Notes: generated from the letters alone by a model not told the origin. A stretch of 64,000 bases of DNA from Blepharisma stoltei ATCC 30299 (GCA_965603825.1 CBFDEM010000025.1:310001-374000); one strand, 5' to 3'. Shown: positions 1-64,000, numbered from the stretch's first letter. Program-made: numbers and translations.

Positions 1-363
1 CAAAATGCTTTGGCATGCCTTTACAGCTGTCTAACACTTAAATACGACGAAATTGAGGCTTACATCAATTTGGGAATTGTTAACGAATTGATGTTCCAAA
101 GGGAAGAAGCCATTGCGTGGTACCAAAAAGTGATTGACAAAAACCCTGCAAATAATATCGCCCCAAAGAGATTCAAGCTTTTAAGCAAGCACAAAAACAA
201 GCCAAGAAATATTCCAGAGCCGCTTCAGCCAAACATCGACATTACTGAATTTCCATTTAAGCATATTGAGTGGAATTATCAGCAAACTGCTTACCCTCAA
301 AATTGAATAAAAAGTAACATTGCTCAAGAGAATACCATATTAGGTACTGTTGAAAATATATAA
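1..363 (+). CDS. TPR-containing protein, 3' end (5' part lies outside the window)
   Basis: Frame is open from base 1 and contains the TPR-like helix pair EAYINLGIVNELMFQREEAIAWYQKVIDKNP. Reading TGA 304-306 as Trp extends the frame to TAA 361-363. Confidence 0.7.
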
Positions 364-842
364 TTAATTAAAGAATCAATTTTTATCAATTATTTTAATA
401 AATTAAGATTATTCTTGAATTATGGCTTGTAAATTTAAAATTTGTTTAAAAATTAAGTTTAATAAAGGAATTGAAGTTGGCATGATGGTGTAGCTGTTTC
501 ACTTTTGAACTTTAAATGAAAGACATTTTTAACAGTTGTTTTAATTTTATTAATAAAATGTCAATTATTTAAATATTTTAACTAGAGAATTAAAAAATCA
601 TGCAAAAATAAAAATAATGTGAGATCTTTAAGTGGCAAGAAAATTATTATAAATTTTCGCTTATTTATGCTTATTGTTTTTGGCTAATAATTATTCTTCA
701 TAAATTAAATAATCGATGAATTAAAATTACATAAAAGTTTATAAATCTCACAAAAGTATATAATTCTATTAGATAATAGCATGAAAGTTAATATTAAACT
801 TATTGCATAATAAAAATAATAAGTTAATTTTAGCATAAATAT

Positions 843-1058
843 TTAGTACTCAGAAGCTTCAGAAGCAGATAAAGAGTCACAAGAATTTTCTACGATTTCC
901 AAATCTATTTCACTACGCAAAGATTCAGAATCAAAACTATCTTCGCTGCTTCCATCTTGAGCAATCACGCTACTTAAGTCAGCACGACTTGCATCATTAT
1001 CTTCAAAGTATCCATCTGATAGTGTTTCTTCTTCTAGAATTTCTCTATTGATACTCAT
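843..1058 (-). CDS. Small acidic hypothetical protein (71 aa)
   Basis: ATG..TAA ORF, D/E/S-rich, with higher GC than the flanking spacers; no recognisable domain. Confidence 0.45.
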   Translation of the reverse strand: MSINREILEEETLSDGYFEDNDASRADLSSVIAQDGSSEDSFDSESLRSEIDLEIVENSCDSLSASEASEY

Positions 1059-1192
1059 ATATCTGAATAAAATTTATCAAAGATAAATGGGGCAAACTAA
1101 AATTAATTTTAATCTATAATATAATAAATTATTGATAAATAAAATAGATAGTGCATTTTATTTACTTATTGACGTTAAAACTTTACCTAAAC

Positions 1193-2482
1193 TTAATAAT
1201 ATCTTTTTACATTCGGACTCCTAATATTATTAGGGGTACCGTATCGTATTGGACTTTTGGTTTTCCCCTTTTTAACTGAGCTGGCTGGGCTTACTGACTG
1301 ATTCCTACTAGTAGATGTTCTTGGTGGAGATTTTTCGGGTATAAGTGGGGTATTTGGCCCACTTTGATTTGTTTTTTTCGCTGATATAAGTCTTTCAGCT
1401 TGACCATTATCTCCATGTGTGCTTATATATTTCTCTTCTGGCGACATTCTTGTATCCACTTTCACAATTGGCCTCAAAGCTTTCACATTACCATTTCCCA
1501 TCCTAAAAAATTCTTGCTCCCTATCACACAAAAATTGCTGCTGAGGACCCAGCACACTCCCAGGTCTGCACAGTCTAATCCACCCAATAAAATCAGCAGC
1601 TGGAAACCTATAATGTTTCATCGCATATATTCCTATCAAAGTTCCAGTCCTCCCTAATCCAGCTTTACAATGCACAGCAACTGCTCCAGGCTCATTCTCC
1701 ACAATTCTCAAAAAATCACTAATTATGCTTTCACTAGGACAGGACCCATCCAAAAAATATAAATCATAATGCTTGATCCCAAGCCTCACAAATTTCTCAG
1801 CATCATAAGTCTTATTATTCAGTCTTATCACGGCGCCAACTCCTAGCTTATGAAATAATGGCGCATAATCTTCTGGAGTCCACACTTTAAACCCTTCTGT
1901 ATCATTTGAAGTAGGGCTTGGTGAGGCAAATGCTAATAATTTCCCTGGAATAATCCAGTTCCAGTCCCCATTTTCAACTTTTTCATAAAACTCGTAGTCG
2001 CGGATGTTAAATGTTTTCAAATTGAACCAGCCCAATTCAACACCTTTTTCCAAGCCGCGTAAGCAATGAAGGATCGTGCATTTATAAGTGCATGAGCCAT
2101 ACCCTGCGTCTCTGAAGTCAGCAAAGGGCGGAATAACTGTAAAAGGCTGCCAGGCTTCTAGAGATGTCCGACCGAGGATCAAAATTTGAAAAGCTCCCAT
2201 TAAATAAGCTGCATTGGCACGCTTTGCGGGGTTAAGAGATGTGTAATGGTAAATTCTGTACCCAGAATAGGCGTTGCTTTGGATGAGCTTTTCGAGTTCG
2301 GTGCAAAATTTGTAGGTCATGCCAATGTTCAGTGGGCCGAAATCATTCGAGAAAGGCTGGTAGACGAGATCGTTATCTATGCAGAAATAGTAAGATTTGG
2401 ACTGGTTTCGAGGTGGAGCGCGATCACTAATCCAGTACAACTTTGATGGGATTATTTCGACTATTTGGCTTTGACCATTCAT
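1193..2482 (-). CDS. CDC14: Cdc14-family dual-specificity protein phosphatase
   Basis: N-terminal DSPn domain (DFGPLNIG, NAAYLMGAF, FRDAG), catalytic HCKAGLGRTG and IRLCRPGSVLGPQQ motifs, then an S/P-rich tail. Confidence 0.95.
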   Translation of the reverse strand: MNGQSQIVEIIPSKLYWISDRAPPRNQSKSYYFCIDNDLVYQPFSNDFGPLNIGMTYKFCTELEKLIQSNAYSGYRIYHYTSLNPAKRANAAYLMGAFQILILGRTSLEAWQPFTVIPPFADFRDAGYGSCTYKCTILHCLRGLEKGVELGWFNLKTFNIRDYEFYEKVENGDWNWIIPGKLLAFASPSPTSNDTEGFKVWTPEDYAPLFHKLGVGAVIRLNNKTYDAEKFVRLGIKHYDLYFLDGSCPSESIISDFLRIVENEPGAVAVHCKAGLGRTGTLIGIYAMKHYRFPAADFIGWIRLCRPGSVLGPQQQFLCDREQEFFRMGNGNVKALRPIVKVDTRMSPEEKYISTHGDNGQAERLISAKKTNQSGPNTPLIPEKSPPRTSTSRNQSVSPASSVKKGKTKSPIRYGTPNNIRSPNVKRYY

Positions 2483-2842
2483 GGTTTACGATAATTAAAT
2501 GTGAATGTAGTAAAAAGAAACAAAATGATGCATGGAGAATTTTAGAAAGATTTTTTGGGTTTTTTTAGGTATAGAAACAATTCAGCTTTATTAAGTATTT
2601 AATTTCCAATAGAAAATTAAATAAAATTTAGTGAATAATAAATATATAGCCAAAATGAATTATTTAGATATTATGATTTTTAATAAACTGCTATCTATTG
2701 ACTACGTACGATTTATAATGATAGAACAGAATATTAAAAATTCAAGAAAAAGTATCCTGACAGCTAATCTTGCTTGGATAATTCTTAGACTTGCATTTTA
2801 ATCAGCCAATTGATAATTTTTTGAAGTTTTAATCATAAAATT

Positions 2843-3142
2843 TTATAAATTTCCCGATTCTCCCTTTTCCTCGGCTAGCTTGGCTTGTCTTTGTTTCCTC
2901 TTTTCTTTCTTAATTCTTGCCTCAGTTTCTTGCACTCTCTGCACCTCTTCAAGTATTTCTTTTTTGAATGGGCACGAATTTGGAATTCCTAGTCCTTTTG
3001 TGGTTGACTTTTTGATTCCCATGATCTTCATCTTTTTCGCTTCTTTTTTGAGTTTTTTCGCAGCTTCTTTAGAACGCTTAACCAGCCTGTGTTTTTGGCG
3101 AAGAGAAACTCGTTTACTTTTAGTTCTCGGTAGCCTCTTCAT
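2843..3142 (-). CDS. Stand-alone GN3L_Grn1 (nucleostemin/Nug1 N-terminal basic) domain protein, 99 aa
   Basis: KSKRVSLRQKHRLVKR...KLKKEAKK...GIPNSCPFKKEIL matches the nucleostemin N-terminus pattern (KxSKR...KLRKEAKK...GVPNSAPFKE). It ends at TAA followed by an AT-rich spacer. Confidence 0.8.
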   Translation of the reverse strand: MKRLPRTKSKRVSLRQKHRLVKRSKEAAKKLKKEAKKMKIMGIKKSTTKGLGIPNSCPFKKEILEEVQRVQETEARIKKEKRKQRQAKLAEEKGESGNL

Positions 3143-3309
3143 TTTCTAAATTATATGGTGAAATAGAAAGATGAAATAGCTTAACGATAAGTCTAAAGGT
3201 TTTATACCAATTCTCACAGTCTCATATGTATATTAATTTTTTAACTTAGCTATTGAAATTTATTTCTAATCTTACAGCATTTAATAGTTAAATTACCGCA
3301 AGCAATCAA

Positions 3310-4506
3310 ATGGACGAGCCATCAATCAGCTACTCAGAGAACTTATCAACTAGCCATTTCGAAGAAATTCAGTCGCATGCCTTGATCGTCGAAGGCTCTA
3401 TGGGCGTTTTTAACATCACTTCATCATTTGAGAAAAACATGGGCGAAAATATCCATGGCCCAACTTCCACATATGAGTCGATACCAGTTCTTCCTTTGTC
3501 CCCCACATTAATGACCTTGGACTCTCCTACTCATCCAATAAGGGTGTTTGAAAGACTTATCGAAGATGTAAATAAGAGAAACCACTTGAAAAAGAAAATC
3601 GAAACTTTTGTCGTCCAAAGAGAAGAAGAGCAATCTAAAAAGTTTAAATCTCCAAGAAAGCTCACAAAAGACCAGGTCGAAGACCTCTATAATCGACTAT
3701 TGCTTGACCAGCAGAAAAGACAAGAAGCACAAAATTTGAGGCAGCTTATGAGAGAAAGCCCTACTAGAGAGTTACCAAAAGTTATGATGAGCAAGAAAAA
3801 AGAAGAAGAGCTTTTGTATAGGCTGCACGAGTACGCGCAGAAGAAAAAAGAATGAATTGAAATAATGCAGGAAAAAAAGCAAAGACTTGAGGAAGAAGAA
3901 ATTGAAAGATTGAAGCATTACAGCCCGCGAAGATATCGCGACCCTAATTTGTTTGAAAGACTGAGCATTCCTAAGCTAAAATCTCCTCCAAGGAGCTTAT
4001 CAAGCACAAGGACAAACTTCGTTTCGCCTCCTCGCTCTCCAAGAAGAGCTGTAAAAACAAAAATAAGCCATAAAAGTAGTCAGAAATTAATCAGAAAAAG
4101 TATCACTCCACCGAGGACCTTAGACAATGATGATATTTCGAACCTGAAGTCCAGCACTTGTGAGTCAACAGGCCCAGTTATTGTCGATTTTAAGCCAGTT
4201 CATAAAATCACAGATTTCAAGAGAATGACAACGAGTACTACATGCACGCCTTATCCAGAGTCTACGAGGAGAACTTGGTGTACAGGAAGAGCTTCATCAC
4301 TGTCTGAAGATATAAAAACTGAAAAGCCTCAAGAAAGGTTCAAATTGATTGACATTGATGATTATTTAAGCCAGCTCAAAGCTAAAATCAAAGCAGAGCT
4401 GATCAACAATAAACAAAACGATGACTATCATTATGATGCAAACCCTAGCTTGGGAAGGATATTCAAGCTTTTTCCCGAGTTTGGAAGGAAAATGAAACAA
4501 AAGTAG
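3310..4506 (+). CDS. Hypothetical coiled-coil/basic S-P-rich protein (398 aa)
   Basis: ORFs 3310..3855 and 3865..4506 are in frame and joined by TGA(Trp) 3853-3855; ends at TAG. Confidence 0.75.
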
Positions 4507-4907
4507 TTCCATGGGAATTAAGTTTAATTATTTTAAAGTAGAGTCTATTGTTAAATTGAGTTGATAGCAAGGGCATTATTATAAGATAAATTGCTTAATT
4601 TTGAATTAATATATTGTGTTTAATTCTGCTAAAAATCAGCATATTTATATCAATCCAAAAGTCTAAATAAAAGGAATTTATTACAAGTGGAAAAATTACT
4701 CCACGCATAAAAATAAATTCCACGCGTAGAGTTTATCCATGAATGGCTCCTCTTGCGGAACCCAAACCACAATTTGTGCAGCGCAATATATTATTATCTT
4801 TATTTTATCGTTTTATTATAATTTCTTTGAATATTTTAAAGAAATAAACATTTTCTATTCATAAACAATGATTTTCTTTATTAAATATTATAAAAAATAC
4901 TAAAATT

Positions 4908-5318
4908 ATGCATGGGCAAATTGACGGAAGGGTTGTGAGAGCCGTGCGAAGCTTAAAAAGAATGAACACCCAAGAGAGCACTTCAGATGGCAGCTCTACA
5001 AGGACAAGTACCCCAGGCAATGAAGGTCAAATTTTAGACGTGATTTCAAATCGGGAGGACTTGAAATCATTCTTAGCCAATTATGGGATAACTGCTGATG
5101 ATTTGTATAAGGAAGTAAGAGAAGATTTGGTAATTGTGAGAGATATAATGACTGAGCCAGAATTGAGTGTAAACGTTATGAAAAGAATCGAGGGAAAACT
5201 GGAAGAATTTCAGGCGAGGAAACAGATCGAAACGGCCAAAAGCAGCATGGAAGAAAAAATCAGACAAAGAATGGAGATGCTGCAGAAGAGGCTTGACGGC
5301 AACAATGAAAATCTTTAA
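4908..5318 (+). CDS. Hypothetical coiled-coil protein (136 aa)
   Basis: ATG after an AT-rich leader, coding-like composition, TAA stop. Confidence 0.7.
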   Translation: MHGQIDGRVVRAVRSLKRMNTQESTSDGSSTRTSTPGNEGQILDVISNREDLKSFLANYGITADDLYKEVREDLVIVRDIMTEPELSVNVMKRIEGKLEEFQARKQIETAKSSMEEKIRQRMEMLQKRLDGNNENL

Positions 5319-5480
5319 TTTTTGCACTTAATTAGTAATCTACTAAAACAATTATAAAAAATATATAGAATCTTAATATCTGGAAAATAATTCGTTTATA
5401 CAAATGATGAAATGCTGCTAATATCTTTGATGCTCCATTTTCTCCACTAAAATTCAATTTCATAATATACCAGCCGATTG

Positions 5481-6143
5481 ATGTTTGTCATTAAGCCTTT
5501 TGTAAACCCTGAAGATAACTATGATAGCTTAGAAGAAGAGGAAGAAGGAGGCTTTTCGTGTCCTCTAAATGAAATTTTAGAAAGTGAAGGATCAGTTGGT
5601 AATCCCTATATAGATCCAAAAAAAATCGAATCTGAACAGAATCGAATTCACTTCGAAAATACTATAAAACAGCTCAAATGGAAAATTGAAAAGTCAAATA
5701 AGGCATATGAAGCACAATGAAATGAGTGAAATAAAGCAAAAACAAGATTGAAAGAGTAAAATATATCTAGATGCGAGTACCGGAATAAAGAACTTATTGA
5801 TGAAAATAGAACGCTGAATAAAAAACTGGGAAATCTGAGGGAGATTTTGGAAAGCATTACTACTAATTCGGAGCCGAATTCGTCTGTGATTTTAGAAAAG
5901 CCAGGAAAAAAGGAAGAAAATAAAGTTGCCGAGCCAGTTAAGGAGGCTGAAATAGTAAAAAATGCAGGCCCCAGGCAAGATGATACAAAAATAAATCTGA
6001 AAAAAGAATTAAAAGATATCAAGCTTCTAACTCAGAGCTGGGTTACATGAAATACCAATATAGCAAGAATTTTTGAATTGATCAAGAGATCGAAAGGTAT
6101 CTCATACGTTCGCGACAATCTAACAGATTTCAAGTGCGAATAA
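5481..6143 (+). CDS. Hypothetical coiled-coil protein with three TGA(Trp) codons and one 15-nt intron
   Basis: ORFs 5478.. and 5847.. are in one frame. TGA occurs at 5718, 5727 and 6048; the in-frame TAA at 5757 is removed by intron 5756-5770; ends at TAA 6141-6143. Confidence 0.7.
5756..5770 (+). other. 15-nt spliceosomal intron GTAAAATATATCTAG
   Basis: GT..AG ends, A at position 10, and it contains the in-frame stop that would otherwise break the ORF. Confidence 0.85.
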
Positions 6144-6295
6144 TTTTAAGTAAAGAAGAGATATTATTAATTTAATGCAAATTTTTGAGTCATTGATTTA
6201 TAAATGGCATATCTTTGTTACTAGATACTCCAAATATAAATGAAATTTTAGTTTTATAAATCCCAAAGGGGACTTATTTATTATATTAATTTTGA

Positions 6296-7411
6296 ATGCA
6301 ACAAACTTCAGAAACTCTTCTAGCAAACAGCACTATCCAGTTCAACACTTCTTGCGAAATTTGTGGCAAAGATTACGACCCACTAAGCCAGCTCCCCTAC
6401 ATCCTTCAATCTTGCAAACACTATTTCTGTCTTCCTTGCCTTAACAAAAACAAGATGCGCTCAACAGCTGAAACCACTGGCTCATTATTCTACGTTTGCC
6501 CAACCTGCAAAGGTAAAAGTAGATACGCTGACAAGCACTCATCCCTAATAAAATATCTAGAAAAAAAGGTCTGTATCCATCATGGTTTAGACTTCGTCGC
6601 GTTCTGTCCTACTCACGATCATCTATTATGCTCGACCTGCTTGCCAGAGCACAAGCGTCAAGAATACTTTATGCTAGACAGTCCCAAAATAAAAAAATAC
6701 ACAAAAGATAAAGAAGTTTTACTGACAGAATTCGTGAACAGAATGCATGACTATGTGAATGAGTCTAAAATAGAAGTCCAAGAGCTTGAAGACTTAAGAG
6801 ACCAGAACAGTCAGTATGAGGTGCATATCAGTAAAATCATTGAGGCCAAAGAAGAAATAATTAAGCGATTAAATGAAAAAACCCAAGCCTGCATTGATGA
6901 AGTTGAAGGAATTATAAAGAAAAAAGAAATAAAAGAGCTGCTGCAGAAAGTGACTGATAACTTGAGCCATTATGCAAAAGCTTTCAAACTTATGCAGAAA
7001 AAGAAGGATAAGTTTCCTAACTTAGATGTCGTGAGCCAGCTTGAAATAAAAAATAAAGATATGATGCTTGTGAAGCCAGCGAAAATGTTTAATAGAGATA
7101 GACTTGTGGCACCACCGATAGATTCAATTGAGTATGAAGATTCAATACAGCAGGGGGCCCTTGCTTATAAAAAGAGAAAATTAAAGATGGAAGAAGAGCC
7201 TGAAGAAATCAGGGAAAAGATAACGAATGAGCTGATTCAAGATCAGCAGAGTGCAATGCAGATTGAAGTAAAAGAGCAAGAAATCGTCAAGTCTGAGATG
7301 GAAACTAAAGAGCTAGAAATAAGCAAGCCTGAGATGGAAACAAAAGAGCTAGAAATAAGCAAGCCTGAGTTGGAAGCAAGCAATCCTAAACCAGAAATAG
7401 AAGCTAATTAA
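6296..7411 (+). CDS. RING finger + B-box + coiled-coil (TRIM-like) protein
   Basis: CEIC...CKHYFCLPC...CPTC RING; CIHH...FCPTHDHLLCSTCLPEH B-box; long coiled coil. Confidence 0.85.
   Translation: MQQTSETLLANSTIQFNTSCEICGKDYDPLSQLPYILQSCKHYFCLPCLNKNKMRSTAETTGSLFYVCPTCKGKSRYADKHSSLIKYLEKKVCIHHGLDFVAFCPTHDHLLCSTCLPEHKRQEYFMLDSPKIKKYTKDKEVLLTEFVNRMHDYVNESKIEVQELEDLRDQNSQYEVHISKIIEAKEEIIKRLNEKTQACIDEVEGIIKKKEIKELLQKVTDNLSHYAKAFKLMQKKKDKFPNLDVVSQLEIKNKDMMLVKPAKMFNRDRLVAPPIDSIEYEDSIQQGALAYKKRKLKMEEEPEEIREKITNELIQDQQSAMQIEVKEQEIVKSEMETKELEISKPEMETKELEISKPELEASNPKPEIEAN
7293..7372 (+). repeat. 36-bp tandem repeat in the CDS (about 2.2 copies; EMETKELEISKP)
   Basis: ctgagatggaaac(t/a)aaagagctagaaataagcaagc occurs twice in tandem, followed by a partial copy. 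Confidence 0.85.
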
Positions 7412-8004
7412 TTTTTATGCTTATTGAGTTTGCTTGGATTAATGACTGGGAGATTTGATAATTGAGTGAGATTTTATTACCCCGCAAAATAATAAACTAC
7501 GCAATCTATCACTATTAAATTTCCAATTAAAAATGTAAGTCAAGATGGAGGGGAAATCCCTCATGATTTTATTTGTCCAATAGCTTAAGAAATAATGAGA
7601 GACCCTATAGTAGCCCAAGATGGCTACACTTATTATAAGTTTTAGGCTTTTAAATTGTGAATAGAAAGATGGGGACTTAGGGTTTTTTAAATTTATATCG
7701 TTTATCAAGTCTAAATAAAAATGAATATTAACTGCTTGTAATAAAAAGAGAATTAGTTCCAGGCTGCAATTGCCTTTCTAGTTAGGATACATATAAAATT
7801 GTTTTTGATTACTAAGGCACAGTAAACTGATATTAGATTGAAGGTATCCTTTATGAAATACTGTACATACTGCAAAACACCTCTGCTCAATCATTCTTAT
7901 TTAGTAGCAATATTTCTAAAAAAGTCAGAATGCATATTTTAATCAAAATTCTAATTATTATGCTTCATTATAAGCTAAAATTTCATCTTTATTTAATTTC
8001 AGTT

Positions 8005-9393
8005 ATGGACTTAAAGCAAAAACTTGAGTATCAGCAAGGCGTTGAAGAGTATTTGGAGTCCAACGATGTGTATGAACTTTTTGAGTATCTTTTGAAAGAG
8101 CTTCTCATAGATAAACCAGATGATCCAATTGATTTTCTAATTCATAAACTCGAAAATCCTCGTCGGCGGCGACTCTTCCTTACAGGAGGTATCGGCAGCT
8201 CTCGTCGCATGGTAGCCCGCGACTTGGCCTCACGGTTCCGAGTCGAGTCCGTTAACGTTTACGACCTCCTGAAAAACGAAGTCAAAAAAGCTGGAAAACA
8301 CGCCGAAGGAGTCCTTACAGCTTGGCGTCAAGGCACTTATGTCCCAGACGAACTAGTACTTGATATTTTAATGCCAGTTCTTGAAGGCTTAGAAAAACAA
8401 GGTAAAAGCTACATCTTAAATGGCTGCCCACGTACCCGAGTCCAAAGTCTGGCACTCCAAAGAGCAGGGATAATCCCAGACCGCATTGCAATTTTAACTG
8501 CAGACGAAAATGCTTATAAAGAAAAATTTAGACAGAATTTCATTGAGTCGCAAGAAGTAAAGCCTTTAGATGACAGCGTAGCTGATGAAGCTTCACAAAG
8601 AGCTTTGGAAGAGCTTACATATAACTTAAATGGAGTTAAGGATGTATACGAAAATCAATGGCATGAAATAGATGCAGCCGGGCCTGTTGATAAAATAGCT
8701 GACAGAGTGGCAAAAATTTTCTTAATGAAAGGAAGGTCTAATGCTCCAAGAAGGCCTCCTAAAGTGATTTTATTAGGGCCTCCAGGTTCAGGAAGATCAT
8801 CTCAAGCCCAAAATTTAGCTGTCAGATATGGCCTCTCACTAGTCTCAACAAGTCAGCTTCTAAGAGACCAAATTAACAGAAAATCAGAAATTGGCAAAAA
8901 TATTGCCGCAATTATGTCGACTGGAGATATGGTCCCTGACTTTATTATAACAGAACTAGTAAGAAATAGACTCCAAGAAACAGATTGCAAAATGAACGGA
9001 TGGGTTCTAGACGGATTTCCAAAAACAGTCGAACAAATAAGGTCACTAAAAGAATTCAAAATCCAGCCATCTCATGTGTTTTTCTTGGAAAGCTCAGATG
9101 CATTAGTATATGAAAGAATTGAGCAGAGAAGGCTAGATCCAGTCTCAGGGAAATTTTATAGCGTTACTTCACTTCCAGAAGATCAAGGCTTAAGAGACCG
9201 CTTAGTGACTCTTGAAGAAGATTCCCATGAAGCTGTGAGAAAAAGACTCCAAAATTATAAAGAACACTCCACAAAGCTGCACGCAGAATTCGCCAAAGTT
9301 GGGATGAACATCAAAGCAGAATTAGACGAAAATTTAATAACTGAGATGATTGGAGACGCAATTGAAAATTCAATCCCACACGAGTTTGATTAA
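8005..9393 (+). CDS. AK8: Axonemal adenylate kinase 8-like protein (dimerisation/docking helix + two AK domains)
   Basis: N-terminal YLE...VYELFEYLLKELLIDKPDDPIDFL docking motif; degenerate AK domain 1 (LNGCPRT); AK domain 2 (GPPGSGRS, GWVLDGFPKT, RRLDPVSG). The probable ATG is 8005 because the upstream in-frame part is an AT-rich leader. Confidence 0.85.
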   Translation: MDLKQKLEYQQGVEEYLESNDVYELFEYLLKELLIDKPDDPIDFLIHKLENPRRRRLFLTGGIGSSRRMVARDLASRFRVESVNVYDLLKNEVKKAGKHAEGVLTAWRQGTYVPDELVLDILMPVLEGLEKQGKSYILNGCPRTRVQSLALQRAGIIPDRIAILTADENAYKEKFRQNFIESQEVKPLDDSVADEASQRALEELTYNLNGVKDVYENQWHEIDAAGPVDKIADRVAKIFLMKGRSNAPRRPPKVILLGPPGSGRSSQAQNLAVRYGLSLVSTSQLLRDQINRKSEIGKNIAAIMSTGDMVPDFIITELVRNRLQETDCKMNGWVLDGFPKTVEQIRSLKEFKIQPSHVFFLESSDALVYERIEQRRLDPVSGKFYSVTSLPEDQGLRDRLVTLEEDSHEAVRKRLQNYKEHSTKLHAEFAKVGMNIKAELDENLITEMIGDAIENSIPHEFD

Positions 9394-9508
9394 AATTTCT
9401 TAATAAAATTTCATTCTTAAATTGTAAAAACAAAATAAATGCAGAATAATGAGCTTAATTCTGCAATATGAAGAGTACTTTTCCTCAAATAATTTTTTAT
9501 AATAAAAA

Positions 9509-10255
9509 ATGTCAAGCTCACCATCATGCTTATCTTTTATTTTATGCAAGCGTAACAAGAAGAATCCTAGCAAGTCATATACTGGATCGAATTTGAACAT
9601 TTCGTCTTTTCAAGAATTCATATCCCAAAAGACAAATTCTTCGACTCAAACTCCTTTATCTAACGATATTGGGCTCAAACGAGGGTCCTCGCTGACTTAT
9701 ATAGCTGCAGCTGTATCAATCAACCATAAGTCATCAATTGTTGTAAAAAAGGCAGATAAATTTTTCCCTCAGCATCAAGCTTCCGAAAAGCTTGAAACTG
9801 CTGAGTCTGACTGATCTATGTCGTCTTTTCGAAACAAAATAAGCACTGGTGAAGCACCTCCTGATTCATTTTTATCAAGCCGGTCTTTTTCGAGCATTTT
9901 TAATTCGAAAAAAGAAGGGATTTCTTGGAATAAAAATTGTAGCCAAGCAAATTCATCAAACATTTTGGCCAATCCTTTTGTTTCAAACTCTACTCAAAAT
10001 AGGCCTAGAATAATTGCTATAACTCCTGCTACTTGCCTAAGAAAAAGACTATTTCCAAGCATGCTTAGAAATAATCAACGAAAGAATGATAATATAATTG
10101 CGGGCTCACAAAGGCCAGATGAGACTATTGCAGAGCATCAGCAAGAAAGTAAAGTAACTACAAAAATCTTTAGTAATAAAATAGGCTTGCCTATTATTGA
10201 TCCAATTATGGATAATTTTGAAGGAGAAAGCAGTAATAGCTTGGTAAATCTATAA
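9509..10255 (+). CDS. Hypothetical low-complexity S/N/K-rich protein (about 248 aa)
   Basis: ORFs 9509.. and 9818.. are joined in frame by TGA 9812-9814; the 3' end is uncertain. Confidence 0.55.
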
Positions 10256-10599
10256 AAGATAATTTTAACAATTTCAATAAAATTGAACAATAGAATAATA
10301 GTTTCAATAATAGTTCCTTAGATATATCATATTTCCTTAGATTAAGTAGCAAACGCTGTATAAATAAGCTGTAAATTATTTTTAAGAATTTAAACAAATT
10401 GCAAAGTTGTACCATTTCTAAGTTCTAATTAAATGTTAAAGGCTATGATTAAACTTTGATTAATTATTAAAGAAAGATCTTAAATCATCTTAGTATAACA
10501 AAGAATAAATTTCTTTCTCAAATAATGGCAAACCATATCATGCAATAAGCTCTTAGAATTAATAAATAGATGTATACTATAAATGAAAGATTATTTTAA

Positions 10600-11001
10600 T
10601 TAAAGATCATTCTTATCTTCCGATTTTGATTTCCTTATTAAATAGTCTACTATTTGTTCGGTAACCCTCGGCCCAATGTATTTTTCTATGAATTTCCCAC
10701 CTTTAAAAAAAAGAAGTGATGGGTAGCTTCTGACATCTCATATAGCTGCAAGTTCAGAAGGCACAGATGTTCCATCAATAGTTGCCATAACTATATTTTC
10801 TCCCTTCAATTTTAGCTGAGTTGCTGCCTGTTCATAATGAGGAGCAAATGCTTTGCAATGAATGCATCATGGAGCATAGAACTCTATCATTATATTTTCA
10901 TGCTCTTTTATTGCATCCTGTATTGTTAGAGAATCAAGTAATAATAAGTCTGATGAATATACAAGAGGAAGCATGAGACAAATACAAGTCAAAGTTTTCA
11001 T
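10600..11001 (-). CDS. Secretory single-domain thioredoxin/PDI-like protein (WCIHC) with C-terminal KNDL; absent from the ORF track
   Basis: Manual translation: MKTLTCICLMLPLVYSSDLLLLDSLTIQDAIKEHENIMIEFYAP-W(TGA 10867-10869)-CIHCKAFAPHYEQAA...VRSYPSLLFFKGG...EDKNDL-TAA. Alternative in-frame ATGs lie at 11013 and 11028. Confidence 0.9.
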
Positions 11002-11176
11002 TAGTTTCGGCATTTTTAAGATTTCCATTTGCAAAAATCTGATAAAAACAGAATTTTAATATTAAGATAAAGTTCACAATTAAACCTAATCTAATGCATC
11101 AATTAGCGGCAAAGATTTAATACTATAATTATATTTTAGAAGTCCCCAAAAGTAATTTCAGATAATTCTTTTGCAT

Positions 11177-11800
11177 TTAAAAGTAAATCCATCTGCAGAT
11201 CTTTTTCTGAGACATCTCTATTCTTTTTCTCATCTCCCTCAAATTCATAACTTCAAGAAGCTCTTGAGGACTCAAGGTTGCAAGCCCTCTGCAAAACTCA
11301 ACTGAGTAGCTCAATATAACTCCTTCAATAAACCCATGGGCTATCAATAAAGCTTTCATAATTCAATTAACCTTGTCTATAAAAAACGCCTTGGAAAACA
11401 GTACAATAATAATAAATACAATATAGCAAACGAGCAATTTTCTGTTCATATATATGTAAGAAGCAATCCCAAAAATTGCATAAAAGATAAACGATATCAT
11501 TCATAGATGAATGAATGGATAGATAATTAGATATCCAAACATATCTAATAAAGCTAGAAACTTTATCTGGATTGATAGCTTGATAATATTGTCGAATTTT
11601 ATACTTTTCCATTGATTTGAAAAGGCTATAGAAGGAATTGTTTGATTTGGATCTATGGTCTGGTATCGGGATGAAGATTGAGACCCTTTCGGTATTAAGA
11701 TAAAAGGAGATCTTGGATTTTCAACACTCTGGTCAAGGTTCTGTGTTTCTCTGAAGTTTGATTCTTGGTATTGCTCTTTAATCTTATCTTCAGCTTCCAT
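11177..11800 (-). CDS. Hypothetical multi-pass (about 4 TM) membrane protein, 207 aa
   Basis: ORFs 11501..11800 and 11177..11359 form one frame through two TGA(Trp) codons. The linking part (WMISFIFYAIFGIASYIYMNRKLLVCYIVFIIIVLFSK) is hydrophobic. Confidence 0.75.
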
Positions 11801-12073
11801 AGGTTCGAAGTAATTTTAATATGAGAAATGTATAAAATTTTCTCTATGATTAATTATTAAACATTAGCATCTTGCTTTAAATTTCAATTGTAGGCTATTT
11901 TAGTCGGAAGAAAAGGAAATCTAATAAATTAATCAATACTATAATAAAATCAAGCTATTAAAATGCTGATAATAAAGAATATTTCAGCTAGAGGAATGAA
12001 TTTATTTTGTTAATTAAATTACTATAATTTTAATTCACATCCTCAATACGACAAAAATGTAATAATTTAAATG

Positions 12074-12979
12074 CTACTCTTGCCATAACTTTTGTTTTTT
12101 ATTTTTAAAAATCAAATGTCCTCTAAATATTGATTCAATATAGTTCAACGATTTCAATGATGGCGAAGGTGAAAAGTTTTTTCGATCAACCACAAGTGAT
12201 TGAGGCAAATTGAGTGAAATTTCATTATTTTTTCATTCCAACCTTTTTATATCATTATCAGACAAAAACTGGTCTTTCTTCTTATTTATATCAGATTTCA
12301 TTTCTAGCAAATCAGATAAAAGGATTTTCAAAGTCTTCTCCATTGATTCAAGCTCTTTAAATTTTCCTAATCCTTCAATTTCTTGTATACAAATCTCAGT
12401 ATTTCTTTGTATTTCAATAATAAGATGTTCTTTTGCTTTATTTATATTATCTAAATGCACTTTTAAATGCTCATTTTTTTTGTTAATTTCTTCTATGTCA
12501 CATAAAGAAGTTTGGGTTTTTGAAATTAACTCAGCTACTTTATTTTCATTTTCTGTAAGCTTGAGCGCTTTTGCGTTTATGGCTTCTCGAGTTTTTGAGC
12601 TTTGAATAGAGCTAAAATCATGTGTTAAATGATTTATTAAGCACCTTTGACAGATTAGAGTATCATCAACTGAACAATATGCAACAACTCCAAATAAATG
12701 GGATTTTCCAAGGCAGAAATTGGTTGGAGCGACAGGTTTTTCAAGGATTTTAAGTAAGATATGATTTTCAATTATATTTTCGCTCAGCTTGTTGCAAATT
12801 AAACATAAATAGCGTGACGTTGCAAGCTTTACTCTCTTTAGGCACGAGATGCAAAATGTGTGTCCACATGTAAGAACATATGGAATTAGAATAGAAGTGA
12901 ACTCCGATTTGCAGGCTGGGCATTTAATATATTGTGAATCTTCTTCAAATGAAATCTCTAAAGAGCCCCCTTGCTCCAT
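12074..12979 (-). CDS. RING + B-box + coiled-coil protein, paralogue of 6296..7411 (301 aa)
   Basis: CPAC...CGHTFCISC...CLIC RING and YCSVDDTLICQRCLINH B-box. Read-through of TGA 12233 gives ...LNYIESIFRGHLIFKNKK, resembling IEYEDSIQQGALAYKKRK of the paralogue; ends at TAG 12074-12076. Confidence 0.85.
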
Positions 12980-13466
12980 TTAAAAAGTTAAATTAAATTT
13001 TTAGTTAAAATGCTTGGAATTACCCTTCTTTATTTTATTTGATAAATTAAGAACTATTACCCAGAATTCTGGCTTCTAAATATAGCACCAAGCATTTTTG
13101 TGATATATTTATCAGCTTTAAAAAATAACAATAAATTTTATATTAATCGCTTTAATATATATGCTTATTCATTTATTTCATGCTCAATGTGACTTGTCTC
13201 TTCTAGTTTTTTGGCTTTAAGATCAAACCTGAATAAATCCTCATATAGGATGAAATAAATACTTCCATTATAACTGGCTCTGAACCGTAAAATTCAGAAA
13301 TATTGAAAATTTGTACTTCCTATGGAGGTTCATTCAAATAAATTTTCATAATTGCTTTCATATATCATCTTTGCATATGCAGTATCCTTTAAACGATTCT
13401 GCATTTTTATCACTGCAAAAAATGCAAGCAATATAATTAAGGTATTCAGAGCAGTGCAAAAGCAGA

Positions 13467-13481
13467 CTATGTAGAATTTAC
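13467..13481 (-). other. 15-nt intron-like sequence GTAAATTCTACATAG in the decayed Cys-rich tail
   Basis: Matches the consensus (GTAA, T9-A10, TAG), but the host frame is degenerate. Confidence 0.5.
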
Positions 13482-13987
13482 CTCTAAATTCTCCTTCATA
13501 ATTTAAATAAAGCCCTTTTTCACAATTTTTAGGATCATTTTTCTGAGCGAATTTCTTTGATACTTAATTTTCCAAAAGTAGGAATTTCCAATATCTTGTT
13601 CGCTAGGTCTTTAAGATACCCACCTTTTATTGAGCTTACTTCTAGCTTTTGGACGCTTCCTTTGGCCTTTTCAAAGTCTTAGTAAAAGGTTTCTTTTGAT
13701 GGAGTGGCTATTGTAGGGTTTATGCCTGATAAAATCATTGATAAGAATTTTCGTCTGGGCTCATGTAATACCCGAAATTTGTACCGAATAAGCTTGGGTA
13801 TTCATTTTTATTGATTCCGGAATGGCCTCTATAATATCCGCATTTGCTGTACGAGTGTCATTAGAATTTACAACTTCAAGAAGGCTTTCTAAACCCTTAC
13901 AAATATCATCATCAGACACAAAATTAGGAGCCTTACACCTTAGGCATCTGCCTGCCAATGTACATGTCAAACAATATTTAGAGCAAG

Positions 13988-14002
13988 CTGTCTAAATCTT
14001 AC
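13988..14002 (-). other. 15-nt intron GTAAGATTTAGACAG
   Basis: Removing it deletes an in-frame TAG and joins ...RDNSCK to ACSKYCLTC. Confidence 0.8.
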
Positions 14003-14845
14003 CTTTACAGCTATTATCCCTCTCATACATATAGAACCTGTCCTTACAGAAACAATATCATCCTTTATTTTTTGCATTTTCATCTTTGCATTTAGTACAA
14101 TAGTCATAAATTTCACACCAGCACTTACTTTCACATTTATTAGACTGGAAACTCAAAAAATGCTTTTCCATGCAACCCAATTTGCTAGTAATAGCCTCAT
14201 TCTTTTCAAAATCCTTTTCTTCAAGCCCTTTAAGTGGGCTGACTAATTCTTTTTTCTCATAGTAGTCATATGCGATTTTTTGAGCACATTTTCGCTCCTC
14301 AGGAAGCAGCTCTTTTTCATAAGCCTCAATTATTTTGCTGATATATTTTAACAGTCCTTTGGCTTTTACGACAAGGAGCTCATTGTCAACGCTGAGTGTG
14401 AGATCAGCTATATAGGAATTTTCGCCAATTTTTGCGATAGAATTAGGAATCAGCCGTGCGCCAGGCCCACAGAAGACTCTTTCCCCTGGGGTTTTATATT
14501 TGGCTACTGGGGTTAAAATAATCCTGTACATAAAATCAACAGGCTCACTCGTATAAAGCAGCTTAAAGTCTTGGTATTTAGATTTGATCAGCACAAGCGA
14601 GGGTCTATAAAGCTTGCATCAGCCGTTTATGGTGTATTCTCAATGGGTAAAGCCAAAGGAAAAATAATAATCAGTGCTTTTATATTGCTGAAAAGCTGTC
14701 CCACCTCTTAAAATCCCTGGCTCTCTTTGAAGTTTCCTCGAAACCCTGGTGCAAGGACTTTCATCAGTAAAGTTAATGACCTGGAAATTTTAAAAATTAT
14801 AAACAAAGTCAATATGGCTGTCATCAATTATTAGAGGCCACCAGC

Positions 14846-15777
14846 TGCAGATAAGGATTATATAAAACTTCTTTTTGATATCGACTATATCTACGCCCTT
14901 TTGCCTCCTCATACTTGTGATGAAGAAAAAGCTAGGTTCAATGAGTTTCGTCTATCAGACAAAGAGCAAACTCGTGTATTTTCCCTTCTGCCCTTTGGCT
15001 ACCTGAAAAACAGCTTTATTTAACTGCTAATAGGGTTTCTATCTTAGACTCATATAGTTATGTATATGTAACCTTTTTTGATTCTGACTGAAATGAAGTC
15101 AGAAATACTGATTTTGTAGGGAAAAATCAGGTGCCCAGCATAATCACACCTGGCGCATCGAAAAGAACTGAAGTCCACTTATAATTATAACGTGCATTTA
15201 TATTTTTTATATAAGTATGAGGACACTCAACTAATAGACTGCACTGAGGAACACCTCCTTGTAAAAGACAATTCGGCTCTGACAAAGGATCTAGTTGCAC
15301 CTTTGGCTCAAGCCCCTACATTAGATTTTTAAATACAAATTATTTCGTATCATTTGCCCAGACAAAGTATGACTTCATAAGCCTCATCATAGGCCTGCTT
15401 TATCTATTATAGAAGCCTTAGAAGGAGGAGAGTTCAAAATAATTTACACGAGCGAGCCTTTAAATTTCCCTTCTACCCTGCTTGCGAATCCAAAATGGAT
15501 TAATACAAAATTTTCGAAAAATGACATAAGGAGGATTATGATGGTCACAAGTATTGCGAATTAGGATTTCCAAAGTGGCGTCGCTGGCCTGACGGTGAGT
15601 CTCGACGACGAAATTGCGGTAGCGGTTAAAGTGGATAGGCTGAGGAATTTTGTGCAGTATGTTGTTAATGTCTATGAGTATGGGAGATTGCCTGATAAGA
15701 ATAACTGGGCTGATAAGCTTGGGGAGGAATATTTTAGAAGTCTGCCACAGGGAGTTTTTATTAACAATAATTCTTAA
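14846..15777 (+). pseudogene. BMT/GT91-like pseudogene (frameshifts, internal deletion, nonsense codon)
   Basis: Ordered motifs in shifting frames: SALWLPEKQLYLTANRV..SYVYVTFFDSDWNEV..VPSII / RIEKNWSPL / HLYFLYKY / SSPYIRF..YFVSFAQT / HRPALSII..IIYTSEPLNF..MVTSIAN*(TAG 15562)DF..GLTVSLDDE. It is paralogous to the minus-strand copy. Confidence 0.65.
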
Positions 15778-17622
15778 TTATTTATTAGATATTGGGTGAT
15801 TTTTATAAATTATATGATAAATTGGCTTTTTATTGAAAATATAAATTTAATTTTGATGATTTAATTCTCTATCTTTTAGTCAAAATTTATAAATTTGTAA
15901 AATAATGATCATTTTCTTATTTTTATGCATAATGGAACAGGCAAGCAAACATTTTCTTTGAATTTATACTATCACTACTACATAAGCTCATAAAGCCATC
16001 CATAACTACAAAAGCACGCTCCCAGCTTGATTTATGATATAATAGAGCTACATTTAAACAAAAATTATTTCGTAAATGGCAAGAAGTTTCTAAAAGACCT
16101 CTCTATTCCTATCTGTATTATTTAGAATCAGGGCGTGCTATGCTTAGTTTTACTATTCCGATGCTTATCATGATTTAGGAGAAGCAAAAGGATTTCGAAT
16201 TAACATAATTAAAAAAAAGGAATAGCGAAATAAGTTCACAAAAATATCTATCGTCCAACTAGAAGGATAATCCATTATTAATGCAATCTTACAGGATAAA
16301 CTAGGGGAGAACAGCACCTATAATCTAGGAATTCATAACAGAATTAGTTAGAGTTGATCTTTATCAAGCTAAAAAAATCTGGATACCCAGGGTCTGCTTT
16401 CTTAAAATAAAACTTCTGAATTCAGGATTTTTAAAATTAGCAGCTGTCTTAAACTTGAAATCCTATAGTCATTACTTTAAAGCAGTAATCTTCAAATTTT
16501 ATTTAATTAAAAGCCCAATTATTTTTAAGTAATCCATTATAAATGCTAAATTGTAAAAATTAATTGCTTTTTTTACCATTTTTTAACTGAGAGCTTTCCA
16601 TGAAATTAAAATTACAGATAATATAATCTCTTTAGTTTAAAACTTGGTGTTTTATTCATAAGTATCTCAATTAAAATCATCGTAAAGATATGGGCCAAGT
16701 TTGCTTGCGAGGTAATGAATTAATTTTTGGTTCAATATGAACTATGCCTCTACACTAGTTGCATCAAATTTTTGAAAAAAACTGATGAATGCAATACGTG
16801 TAGCAGCTTAGAAACTCTGAAGAACTTGGCTTGCAATTCTACATATTTGGATGATTCAAGAAGTGAAAGAGAATGATCGTCCAAAAGCTGATAAATCGCT
16901 GGACCAAAATTTTGATGTTTTTCTAGAGAAAGGCTTGGATCATAAGCATATGAATTATCAAGAAAGAGTAAAATAAGTGAATTGTACTAAGAAGAACGTA
17001 ATAATAAATCTGTAGGGCTGAGAAGATGTCAAAATAATTCGCAGAGCAGTTCTCTAGCAGATAGGAGACTTAGGAACTTAAGCAGAAAATGATAGATCTT
17101 GTATATGGGTTGAGCTTAAATGTTAGGTTGATGAGTCTATAATTGTAATACAGATTTAAATGAGCTTTTTGGTCTTACTGGATAAATTTTTGAAGAAATA
17201 ATTTATAAATAAATTTTAAGCAAAGAAGAGATTAATTAGCAAGTTAATCTTTAGCTATTTGATAATTCGAATAATAAATTATAATAGACTTAATGCTGGA
17301 TATCTCTTCGATTACAAAATAACTAAATATTTATTAATTGTAGCTAATTAATTATCAAGTATTTAAAATTAACTTAAATAGAAAATTTCTTTTATACATT
17401 TACTTTTATTTAAAATATAAAAAAACTTTAAATTACTAAATGCTGTATAAGTAATATTATTTTGAGATTTAATTTTCACTAAGTTATAAAATGTTTGATG
17501 TGATTCTCAGCAATATCTCTTATAGAGTCTATATAGATTTATTTTATAAACTGAATTATTTTTTACTCCTCGTTAAGCTTACATTAATTAGAGTAGACAC
17601 AAAATTAAGAATAAAAGGTTAT

Positions 17623-20600
17623 TTAAGCCTTAGATTTGCTTGTTTCCACCGGAGGATAAGCTTGAATGATGAAATACCTGACAATCATGTAAATTGTTTC
17701 CATAATAAAGATCTCAATTAAGATTCCCCATAAGAAGCTAACAGCCCAGTACCCACTCCATTTATGGCAGAAGTCATAGCTTAGCATCACAATTCCAACA
17801 ATAGATCCAATGAGAATGGCAACTCCAAGAGTCACTGCAGCTGCTGACCATTGTGGAGCTTTAGTTCTATCAATGCTAAACGCAACAACCATAAAGATTT
17901 CAACAGGGATTGTAATAGCTAAAGCCAAAATCATATACCCAAAGTAGTTTCCTTCATAGTCATCAAACAATGTCTGAGTTGCTGTTTCGCTTCCTGAGTT
18001 GATATCTTCAAATCCAAAGTACAGCAATCCTTCAAGCAATAGTTCAAAGATGATGACTACAACCAAAGTGAAGAGCCTTGCTACTCTCGAGAATGTTGGC
18101 CTATAATAGAATATTCCAAGAGCTAAATGGCCTTCAATTAATTCTTGAAGCTCATACTTAACTTCATCCTCAGGCTTCTCATCATTTGATGGTCCTCCAA
18201 TTTGTTGGACTATTGAGTTTTCAGTCAAATCAATTTCTTGCGACTCAACAACTTCATCCTCTGAACTGCCAGACTGTCCGCTTTCAACTGACTCTTCTCC
18301 TTGGGATGCATGAATGCTTATATCATGACGCATTAGTCCTCGCTCAGTTGGTCTTGGAGAATGGGATGGTGAGTTGTGAGGCACATTCCTAGTTTTGATC
18401 TCAGTAGCTGCAGGGTGGCTAATTCTGTCGATAATCACCATAATTGGGGCCAGAATCAAGCCAATAAACAAAGTGACTACAAGGATGTAGAGAGGGGCGT
18501 AGTTATCGTCACAGCTTGAGCTACTAGTTGGTACATAAGGAGGTGGATTATCGCTAGGGTTGATCTCTACAAGTTTGTACATTGAGAAATGGTAGACCTT
18601 GACTTTGACTGTTTGATCTTCGTTGTTGATGCTTGAAACCTTGCAGTTTGACTCAGTCCAATTTGAGCTTGTTTCATTGTAGTATTGGCAGCCCCACACC
18701 ATTCCTTCAGAAATATTCTTGTAGAAAGGCAGCTCAATGAGGAATGGATAATCAGTTGACGAGTATGGAACATAAGTTTCATCATTAATTGTAAGAGTGT
18801 AGTCTTTGTATGTGCCTGAATTTCCAAAGCTGAATAAAGCGATATCAGAATAGCTATCGTTTGAATATCCCTGGTAGAAATTAGCTCTCATGTTCATAAT
18901 ACTATCATCATCAAATTCAAGGATGCTAGGATAAGTAAGAATTTTACTGTTAGTATATTCCTTAGTTTTATTCTCCATATCTTTTCTGAAATTTCTATCT
19001 TTATAAATCTGGACATTATCAGTATTTTGATTTCCACTTAGCGATGATTGAGTCACTAGGTCATCATGGGTTGCTTTTACAGCCCAAGTAAGATAGAAGT
19101 CATTGACGTACAAAACTGATTTTTCAAAGCTTTTATCTGAGAAGCTAGTGCTATTTCCATAATTCAAATAGCTCTCACCTATCAAAACCACTGTATTCAT
19201 ATTATCTTGGCTTGGGTAAAGTGTATTGTAAGTGGTCAAAATGCTATTAAGCCAAGTTATCAACTGTTCGTACATACTAATGCTCATTAAATCAGTTTGG
19301 CTGGTCATAGAGTAAACAGATCCCAGCAGAGACTGAAGTAAATTGACTGTCATGCTGCTTTGGGTTTGGACATAAGACTGCAAATCACTCCACATCTTTG
19401 CAAACAAAGAACTATCAATTGTAGCTCCTGAGCATATCAAAGTAATAGTAGATGGGATATTATCTGGATCAAGAGTCATGGACAGGTAAGTATCCATCAA
19501 CGTGCTAGTGTCTAGACGCCTTCCAGGTGAGTATTTGCTAACTGTAAGTTTAGAAGATGAGTAATCTTCGCAAGTATCAAGCTGGTCACAAACATGGACT
19601 GAAATAACCTGCTCGCCTGAAGACAGTTTGGATGAAATTTGGCTTTCTTCAGTGGTAGATCCTATAGTGTATTTCGAGTTTGATCCAGATAGAGAGTACT
19701 TGTACGTGTAAAGAAGTGGATAGTCTTCATCATCACGATCAACGCAGCCACTTATTGAAATTGTAAAAGTATCAATTAAAGCCATTCCAGTTGTTGGCGA
19801 CACAGCTAATGCTCCTGAGCAAGATGCTCCTAAGTTAACTGAGACAGACAAGTCAACGCTTAAGCTTACACTGTTAGAGTCTGTTATCTTCAAGGTGAAT
19901 ACATATGCCATTCCATCACTCATTGTCCCAGAAGGAATTAAAAGAGACGGAAGATTATTTGGTGAAATTGAAATCGATAATCCAGATTTTTGAGTCCATA
20001 TAAACGTAGAACCTTCGCTTGAGGAAACACTTGCTGAGTATTTGTTCTTATTCTGGCTGCTGGCTTTTGTAGCAATAGCTGGTATTTCAATTGAGCTAGA
20101 AGTATCAGCATCTAAGACATTGAGAGTTATGGTTAAGCTTGCTGTTCTAGTATCTTTCGATATTGTGCAAGTTATATCCCATTCAGCACCCTTTACAATC
20201 TTTGCTGAAGGAATAGTAAGTGCGCTATTTGCTTCATTGCTTAGTAAGATTGAGCCATCTGCACCTTTGCATGTCGACCCATCTTCGTGATTAGCACAGG
20301 TCCAAGCATAAGTAAGACCTGAAGAATCATCTGGATCTTTGGACTTATCAGCATTGACGGTATAATCTTTGGATGAAGAAATTTGTCCGCTACCTTTAGA
20401 CAACTCAATATATAGAGGAGAAGATGTAACTGTAATAGAAACTGTAGCACTACCAGTAACTGTTGTTCCACTATTGTCTTGAGAAGCAGTTGCTGTGAAA
20501 GAATATGGACCTCCAGCAGTAAACGTGTTCTTAGGTATCGATAATTTTTGAGTTGTAGTGCTTGAAGCAAGAGAAGATGCTATACTATTATCTGTGGTTG

Positions 20601-23600
20601 AAACATAAGACCATTTCCAAGATATGGCGCTTGTTGAGCCTCCACAAACTGATGTCACTTTAGCTTTCACTTCTTTTTTATCAGAAGCTTTCATTGATAC
20701 TGAGCTGCCTGAGTCAAATGAAACGGATAGAGACTGTTGAGGAGAAACTGATGTTACTACGGATGCCGAGCTTGTTGTTTCACTGAGCCAATTTTTGATT
20801 GTCACAGTCACCGTTAAAGTTGCATCAGAAGATACTGAGGAAAGTTTGTCTCTAGTAATTGTTAAAGATGATGATGTTTGCTTTTCAGCCCAAGACGACA
20901 AACTTGAAAGAGCAGGAGACATTATAGCTTTCCAAGTATAAGTGAAATCACCTCCAAAAGACCCAGTAGACTTATCAGATGAGTAAAGGAGTGAGTCACT
21001 TCCACATCCAAGAGAGATAGATTCTGGGCCTGATAATTTTGCAGTTGGACTTGTGTTTGATCCCATGGCTATTGAAACACTTAATGCTTGATAGTTTGTT
21101 GTACATGTATCTTTTGTATCTTTAAGAATATATGTGCCATCTAAATCAATAGAGTCATTTCTTAGCTTGAATCCCGAGCCTAAGGCAATTTTCAAATTCT
21201 TTGAGTCAGTCCAAGAGCAAATAGGGTTGGTTCCCATCATAATATAAGAATCATAAGTTAATGTCTTGGAGCAAATTGGATCTGCTGAAATATCTATTGG
21301 AACCTTAAATGTTATAGTCACAGAAGTGTACGAAGAACTATATGCTGCGCTTACTACGTCTGAAGGTGCAAGATATTTCTTGCACACAACACATTTGCCA
21401 TTTGAATAAGTATAGCCAGAGTTACACTGACAGCTTTTTGAGGCTGAATCATATGAAGAATTGGCAGTGCATGCACAAGTTGTTCCAGTTAGCTCTGCAT
21501 TCGTAATGCATACAGAGCACTTATTGCCATCATTAGCGTCACAAGAAGTGCAAAGATTGTTGCATGTTGCTATACAGTTGTTTGAAGAGTTCAGAGTATA
21601 GCCAGTATTGCAAACACATAGACCATTCGATACTGATGCATTTGCCTTGCAAGCTGTACAAACTGTAGCAGATGTGCATTTAGAGCATGAAGTTGGACAT
21701 TGAGTGCATTTGCCACCAGATGGATAATAGCCATCATTGCATGAGCATGTGCTATCATTTGAATTTTTAGTTGCATTATCAACACAAGCAGTGCATGCTG
21801 TTGCAGTTGTGCAAGATAAACATTGATTAGTGCATGACTTGCAGGTGTCTGTATCTAAATAGCTGGTAGATGAGCAGGCGCAAGTTGATGTTCCAGATCC
21901 CTCAAATGTTGATGTGCATGTTGTGCAAGTTCCATAACTAGTGGTAGAGCAAGTATCACAGTGAGCCAATGAGCATTTGCAAGATGATGTTGTAGCATCC
22001 CAACTAAATCCAGACTTACACTCTTGGCATGTTCCATATGATGTCGTTGAGCAAGTCTTGCAGTTACTAATTGAGCACTCGCAAGATTTTGACGAGTCGC
22101 TAAAAGTAAACCCAGATTGACATGTATCGCAATTTCCATATGTGGTTGTTGAACAGGTTACACAATTAGCAATTGAGCACAAACATTTAGATGAAGCAGA
22201 ATCCCAGCTAAACCCGGATTGACAAGTATCGCAAATTTGTGAATCTGATCCTGAGCATGCTTGACAATTTTCAACTGCACATGTAGCAGTGCAATATCCA
22301 GACGTCAACTTATATCCGTCAGCGCATGTTTCGCAATCATTAGAGTTATCAGCTGCACAAGTCTTACAATTATTCTGGCCATCTGTGCATAGGCAAGATC
22401 CTGATGTCAGTGTCGTCCCTGAATCACATTTTGAGCAATCACCTGAGTTATCAGCTACGCAAGTCTCACAATGGTACTTTCCAGCTGTACATACACAAGA
22501 TCCTGATGACAAATCTGTTGCTGAATCACATGTGCCACACGTTGTGCTATCCGAACAGGTAGTACAATGGTTGCTGCCAGCTGTGCATTTAGGTGAGCAA
22601 GTGTTTGGAGATGTAGAAGATACTGCGTCGCTTTCTGAAGTGCAAGACCCGCAAGTAGTGCTATCTGAGCAAGCCGCACAGCCGTTTGAACCAGCTGTAC
22701 ATTTAGGTGAGCAAGTGTTTGGAGATGTTGAAGATACTGCGTCGCTTTCTGAAGTGCAAGACCCGCAAGTAGTAGCATCTGTGCAAGTTGCGCAGCCGTT
22801 TGAGCCAACTGTGCATTTTCCTACACACTTGTTTCCGGATACTATATCGCTTTCTGAAGTGCAAGACCCGCAAGTAGTGCTATCTGTGCAAGTCGCGCAG
22901 CCATTTGAGCCAGCTGTGCATTTAGGTAAGCAAGTATTTGGAGATGCTGAAGATACTGCGTCACTTTCTGAAGTGCAAGACCCGCAAGTAGTAGCATCTG
23001 AGCAAGTTGCGCAGCCGTTTGAGCCAGTTGTGCATTTAGGTGAGCAAGTGTTTGGAGATGTTGAAGATACTGCGTCGCTTTCTGAAGTGCAAGATCCGCA
23101 AGTAGTAGCATCTGTGCAAGTAGCGCAGCCGTTTGAGCCAACTGTGCATTTAGGTGAGCAAGTGTTTGGAGAAGTTGAAGATACTGCGTCGCTTTCCGAA
23201 GTGCAAGACCCGCAAGTAGTGTCATCTGTGCAAGTTGCGCAGCCGTTTGAGCCAACTGTGCATTTTCCTACACACTTGTTTCCGGATACTATATCGCTAT
23301 CTGAAGTGCAAGACCCGCAAGTAGTGCTATCTGTGCAAGTTGCGCAGCCATTTGAGCCAGCTGTGCATTTAGGTGAGCAAGTGTTTGGAGATGTTGAAGA
23401 TACTGCGTCGCTTTCTGAAGTGCAAGATCCGCAAGTAGTGTCATCTGTACAAGTTGCGCAGCCATTTGAGCCAACTGTACATTTAGGTGAGCAAGTGTTT
23501 GGAGATGTTGAAGATACTGCGTCGCTTTCTGAAGTGCAAGACCCGCAAGTAGTGTCATCTGTGCAAGTTGCGCAGCCGTTTGAGCCAACTGTGCATTTTC

Positions 23601-26600
23601 CTACACACTTGTTTCCGGATACTATATCGCTTTCTGAAGTGCAAGACCCGCAAGTAGTGCTATCTGTGCAAGTTGCGCAGCCATTTGAGCCAGCTGTGCA
23701 TTTTGGTGAGCAAGTGTTTGGAGATGTTGAAGATATTGCGTCACTTTCTGAAGTGCAAGACCCGCAAGTAGTAGCATCTGAGCAAGTTGCGCAGCCGTCT
23801 GAGCCAGCTGTGCATTTAGGTGAGCAAGTGTTTGGAGATGTTGAAGATACTGCGTCGCTTTCTGAAGTGCAAGATCCGCAAGTAGTAGCATCTGTGCAAG
23901 TTGCGCAGCCGTTTGAGCCAACTGTACATTTAGGTGAGCAAGTGTTTGGAGATGTTGAAGATACTGCGTCGCTTTCTGAAGTGCAAGACCCGCAAGTAGT
24001 ATCATCTGTGCAAGTTGCGCAGCCGTTTGAGCCAACTGTGCATTTTCCTACACACTTGTTTCCGGATACTATATCGCTTTCTGAAGTGCAAGACCCGCAA
24101 GTAGTGCTATCTGTGCAAGTTGCGCAGCCATTTGAGCCAGCTGTGCATTTAGGTGAGCAAGTATTTGGAGATGTTGAAGATACTGCGTCGCTTTCTGAAG
24201 TGCAAGATCCGCAAGTAGTGTCATCTGTACAAGTTGCGCAGCCGTTTGAGCCAACTGTACATTTAGGTGAGCAAGTGTTTGGAGATGTTGAAGATACTGC
24301 GTCGCTTTCTGAAGTGCAAGATCCGCAAGTAGTATCATCTGTGCAAGTTGCGCAGCCGTTTGAGCCAACTGTGCATTTTCCTACACACTTGTTTCCGGAT
24401 ACTATATCGCTTTCTGAAGTGCAAGACCCGCAAGTAGTGCTATCTGTGCAAGTTGCGCAGCCATTTGAGCCAGCTGTGCATTTAGGTGAGCAAGTGTTTG
24501 GAGATGCTGAAGATATTGCGTCACTTTCTGAAGTGCAAGACCCGCAAGTAGTAGCATCTGAGCAAGTTGCGCAGCCGTTTGAGCCAGCTGTGCATTTAGG
24601 TGAGCAAGTGTTTGGAGATGTTGAAGATACTGCGTCGCTTTCTGAAGTGCAAGATCCGCAAGTAGTAGCATCTGTGCAAGTTGCGCAGCCGTTTGAGCCA
24701 ACTGTACATTTAGGTGAGCAAGTGTTTGGAGATGTTGAAGATACTGCGTCGCTTTCTGAAGTGCAAGACCCGCAAGTAGTATCATCTGTGCAAGTTGCGC
24801 AGCCGTTTGAGCCAACTGTGCACTTTCCTACACACTTGTTTCCGGATACTATATCGCTTTCTGAAGTGCAAGACCCACAAGTAGTGCTATCTGTGCAAGT
24901 TGCGCAGCCATTTGAGCCAGCTGTGCATTTAGGTGAGCAAGTGTTTGGAGATGTTGAAGATACTGCGTCGCTTTCTGAAGTGCAAGATCCGCAAGTAGTG
25001 TCATCTGCGCAAGTTGCGCAGCCGTTTGAGCCAACTGTGCATTTAGGTGAGCAAGTGTTTGGAGATGTTGAAGATACTGCGTCGCTTTCTGAAGTGCAAG
25101 ACCCGCAAGTAGTGTCATCTGTGCAAGTTGCGCAGCCGTTTGAGCCAATTGTGCATTTTCCTACACACTTGTTTCCGGATACTATATCGCTTTCTGAAGT
25201 GCAAGACTCGCAAGTAGTGCTATCTGTGCAAGTTGCGCAGCCATTTGAGCCAGCTGTGCATTTAGGCGAGCAAGTGTTTGGAGATGTTGAAGATACTGCG
25301 TCACTTTCTGAAGTGCAAGACCCGCAAGTAGTAGCATCTGAGCAAGTTGCGCAGCCATTTGAGCCAGCTGTGCATTTAGGTGAGCAAGTGTTTGGAGATG
25401 TTGAAGATACTGCGTCACTTTCTGAAGTGCAAGACCCGCAAGTAGTAGCATCTGTGCAAGTTGCGCAGCCGTTTGAGCCAACTGTACATTTAGGTGAGCA
25501 AGCGTTTGGAGAAGTTGAAGATACGGCGTCGCTTTCTGAAGTGCAAGACCCGCAAGTAGTATCATCTGTACAAGTTGCGCAGCCATTTGAGCCAACTGTG
25601 CATTTTCCTATACACTTGTTTCCGGATACTATATCGCTTTCTGAAGTGCAAGACCCGCAAGTAGTGCTATCTGTGCAAGTTGCGCAGCCATTTGAGCCAG
25701 CTGTGCATTTAGGTGAGCAAGTGTTTGGAGATGTTGAAGATACTGCGTCGCTTTCTGAAGTGCAAGATCCGCAAGTAGTAGCATCTGAACAAGTTGCGCA
25801 GCCGTTAGAGCCAACTGTACATTTAGGTGAGCAAGTGTTTGGAGATGTTGAAGATACTGCGTCGCTTTCTGAAGTGCAAGATCCGCAAGTAGTATCATCT
25901 GTGCAAGTTGCGCAGCCGTTTGAGCCAACTGTGCATTTTCCTACACACTTGTTTCCGGATACTATATCGCTTTCTGAAGTGCAAGACCCACAAGTAGTGC
26001 TATCTGTGCAAGTTGCGCAGCCATTTGAGCCAGCTGTGCATTTAGGTGAGCAAGTATTTGGAGATGTTGAAGATACTGCGTCACTTTCTGAAGAGCACGA
26101 TCCGCAAGTAGTGTTATCTGTGCAAGTTGCGCAGCCATTTGAGCCAACTGTGCATTTAGGTGAGCAAGTGTTTGGAGATATTGAAGATACTGCGTCGCTT
26201 TCTGAAGTGCAAGATCCGCAAGTAGTAGCATCTGTACAAGTTGCGCAGCCGTTTGAGCCAACTGTACATTTAGGTGAGCAAGTGTTTGGAGATGTTGATG
26301 ACACTGCGTCGCTTTCTGAAGTGCAAGACCCGCAAGTAGTATCATCTGTGCAAGTTGCGCAGCCGTTTGAGCCAACTGTGCACTTTCCTACACACTTGTT
26401 TCCGGATACTATATCGCTTTCTGAAGTGCAAGACCCGCAAGTAGTGCTATCTGTGCAAGTTGCGCAGCCATTTGAGCCAGCTGTGCATTTAGGTGAGCAA
26501 GTGTTTGGAGATGTTGAAGATACCGCGTCGCTTTCTGAAGTGCAAGATCCGCAAGTAGTGTCATCTGTGCAAGTTGCGCAGCCGTTTGAGCCAACTGTAC

Positions 26601-29600
26601 ATTTAGGTAAGCAAGTGTTTGGAGAAGTTGAAGATACTGCATCGCTTTCTGAAGTGCAAGAACCGCAAGTTGTATCATCTGTGCATGTCGCACAGCCGTT
26701 TGAGCCAACTGTGCATTTTCCTACACACTTGTTTCCGGATACTATATCGCTTTCTGAAGTGCAAGACCCGCAAGTAGTGCTATCTGTGCAAGTTGCGCAG
26801 CCATTTGAGCCAGCTGTGCATTTAGGTGAGCAAGTGTTTGGAGATGTTGAAGATATTGCGTCACTTTCTGAAGTGCAAGACCCGCAAGTAGTAGCATCTG
26901 AGCAAGTTGCGCAGCCATTTGAGCCAGCTGTGCATTTAGGTGAGCAAGTGTTTGGAGATGTTGAAGATACTGCGTCACTTTCTGAAGTGCAAGACCCGCA
27001 AGTAGTATCATCTGTGCAAGTTGCGCAGCCGTTTGAGCCAACTGTACATTTAGGTGAGCAAGTGTTTGGAGAAGTTGAAGATACTGCATCGCTTTCTGAA
27101 GTGCAAGATCCGCAAGTAGTATCATCTGTGCAAGTTGCGCAGCCGTTTGAGCCAACTGTGCATTTTCCTACACACTTGTTTCCGGATACTATATCGCTTT
27201 CTGAAGTGCAAGACCCGCAAGTAGTGCTATCTGTGCAAGTTGCGCAGCCGTTTGAGCCAGCTGTGCATTTAGGTGAGCAAGTGTTTGGAGATGTTGAAGA
27301 TACTGCATCGCTCTCTGAAGTGCAAGATCCGCAAGTTGTGTCATCTGTGCAAGTTGCGCAGCCGTTTGAACCAACTGTACATTTAGGTGAGCAAGTGTTT
27401 GGAGAAGTCGAAGATACTGCGTCGCTTTCTGAAGTGCAAGATCCGCAAGTAGTATCATCTGTGCAAGTTGCGCAGCCGTTTGAGCCAACTGTGCACTTTC
27501 CTACACACTTGTTTCCGGATACTATATCGCTTTCTGAAGTGCAAGACCCGCAAGTAGTGCTATCTGTGCAAGTTGCGCAGCCATTTGAGCCAGCTGTGCA
27601 TTTAGGTGAGCAAGTGTTTGGAGATGTTGAAGATACTGCGTCACTTTCTGAAGTGCAAGACCCGCAAGTAGTAGTATCTGAGCAAGTTGCGCAGCCGTTA
27701 GAGCCAGCTGTACATTTAGGTGAGCAAGTGTTTGGAGAAGTTGAAGATACTGCGTCGCTTTCTGAAGTGCAAGACCCGCAAGTTGTGTCATCTGTACAAG
27801 TTGCACAGCCGTTTGAGCCAACTGTGCATTTTGGTGAGCAAGTGTTTGGAGAAGTTGAAGATACGGCGTCGCTTTCTGAAGTGCAAGACCCGCAAGTAGT
27901 ATCATCTGTGCAAGTTGCGCAGCCGTTTGAGCCAACTGTGCATTTTCCTACACACTTGTTTCCGGATACTATATCGCTTTCTGAAGTGCAAGACCCGCAA
28001 GTAGTGCTATCTGTGCAAGTTGCGCAGCCATTTGAGCCAGCTGTGCATTTAGGTGAGCAAGTGTTTGGAGATGTTGAAGATACTGCGTCGCTTTCTGAAG
28101 TGCAAGATCCACAAGTAGTATCATCTGTGCAAGTTGCGCAGCCGTTTGAGCCAACTGTACATTTTGGTGAGCAAGTGTTTGGAGAAGTTGAAGATACGGC
28201 GTCGCTTTCTGAAGTGCAAGACCCGCAAGTAGTATCATCTGTGCAAGTTGCGCAGCCATTTGAGCCAACTGTACATTTTCCTACACACTTGTTTCCGGAT
28301 ACTATATCGCTTTCTGAAGTGCAAGACCCGCAAGTAGTGCTATCTGTGCAAGTTGCGCAGCCATTTGAGCCAGCTGTGCATTTAGGAGTGCAAGTGTTTG
28401 GAGATGTTGAAGATACTGCGTCACTTTCTGAAGTGCAAGACCCGCAAGTAGTAGTATCTGAGCAAGTTGCGCAGCCGTTAGAGCCGACTGTACATTTAGG
28501 TGAGCAAGTGTTTGGAGATGTTGAAGATACTGCGTCGCTTTCTGAAGTACAAGACCCGCAAGTCGTATCATCTGTACAAGTTGCGCAGCCGTTTGAGCCA
28601 ACTGTACATTTAGGTGAGCAAGTGTTTGGAGAAGTTGAAGATACTGCGTCGCTTTCTGAAGTGCAAGACCCGCAAGTAGTATCATCTGTGCAAGTTGCGC
28701 AGCCGTTTGAGCCAACTGTGCATTTTCCTACACACTTGTTTCCGGATACTACATCGCTTTCTGAAGAGCACGATCCGCAAGTAGTGCTATCTGCGCAAGT
28801 TGCGCAGCCATTTGAGCCAGCTGTGCATTTAGGTGAGCAAATATTTGGAGATGTTGAAGATACCGCGTCGCTTTCTGAAGTGCAAGATCCACAAGTAGTG
28901 TCATCTGTGCAAGTAGCGCAGCCGTTTGAGCCAACTGTACATTTTGGTGAGCAAGTGTTTGGAGAAGTTGAAGATACTGCGTCGCTTTCTGAAGTGCAAG
29001 ACCCACAAGTAGTGTCATCTGTGCAAGTTGCGCACCCGTTTGAGCCAACTGTGCATTTTCCTACACACTTGTTTCCGGATACTACATCGCTTTCTGAAGT
29101 GCAAGACCCGCAAGTAGTGCTATCTGTGCAAGTTGCGCAGCCATTTGATCCTGCTGTGCATTTAGGTGAGCAAGTGTTTGGAGATGTTGAAGATACTGCG
29201 TCGCTTTCTGAAGTGCAAGACCCGCAAGTAGTGTCATCTGTGCAAGTTGCGCAGCCGTTTGAGCCAGTCGTGCATTTAGGCGAGCAAGTGTTTGGAGATG
29301 TTGAAGATACCGCGTCGCTTTCTGAAGTGCAAGATCCGCAAGTAGTGTCATCTGTGCAAGTAGCGCAGCCGTTTGAGCCAGACGTGCATTTAGGCGAGCA
29401 AGTGTTTGGAGATGTTGAAGATACCGCGTTGCTTTCTGAAGTGCAAGACCCGCAAGTGGTGTCATCTGTGCAAGTTGCGCAGCCATTTGAGCCAACTGTG
29501 CATTTTCCTACACACTTGTTTCCGGATACTACATCGCTTTCTGAAGTGCAAGACCCGCAAGTAGTGCTATCTGTGCAAGTTGCGCAGCCATTTGAGCCAG

Positions 29601-32600
29601 CTGTGCATTTAGGTGAGCAAGTATTTGGAGAAGTTGAAGATACTGCATCACTTTCTGAAGTGCAAGACCCGCAAGTAGTGTCATCTGTGCAAGTTGCGCA
29701 GCCATTTGAGCCAACTGTACATTTAGGTGAGCAAGTGTTTGGAGAAGTTGAAGATACTGCGTCGCTTTCTGAAGTGCAAGACCCACAAGTAGTATCATCT
29801 GTGCAAGTTGCGCAGCCATTTGAGCCAGCTGTGCATTTTCCTACACACTTGTTTCCGGATACTACATCGCTTTCTGAAGTGCAAGACCCGCAAGTAGTGC
29901 TATCTGTGCAAGTTGCGCAGCCATTTGAGCCAGCTGTGCATTTAGGTGAGCAAGTATTTGGAGATGTTGAAGATACTGCGTCAGATTCTGAGGTGCAAGA
30001 TCCGCAAGTAGTGTCATCTGTGCAAGTTGCGCAGCCGTTTGAGCCAGTCGTGCATTTAGGCGAGCAAGTGTTTGGAGATGTTGAAGATACCGCGTCGCTT
30101 TCTGAAGTGCAAGATCCGCAAGTGGTGTCATCTGTGCAAGTAGCGCAGCCGTTTGAGCCAACTGTACATTTAGGTGAGCAAGTGTTTGGAGAAGTTGAAG
30201 ATACTGCGTCGCTTTCTGAAGTGCAAGACCCACAAGTAGTGTCATCTGTGCAAGTAGCGCAGCCGTTTGAGCCAACTGTACATTTTCCTACACACTTGTT
30301 TCCGGATACTACATCGCTTTCTGAAGTGCAAGACCCGCAAGTAGTGCTATCTGTGCAAGTTGCGCAGCCATTTGAGCCAGCTGTGCATTTAGGTGAGCAA
30401 GTGTTTGGAGATGTTGAAGATACTGCATCACTTTCTGAAGTGCAAGATCCGCAAGTAGTGTCATCTGTGCAAGTTGCGCAGCCATTTGAGCCAACTGTAC
30501 ATTTAGGTGAGCAAGTGTTTGGAGAAGTTGAAGATACTGCGTCGCTTTCTGAAGTGCAAGACCCACAAGTAGTATCATCTGTGCAAGTTGCGCAGCCATT
30601 TGAGCCAGCTGTGCATTTTCCTACACACTTGTTTCCGGATACTACATCGCTTTCTGAAGTGCAAGACCCGCAAGTAGTGCTATCTGTGCAAGTTGCGCAG
30701 CCATTTGAGCCAGCTGTGCATTTAGGTAAGCAAGTGTTTGGAGATGTTGAAGATATTGAGTCACTTTCTGAAGTGCAAGACCCGCAAGTAGTGTCATCTG
30801 TGCAAGTTGCGCAGCCGTTTGAGCCAGCTGTGCATTTAGGCGAGCAAGTGTTTGGAGATGTTGAAGATACTGCGTCGCTTTCTGAAGTGCAAGATCCGCA
30901 AGTAGTGTCATCTGTGCAAGTAGCGCAGCCGTTTGAGCCAACTGTGCATTTTGGTGAGCAAGTGTTTGGAGAAGTTGAAGATACTGCGTCGCTTTCTGAA
31001 GTGCAAGACCCACAAGTAGTATCATCTGTACAAGTTGCACAGCCGTTTGAGCCAACTGTGCATTTTCCTATACACTTGTTTCCGGATACTACATCGCTTT
31101 CTGAAGTGCAAGATCCGCAAGTAGTGCTATCTGTGCAAGTTGCGCAGCCATTTGAGCCAGCTGTGCATTTAGGTGAGCAAGTGTTTGGAGATGTTGAAGA
31201 AACTGCATCGCTTTCTGAAGTGCAAGACCCGCAGGTAGTGTCATCTGTACAAGTTGCGCAGCCTTTTGAGCCAGCTGTACATTTAGGTGAGCAAGTGTTT
31301 GGAGAAGTTGAAGATACTGCGTCGCTTTCCGAAGTGCAAGATCCGCAAGTGGTGTCATCTGTGCAAGTTGCGCACCCGTTTGAGCCAACTGTGCATTTTC
31401 CTACACACTTGTTTCCGGATACTATATCGCTTTCTGAAGTGCAAGACCCGCAAGTAGTGCTATCTGTGCAAGTTGCGCAGCCATTTGAGCCAGCTGTGCA
31501 TTTAGGTGAGCAAGTGCTTGGAGATGTTGAAGATACTGCGTCACTTTCTGATGTGCAAGATCCACAAGTAGTAGTATCTGAGCAAGTTGCGCAGCCATTT
31601 GAGCCAGCTGTGCATTTAGGTGAGCAAGTGTTTGGAGATGTTGAAGATACTGCATCACTTTCTGAAGTGCAAGATCCGCAAGTTGTGTCATCTGTGCAAG
31701 TTGCGCAGCCATTTGAGCCAACTGTGCATTTAGGTGAGCAAGTATTTGGAGAAGTTGAAGATACTGCGTCGCTTTCTGAAGTGCAAGACCCGCAAGTAGT
31801 ATCATCTGTGCAAGTTGCGCAGCCGTTTGAGCCAACTGTGCATTTTCCTACACACTTGTTTCCGGATACTACATCGCTTTCTGAAGTGCAAGACCCGCAA
31901 GTAGTGCTATCTGTGCAAGTTGCGCAGCCATTTGAGCCAGCTGTGCATTTAGGTGAGCAAGTGTGTGGAGATGATGAAGATACTGCATCGCTTTCTGAAG
32001 TGCAAGATCCGCAAGTTGTAGCATCTGTGCAAGTTGCGCAGCCGCTTGATCCAACTGTACATTTAGGTGAGCAAGTGTTTGGAGAAGTTGAAGATACTGC
32101 GTCGCTTTCTGAAGTGCAAGATCCGCAAGTAGTATCATCTGTGCAAGTTGCGCAGCCGTTTGAGCCAACTGTGCATTTTCCTACACACTTGTTTCCGGAT
32201 ACTACATCGCTTTCTGAAGTGCAAGACCCGCAAGTAGTGCTATCTGTGCAAGTTGCGCAGCCATTTGAGCCAGCTGTGCATTTAGGCGAACAAGTGTTTG
32301 GAGATGTTGAAGATATTGCGTCACTTTCTGAAGTGCAAGACCCGCAAGTAGTGTCATCTGTGCAAGTTGCGCAGCCGTTTGAGCCAACTGTACATTTAGG
32401 TGAGCAAGTGTTTGGAGATGTTGAAGATACTGCGTCGCTTTCTGAAGTGCAAGACCCGCAAGTAGTGTCATCAGTGCAAGTTGCGCAGCCGTTTGAGCCA
32501 ACTGTACATTTAGGTGAGCAAGTGTTTGGAGAAGTTGAAGATACTGCGTCGCTTTCTGAAGTGCAAGACCCACAAGTAGTATCATCTGTGCAAGTTGCGC

Positions 32601-35600
32601 ACCCGTTTGAGCCAACTGTGCATTTTCCTACACATTTGTTTCCGGATACTACATCGCTTTCTGAAGTGCAAGACCCGCAAGTAGTGCTATCTGTGCAAGT
32701 TGCGCAGCCATTTGAGCCAGCAGTGCATTTAGGTGAGCAAGTATTTGGAGATGTTGAAGATACTGCGTCGCTTTCTGAAGTGCAAGATCCGCAAGTAGTG
32801 TCGTCTGTACAAGTTGCGCAGCCGTTTGAGCCAACTGTACATTTAGGTGAGCAAGTGTTTGGAGATGTTGAAGATACTGCGTCGCTTTCTGAAGTGCAAG
32901 ACCCGCAAGTAGTGTCATCTGTGCAAGTTGCGCAGCCGTTTGAGCCAACTGTACATTTTCCTACACACTTATTTCCGGATACTACATCGCTTTCTGAAGT
33001 GCAAGACCCGCAAGTAGTGCTATCTGTGCAAGTTGCGCAGCCATTTGAGCCAGCTGTGCATTTAGGTGAGCAAGTATTTGGTGAAGTTGAAGATACTGCG
33101 TCGCTTTCTGAAGTGCAAGACCCGCAAGTAGTGTCATCTGTGCAAGTTGCGCAGCCATTTGAGCCAGTTGTGCATTTAGGTGAGCAAGTGTTTGGAGAAG
33201 TTGAAGATACTGCATCGCTTTCTGAAGTGCAAGATCCGCAAGTAGTATCATCTGTGCAAGTTGCACAGCCGTTTGAGCCAACTGTACATTTAGCTGAGCA
33301 AGTATTTGGAGAAGTTGAAGATACTGCATCGCTTTCTGAAGTGCAAGACCCACAAGTAGTGTCATCTGTGCAAGTTGCGCAGCCGTTTGATCCAACTGTG
33401 CATTTACCTACACATTTGTGTCCGGATACTGCATCGCTTTCTGAAGTGCAAGACGCGCAAGTAGTGTCATCTGTGCAAGTTGCGCAGCCATTTGAGCCAG
33501 CTGTGCACTTAGGTGAGCAAGTATTTGGAGAAGTTGACGATACTACGTCGCTTTCTGAAGTGCAAGACCCGCAAGTAGTGTCATCTGTGCAAGTTGCGCA
33601 GCCGTTTGAGCCAACTGTACATTTAGGTGAGCAAGAGTTTGGAGAAGTTGAAGATACTGCGTCGCTTTCTGAAGTGCAAGACCCGCAAGTAGTGTCATCT
33701 GTGCAAGTTGCGCAGCCGTTTGAGCCAACTGTGCATTTTCCTACGCATTTGTGTCCGGATACTACATCGCTTTCTGAAGTGCAAGACCCGCAAGTAGTGT
33801 CATCTGTGCAAGTTGCGCAGCCATTTGAGCCAGCTGTGCATTTAGGTGAGCAAGTATTTGGTGAAGTTGAAGATACTGCATCGCTTTCTGAAGTGCAAGA
33901 CCCGCAAGTAGTGTCATCTGTGCAAGTTGCGCAGCCGTTTGAGCCAGTTATGCATTTGGCTGAGCAAGTGTTTGGAGAAGTTGAAGATACTGCGTCGCTT
34001 TCTGAAGTGCAAGACCCGCAAGTGGTGTCATCTGTGCAAGTTGCGCAGCCGTTTGAGCCAACTGTACATTTAGCTGAACAAGTGTTTGGAGAAGTTGAAG
34101 ATACTGCGTCGCTTTCTGAAGTGCAAGACCCGCAAGTAGTGTCATCTGTGCAAGTTGCGCAGCCGTTTGAGCCAACTGTGCATTTTCCTACACATTTGTG
34201 TCCGGATAATACATCGCTTTCTGAAGTGCAAGACGCGCAAGTAGTATCATCTGTGCAAGTTGCGCAGCCATTTGAGCCAGCTGTGCATTTAGGTGAGCAA
34301 GTATTTGGAGAAGTTGAAGATACTGCATCACTTTCTGAAGTGCAAGACCCGCAAGTAGTATCATCTGTGCAAGTTGCGCAGCCGTTTGAGCCAACTGTAC
34401 ATTTTGCAGAGCAAGTATTTGGAGAAGTTGAAGATACTGCGTCGCTTTCTGAAGTGCAAGACCCGCAAGTAGTGTCATCTGTGCAAGTTGCGCAGCCGTT
34501 TGAGCCAACTGTGCATTTTCCTACACATTTGTGTCCAGATACTGCATCGCTTTCTGAAGTGCAAGATGCGCAAGTAGTGTCATCTGTGCAAGTTGCGCAG
34601 CCATTTGAGCCAGCTGTGCATTTAGGCGAGCAAGTATTTGGTGAAGTTGAAGATACTGCGTCGCTTTCTGAAGTGCAAGACCCGCAAGTAGTGTCATCTG
34701 TGCAAGTTGCGCAGCCATTTGAGCCAGTTGTGCATTTAGGTGAGCAAGTATTTGGAGAAGTTGAAGATACTGCGTCACTTTCTGAAGTGCAAGACCCGCA
34801 AGTAGTGTCATCTGTGCAAGTTGCGCAGCCATTTGAGCCAACTGTGCATTTAGCTGAGCAAGTGTTTGGAGAAGTTGAAGATACTGCATCGCTTTCTGAA
34901 GTGCAAGATCCGCAAGTAGTGTCATCTGTGCAAGTTGCGCAGCCGTTTGAGCCAACTGTGCATTTTCCTACACATTTGTTTCCTGATACTGCATCGCTTT
35001 CTGAAGTGCAAGACGCGCAAGTAGTGTCATCTGTGCAAGTTGCGCAGCCATTTGAGCCAGCTGTGCATTTAGGTGAGCAAGTATTTGGAGAAGTTGAAGA
35101 TACTGCGTCGCTTTCTGAAGTGCAAGATCCGCAAGTAGTGTCATCTGTGCAAGTTGCGCAGCCGTTTGAGCCAACTGTACATTTAGCTGAGCAAGTGTTT
35201 GGAGAAGTTGAAGATACTGCGTCGCTGTCTGAAGTGCAAGAACCGCAAGTAGTGTCATCTGTGCAAGTTGCGCAGCCGTTTGAGCCAACTGTGCATTTTC
35301 CTACACATTTGTGTCCAGATACTGCATCGCTTTCTGAAGTGCAAGACCCGCAAGTAGTGTCATCTGTGCAAGTTGCGCAGCCATTTGAGCCAGCTGTGCA
35401 TTTAGGCGAGCAAGTATTTGGTGAAGTTGAAGATACTGCGTCGCTTTCTGAAGTGCAAGACCCGCAAGTAGTGTCATCTGTGCAAGTTGCGCAGCCATTT
35501 GAGCCAGTTGTGCATTTAGGTGAGCAAGTATTTGGAGAAGTTGAAGATACTGCGTCACTTTCTGAAGTGCAAGACCCGCAAGTAGTGTCATCTGTACAAG

Positions 35601-38600
35601 TTGCGCAGCCATTTGAGCCAACTGTGCATTTAGCTGAGCAAGTGTTTGGAGAAGTTGAAGATACTGCATCGCTTTCTGAAGTGCAAGATCCGCAAGTAGT
35701 GTCATCTGTGCAAGTTGCGCAGCCGTTTGAGCCAACTGTGCATTTTCCTACACATTTGTTTCCGGATACTGCATCGCTTTCTGAAGTGCAAGACGCGCAA
35801 GTAGTGTCATCTGTGCATGTTGCGCAGCCATTTGAGCCAGCTGTGCATTTAGGTGAGCAAGTATTTGGAGAAGTTGAAGATACTGCGTCGCTTTCTGAAG
35901 TGCAAGACCCGCAAGTAGTGTCATCTGTGCAAGTTGCGCAGCCGTTTGAGCCAACTGTGCATTTAGCTGAGCAAGTGTTTGGAGAAGTTGAAGATACTGC
36001 GTCGCTTTCTGAAGTGCAAGAACCGCAAGTAGTGTCATCTGTGCAAGTTGCACAGCCGTTTGAGCCAACTGTGCATTTTCCTACACATTTGTGTCCAGAT
36101 ACTGCATCGCTTTCTGAAGTGCAAGACCCGCAAGTAGTGTCATCTGTGCAAGTTGCGCAGCCATTTGAGCCAGCTGTGCATTTAGGTGAGCAAATGTTTG
36201 GTGAGGTTGAAGATACTGCATCGCTTTCTGAAGTGCAAGACCCGCAAGTAGTGTCATCTGTACAAGTTGCGCAGCCATTTGAGCCAGTTGTGCATTTAGG
36301 TGAGCAAGTGTTTGGAGAAGTTGAAGATACTGCGTCGCTTTCTGAAGTGCAAGATCCGCAAGTAGTATCATCTGTGCAAGTTGCGCAGCCATTTGAACCA
36401 ACTGTACACTTAGCTGAGCAAGTGTTTGGAGAAGTTGAAGATACTGCATCACTTTCTGAAGTGCAAGACCCGCAAGTAATGTCGTCTGTGCAAGTTGCGC
36501 AGCCGTTTGATCCAACTGTGCATTTTCCTACACATTTGTTTCCGGATACTGCATCGCTTTCTGAAGTGCAAGACGCGCAAGTAGTGTCATCTGTGCATGT
36601 TGCGCAGCCATTTGAGCCAGCTGTGCATTTAGGTGAGCAAATGTTTGGTGAAGTTGAAGATACTGCATCGCTTTCTGAAGTGCAAGACCCGCAAGTAGTG
36701 TCATCTGTGCAAGTTGCGCAGCCATTTGAGCCAGTTGTGCATTTGGCTGAGCAAGTGTTTGGAGAAGTTGAAGATACTGCGTCGCTTTCTGAAGTGCAGG
36801 ACCCACAAGTAGTGTCATCTGTGCAAGTTGCGCAGCCGTTTGAGCCAACTGTGCATTTAGCTGAGCAAGTGTTTGGAGATGTTGAAGATACTGCATCACT
36901 TTCTGAAGTGCAAGACCCGCAAGTAGTATCATCTGTGCAAGTTGCGCAGCCATTTGATCCAACTGTGCATTTACCTACACATTTGTTTCCGGATACTGCA
37001 TCGCTTTCTGAAGTGCATGACGCGCAAGTAGTGTCATCTGTGCAAGTTGCGCAGCCATTTGAGCCAGCTGTGCACTTAGGTGAGCAAGTATTTGGAGAAG
37101 TTGAAGATACTGCGTCGCTTTCTGAAGTGCAAGACCCACAAGTAGTGTCATCAGTGCAAGTTGCGCAGCCGTTTGAGCCAACTGTACATTTAGCTGAGCA
37201 AGTGTTTGGAGAAGTTGAAGATACTGCATCGCTTTCTGAAGTGCAAGACCCACAAGTAGTGTCATCTGTGCAAGTTGCGCAACCGTTTGAGCCAACTGTG
37301 CATTTTCCTACACATTTGTGTCCAGATACTGCATCGCTTTCTGAAGTGCAAGACGCGCAAGTAGTGTCATCTGTGCAAGTTGCACAGCCATTTGAGCCAG
37401 CTGTGCATTTAGGCGAGCAAGTGTTTGGTGAAGTTAAAGATACTGCATCGCTTTCAGAAGTGCAAGACCCGCAAGTAGTGTCATCTGTGCAAGTTGCGCA
37501 GCCATTTGAGCCAGTTGTGCATTTAGCTGAGCAAGTGTTTGGAGAAGTTGAAGATACTGCGTCGCTTTCTGAAGTGCAGGACCCACAAGTAGTGTCATCT
37601 GTGCAAGTTGCGCAGCCGTTTGAGCCAACTGTGCATTTAGCTGAGCAAGTGTTTGGAGAAGTTGAAGATACTGCATCACTTTCTGAAGTGCAAGACCCGC
37701 AAGTAGTATCATCTGTGCAAGTTGCGCAGCCATTTGATCCAACTGTGCATTTACCTACACATTTGTTTCCGGATACTGCATCGCTTTCTGAAGTGCATGA
37801 CGCGCAAGTAGTGTCATCTGTGCAAGTTGCGCAGCCATTTGAGCCAGCTGTGCACTTAGGTGAGCAAGTATTTGGAGAAGTTGAAGATACTGCGTCGCTT
37901 TCTGAAGTGCAAGACCCACAAGTAGTGTCATCAGTGCAAGTTGCGCAGCCGTTTGAGCCAACTGTACATTTAGCTGAGCAAGTGTTTGGAGAAGTTGAAG
38001 ATACTGCATCGCTTTCTGAAGTGCAAGACCCACAAGTAGTGTCATCTGTGCAAGTTGCGCAGCCATTTGATCCAACTGTGCATTTTCCTACACATTTGTG
38101 TCCAGACACTGCATCGCTTTCTGAAGTGCAAGACGCGCAAGTAGTATCATCTGTGCATGTTGCACAGCCATTTGATCCAGCTGTGCATTTAGGCGAGCAA
38201 GTGTTTGGTGACGTTGAAGATACTGCATCGCTTTCTGAAGTGCAAGACCCGCAAGTAGTGTCATCTGTGCAAGTTGCGCAGCCATTTGAGCCAGTTGTGC
38301 ATTTAGCTGAGCAAGTGTTTGGAGAAGTTGAAGATACTGCGTCGCTTTCTGAAGTGCAGGACCCACAAGTAGTGTCATCTGTGCAAGTTGCGCAGCCGTT
38401 TGAGCCAACTGTACATTTAGGTGAGCAAGTGTTTGGAGAAGTTGAAGATACTGCGTCGCTTTCTGAAGTGCAAGACCCGCAAGTAGTATCATCTGTGCAA
38501 GTTGCGCAGCCATTTGATCCAACTGTGCATTTACCTACACATTTGTTTCCGGATACTGCATCGCTTTCTGAAGTGCATGACGCGCAAGTAGTGTCATCTG

Positions 38601-41600
38601 TGCAAGTTGCGCAGCCATTTGAGCCAGCTGTGCACTTAGGTGAGCAAGTATTTGGAGAAGTTGAAGATACTGCGTCGCTTTCTGAAGTGCAAGACCCACA
38701 AGTAGTGTCATCTGTGCAAGTTGCGCAGCCGTTTGAGCCAATTGTACATTTAGCTGAGCAAGTGTTTGGAGATGTTGAAGAAACTGCGTCGCTTTCTGAA
38801 GTGCAAGACCCGCAAGTAGTGTCATCTGTGCAAGTTGCGCAGCCGTTTGATCCAACTGTGCATTTTCCTACACATTTGTGTCCAGACACTGCATCGCTTT
38901 CTGAAGTGCAAGACGCGCAAGTAGTATCATCTGTGCAAGTTGCGCAGCCATTTGAGCCAGCTGTGCATTTAGGCGAGCAAGTGTTTGGTGAAGTTGAAGA
39001 TACTGCATCGCTTTCTGAAGTGCAAGACCCGCAAGTAGTGTCATCTGTGCAAGTTGCGCAGCCATTTGAGCCAGTTGTGCATTTAGCTGAGCAAGTGTTT
39101 GGAGAAGTTGAAGATACTGCGTCGCTTTCTGAAGTGCAGGACCCACAAGTAGTGTCATCTGTGCAAGTTGCGCAGCCGTTTGAGCCAACTGTACATTCAG
39201 GTGAGCAAGTGTTTGGAGAAGTTGAAGATACTGCGTCGCTTTCTGAAGTGCAAGACCCGCAAGTAGTATCATCTGTGCAAGTTGCACAGCCGTTTGATCC
39301 AACTGTGCATTTACCTACACATTTGTTTCCGGATACTGCATCGCTTTCTGAAGTGCATGACGCGCAAGTAGTGTCATCTGTGCAAGTTGCGCAGCCATTT
39401 GAGCCAGCTGTGCACTTAGGTGAGCAAGTATTTGGAGAAGTTGAAGATACTGCGTCGCTTTCTGAAGTGCAAGACCCACAAGTAGTGTCATCTGTGCAAG
39501 TTGCGCAACCGTTTGAGCCAACTGTACATTTAGCTGAGCAAGTGTTTGGAGAAGTTGAAGATACTGCATCGCTTTCTGAAGTGCAAGACCCGCAATTAGT
39601 GTCATCTGTGCAAGTTGCGCAGCCGTTTGAGCCAACTGTGCATTTTCCTACACATTTGTGTCCGGATACAGCATCGCTTTCTGAAGTGCAAGATGCGCAA
39701 GTAGTGTCATCTGTGCAAGTTGCGCAGCCATTTGAGCCAGCTGTGCATTTAGGCGAGCAAGTGTTTGGTGAAGTTGAAGATACTGCATCGCTTTCTGAAG
39801 TGCAAGATCCGCAAGTAGTGTCATCTGTGCAAGTTGCGCAGCCATTTGAGCCAGTTGTGCATTTAGCTGAGCAAGTGTTTGGAGAAGTTGAAGATACTGC
39901 GTCGCTTTCTGAAGTGCAAGACCCACAAGTAGTGTCATCTGTGCAAGTTGCGCAGCCGTTTGAGCCAACTGTACATTTAGCTGAGCAAGTGTTTGGAGAA
40001 GTTGAAGATACTGCGTCGCTTTCTGAAGTGCAAGACCCGCAAGTAGTGTCATCTGTGCAAGTTGCGCAGCCGTTTGATCCAACTGTGCATTTTGCTACAC
40101 ACTTGTTTCCGGATACTGCATCGCTTTCTGAAGTGCAAGACGCGCAAGTAGTGTCATCTGTGCAAGTTGCGCAGCCATTTGAGCCCGCTGTGCATTTAGG
40201 TGAGCAAGTATTTGGAGAAGTTGAAGATACTGCATCGCTTTCTGAAGTGCAAGACCCACAAGTAGTGTCATCTGTGCAAGTTGCGCAGCCGTTTGAGCTA
40301 ACTGTACATTTAGGTGAGCAAGTGTTTGGAGAAGTTGAAGATACAGCGTCGCTTTCTGAAGTGCAAGACCCGCAAGTAGTGTCATCTGTGCAAGTTGCGC
40401 AGCCGTTTGATCCAACTGTGCATTTTCCTGCACATTTGTGTCCGGATACTGCATCGCTTTCTGAAGTGCAAGACGCGCAAGTAGTGTCATCTGTGCAAGT
40501 TGCGCAGCCATTTGAGCCAGCTGTGCATTTAGGCGAGCAAGTGTTTGGTGAAGTTGAAGATACTGCATCGCTTTCTGAAGTGCAAGATCCGCAAGTAGTG
40601 TCATCTGTGCAAGTTGCGCAGCCATTTGAGCCAGTTGTGCATTTAGCTGAGCAAGTGTTTGGAGAAGTTGAAGACACTGCGTCGCTTTCTGAAGTGCAAG
40701 ACCCGCAAGTAGTGTCATCTGTGCAAGTTGCGCACCCGTTTGAGCCAACTGTACATTTAGGTGAGCAAGTGTTTGGAGAAGTTGAAGATACTGCGTCGCT
40801 TTCTGAAGTGCAAGACCCACAAGTAGTGTCATCTGTGCAAGTTGCGCAGCCGTTTGATCCAACTGTGCATTTTGCTACACACTTGTTTCCGGATACTGCA
40901 TCGCTTTCTGAAGTGCAAGACGCACAAGTAGTGTCATCTGTGCAAGTTGCGCAGCCATTTGAGCCCGCTGTACATTTAGGTGAGCAAGTATTTGGAGAAG
41001 TTGAAGATACTGCGTCGCTTTCTGAAGTGCAAGACCCGCAAGTAGTATCATCTGTGCAAGTTGCACAACCGTTTGAGCCAACTGTGCATTTAGCTGAGCA
41101 AGTGTTTGGAGAAGTTGAAGATACAGCGTCGCTTTCTGAAGTGCAAGACCCGCAAGTAGTGTCATCTGTGCAAGTTGCGCAGCCGTTTGATCCAACTGTG
41201 CATTTACCTACACATTTGTGTCCGGATACTGCATCACTTTCTGAAGTGCAAGACGCGCAAGTAGTGTCATCTGTGCAAGTTGCGCAGCCATTTGAGCCAG
41301 CTGTGCATTTAGGTGAGCAAGTGTTTGGTGAAGTTGAAGATACTGCGTCGCTTTCTGAAGTGCAAGATCCGCAAGTAGTGTCATCTGTGCAAGTTGCGCA
41401 GCCATTTGAGCCTATTGTGCATTTAGCTGAGCAGGTGTTTGGAGAAGTTGAAGATACTGCGTCGCTTTCTGAAGTGCAAGACCCGCAAGTAGTGTCATCT
41501 GTGCAAGTTGCGCACCCGTTTGAGCCAACTGTGCATTTAGCTGAGCAAGTGTTTGGAGAAGTTGAAGATACTGCGTCGCTTTCTGAAGTGCAAGACCCGC

Positions 41601-44600
41601 AAGTAGTATCATCTGTGCAAGTTGCGCAGCCATTTGATCCAACTGTACATTTACCTACACATTTGTTTCCGGATACTGCATCGCTTTCTGAAGTGCAAGA
41701 CGCACAAGTAGTGTCATCTGTGCAAGTTGCGCAGCCATTTGAGCCAGCTGTACATTTAGGTGAACAAGTATTTGGAGAAGTTGAAGATACTGCGTCGCTT
41801 TCTGAAGTGCAAGACCCGCAAGTAGTGTCATCTGTGCAAGTTGCGCAGCCGCTCGAGCCAACTGTACATTTAGCTGAGCAAGTGTTTGGAGAAGTTGAAG
41901 ATACTGCGTCGCTTTCTGAAGTGCAAGACCCGCAAGTAGTGTCATCTGTGCAAGTTGCGCAGCCATTTGATCCAACTGTGCATTTTCCTACACATTTGTG
42001 TCCGGATACTGCATCGCCTTCTGAAGTGCAAGACCCGCAAGTAGTGTCATCAGTGCAAGTTGCGCAGCCATTTGAGCCAGCTGTGCATTTAGGCGAGCAA
42101 GTGTTTGGTGAAGTTGAAGATACTGCATCGCTTTCTGAAGTGCAAGACCCGCAAGTAGTGTCATCTGTGCAAGTTGCGCAGCCATTTGAGCCAGTTGTGC
42201 ATTTAGCTGAGCAGGTGTTTGGAGAAGTTGAAGATACTGCGTCGCTTTCTGAAGTACAAGACCCGCAATTAGTGTCATCTGTGCAAGTTGCGCACCCGTT
42301 TGAGCCAACTGTACATTTAGGTGAGCAAGTGTTTGGAGAAGTTGAAGATACTGCGTCGCTTTCTGAAGTGCAAGACCCGCAAGTAGTGTCATCTGTGCAA
42401 GTTGCACAGCCGTTTGATCCAACTGTGCATTTTGCTAAACACTTGTTTCCGGATACTGCATCGCTTTCTGAAGTGCAAGACGCGCAAGTAGTGTCATCTG
42501 TGCAAGTTGCGCAGCCATTTGAGCCCGCTGTGCATTTAGGTGAGCAAGTATTTGGAGAAGTTGAAGATACTGCGTCGCTTTCTGAAGTGCAAGACCCGCA
42601 AGTAGTGTCATCTGTGCAAGTTGCACAACCGTTTGAGCCAACTGTGCATTTAGCTGAACAAGTATTTGGAGAAGTTGAAGATACTGCGTCGCTTTCTGAA
42701 GTGCAAGACCCGCAAGTAGTGTCATCTGTGCAAGTTGCGCACCCGTTTGAGCCAACTGTGCATTTGCCTACACATTTGTTTCCGGATACTGCGTCGCTTT
42801 CTGAAGTGCAAGACGCGCAAGTAGTGTCATCTGTGCAAGTTGTGCAGCCATTTGAGCCAGCTGTGCATTTAGGCGAGCAAGTGTTTGGTGAAGTTGAAGA
42901 TACTGCATCGCTTTCTGAAGTGCAAGACCCGCAAGTAGTGTCATCTGTGCAAGTTGCGCAGCCATTTGAGCCAGTTGTGCATTTAGCTGAGCAGGTGTTT
43001 GGAGAAGCTGAAGATACTGCGTCGCTTTCTGAAGTGCAAGACCCGCAAGTAGTGTCATCTGTGCAAGTTGCGCACCCGTTTGAGCCAACTGTACATTTAG
43101 CTGAGCAAGTGTTTGGAGAAGTTGAAGATACTGCGTCGCTTTCTGAAGTACAAGACCCGCAAGTAGTGTCATCTGTACAAGTTGCGCAGCCATTTGAGCC
43201 AACTGTGCATTTACCTACACATTTGTTTCCGGATACTGCATCGCTTTCTGAAGTGCAAGACGCGCAAGTAGTGTCATCTGTGCAAGTTGCGCAGCCATTT
43301 GAGCCAGCTGTGCATTTAGGCGAGCAAGTATTTGGTGAAGTTGAAGATACTGCATCGCTTTCTGAAGTGCAAGACCCGCAAGTAGTGTCATCTGTGCAAG
43401 TTGCGCAGCCATTTGAGCCAACTGTGCATTTAGCTGAGCAAGTGTTTGGAGAAGTTGAAGATACTGCGTCGCTTTCTGAAGTACAAGACCCGCAATTAGT
43501 GTCATCTGTGCAAGTTGCGCACCCGTTTGAGCCAACTGTACATTTTGCAGAGCAAGTGTTTGGAGAAGTTGAAGATACAGCGTCACTTTCTGAAGTGCAA
43601 GACGCGCAAGTAGTGTCATCAGTGCAAGTTGCGCAGCCGTTTGATCCAACTGTGCATTTACCTACACATTTGTTTCCGGATACTGCATCGCTTTCTGAAG
43701 TGCAAGACGCGCAAGTAGTGTCATCTGTGCAAGTTGTGCAGCCATTTGAGCCAGCTGTGCATTTAGGTGAGCAAGTGTTTGGAGAAGTTGAAGATACTGC
43801 GTCGCTTTCTGAAGTGCAAGACCCGCAAGTAGTGTCATCTGTGCAAGTTGCGCACCCGTTTGAGCCAACTGTGCATTTAGCTGAGCAAGTGTTTGGAGAA
43901 GTTGAAGATACTGCGTCGCTTTCTGAAGTGCAAGACCCGCAAGTAGTGTCATCTGTGCAAGTTGCGCACCCGTTTGATCCAACTGTGCATTTTGCTACAC
44001 ACTTATTTCCGGATACTGCATCGCTTTCTGAAGTGCAAGTTCCGCAAGTAGTGTCATCTGTGCAAGTTGCGCAGCCATTTGAGCCAGCTGTGCATTTAGG
44101 CGAGCAAGTGTTTGGTGAAGTTGAAGATACTGCATCACTTTCTGAAGTGCAAGACCCGCAAGTAGTGTCATCTGTGCAAGTTGCGCAGCCATTTGAGCCA
44201 ACTGTGCATTTAGCTGAGCAGGTGTTTGGAGAAGTTGAAGATACTGCGTCGCTTTCTGAAGTGCAAGACCCGCAAGTAGTGTCATCTGTGCAAGTTGCGC
44301 ACCCGTTTGAGCCAACTGTACATTTTGCAGAGCAAGTGTTTGGAGAAGTTGAAGATACTGCGTCGCTTTCTGAAGTGCAAGACCCGCAAGTAGTGTCATC
44401 TGTGCAAGTTGCGCAGCCGTTTGAGCCAACTGTGCATTTTCCTGCACATTTGTTTCCGGATACTGCATCGCTTTCTGAAGTGCAAGACGCGCAAGTAGTG
44501 TCATCTGTGCAAGTTGCGCAGCCATTTGAGCCAGCTGTGCATTTTTTAGCTGAGCAAGTGTTTGGAGAAGTTGAAGATACTTCGTCGTATTTTGAAGTGC

Positions 44601-45633
44601 AAGACCCGCAAGTAGTAGTATCTGAGCAAGTTGCGCACCCGTTTGAGCCAGCTGTACATTTTGCGGAGCAAGTGTTTGGAGAAGTTGAAGATACTGCGTC
44701 GCTTTCTGAAGTGCAAGACCCGCAAGTAGTGTCATCTGTGCAAGTTGCGCACCCGTTTGAGCCAACTGTGCATTTAGGTAAGCAAGCAATTGGATATGCT
44801 GAAGATACTGCGTCGCTTTCTGAAGTGCAAGACGCGCAAGTAGTGTCATCTGTGCAAGTTGCGCAGCCGTTTGAGCCAGCTGTGCATTTTTTAGCTGAGC
44901 AAGTGTTTGGAGAAGTTGAAGATACTTCGTCGTATTTTGAAGTGCAAGACCCGCAAGTAGTAGTATCTGAGCAAGTTGCGCACCCGTTTGAGCCAACTGT
45001 GCATTTAGGCGAGCAAACTACTGGTGATGACGATGTTAATGCGTAATCATTTGAGTTGCATTTGGTGCAGTCATCACCTGAACATGTCTGACAATGATTT
45101 TGCCCGCCTGTGCACGCTAAATGCCTTTCTTGCTTCTTTGCATTATTTCTTTTATCTTCATTATGGGTAGAGTTTTCAAACATTTGAAAGAATGAGCTAT
45201 TGTTAGATTTCTCTGATTGCATATCATTCCTTCATTCCCTTTCATCTTCATAATGAGTAATGCTTTCTTCATTTAGGAGCTTTTCGTCATATCTGGATTC
45301 TGCTTCCATTAGATTTGCTTTACTTGATTCATTTGCTTCAGGTGGAATATTTTTATGAGGTTCGGCATCTTCTTGAATCTGAGAAAAATCTGGTTTGCTA
45401 AGTAAATCAGAAGAAGCTTCTCCTCGTTTGGTTCTATTCCCTCCAACTTTGTCATCCTTGTGACGAACGGTGCCTTCTTGGACCACATGATGGATGATTT
45501 CTGGGCTTTCGCCGGTTGAGCTAGAGTCAAAGTTGGGATTATTTAAGCCTTTGGTTGTTTCTGAGGTGATTTGTCCTGCAGCGTGAAGTAGCTGAAGGAT
45601 GAGAAGAGACAAAAACAGCAAAAGCTTTGACAT
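17623..45633 (-). CDS. Giant polycystin-1/REJ-like surface membrane protein, 9,336 aa (signal peptide, about 200 Cys-rich repeats, furin/EGF-like repeats, REJ-like region, GAIN/GPS, 5 TM)
   Basis: ORF 45232..45633 (signal peptide MSKLLLFLSLLILQLLHAAG) joins ORF 17623..45222 in frame through TGA(Trp) 45232-45234 (ERE-W-RND-MQSEK). The REJ-like segment includes SKDPDDSSGLTYAWTC...VSPTTGMALIDTFTISISGCVDRDDEDYPLLYTY. The GPS-like segment is WGCQYYNETSSNWTESNC...VYHFSMY, followed by TM1. HLALGIFYYRPTFSRVARLFTL resembles the polycystin-1 H..LSIF...FTRVQRL motif, and four further TM helices follow. Confidence 0.88.
22560..45010 (-). repeat. Coding tandem array: about 200 units of 114 bp (38 aa) or 105 bp (35 aa) in a 780-bp higher-order repeat
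   Basis: Units are CT(V/A/T)GSNGCATCTDDTTCGSCTSESDAVSSTSPNTCS(P/A)K and CTAGSNGCATCTD(D/S)TTC(A/G)SCTSESD(A/V/I)VSG(N/H)KCVGK. Short units recur at alternating 333- and 447-bp spacing. Confidence 0.97.
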
Positions 45634-46804
45634 TTTTTATTATCCACTCAAAAGTTAGTTCAAAAATGTTTAAATTAAAAATTTTTAAATTTATAATAGC
45701 CATTAGTTTAACTTTGAAGCCTTTCCAAAGTAACTTGAATTGAAATATAATTAAATGACGACTCCAGCACTCAATATATATTCTATGGCTGAGTTCTAGC
45801 AAAACTCCTACTTTTAGCTAGCGAATGTTAATTAAGCTTAGTGTTATGCTTTTTTCTGTCTTAATTAGATCTAAGAAATCAAAAATTTTCTTAGAATATT
45901 CTGGGTTGTAGTGTTTTGTGCAGATTCTATCTGTAAAAGTCTTGGTTAATCCATATGGTGAGTAGGGGTCATCTTGAAAATTAAATTCATTTTCTATAGA
46001 GCTATATATTTGAAAACTATTAACTAAGCAATCAAGTTTTATTAAGATATTTTCAATTAGAAAAAGTTTAAATGCATAATTTATATTATTCAATTAAGAA
46101 AATAATAGCCGCTATTATTTCTTAGATTTAAACTGAGTGAAGCCAGGATAAGCATAAGTAAAATATTAAGACTTAACTCTTCCACTTAGCACAAGCAACC
46201 TACGAGCATTTACTGACTATTATTAAGCTGCTTTTATACGAATTAATATAATTAAGAGTTATGCTAATTTAATTGTGATACTGCTAAATAACTTTCGGCA
46301 TCTCTAAATAAATATTTAATACATTGGATTTTTTCTTTGATATCCTTTAATTATTTATAAAAATTACTTAACTCATAAATGAATGAAATGAAATTTTAAA
46401 AGGTATGAGATAGCATCAATTTTGAGAAATTTAGTAGATGATAGTAATGCTTTTGTTAATAATCATAAACTATTATCAATGCTTGATAAAATTATACATT
46501 AAAATTTCTCGCAAAAGCAAAAATTTAAATATTAAAGCAATTCATTCCTGGTAACTATTTATAAATTTTTAAATAAATTAAATATTAGGAAAAACTTTGA
46601 ATGAAAGGTATCAGTAAATCATTTTTTAAAATTTTTTTTAAGCTGCAGAAAACAGCTTGACCTCCATAAGATCTGATCAGATCAGATATTTCTCTTATGC
46701 CAATCAGGGTTTGATAAATTTGTTCTAGAGTTAAGGTTAATTATAAAATCTCTTAAGGGTCCATTTACTATGTTTCTTTATCATCTTTAATATGAAGATC
46801 ATAA

Positions 46805-48943
46805 ATGGAAATGATTAAAAAACATGACCAAAAAACTCCAGACTCCTCCACATTAATTAGCAACGAGCAGTCTCAACCTCCTTTAACACATGAAGATCGC
46901 ATTCACACCCTAAAAAAGCTTCAAAGCCTCCACTCTTCAAATTTTTACATATTCCACGAAAGCAAAATTAAGGAATCCTGGGATACCGCATTTATTTTTC
47001 ACCCCAACCGATATTTTCGCATCATCTGAGACATTCTTATCCTCTGCTGCACTCTTTACCTCGCAATATCAATTCCAGTTTTTTTATTTTTTGTCATTCC
47101 TGTAGAAGATGAGTGAGTTTATATAGAGTTTGCTGTGCAAATTATGTTCATTCTGGATATTTTTGTATCACTCAACACTGGATATTTTTATAAAGGTGCT
47201 CTAGTGATGATAAGGACGATGATGGCAAAACATTACCTTGAGAAATGGCTTTTCCTTGATTTATTGTCAAGCTTTCCATGGGTATGGCTTGTAACTGGCT
47301 CAGTGTTTGAGAACGAAAAGATTGCTTTCGAGGAAAATACAAATACCTTCAACTCAATCAAATTTTCAAGGATAATTAGACTACTTAAGCTATTGAAATT
47401 TTTGAAGATGGAAAAGGTGATTGTAGATATCGAGGATTATTTTAAAAATCAGCTGGCTTCCATCTGGTTTTTATTTATTAAGCTGCTTTCACGTGTTTTA
47501 TTAATTGCACACTGAGCAGCTTGCTTGTTCTTTTATGTTAGCTATACAAATATTACAAAGCAAAGTGATAACTGGCTCATGAATTACCAGATTCTTGTTG
47601 AAGATGAAGTCTCAAAAACAGAGTTTTATATTTCTTCAATGTATTGGGCTATTACAACAATGGTTTCAGTTGGATATGGAGACCTTCATCCTATCTCAAC
47701 TGTGGAAAGATTTTACGGGATTTTTGCTATGGTCTGTTTATCAGCTACATTTGTAAACATCATAGGAAACCTATCTTCACTAATATCAGCAGCAAGCGCA
47801 AAAGAAGATAAATATAGAATCATGATTCAAGCCATCAACCGCTATATGAAAAAGAAAAAGTTATCCACAGATCTCCAATTCCGAGTCAGAAGCTATATTG
47901 ACTATATGCATGAAGTAGACGTAGACTACGAGTATGATGAACAAAATATCATAGATTTATTCAGTGGGCCATTAAAAGATGAAATTTACGACCACCTTCA
48001 TGGGCATGTCATAAAATCCTGTATACTATTTAATAGTGGGATATTTTCAAAGGAATTAGTAATCCACCTCCCAAGGCTACTTACATATCAAGCTTACGCC
48101 CCTGAAGATTCAATATTTGAAGAAGGAGAAGCAAGTAGGTCACTTTATTTCATCATGTCAGGAGAAGTTGAAGTTTACCATCCAACATCTAAAGCTTGCT
48201 ATACAACTTTAGGCCATGATAAATATTTCGGAGAAATCGGGTTTCTTGTTAATGCCCCACGCTGTGCATCTGTGAAGTCCATGTCGTTTACCGAAGTGTT
48301 TTTGATGTCTTTTCAGAGGTTTTATGAAGTCCTCTGTGTGAATCCTGAAGATGATAAAGCTTTAATTTTGTTGGAAAAAAAATGCAAAGACATGGATTAT
48401 TCATCAATTTACGTTTCTTGCTATTTGTGTAAAACCTTAGGGCATGTGGCAGCAAGATGCAAAAGCTTGATCTTTAATTTGGATCAAGAGCATACAAGGA
48501 ATGTGTGGCTTGAGGGAAGGAAAATGAGAGGCAGGAAAATCCCGGTGAACCCCGAAGAATTGGTGAATAGGAGGAATAATAGAATTAGGGAAGGATTTTA
48601 TGGTTCATTCAATGATAAGTTCGCTGCGTTGAATAGATATAAAGATCATGAGGCATTAATCAGAAAAGTAGAGGATTATTATATAGACATGGAAACCCCT
48701 TCGAGTGCGAACCTTTTTAGAAAGGTCAGACAAGAAGAGTGGCAAAGCATGAGACAGTTTTCAGGAATTTATAAGATAACAGAGTCTGATGAAGAAAGTG
48801 TAGAGGAAACTGTAAGGCAGCCAACATTTGATGTGTCACTTATGGGAAATTCTATGAGAGTAGACCCATCCAAGCCATTTGAAATATCGATAATTGGAGA
48901 AAGCTCTCGCAGAGATGATGATACAAGAAGTGAAATTTTATAG
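46805..48943 (+). CDS. Voltage-gated K+ channel with cyclic-nucleotide-binding domain (EAG/CNG-like) and CCHC zinc knuckle, 712 aa
   Basis: Three track ORFs form one frame through TGA(Trp) at 47027 (RII-W-D), 47114 and 47513 (IAH-W-AAC). Pore YWAITTMVSVGYGD; cNBD YFGEIGF...PRCASV; knuckle CYLCKTLGHVAARC. Confidence 0.92.
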
Positions 48944-49060
48944 CGAGGAGTAAATCATTGTAAATTATAGTTTTTTATGCGACAATTTAATTGAGATTTT
49001 TTATTTCATTGGGTATATTTTTGAAGAAATAATTTATAAATTATAGCGAGAAGAGTAAAC

Positions 49061-50257
49061 TTAGCAAGTTAAATTCTGCCGTGTATAATAAGAATCAATA
49101 GACCCAAGATAATGAATTATTGCAGCTGCAAGCACGAAGCAGTGCCAAATATTATGCGAGTTCCCGATAAAGTCCAATTTGCCAGGACAAAATCTTTCAG
49201 GGATTCTGAAAATATAAATCATCACCCCAATGATATAGCATAAAGCCATACCCATATAATACAATAAGGAAGTCGCGAAATCCAACGCTTCAGGTCTGAA
49301 TATGCCTTACATAAAAAATAAGTTTAAGCAAGGAATCAATCCAAGAAGCCCCAACATCAAAAATGTAGTCCCACGTAGCCATCTCCATTTCGGCTTACTA
49401 AAGCATGGAGTAAAGCTTGAAAAAAAAACCCCGAGAGCACATACCGATATTCCAACCAAATAAGCGATAACTAATTCTAAATATAAATTACCTTCATGGC
49501 AGTAGTAAATGTAATAAATCACAGGATAAAAAGACCCCGCAATTAAAATCGAAATCCCTGCATAGTCCAAAGTGCTCGAAAATTTGTAAACCTTGTAGGA
49601 ATGCGCACAAAATAAATGGTAAAATGAAGAACAGAATAGGCAGATCATTGCTGAAACCACAAACACATAAATCGGCCAGCGTGATAAATAATGCTCAGGA
49701 TTTGTAAAATCGCTCTGCAGTCCAAAGAAAACATAGTCTCCCATATCAATTTTTTGAATTACGAAAAGTCGATATTCCTCGATCTTTTGAGAAATAATTT
49801 CTTTTATGTCGTTAGAGTTCAATAAAGCTGACTGGGTCTCGATAGCATAAAGGACTTCCTTTTCCCAGTCTCCCACAAAGGCGTGGACTTTGTTGCTCAG
49901 GAGTTCCCAAGTCGATAATCCATAGTATCAACTGCTGGTAAAAGCTTCTCTTAAAACTTGGAGAAGCTGAACTCTGCTTAATTGAATGCCAATACTTTCA
50001 GCAATATCTAAAAATTCAATTGAGTACCACAGGAGAAATAAAAATACAAAAAGCCCAATCAAGTGAGTTCAGATATTGACTGACTCATTATGGCACATGA
50101 ACAAACTTTTGAGGATTCTTTTGGTTGTGCTAAAATTGATGCGATATCCTGAGTGAATGAATTCGTTGTCCTTCAAAAATGTGTGCGTATTGTCCAACGC
50201 TCCAATAGTGTGAGTCTCAGAAGTTTGCAAATCCTGCTGCAACTCAGAAATATTCAT
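49061..50257 (-). CDS. PAQR/adiponectin-receptor (HlyIII) family membrane protein
   Basis: GYRINF...HNESVNI-W(TGA)-THL, SSFYHLF, LDYAGISILI, RIPERFCPGKLDFIGNSHNIWHCFV. It has two TGA(Trp) codons and one or two 15-nt introns. Confidence 0.92.
49296..49310 (-). other. 15-nt intron GTAAGGCATATTCAG
   Basis: Removes the in-frame TAA and reconnects the last PAQR helices. Confidence 0.88.
49477..49491 (-). other. Candidate stop-less 15-nt intron GTAATTTATATTTAG
   Basis: Matches the consensus perfectly; retention would add 5 residues without breaking the frame. Confidence 0.65.
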
Positions 50258-50467
50258 ATTAAATTTTTATAATAAAAATGTAATTAGCACTTTTTAAAGC
50301 TAATCTAGGATTGAAAAAGTTTTATTAAAGACTTAAAATGTGAGGAGGATCGATGACCGATATTTTGCTCATCTTTGTCCATATAGAATTCAATATGAAG
50401 TTTTTATGAAATTAAATTCAACAAAAATCTAGAGATTAAAATATCTATATAATAAGTGCTTTTTAGA

Positions 50468-53137
50468 TTAGGGCAGAAACTCGTCTCTGAATTTCCACAT
50501 TTTAACTGTTTTATCTGAGCTTGCTGAGCTGAAATAGACCCCAAAATGCGAAAGAGAAAGACATGTCACTCCTCCTTGGTGGTTGTCCAGTCTTTCAGAT
50601 TCTTTTTGGCTTTCAATGTCTCATATCCTTATGCTTTTATCATCACTTCCAGAAATAAGATGCTTCCCTGAAGACAAAAATAAAATTGAATTCACTCTTA
50701 ATTTATGCCCAGCAAATGATCGAAATATTTCTTTTGTTTCAATGGCCCGAATTCTTATAATCCTGTCCTCACCTACTGAAGCTAAAAACCTTCCACATGG
50801 CGAATAAATAACTTGGTAAACCGCGCAGCTTTCGTTAGCAAATGCTTCTTGTTGATATTCATATTTGTTAACGTCATGAATAAATATTGTTTTATCTGAG
50901 CTGCCAGAAGCAAGGAAATTGCCACATGGAGAATAGCATACTGAGTTGACATCTGATTTATGTGCATAAAAGGTATTAATTGTAGAATAATCATTTTCTT
51001 TAGTCCAAATCATTATTGTCTTGTCAGCGCTTCCTGTTGCAAAATTGATAGAATTTGGACTAAAGCATATCGACTTAATCGCTTTCCAATGAGCATTGTA
51101 GCCACCAAAGAAACTAGCATCGCTAACATTTCAGATATTAACTTCGCTCTCTACCCTTGAGATTGAATTGAATGACGAATTTCTATCAATTCAATCGCTG
51201 AAACTTGAAGTCGTCATAACGAGTGTATCACATTTTGTGAAAGCTATAAATGTGCTGTATGTTTCGTCATTAATAGTATTAATTAGCTTAAAATTGTTCA
51301 TATTCCAAAACTTTATTGCTTTGTCTTTCCCACAAGTTGCAAAAATTTCATCATTATGAGAAATGGCTACTGAAGAAATCCCATTTTTATGTCCTTCAAA
51401 TTGTCCATTCTTAACCCAGCTATCAAAGTCCCACACTTTTATTTTGCAGTCACTACTTCCTGAAATCACCAAATTCTTATTTGGGTGAAAACAAACCGAG
51501 TTTACAGCCTTATCATGGAAGAATTCCCTAGCATTTCTATTTGATTCTAAGTCCCAAATAATTATTTTATTATCGTTTCCAGCTGATGCCAAATATTTCC
51601 CACAAGGAGAAAACGCTACAGAATTGACATCGTTTTTGTGCCCTTCAAAAATTTGGGCATCTTTCATAGTCTTTATTTCTCATAAAACAACTTTTCAATC
51701 ACTAGCAGAAGCGAAATATTTCCCACAAGGACTGAAGCAAACACTTTTAATTTTTTTCGTCACGTTGCATCTACCTATTTCTGCCTCATTTTCAATATCC
51801 CAAATTCTTATTGACTCAATAAAACTAGATGAGACAAGAAATCGCCCGCATGGGGAAAGTGATAGAGATCGTATCCCATATCTATGGCCTTTTAATATTT
51901 TGGTGATTTGGTCGTTCTCAAAGTCCCATCATTTGATAACTCATTCTGAACTGCTTGAAATTACGTATTTATCACATAAAGAAAATAATACGCAATAAAC
52001 ATTGAACTTGTGCCCAGTAAATTGATGAATTTCTTTTGAATTTTCCCAGTCCCAAACTCTGACTGTCTGATCATATGAGCCTGAAACTAATAATTTCCTA
52101 TTATGAGAGAAAGAAACCGATGATATTGAATTTGTATGGCCGTTAAGCCTTATAAAGATTTCTTGAGTGTTTAAATTTCATATTAATATATATGGCTTTG
52201 CACCTCCTGATGCTATAAAGTTTCCACAGCTTGAAATAGCGACTGCATTAATGTAGTCTTCATAGCCAAGTAAGGAAATCTGCCCAAAATTAACATTTTC
52301 CATCATAGCATTTTTGAAATTTAGATTGTACAAGCTGGAATGAGAAAAATTCGCGCTACTTAAATCACAGTTTTCAAAATTAGTCCCAATAAATAATGTT
52401 TCCGAAAAATTTGTATACGGTAGCTTGGTATTACTTAAGTCTTTATAATTAAACGAGAAATCTGATGCATTTAAAATCGTTGCTGCATTGCTTGCTGCTA
52501 TAGAAATACCTTGAATTTCTTTTGACATGAGTAAAATATTGAACAGTTGAAGCTTTAATTCATTTGTTAGCAATTCTTTCAATTGTGTACAAATTTGTTT
52601 TCTATTATTAAATTTAACATTGTTAAAATAGCTTTTCTTAAGAATTTCTATATTTTTTCATTTTGGAATATCTATACATATGTTTTTTGCCACTTTTAGC
52701 TCAATCAGATTTGTATTGACTGGCTTATAACTCATATCCAAAGTTAGTAGTTTATTGTTTTTTAATCCTTTTCCGATAATTTCATTAAAAATTTGATATT
52801 CAATCAAAATATCTGCTAAATGACGAGCTGTTTTATTTCTTTTCTCAATTTTTGGAATGTAAGTATTCAATAACTTTATATATTTAAAGATTTGAGCATC
52901 AAGGGAAGCAATTTCTTTACCAAGCTTAGTTTCATATTTGGTAAATCTTTCCATTTCTGCTTGTATCTGATGAGGCTGAAATATTTTTTGATAATTTGAA
53001 GTTAATTTCATATGGCTTCTTGAACATAGATTGGAATGCTGATTATGATGAAGTTTGCAAAGTAAAACTCCTGGTTCGACGTAAGCACAAAGATACTTTG
53101 GGTATTCTGAGCAGTTTATAGTTCCACAATGCAGCAT
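50468..53137 (-). CDS. Zn-binding N-terminus + pentapeptide repeats + about 13 WD40 repeats (889 aa)
   Basis: Four track ORFs form one frame through about nine TGA codons, several at the Trp of WD dipeptides (IRI-W-D). AASNAATILN...DLSNTKLPYTNFS...DLSSANF is a pentapeptide block. Ends at TAA 50468-50470. Confidence 0.9.
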
Positions 53138-53586
53138 ATTTATAATAAAGCTCTTATTTATGTGAAACTGACTTTTTAAATAATGATATTTTATGATGAA
53201 TTCCTTATATAGATAATTTGTTTAATATTTATTTTCATGGTTTTAGTGTGCTTTAAAATTTTCTTTATTAAGTTAGGGTACAGTTAAACTGCATTTTTAT
53301 TCGATGGTCATTATAGCAAAAACTTTTATTGCGAAGTTTTACTTTAAAAATATGTTCTCATCCCTTGCTATAATTATAATTTTGGCAAGCGGAGAATGAC
53401 TCCACGAATAAAGCAAATGCAAAATTGTGTAATAGATTAGATCTTCTTATGCATTCTTATTTAGCTTGATTTAAACGCTTTATCTTCCTGTTAATTTTTT
53501 CATATTTCAAATATTCTATATCACGAAAGAGTTACAATTAGAATCACACATTTATTCGAGCATATTTGTGCTTTAAAAACTGTTAA

Positions 53587-54786
53587 ATGGGATCATGCTA
53601 CAACAGACCTTCTCGTAAGGAAATACGAATTGTTCCAACAGTTGTTCCATCAACAAATCAAAATCATAATGTTGGTCGTCAAAGACTTTCAATTTTATCA
53701 ACACCAAATATTTCTCAAAATTCCCTTGAAGGGAATCTTGAAATATTGGCACAACTTCATTCGTCATTGCAAAGCAGACCTCCAACTGAAGGCAAACCTG
53801 AACAAGGCAGCTTATTTTTGATAAAAGAACGATACATCGTGGAAAGTAAAAATGAGCCGAAACGCCAAGATAGTTTTGACGAAAAATGATCACGAATCAC
53901 AGGCAACAAAACTCACATCGATTTCTTATATCGCCTTGGCATCTCAGTTACCTGCAAAAAAGGCTTAAAACCAGAAAGCCCCAACCAAGATGACTACTGC
54001 ATCGTTATTGATGGACCTTCATTTCTCTTAGGTGTATTTGACGGGCATGGATTCTTCGGCCATGATGTATCCAATTATGTGCACAGCTTAATGCCTGTAG
54101 TTATGTTTTCAAACGCTAACTGAAAGCAGCACCCTGAACAAGTGATGAAAGAAGTTTTCTCCCAATGCAACCAAAGCTTGATTAACACTTGTAATTACCA
54201 AGATACAAAATTTGACTGTGAGTACTCAGGCACTACAGCTACTCTGGTACATTATAGAGAGCACAAGCTTTATATTGCTCATGTAGGTGACTCTAGAGCT
54301 GTCATAGCAAGAAGAAAAGGCTCTTCCTTAATACCAATCGAGCTAACCCCAGATCACAAGCCAGAAAATCTTTGCGAAAAAGAAAGAATTGAGAAGTCTG
54401 GAGGCGAAGTCAGAAAACAATCAAGGGAACACCCTTTTAGAGTCTACGTAAAAGGAAAAGACTACCCTGGCCTTGGAATGAGCAGAGCAATAGGTGACAC
54501 ATCAGCTCAATCTATAGGTGTATCATGTGAGCCCGAATTTTCCGAATACAAGCTTGATGAAGAAGATGAATTTGTGCTGGTTTGCAGTGATGGGATTTGG
54601 GAATTTATAAGCAACCAAGAAGCTGTCGATCTCATAGACGCAAATTCAAAAAGCATCAAGAAAGCCCCAGAAAAGCTTGCAGAACTTGCTTGGAACAGAT
54701 GAAGTGAGCATGAGCGAGGAGTCGTTGATGATATCACAGTAATTCTTGCTTATATTCCTAAACAATTACATACTGACTGTATCTAA
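53587..54786 (+). CDS. Protein phosphatase 2C (PPM), probably N-acylated (MGSCY), 399 aa
   Basis: NQDDY, GVFDGHG, SGTTA, HVGDSRA, GMSRAIGD, CSDGIWE and DDITV motifs; TGA(Trp) at 53887, 54121 and 54700; ends at TAA 54784-54786. Confidence 0.93.
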
Positions 54787-54797
54787 TTAACTTAACC

Positions 54798-56108
54798 TTA
54801 ATTACTTTTAAGATCTTGGATTTCAAATAACACATTGCAGAGCAACCCTGAAATTCGCTCGTCTGATGCGGCTACTGCAAATATTTGTGTGTCAAACGGC
54901 ACAAAAAGCTTGACGTTTTTAGGTGCCCCTGATAGATTGTTTAGGATCATTGCAGATATTTTGGCTTGCTTGTCTTCGGCGTCATCTGTTTGGGATATTG
55001 ATGTCAAAAGCCTGACAAGGCCTTCAATGCAGCGAGGAGCGTTTGCGATTTTTACCTTAGTAGCTAAGCTTTGGTCACTGAGGTTGCAGAGGATTTCTAA
55101 GACAGAGTCTTTGGATTGTGAAGTGGAGAGAAGCCATTTAGCTAGCTCGTCAAAGAAAATTTGAGGAAGCTGCTCAATTATTTCTTCATTGCTGATAGGC
55201 AGAGTAAGTTTTCTGAAGCACTCAATTGCGGATTCTGCTAAATCACTTTGTAGGCAGTCCATTAGAGTGCACAATAAGTCTCTATAGTTTGGCAGATCTT
55301 GCAAGAAAATGTGTTTAGCTAAATTTGTTAAAAATTCCAAACAATTTTGAGTGATTTCTTTATCAATTAACAGGCTAAAGATCTTAACAATAGCCTCAAT
55401 CATTCCGCTGCACTTAAAAAGGATGATTTCGTTATTTCTAATCATACTCAAGTTTCTCAGGACCAATAAAATCGCTTTCACTTGTTCCATCATCACCACA
55501 TAAGAAGCTTCATCATAAGGAGTCACACCTCTTGGTCTTTTCATTGGAACTTCTCCTCCAAAGGCAGGTAATTTCTTCAAGCAATACTGCAAAAACGACA
55601 AAATGCTTTCTACTAGTCCGTTGCTTTCAAGCTGATAGTTGTGAGCTGTATTGCAGCTAAACAATAAAAGCGTGTTTATTGCCCAGTTCACTTCAGTTTG
55701 GTACTTGCTGTCAAAAGCTAGAATCATCCTCCTTGTGTTTGCCATCATAGGTGCTGTCACCTTGATTTTCTTAGTAGGCTTTGAAGCAGCCGCTTGCTCT
55801 GGCTCAGCCACTGGGACACTTCTTTCACTTTTACTGAAAAAGTTCTCTTGCTCATATGTAAAAAGTATCTTATGATAATGCTGGCGAAGGTTATAGCTCG
55901 CAGAGGTACAAGAGCTTGGCAAGTCTAAAGCAGTGACGACTTCTTTTCATAATTTGTTATTAGATACTTGCTGGAATCCGCCTCGGCTTACGACTTCTTT
56001 ATAAAGTTTAAAAAGATCAAGCTCTTTCCCACCTATTTGTGGGACTCTCAAGACTTCGTTTCGCTGCTCAAAAAACTTGCGAAGGGACTTAAGAAATTCT
56101 TCAGCCAT
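54798..56108 (-). CDS. ARID/BRIGHT + ARM-repeat protein (ARID2/BAF200-like SWI/SNF subunit), 436 aa
   Basis: The N-terminal extension MAEEFLKSLRKFFEQR...PQIGGKELDLFKLYKEVVSRGGFQQVSNNKL-W(TGA 55947)-KEV...LPSSCTSASYNLRQHY is an ARID domain. EVNWAINTLLLFS resembles the start of the ARID2 ARM region. Confidence 0.88.
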
Positions 56109-56137
56109 ATTAAAATATTTCAAGAATTAAGGGAAAA

Positions 56138-57133
56138 TTAGAACCGAGTTGAGGTACCGAATGCAGCTTTAGGGGATTTTTTAAGCACAACCTCACTGTT
56201 TGGGAAGTACTGGCCTGGCCCAGGTGCTTCGCTTTTGAAAGTGAAATGTGTTTTTACAGTAGTCGAGGATTTTCCGTATGAGACTTTTTCTTTTGGAAAG
56301 TATTCAACCTCTAAATCTTTTTTGCTGAGATAAAAGGTGTCTTGTTTTTGACTTTTCCCCATGGAATATGCAGGAGCCGCTTCAAGTGCTCCTTTGGGAG
56401 AGTATTCAGCTGGAGAAGGATATCTGCCATAGTTATTTTGGTACCTTTGGCTTTTTCCAATTGTTCACTTTGGAGAAGTTGATTTGGTAGTTTTTGATGA
56501 ATATGCTCCAGGGCCAGGCGTTGAATGAGCTGCTGACTGAGGTCTTCTAGGGATTATAAGTGCGGGCTTCCCATCATTTGTTGATTTGCTTGTATTATAA
56601 GACCCAGGGCCAGGAGTAACAGCTTTTACAAATCCATCCCTTGAGGTCATTGTAAAAGAATAATCGGGATGTTTCAGTTTGATCAATAATGAATCTTCAT
56701 ATGTGCCAGGGCCAGGATTGTCAGAGTTTCTTGATAAGTATCATCGCTTGGCTTTACCAATAGTGGCTCTGGGAGACTTTGATAAAACTGGCTGAATACT
56801 ATAAGCCCCAGGTCCTGGATGTGCATCGTAATTTTTCCGTAATATTTTTTTCTTGCTTTTCTTTAGATTAATTGTGTATCGGGTCGCGTTATACTCAACT
56901 AATCTTCCAGCTTTCTGAGGTTTCTTGCCTGAGCTCTCTTTAAAACTCCTTGAATGTTGTCCAACAGAATCTTCAGTGGTTTCTGTATTATTAATAACGC
57001 TAGTGTCAAGAGTTGCGTAGATTTTTTTGATATTCTTTAGTGAATTAGAGTAATTATTGCTGTCTTGATGATATTTTTGAGGTTCACTGTATCTTTTTGA
57101 AGCGAATCTATTTAACTGCTCAGCGGAATTCAT
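56138..57133 (-). CDS. ODF3/STPG (PGPG.Y, SHIPPO-type repeat) ciliary microtubule-associated protein, 331 aa
   Basis: Repeated PGPGAY/PGPGTY/PGPGSY/PGPGQY; three track ORFs are joined by TGA at 56741 and 56465. Confidence 0.88.
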
Positions 57134-57551
57134 TAATTTATAAGATCTATTTTAATTAATACTGCGATAATTTGGTGATTTAATTAACTATAATTGTGTA
57201 TTAAAATGGTTATAAGTGTAAAAATTGAGGAACTTATGTAACGAAGTGCCAAAAAAAAGCTTAATTAAAAAAATGCTTTTATTTGTCTCTTGAATATTAA
57301 TAATCTTGAACCTTATGAATAAATTTATGATATTCTTCCATTTTTGAATAAATTTAAAATATGAAATATTTAGATTTGCTTTTTGTTTTGTTTTTATAAT
57401 TCAACTAAGTAAATCCATTATATATACTTGACTTTCATCTTATTACTTATATTAATTCAGCCAAATATAAGCTTTTGAATGTTTTCTATTTTTACTGCGC
57501 TTATTCTTTTAATATGAAATTAAAGTAGTTGGGGTTAAATAAATCGTTTAA

Positions 57552-58817
57552 ATGGGTGCAAAGTGCTCATGTCTCAAAGGAGAGCCTTCAGAAGAAAGCC
57601 AGCTTCGTATAGACCACGCTTCCATCGAAGTTGAAAAACGCCAAGCAAGCAGTATACTAAGTCATGAATCAATAATAAATAATGCATCACAGCCTCAAAA
57701 AAATAATGAGGCTCAGAGAAACATGCTAAGCCTAGATTCAATTGCAACTGACCAATCTCACCGTCCTTTAACCATAGCTGACCTCATAAAGCTTCAAAGT
57801 GTACTTCGAGGATACTGTGATCGGAAAAAGACAAAAGAAGTTTACACAACTCTAAAGGCTGATCAAGTCGAAATGCAGCGAGGAAACCAAAAGGCAGCCT
57901 CCGAATCCCAATCTCCCTTCTTCAGAGGCTTCATGCAAAATGATATGCAAAACATCCCTATAACACGCACCGAAATCAGCTTGATTCCTGATGGTAATAT
58001 CCCAGATTACTCAAATAATGAAACAAGAGCTGTCCAATCCAAGCTTGGGAATTTCAGTCCTTCTCCCCCTCCTAACGATCAGACTGCCAAAACAAAGCAT
58101 GGCCCTGCACAGATTGAAAATGGAGCAATTTATACAGGGGAATGGAATAATGATAAACAGAGACATGGCTATGGAGTCCAAGTGTGACCTGACGGCTCGA
58201 AATATGAAGGGTACTGGATGTTTGACAAAGCAAATGGGAAAGGAAGACTCACACATGGAGATGGAGATGTCTATGAAGGAGACTGAAAAGATGACAAAGC
58301 CCATGGCTATGGAGTTTATATGCACACTGACGGAGCTAAGTATCAAGGTAATTGGCAAGATGATAAGCAGCATGGCAAAGGAATGGAAACTTGGCCTGAT
58401 GGAGCTAGATATGAAGGAGATTATATCAATGGCAAAAAAGATGGCCGAGGCCTTTTCCTTTGGGCCGATGGGAGCACGTATGATGGGGAGTTTCAAGATA
58501 ATAATATCCATGGAATCGGAAAATATACATGGGGAGACAGCAGAATTTATATAGGAGAGTGAAAGAACAACAAAATGGATGGAAAAGGGCTATTTAAATG
58601 GTCTGATGGGAGAAGCTACGAAGGTGAGTATGCTGAAGATAAGAAACAAGGATATGGCACTTTTACTTGGCCAGATGGAAGGAAATACCAAGGACTTTGG
58701 CTTAATGGGAAACAGCATGGAAAAGGTGTTTATTTCTCTGCACAAGGGAATAAAAGAGAAGGAGAGTGAAATGATGGGAAAAGAGTCAAATGGATTTTAG
58801 ATGAAAATAATAATTAG
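57552..58817 (+). CDS. MORN-repeat protein with N-acylation signal (MGAKCSC) and IQ-like motif, 421 aa
   Basis: Y.G.W...K.HG.G...W.DG repeats with TGA at the conserved Trp positions 58185, 58284, 58560 and 58767; ends at TAG 58815-58817. Confidence 0.93.
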
Positions 58818-58977
58818 CTTAACTTCACTATTAATGTTTAAAAGCGATTCTTTAGCAGAAAATCTTCTATACACCATTTAATCGTTCTATTTGATAAATC
58901 TGCTTTTAGTGTTTTTTTTAATTTTCTTTGAATTCTCAGAATTTTTCAAAGCTTTTTCTCAAGTCTATATAATTAAG

Positions 58978-61017
58978 ATGGAGTCTCCAAGCTTACATAT
59001 AAAAGAAGAGGTCAAGAAAATAAAAGAAGAAATCCAATCAGTTCCAATCGACCATGTTCCTCTTCAATTTGTCCATAGTCTACTAAACTCAAGAAAATAC
59101 ACAGATCCTTATTTTCCTCCAACCCTCTATATTGTATATGGCGATAAGTCCAAACGTCGTCTTGACTGCGAAATCATTTTTAAAAGGCCAGAAACCTTTA
59201 TGAAGAAGCCAATTTCAGTATTCACAGGTGGAATTGAAGAAAGCGATATTTTACAAGGAAAACTCGGGGATTGCTGGCTTATGAGCTCTCTATGTGCCCT
59301 CACAGAACGAAAAGAAGCCATAGAGAAAATTTTCTGCACCAAAGAGTACTCAGTCAATGGCATTTATAGGCTCCAGCTCTATAAAAACGGAGAATTGCAG
59401 TATGTAACGATTGATGATTATATCCCTTGCGATGCTGAAACGAATAAGCCAGTCTTTAGCAAAAATAATGGTTCTGAGCTATGGGTGCTGCTGATCGAAA
59501 AAGCTTATGCGAAACTTCATGGATCTTATTTATCCCTAAAAGGAGGCTATGCTGAAGAAGCCTTTATTGATATCACAGGATGGCCTGCTTTTACGTATTA
59601 TTTCGACCAGATCGAAGACAAAATAAACTCAGGCGAGTTTTGGAGGATGCTTAATTATTGGCATAGCCAAAGATATTGCTTGGTGGCTGCAACTTCAGGG
59701 GAAATTGATGAAAATTCAGGTATGGTGTCAGGGCATTATTATTCAATTAGAGATGTCGTTGAAGTTCATGGAAATTACTTGCTTCAGCTCAGAAACCCAT
59801 GGGGAAGCTTTGAGTGGCAAGGCGCATGGAGTGATAATTCGAGAGAATGGACGCCTGAGATGATTAATGCCCTACATCCTGTTTTTGATAAATCGGATGG
59901 CCAGTTTTGGATGTGCTATCAAGATTTCCTGTATTATTTTCAAAGAGTAGTCATGGGAAAGACTGAGCTTTGCTATGAAAGGCGAGAAAAGAATTGGATG
60001 ATAAAAAACCCAAGCCATGGGGCTGTCGCTTATGAGTATTATACAATTAATGTGGCGACCAGGACTGAGGTCACGTTAGGAATTCATCAAGAAGATGAAA
60101 GATGTGTAGGAACTAAACAATATAGAAGATACCTAGATTTAGGAATTGTCGTGATCAGATGGGAAGTTGACAAATACGTATTCTTTGCATCAACTGAAAA
60201 AAATTTGTTAGATAGACAAGTGCAGCTTGAGTTAACTCTTGACCCAGGATATTACGTTGTGCTGCCTATAAGTGGAGGCTGCAGCTTCAGAGTCCCAGAG
60301 GGCGAAAAACATCTTGTCCCGCTTTTAACAGAAACTGATGATCTCCATCCCATTTTCCAAAGCACAATTAAAGACATATTCAGAAGATTTGACTCAGATA
60401 TGGACGGAATTCTCTCTGCTAGAGATTTTATCGGCCTTGCTGCAAGGATTGGCCAAAGGCTTTCAGAAGCCCAGTTTTACAACGCAATCTGCCAAAAGTA
60501 TACTTCGACTGAAAGAGGTGTTTCTTTACAAGGATTATATGAGCTGTTTTTGGTCGGGATTGAGGCAGAAGGAGAAGAAGCTGTTAGAAGATGGGTAACA
60601 CAGCTGGGGCATGATGAATATTTCTATAGCATTGAGTCAAAGCCAGTTGTTTTCACTTTGCATTCAAAGGTACCTGTTGATATGAATAAAGCTTTGATGT
60701 CGCCGAATTATAACATTTTAGCATGGGGACTGCTGGCTGAGGCAAAGGGAAAAGAGGTGGCAATGATGTCTGGAATTAAACTGTATACGGTAACACATTC
60801 AAATGGCACAAGCTTTATAGCGAAAAGCAATGCGGTGGTTAATAAAAAAGTGACGCTAGATTTGAATGACTCCACAAATGTAAATTATGCAATTGGGAAT
60901 GGTGTTATAACAGTGGAAATGGAGACAGGGCATTTTGCAATCTTAGAGCATGCCCAATGCTCAGTTGGAGAATCTACGTACACATATAGCTATTCATTTA
61001 AAGCAAAAAATAATTAA
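58978..61017 (+). CDS. Calpain-family cysteine protease (CysPc + domain III with EF-hand-like insert)
   Basis: Catalytic triad motifs QGKLGDCWLMS, GHYYS and LRNPWG; LLIEKAYAKLHGSY; EF-hand-like FDSDMDGILS. The probable ATG is 58978. Confidence 0.92.
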   Translation: MESPSLHIKEEVKKIKEEIQSVPIDHVPLQFVHSLLNSRKYTDPYFPPTLYIVYGDKSKRRLDCEIIFKRPETFMKKPISVFTGGIEESDILQGKLGDCWLMSSLCALTERKEAIEKIFCTKEYSVNGIYRLQLYKNGELQYVTIDDYIPCDAETNKPVFSKNNGSELWVLLIEKAYAKLHGSYLSLKGGYAEEAFIDITGWPAFTYYFDQIEDKINSGEFWRMLNYWHSQRYCLVAATSGEIDENSGMVSGHYYSIRDVVEVHGNYLLQLRNPWGSFEWQGAWSDNSREWTPEMINALHPVFDKSDGQFWMCYQDFLYYFQRVVMGKTELCYERREKNWMIKNPSHGAVAYEYYTINVATRTEVTLGIHQEDERCVGTKQYRRYLDLGIVVIRWEVDKYVFFASTEKNLLDRQVQLELTLDPGYYVVLPISGGCSFRVPEGEKHLVPLLTETDDLHPIFQSTIKDIFRRFDSDMDGILSARDFIGLAARIGQRLSEAQFYNAICQKYTSTERGVSLQGLYELFLVGIEAEGEEAVRRWVTQLGHDEYFYSIESKPVVFTLHSKVPVDMNKALMSPNYNILAWGLLAEAKGKEVAMMSGIKLYTVTHSNGTSFIAKSNAVVNKKVTLDLNDSTNVNYAIGNGVITVEMETGHFAILEHAQCSVGESTYTYSYSFKAKNN

Positions 61018-61138
61018 TATGTTATAGAATTTAATTTAGCTATTGAAAATAATAATCTGAATTTATTTTAAAATATTATTTCAAATTATTAATGAAAATT
61101 TAAGTATAATATTATTACTATAGGATGCTATTATTAAT

Positions 61139-62815
61139 TTAAAAATTGTTTAGGTCACACTGAGAACTTGTTTTTAACTTTTTCATGGAGCCCATCATAG
61201 TCGTCCTCCGGATTGTCATTTTTCTCTGAGACAGCATTCTCATCCCTCTCCTAGAAGCATACAATAAATCATCGTTTTCTGTAGAGATCTCGCTTGAGTC
61301 ATTCGAAAAGCCTGCATAATTCTTACACCACATGATGCTTTTAAACTCTTCAAAATTCATCGTGCCACCAGACTCTAGCTGAAACTCTCCAAGAATTTCG
61401 TCCATATCAGTATCAGATATATAGCACCCTGCTTTTTCCAACACAAACCTCAATTCGTGAACACTTATGCTGCCATTACCATCCTAGATAATTTTTACTA
61501 TATCAAAATGATTGAAAGTCATTCAGAGCGTTTCATCATCAAAAATCTTTTTTTTATCAAGTGCAGCAATTAAAAACTGAGTATAATTTAGTTTTCCGTT
61601 ACCAAGATACTCTATATTTGATATAAGCATATTGAATTCTTCTCTTGCCATATAAAACCCGTTTTTATCCATGCATGTTCTGATGTCGTCCGCTGTGATG
61701 AATCCTGTTTGCTTTCTGTCAATTTCTTTGAAAATATTCTGCAGGCCTTCTAGCTGTTCTTGTGAAAGATTTCTGACTAAAACTTTCATTGCTTCTTGCC
61801 ACAGCTTACCTCTGGCCTTGTGCTTTTTTAAAGAATCAAAAATATTTCCATCTATTTTTATTTGGCAATTGTCCTTGACCATTGTAAACCACTCATGCCT
61901 TAAAGCTTGATTAATGGTAATCCGATCAGGAGGGGGGACTACTAGCATTCTAGCAATAAGATCTTTGGCTTGAGGAGAAATCTGCTTTCAGCATAAATCT
62001 GAAAAGGAGTAATTCGCTTTTTGAATATTCCGAAGAAGATCATTAATACCTGCCCCACCAAACGGGTATTTATTTGCCAATAAGAAATACATCATGACTC
62101 CTGTTGACCAAATATCGCACTCCTTTCCATAGCCTCCTCTTAATATCTCTGGTGCCAAAAAGTAAGGGGTTCCCACCTTTGTGTCCATTCCATCCTCTCC
62201 AAACCTCACAGATAGTCCAAAATCAATCAATTTTAGTTCCGCGCCTTCTTTTTTACTAGTAAGCATAAAATTTTCCGGTTTTATATCTCTGTGGCAAATA
62301 TGTAGTGCATGAAGGTGATTAACAGCCGACAGGACTTTTTGCATGATTCGAGTGACTTCATTTTCTGACAAATTTTCTCTGTCGATAAGGTATTCATAGA
62401 GGTCTCCCCCTTCGCACAATTCAGTAACCAGATGAATGTATTTGGCATCTTCGTAGGTTTCATAAAGTTTAATTATATTCGGATGATCGACTAATTGAAG
62501 TATCATGAGTTCATTTTTTAATAGATCCAGGCTGTCTTGAAGGCGCTCTTTGCTTATTGATTTTACTGCGTAGTGAATTTGATTCGATGGGGCACTTTTT
62601 GCTGTTGCACTTTTAGAGTGGGGAGAAATTTTGATGGCTTCTCTGACTGTTCCAAATTGTCCGTAGCCTAGAACTTTGATAAAATCGTAATGTTTTGTTA
62701 TGACTAAATGGAAAATACTTTCAAGGCGAGCGGCGTTTGAGACTTCTGACTTAGATATCAAATGGCCATGGGATGGCTGAATTTTTAAGTACTCGTTAGA
62801 AGTGCAGATACCCAT
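61139..62815 (-). CDS. Calcium-dependent protein kinase (CDPK), about 553 aa
   Basis: MGICTS acylation signal; GYGQFG, HRDIKPEN, DFG and APE kinase motifs; EF hands. TGA(Trp) occurs at 61988 and 61523, and intron 61484-61498 restores the EF loop DIDGNGSISVHEL. Confidence 0.93.
61484..61498 (-). other. 15-nt intron GTAAAAATTATCTAG
   Basis: It contains an in-frame TAG, and removing it yields a canonical EF-hand loop. Confidence 0.92.
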
Positions 62816-63398
62816 ATATTTTTGACGTATAAAAATTCCTATAAATATGATGAAGCAAAATGCAATAAATTACTAATAATACTTATAATAATTCCACCTT
62901 TAAGAATTAGTATTATCTAAATGATATTTTATGCTTCCAATAAGCGAAAAGCAGTAAAACGTGCTAAAAAATAAAATATTAGATATTTATAAATAAAATA
63001 TTTTTGATTATATTTTAAAGTTAAGCTATAACACTTTATCATATAATTTTATTTAGATTTAATAAACTTGATTTGCTGAGTTATCTTTAGCTATTTAAGA
63101 AAATATTGATATTTAAGGGAAATTATCCAAAAAGTGCCAAGTTTGAAAGAGACGAAGAAATTGTAGGTGTTTTAGTTAAAGTGGATAAGGATTTCTAGGC
63201 TTCGCTATGATTATGCAAGGAGAATTTTGAAAATTGAGAAATGATTTGAAGTTCTAATAAGAGGATGCAGGGCTCAGTTTATAAGTCAGATCTAAGAGAG
63301 TTAAGGGTAGTTCTGGGTTTATTGACAACCTTAAATATATTATGAAAACGATGAATTTATATTTAGATCAAATCATTTTAGCAATAAAATAAACTTAG

Positions 63399-64000
63399 CT
63401 AATAAGTGGGAGACTTCATCTCTAGTTTATCTTCCTGTCCTCTTCTAAAATCAAAGCCACTCGTAGCAATTTCTCTGCTCATTTTCATATCTTCATGCTT
63501 AGAAATGATATAAATGATTCTCTGACTCATAACTTCCAGTGGGTGTTTTTTCGGGTCGATGATATAAATAACATTTCCTGTGTTCTTTTCCAGCAAATAT
63601 ATGCACCCAATATTCTGGAAAACCTCTTTCAGCCCGCTCCTCACTTCTTCATTTGCAGGATAAGCAGCAAGCATATCTTTCGAATAAGTCGCCACATATT
63701 GTGCCAGAGTGTCTGGAGAAATCTGCTCATCCATAGCAACAAAAAGAGACTCCAGTAAAATAGTTTTCCTTAGTAAGACATATCGCTGAAGCCTGGAAAA
63801 CCTTTGCATTGCCATATGGCTCCCAGTGATTTCTCCATGATACACGAGTGCATATCTATCCTTAGCAATGTTGTCTGTGCTGATTAGTCTGCCATATTCT
63901 TCGTGTGGCTTCGTAAGAACCAGTTCCCAGAACTTGTAATCATAATCTGAAGCATCATAGTCTTTAGCTGGAAGGTTGCTCAGGTACTTGATTTCAAATT
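63399..64000 (-). CDS. Partial CDS (5' end outside the window); possible divergent SCO/thioredoxin-fold protein
   Basis: The frame is open to the window edge. GRLISTDNIAKDRYALVYHG...SLFVAMDEQISPDTLAQYVATYS...IYLLEKNTGNV parallels the SCO1/SenC pattern but has no CxxxC. Confidence 0.6.
   Translation of the reverse strand, partial: FEIKYLSNLPAKDYDASDYDYKFWELVLTKPHEEYGRLISTDNIAKDRYALVYHGEITGSHMAMQRFSRLQRYVLLRKTILLESLFVAMDEQISPDTLAQYVATYSKDMLAAYPANEEVRSGLKEVFQNIGCIYLLEKNTGNVIYIIDPKKHPLEVMSQRIIYIISKHEDMKMSREIATSGFDFRRGQEDKLEMKSPTY

Follow-up and report, generated by a model that had tools for sequence, protein, structure and literature searches.

Coding frame and transcription

The window (the whole 64,000-nt stretch of Blepharisma stoltei DNA analyzed here) carries on its minus strand a complete coding frame at positions 17623 to 45633, the 28,011-nt reverse complement of which comprises 9,336 codons and a TAA stop (17623-17625). 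The protein, as computed from the translation, has 9,336 residues, ∼917 kDa (unmodified), 1,300 cysteines, and a pI of ∼4.05. The initial annotation had proposed one continuous frame of this length, and this is borne out; the minus strand is open throughout, and the sole in-frame stop-like codon besides the TAA is a TGA at codon 134 (45232-45234). With a 28-kb frame in a genome of 30 to 38% GC, a chance origin is excluded. The published B. stoltei genome (41 Mbp) uses UGA as Trp and has introns of 15 or 16 bp (PMC9942806). Under translation table 11 the same ORF shortens to 17623-45222 (9,199 aa), and reading TGA as sense lengthens many ORFs across the window.

Translation begins at an ATG (45631-45633) in an A-rich context, followed by a signal peptide recognized by hydropathy and sequence (aa 1 to 21; 45571-45633) and a hydrophilic, acidic leader (aa 22 to 173; 45115-45570) that carries the TGA-encoded Trp134 and ends, as had been predicted, in ERHL (aa 170 to 173). 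The further claim that the signal peptide is visible only when UGA is read as Trp is supported by RNA contigs that run across this codon, by retention of the TGA at the identical codon in a partial duplicate of the gene, and by paralogs, in which TGA codons align twice with the near-invariant W8444 and once with W9292 (n = 13 aligned TGA codons). Both UGA as Trp and the signal-peptide start are therefore supported. Two GTA...TAG matches within the coding sequence (one of 15 nt and one of 16 nt) were rejected as tiny introns, since the frame and the cysteine pattern run through both and excision of 16 nt would break the frame. An antisense 7,585-aa ORF on the plus strand (22289-45046) was rejected as a repeat by-product, because variation concentrates at minus-frame third codon positions, and no other frame joins the signal peptide, the REJ region, and the transmembrane (TM) helices. 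The neighboring genes are eukaryotic and include CDC14-like, calpain, and RING genes, which together with the spliced 15-nt introns led us to reject a bacterial (Mollicutes, code 4) source.

Three of the contig sets compared with the window (X1, X2, and X4) are RNA assemblies, as inferred from their omission of two 15-nt introns (at positions 49296 and 49477) and from their gaps between genes. Over 44979-45626, X1 and X4 match the window without a difference and pass unspliced across the codon-134 TGA, and 97% of sampled words from 17500-22500 are present in X1 to X4; X2 lacks the 5′ leader and contains the 3′ end. We note that these are assembled contigs that give no strand, expression level, or single full-length molecule, and that the repeat cannot be traced through them. 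Over its final 1,100 aa the protein shares 82% identity with a Blepharisma japonicum transcript, which stops at the same residue. We regard the gene as macronuclear, intact, and transcribed, from a B. stoltei-type ciliate.

A cysteine-rich stalk under purifying selection

Most of the protein is a homogeneous array (aa 174 to 7714; 22492-45114, minus strand) of ∼203 six-cysteine units, each 38 or 35 aa long, in the pattern C-x6-C-x2-C-x6-C-x2-C-x11/14-C. The core found by TRF lies at 22576-45016 (period, 114 nt; 201.2 copies), with higher periods of 333 and 447 nt. Counting by cysteine pattern gives 199 regular units (143 long and 56 short) together with a few variants, and every regular unit has exactly six cysteines, in good agreement with the ∼200 near-identical six-cysteine units described initially. 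Long (L) and short (s) units are ordered as LLs or LLLs, and LLsLLLs forms a 780-nt higher-order repeat present in ∼29 copies. Beyond the array, the unit was found only in a 2.4-kb partial duplicate (C25, 434.6 to 437 kb).

At the DNA level the 143 long units comprise 132 distinct sequences but encode only 42 distinct peptides, minor alleles fall at codon positions 1, 2, and 3 in the proportions 95/69/530, and codon differences among units are synonymous in 498 cases and nonsynonymous in 143. This predominantly synonymous variation indicates that the array is under purifying selection at the protein level. The longest exact duplicate within it is 401 nt, and 780-nt super-units grow smoothly less alike with distance, from 94% identity for neighbors to 85% for those 7.8 kb apart.

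The array is followed by divergent CxxC repeats of the VSP/furin type (aa 7715 to 8084; 21382-22491, minus strand). The stalk length of ∼7,500 aa given initially thus holds for the homogeneous array (∼7,540 aa, 22.6 kb in frame) and not for the cysteine-rich region as a whole, which extends to aa 8084. The assignment of the stalk to CxxC surface-antigen-type proteins is plausible, and rests on an indirect chain of matches: the divergent repeats match the stalk of a paralog (BLASTP, E 1e−13), and the paralog stalk in turn matches Pfam VSP (PF03302) at E 1.2e−44. The 35/38-aa units themselves match the VSP-positive stalk only weakly (E 0.11), with cysteines in register. Neither the units nor the divergent repeats gave a Pfam match even at E 10, and the 741 aa that follow M138 gave none either. 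A feature search of the ESM Atlas with the stalk gave weak leads (0.76 to 0.81, with furin-like/VSP clusters at only 0.76), and a homologous-protein search with a 298-aa stalk piece returned no matches but is uninformative, as the word index saturates. Serine and threonine make up 37% of the stalk, from which O-glycosylation is inferred to be probable.

REJ, GAIN, and GPS region

Between the stalk and the membrane, the initial annotation recognized a REJ-like region, which is confirmed by a Pfam REJ match (PF02010; 19477-20658, E 1.3e−33, 116.7 bits against a cutoff of 25, profile positions 3 to 436 of 452) that is also recovered in a six-frame genome search. Profiles and AF2 strands, together with the Pfam match, place a series of Ig-like (PKD-type) beta-sandwich modules here (aa 8271 to 8699; 19537-20823, minus strand), and the region matches the PKD domains of KIAA0319L by profile (E 1e−15). 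The GRRL motif expected near 19515 is present (19513-19524, minus strand) in the linker that joins the last Ig-like module to the GAIN helices, and R-x-L is the family consensus at this position; cleavage there is only putative.

An AF2 model of the C-terminal 1,100 aa (pLDDT 84) predicts a GAIN domain (aa 8712 to 9026; 18556-19500, minus strand; pLDDT ∼90), with a helical subdomain followed by a beta sandwich. The top eight VIA-align matches are all GAIN domains of adhesion GPCRs (Z 14 to 19.1), including the crystal structures of BAI3 (4dlo_A, Z 19.1), BAI2 (8oek, Z 18.8, root mean square deviation [rmsd] 3.9 Å over 262 aa), and latrophilin (4dlq_A, Z 16.5), and profile searches match the GAIN domains of ADGRF1 and ADGRL3 (E 0.002 to 0.006). 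A GPS-type site, suggested initially as HF/S near 18585, is found at 18583-18591 (minus strand) as H9015-F9016/S9017, in the turn before the last GAIN strand of the predicted model (between model strands 772 to 777 and 782 to 788), and the putative tethered peptide begins S-M-Y-K-L-V. The GPS residues read are H9015, F9016, S9017, and Y9019, and there are no cleavage data. Phe occupies position −1, where the canonical residue is Leu. In the family columns, His is present in 46/57, Ser or Thr in 45/57, Phe or Tyr at +3 in 49/57, and the two cysteines in 57/57 and 55/57. The Pfam GPS model has no match in the 9,336-aa protein; it matches 10 paralogs at the homologous position, and these 10 canonical matches lie ∼0.9 kb downstream of their own REJ matches, the same spacing as here.

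A polycystin-1-type membrane module

A first TM helix (TM1, aa 9046 to 9072; 18418-18498, minus strand), identified by hydropathy, model, and structural match, leads into a 110-aa cytoplasmic loop (aa 9073 to 9182; 18088-18417), and four further helices (TM2 to TM5, aa 9183 to 9325; 17659-18087; pLDDT >90) follow an H-L-x-x-G-(I/L)...F-x-R motif that precedes TM2. All five helices are where the initial annotation had them, by hydropathy and by model. It had also described an acidic loop without a PLAT domain, and this description fits: the loop is Ser/Glu rich with a net charge of −13, is predicted to be disordered (model pLDDT <50), and occupies the position of the polycystin-1 PLAT domain, and there is no Pfam PLAT match in the protein or anywhere in the genome. 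The chain ends with an 11-aa cytoplasmic tail and the stop (tail at 17626-17658), and TM6 to TM11 are absent. The reported lack of the channel-like part is likewise upheld, as the protein, its relatives, and the B. japonicum transcript all stop just after TM5. There is no Pfam PKD_channel match in the protein, and the genome has at least 35 such matches, all in separate genes. No seven-TM secretin-like domain follows the GAIN domain, five TM helices being counted.

In a Foldseek search with the full 1,100-aa model, Ig arrays crowded out other matches to domains such as those of polycystin-1 (PC1); a domain-level search and a separate AF2 model of the TM module (pLDDT 81) overcame this. In an exhaustive VIA-align comparison with 48,161 PDB chains, the five-TM bundle matches human PC1 (8z6b_A, Z 18.2, rmsd 4.0 Å over 186 aa) across residues 3071 to 3610, which correspond to polycystin-1 TM1 to TM5; the next best chain has a Z of 6.0, and GPCR chains reach 5 to 6 at best. 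The top 10 Foldseek matches with the TM module are all PC1 chains, and its best Atlas match is a metazoan PLAT-bearing cluster. A profile hidden Markov model of the module found no polycystin among PDB sequences at E values up to 10, and the CorA entries topping that search (E 0.03) are regarded as chance matches. The polycystin-1-type module proposed initially is thus recovered as a fold, and the kinship to PC1, which rests on a predicted model, is structural and without a sequence-level match.

A large paralogous family

A six-frame search of the genome (41.46 Mb, 64 contigs) finds at least 45 REJ loci, and at least 25 loci in the genome have the REJ-GAIN-5TM tail. The gene is not unique, as the initial annotation could not have known, but one of a large, undescribed paralogous family. 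Among the best 150 representatives, 57 (from Blepharisma, Stentor, and metagenomes) share REJ through TM5, with 20 to 48% identity over the last 1,100 aa, and their C termini all coincide with this one to within a few residues. Giant paralogs of ∼5,700 and 6,700 aa likewise combine a signal peptide and leader with a Cys-rich stalk. Paralogs and Stentor coeruleus proteins (CAG9319790.1, OMJ71464.1, OMJ78776.1, and OMJ67594.1) have the same tail ending right after TM5, whereas their stalks are built of repeats other than the 38/35-aa unit. The loci are clustered and accompanied by pseudogene fragments, and many copies are broken (TAA/TAG-interrupted matches). Database labels for the relatives are only "unnamed," "hypothetical," or "EGF-like / PKD/REJ-like / GPS domain-containing." Pfam searches with whole paralogs and with the tails of four relatives returned no families, despite identities of up to 47% to the REJ-positive tail; we attribute this to filtering of biased sequence and not to true absence. 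A homologous-protein search with the tail gave three matches, all from Blepharisma, and its blanks elsewhere are uninformative.

Interpretation

We interpret the gene as encoding a giant type I surface protein of the PKD1/REJ family, the receptor-only half of a polycystin-1, and place the probability of this overall explanation, including the proposed mechanism, at roughly 0.75. The identity and architecture taken alone are highly probable; the cleavage-and-tether mechanism is tentative, at somewhat below even odds, as both cleavage and function are inferred. There are no functional data, and the most likely role is that of a cleavable adhesion or mechanosensing tether. A disulfide-bonded, probably O-glycosylated stalk would project a few hundred nanometers from the cell or ciliary membrane, a length that is itself inferred. 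The GAIN domain may cut itself between F9016 and S9017, which would leave an 879-kDa N-terminal fragment held noncovalently on a 36-kDa membrane fragment. Pulling or binding of the stalk could then displace or shed the N-terminal fragment and expose the tethered peptide to the five-TM bundle, which might signal alone or through a separately encoded PKD2-like channel.

It is possible instead that function resides in the stalk, as a glycocalyx with a protective or antigenic role or as a variable surface antigen similar to Giardia VSPs and ciliate immobilization antigens, with REJ-GAIN-5TM serving mainly as an anchor and shedding device and not as a sensor. The VSP match of the paralog stalks (1.2e−44), the extremely homogeneous Ser/Thr-rich units, the many clustered members with varied stalks and pseudogene fragments, and the presence of the 5′ leader in two RNA assemblies and its absence from a third are all consistent with such a coat. 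However, conservation of the membrane-proximal 1,100 aa, including the GPS and the five TM helices (20 to 48% in 57 representatives), goes beyond what an anchor needs, and known ciliate surface antigens are GPI anchored; we consider a coat or antigen unlikely, though not to be dismissed. An extracellular hair shaft is improbable. A single molecule would span a sub-micron surface or ciliary filament, with a polycystin-type anchor beside PKD2 channels and other proteins assembled around it, as in the Chlamydomonas mastigoneme, where Mstax (∼8,000 residues, with a PKD2-like TM region) spans ∼660 nm (bioRxiv 10.1101/2024.12.24.630281) and PKD2 is reported to provide the anchor (PMC7265326). The size and rod-like repeat of the protein are comparable to those of Mstax, and PKD_channel genes abound in this genome, but the anchor is of the PC1 TM1-5 type and not PKD2-like, and the stalk is Cys rich and not hydroxyproline rich. 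To our knowledge, no such hairs have been described in Blepharisma.

Two further explanations concern the gene itself. Assembly of 114-nt tandem repeats is difficult, contigs built from short-read DNA break off where the array begins (the X5 contig stops at 45077), and the copy number rests on the assembly alone, without a long-read check, so that the true unit number could be far lower or variable and the 9,336-aa size an assembly error. The units are nevertheless distinguishable (132 of the 143 long units differ in DNA, with no exact duplicate beyond 401 nt), the smooth decay of super-unit identity is the pattern of a real array and not of a collapsed or padded one, and HiFi reads underlie the published assembly (PMC9942806); an error of this kind has only a slim chance, and frame and architecture would be unchanged whichever unit number is correct. 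That the gene is decaying or untranslated, being transcribed without yielding a full-length protein, is hardly credible. The many broken copies in the family and the RNA assembly without the 5′ leader could be read this way, but 28 kb stay open in an AT-rich genome, the synonymous excess is strong, every cysteine is retained, and neither the signal peptide nor the GPS residues nor the TM helices are damaged.

Returning to the receptor-half reading, a broader proposal can be made, although it is speculative and we give it low odds. Heterotrichs may keep the PC1 receptor half (REJ-GAIN-TM1-5, without PLAT) as a free-standing, greatly expanded family with the TRPP half encoded separately, and the 917-kDa member may be a GAIN-cleavable tether, stiffened by disulfides and of sub-micron length, that signals pull or contact to the five-TM bundle and perhaps to PKD2-like channels. 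If true, the 11-TM polycystin-1 of animals would be a fusion of two modules able to work apart, and the 917-kDa member would be a candidate for the mechanoreceptor or cell-contact receptor yet to be identified in Blepharisma and Stentor. The family also bears on the origin of the 11-TM protein. Polycystic kidney disease raises the questions of what PC1 TM1 to TM5 do and how these helices are affected by GAIN cleavage and by the tethered stalk peptide, and a natural family with the receptor half only, without PLAT or channel, would make that half studiable alone, in hosts (Stentor and Blepharisma) amenable to RNAi and to assays of mechanical response. The 22.6-kb in-frame array also offers a clear case of a huge coding tandem repeat under purifying selection, and the protein would rank with Mstax among the longest predicted rod-like protist surface proteins.

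Relationship to known systems

The polycystin-1/PKD1 family (human PC1, PKD1L1 to PKD1L3, PKDREJ, and sea urchin SpREJ1 to SpREJ10) shares with this protein the Ig-like (PKD-type) modules and REJ, a GAIN domain and GPS just before TM1, a helical bundle that superposes on PC1 TM1 to TM5, and a large ectodomain with N-out topology. The sea urchin SpREJ proteins have 1 to 11 TM segments, and 5 of 10 members have PLAT (PMC1934368). In contrast to polycystin-1, the ciliate family member has a disordered acidic TM1-TM2 loop in place of PLAT, lacks the TRP-like TM6 to TM11 and the coiled-coil tail, and has a GPS with two cysteines instead of four and Phe instead of Leu at −1; its ectodomain is dominated by ∼7,900 aa of CxxC repeats, whereas that of PC1 has LRR, C-lectin, and 16 PKD repeats. 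Adhesion GPCRs (such as latrophilin, BAI, CELSR, and GPR56) have in common with it the GAIN fold (Z 14 to 19), the H-x-S/T-x-F motif with a hydrophobic tethered peptide right before TM1, and a very long adhesive-type ectodomain, but the membrane part here is a five-TM PC1-type bundle and not a seven-TM domain.

Chlamydomonas Mstax is likewise a giant protist protein with an extended repetitive ectodomain and a polycystin-family membrane anchor. It differs in its PKD2-like (channel-type) TM region, hydroxyproline-rich glycosylated repeats, and lectin domains, and it is without the REJ, GAIN, and PC1 TM1-5 modules that are all present here. Giardia VSPs and ciliate CxxC surface antigens have tandem Cys-rich CxxC modules as in the stalk, but VSPs carry a single TM helix with a short tail, in contrast to the five helices here, and neither they nor the ciliate antigens have REJ, GAIN, or a polytopic tail.

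Results

The giant gene is confirmed as one continuous frame, as the initial annotation had it: the reverse complement of window 17623-45633 (28,011 nt) holds 9,336 sense codons followed by TAA, and the single other stop-like codon within it is a TGA at codon 134 (45232-45234). With UGA read as tryptophan, the frame begins at an ATG whose context is A-rich, followed by a classical signal peptide that, as anticipated, is seen only under that reading; translation with the bacterial code moves the ORF start to M138 (45222). The published macronuclear genome of Blepharisma stoltei ATCC 30299 is 41 Mbp and AT-rich, with UGA encoding tryptophan and introns of 15/16 bp (PMC9942806); the genome searched here is an assembly of 41.46 Mb in 64 contigs, in which the window spans C25:310001-374000. 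Taking TGA as sense lengthens or newly creates many ORFs in the window (e.g., 46805-48943 and 50468-53221). The leader TGA is retained at the identical codon in a partial duplicate of the gene, within a conserved R-E-W-R-N-D context, and of 13 TGA codons aligned from five paralogous loci, 3 coincide with a tryptophan of the giant protein, two of them at the near-invariant W8444. GC content is 47 to 48% over 22 to 44 kb, compared with 30 to 38% in the flanks.

Most of the frame is a tandem array (22576-45016) that Tandem Repeats Finder resolves into 201.2 copies with a period of 114 nt and higher periods of 333 and 447 nt. The initial count of about 200 near-identical six-cysteine units agrees with the 199 regular units in the assembled protein, which divide into 143 long ones (38 aa) and 56 short ones (35 aa); each has exactly six cysteines spaced C-x6-C-x2-C-x6-C-x2-C-x11/14-C. 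They are ordered long-long-short and long-long-long-short, forming a 7-unit higher-order repeat of 780 nt, and identity between these super-units declines steadily from 94.2% for neighbors to 85.4% at 7.8 kb apart. The 143 long units reduce to only 42 distinct peptides, although they differ enough in DNA to give 132 distinct sequences; their minor alleles number 95, 69, and 530 at the first, second, and third codon positions, and codon differences from the consensus are synonymous in 498 cases and non-synonymous in 143. The array is thus old enough to have diverged, with its protein under purifying selection, and the minus frame is the coding one. A plus-strand ORF of 7,585 aa (22289-45046) is not a gene, as it is the minus frame whose third positions vary; the plus-strand frame is open because the repeat unit happens to have no stop in that frame and is a by-product of the repeat.

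Directly after the array lie divergent CxxC repeats (aa 7715-8084), which align with the stalk in a paralogue of 5,727 aa (E = 1e-13). The homogeneous units match that stalk only weakly (E = 0.11), with cysteines in register, and no Pfam model matches them; from sequence comparison alone, we interpret them as a derived variant of the stalk's repeat type. The region that had been called REJ-like is recognized by Pfam as a REJ domain (aa 8326-8719; E = 1.3e-33), and a profile of 57 relatives aligned over the last 1,100 aa matches the PKD domains of KIAA0319L (E = 1e-15).

An AlphaFold2 model of this 1,100-aa tail, built on the same alignment and numbered from aa 8237, has a mean pLDDT of 84 and predicts Ig-like sandwiches (residues 35-463), seven helices (476-618), a beta sandwich (638-788), TM1, a disordered loop, and four further TM helices. 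The profile matches adhesion-GPCR GAIN domains only weakly (E = 0.002 to 0.05). When the model was compared by VIA-align with Foldseek's candidates, the top eight chains were all GAIN domains covering residues of about 500 to 790, including BAI3 (4dlo_A; Z = 19.1), BAI2 (8oek; Z = 18.8, rmsd 3.9 A over 262 aa), and latrophilin-1 (4dlq_A; Z = 16.5), with CELSR1, GPR110, ADGRL3, CD97, and GPR56 making up the remainder; Ig matches are lower (Z ≤ 11.6). H9015-F9016-S9017 occupies the turn that joins the penultimate strand to the final one, and the surrounding GPS-region columns are conserved across the family (Cys in 57/57 and 55/57, His in 46/57, Ser/Thr in 45/57, and Phe/Tyr at +3 in 49/57). Ten paralogues have canonical Pfam GPS matches about 0.9 kb downstream of the REJ match, and the spacing is the same in the giant gene. 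The predicted fold supports a GAIN domain, with the proposed HF|S as a putative cleavage site. GAIN domains have been noted in Tetrahymena by Araç et al. (PMC3321182).

Below the GAIN chains, the next structural matches of the tail model (m1143b0e5511c, residues about 502-792; Z = 12.8) are 8glv_AE of Chlamydomonas and 9fqr_Hn of bovine sperm, both from reconstructions of axonemal doublet microtubules. They suggest a ciliary protein with a GAIN-like fold.

The five-TM module, modeled alone on 55 sequences, has a pLDDT of 81, with TM helices above 90. Polycystin-1 (PC1) chains, taken from PC1/PC2 complexes, fill all ten of Foldseek's best places (rmsd 3.8 A; E-values from 3.5e-3 upward), with probabilities of 1.00 for the top eight and 0.98 to 0.99 for the other two; below them, probability falls under 0.15. 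In an exhaustive VIA-align search of 48,161 chains, the sole match above Z = 8 is PC1 8z6b_A (Z = 18.2; runner-up, 6.0), superposing model residues 35-312 on chain residues 3071-3610 with an rmsd of 4.0 A over 186 aa. This segment of PC1 comprises TM1, PLAT, and TM2-TM5, with TM6 beginning near 3666. No match to PC1 was found at the sequence level, so kinship of the module, which had been proposed as a truncated polycystin-1 unit, rests on predicted structure. In the Atlas, the module is closest to a metazoan cluster, 70% of whose members carry PLAT. Pfam finds no PLAT in the giant protein or anywhere in the genome, and the 110-aa TM1-TM2 loop, disordered in the model with a net charge of -13, is acidic and PLAT-free as described. 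The protein ends 11 aa beyond TM5, lacking the six-TM channel-like part as had been noted; the 35 PKD_channel matches in the genome are all in separate genes.

The runs X1, X2, and X4 are RNA assemblies, since 15 nt at each of 49296 and 49477, retained in the DNA run X5, are missing from them and they show intergenic holes (46040-46815); the RNA contigs confirm both 15-nt stretches as introns. X1 and X4 each include a leader contig (44997/44979-45626) with zero differences, unspliced through the TGA and ending 7 nt inside the frame start. At the other end, the four runs X1 to X4 all contain 97% of the sampled words over 17500-22500, and a protein from the Blepharisma japonicum transcriptome shares 82% identity across the final 1,100 aa, with the same terminal residue. 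Both ends of the gene are thus transcribed; a single 28-kb molecule, its strand, and its level cannot be demonstrated from contigs. A separate small transcript just upstream (45669-46020; X1, X2, and X4) is present in X2 where the leader is absent. No ORF in it is convincing, the longest being 91 codons without Met; a non-coding RNA and a tiny gene are both possible.

The upstream neighbor (46805-48943, plus strand) codes for a cyclic-nucleotide-binding ion channel (Pfam cNMP_binding and Ion_trans). RNA contigs over it and the next gene (49033-49900) carry many differences, mostly transitions, that are absent from the DNA run; a second strain or allele among the RNA samples may account for them. 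The other neighboring genes are of ordinary eukaryotic kinds and encode a CDC14-like dual-specificity phosphatase (1193-2485), a RING-finger protein (6290-7411), an adenylate kinase (7837-9393), and a calpain (58882-61017).

Searches of the genome give 52 REJ matches, and at least 25 loci carry the giant gene's tail; the closest of these sit on the same contig, at 83%, 77%, and 63% identity. A representative search returned 523 relatives, and 57 of the best 150 share REJ through TM5 and terminate there. All named relatives are from Blepharisma or Stentor coeruleus, with close paralogues named Blepharisma stoltei at NCBI and automatic labels such as "PKD/REJ-like" and "GPS domain-containing"; one metagenomic member lies on a gene-dense, ciliate-like 145-kb contig. 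Our literature search turned up no published description of the family. The same plan, with different Cys-rich stalks, is seen in two giant paralogues whose open frames span 5,727 and 6,696 codons. The giant gene's unit recurs only in the 793-codon partial duplicate (C25:434.6-437 kb, on the same contig; positions 1111-3492, plus strand, of G000:C25:433500-437500), on the opposite strand to the giant gene, with a leader, about 13 units, and some divergent repeats, and no signal peptide. Upstream of it, in other frames, are Cys-rich ORFs built from a different type of repeat.

Two family loci (G000:C54:612-626 kb and C58:568-577 kb) lie within about 7 to 10 kb of PKD2-like (PKD_channel) genes, which are on the opposite strand or upstream and unfused; chance is not excluded.

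Discussion

The observation is confirmed, and its structural interpretation as a REJ-GAIN-five-TM protein is supported. Four other accounts were considered. The protein could be a VSP-like coat protein, as the stalk of the 5,727-aa paralogue matches Pfam VSP (E = 1.2e-44), or form an Mstax-like hair shaft. The array could be over-assembled, its copy number coming from the assembly with no read check; its longest exact duplicate is 401 nt, so long accurate reads should place it. Nor are signs of decay missing from the family: some tail loci are interrupted by TAA or TAG, and the partial duplicate looks like a recombinant or decaying member. A decaying giant gene would have to be reconciled with its open frame and purifying selection.

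The evidence shows the protein's architecture, selection on its array, that both ends are transcribed, and that the GPS residues and TM bundle are conserved in the family; function is not established. We infer that a disulfide-bonded stalk, probably O-glycosylated, would extend 300 to 400 nm, an estimate from the dimensions of furin/laminin-type Cys modules without a stalk model; a rise of about 1.5 to 2 nm for each unit would yield that length. GAIN autoproteolysis would yield 879-kDa and 36-kDa fragments, and force or ligand might then expose an S-M-Y-K-L-V peptide to the five-TM bundle. This last step is modeled on the peptide exposure by force or ligand reportedly proposed for PC1 and adhesion GPCRs.

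The giant gene belongs to the PKD1/REJ family as a variant form. The TM1-TM5 fold is common to PC1 and the model of the giant protein, whereas PLAT and TM6-TM11 are present in PC1 only. In PKD1 proteins, TM1-TM5 are a recognized N-terminal domain and TM6-TM11 a TRP-like domain (PMC8357825), and members of the sea-urchin PKD1 family range from 1 to 11 TM segments, only half of the members carrying PLAT (PMC1934368).
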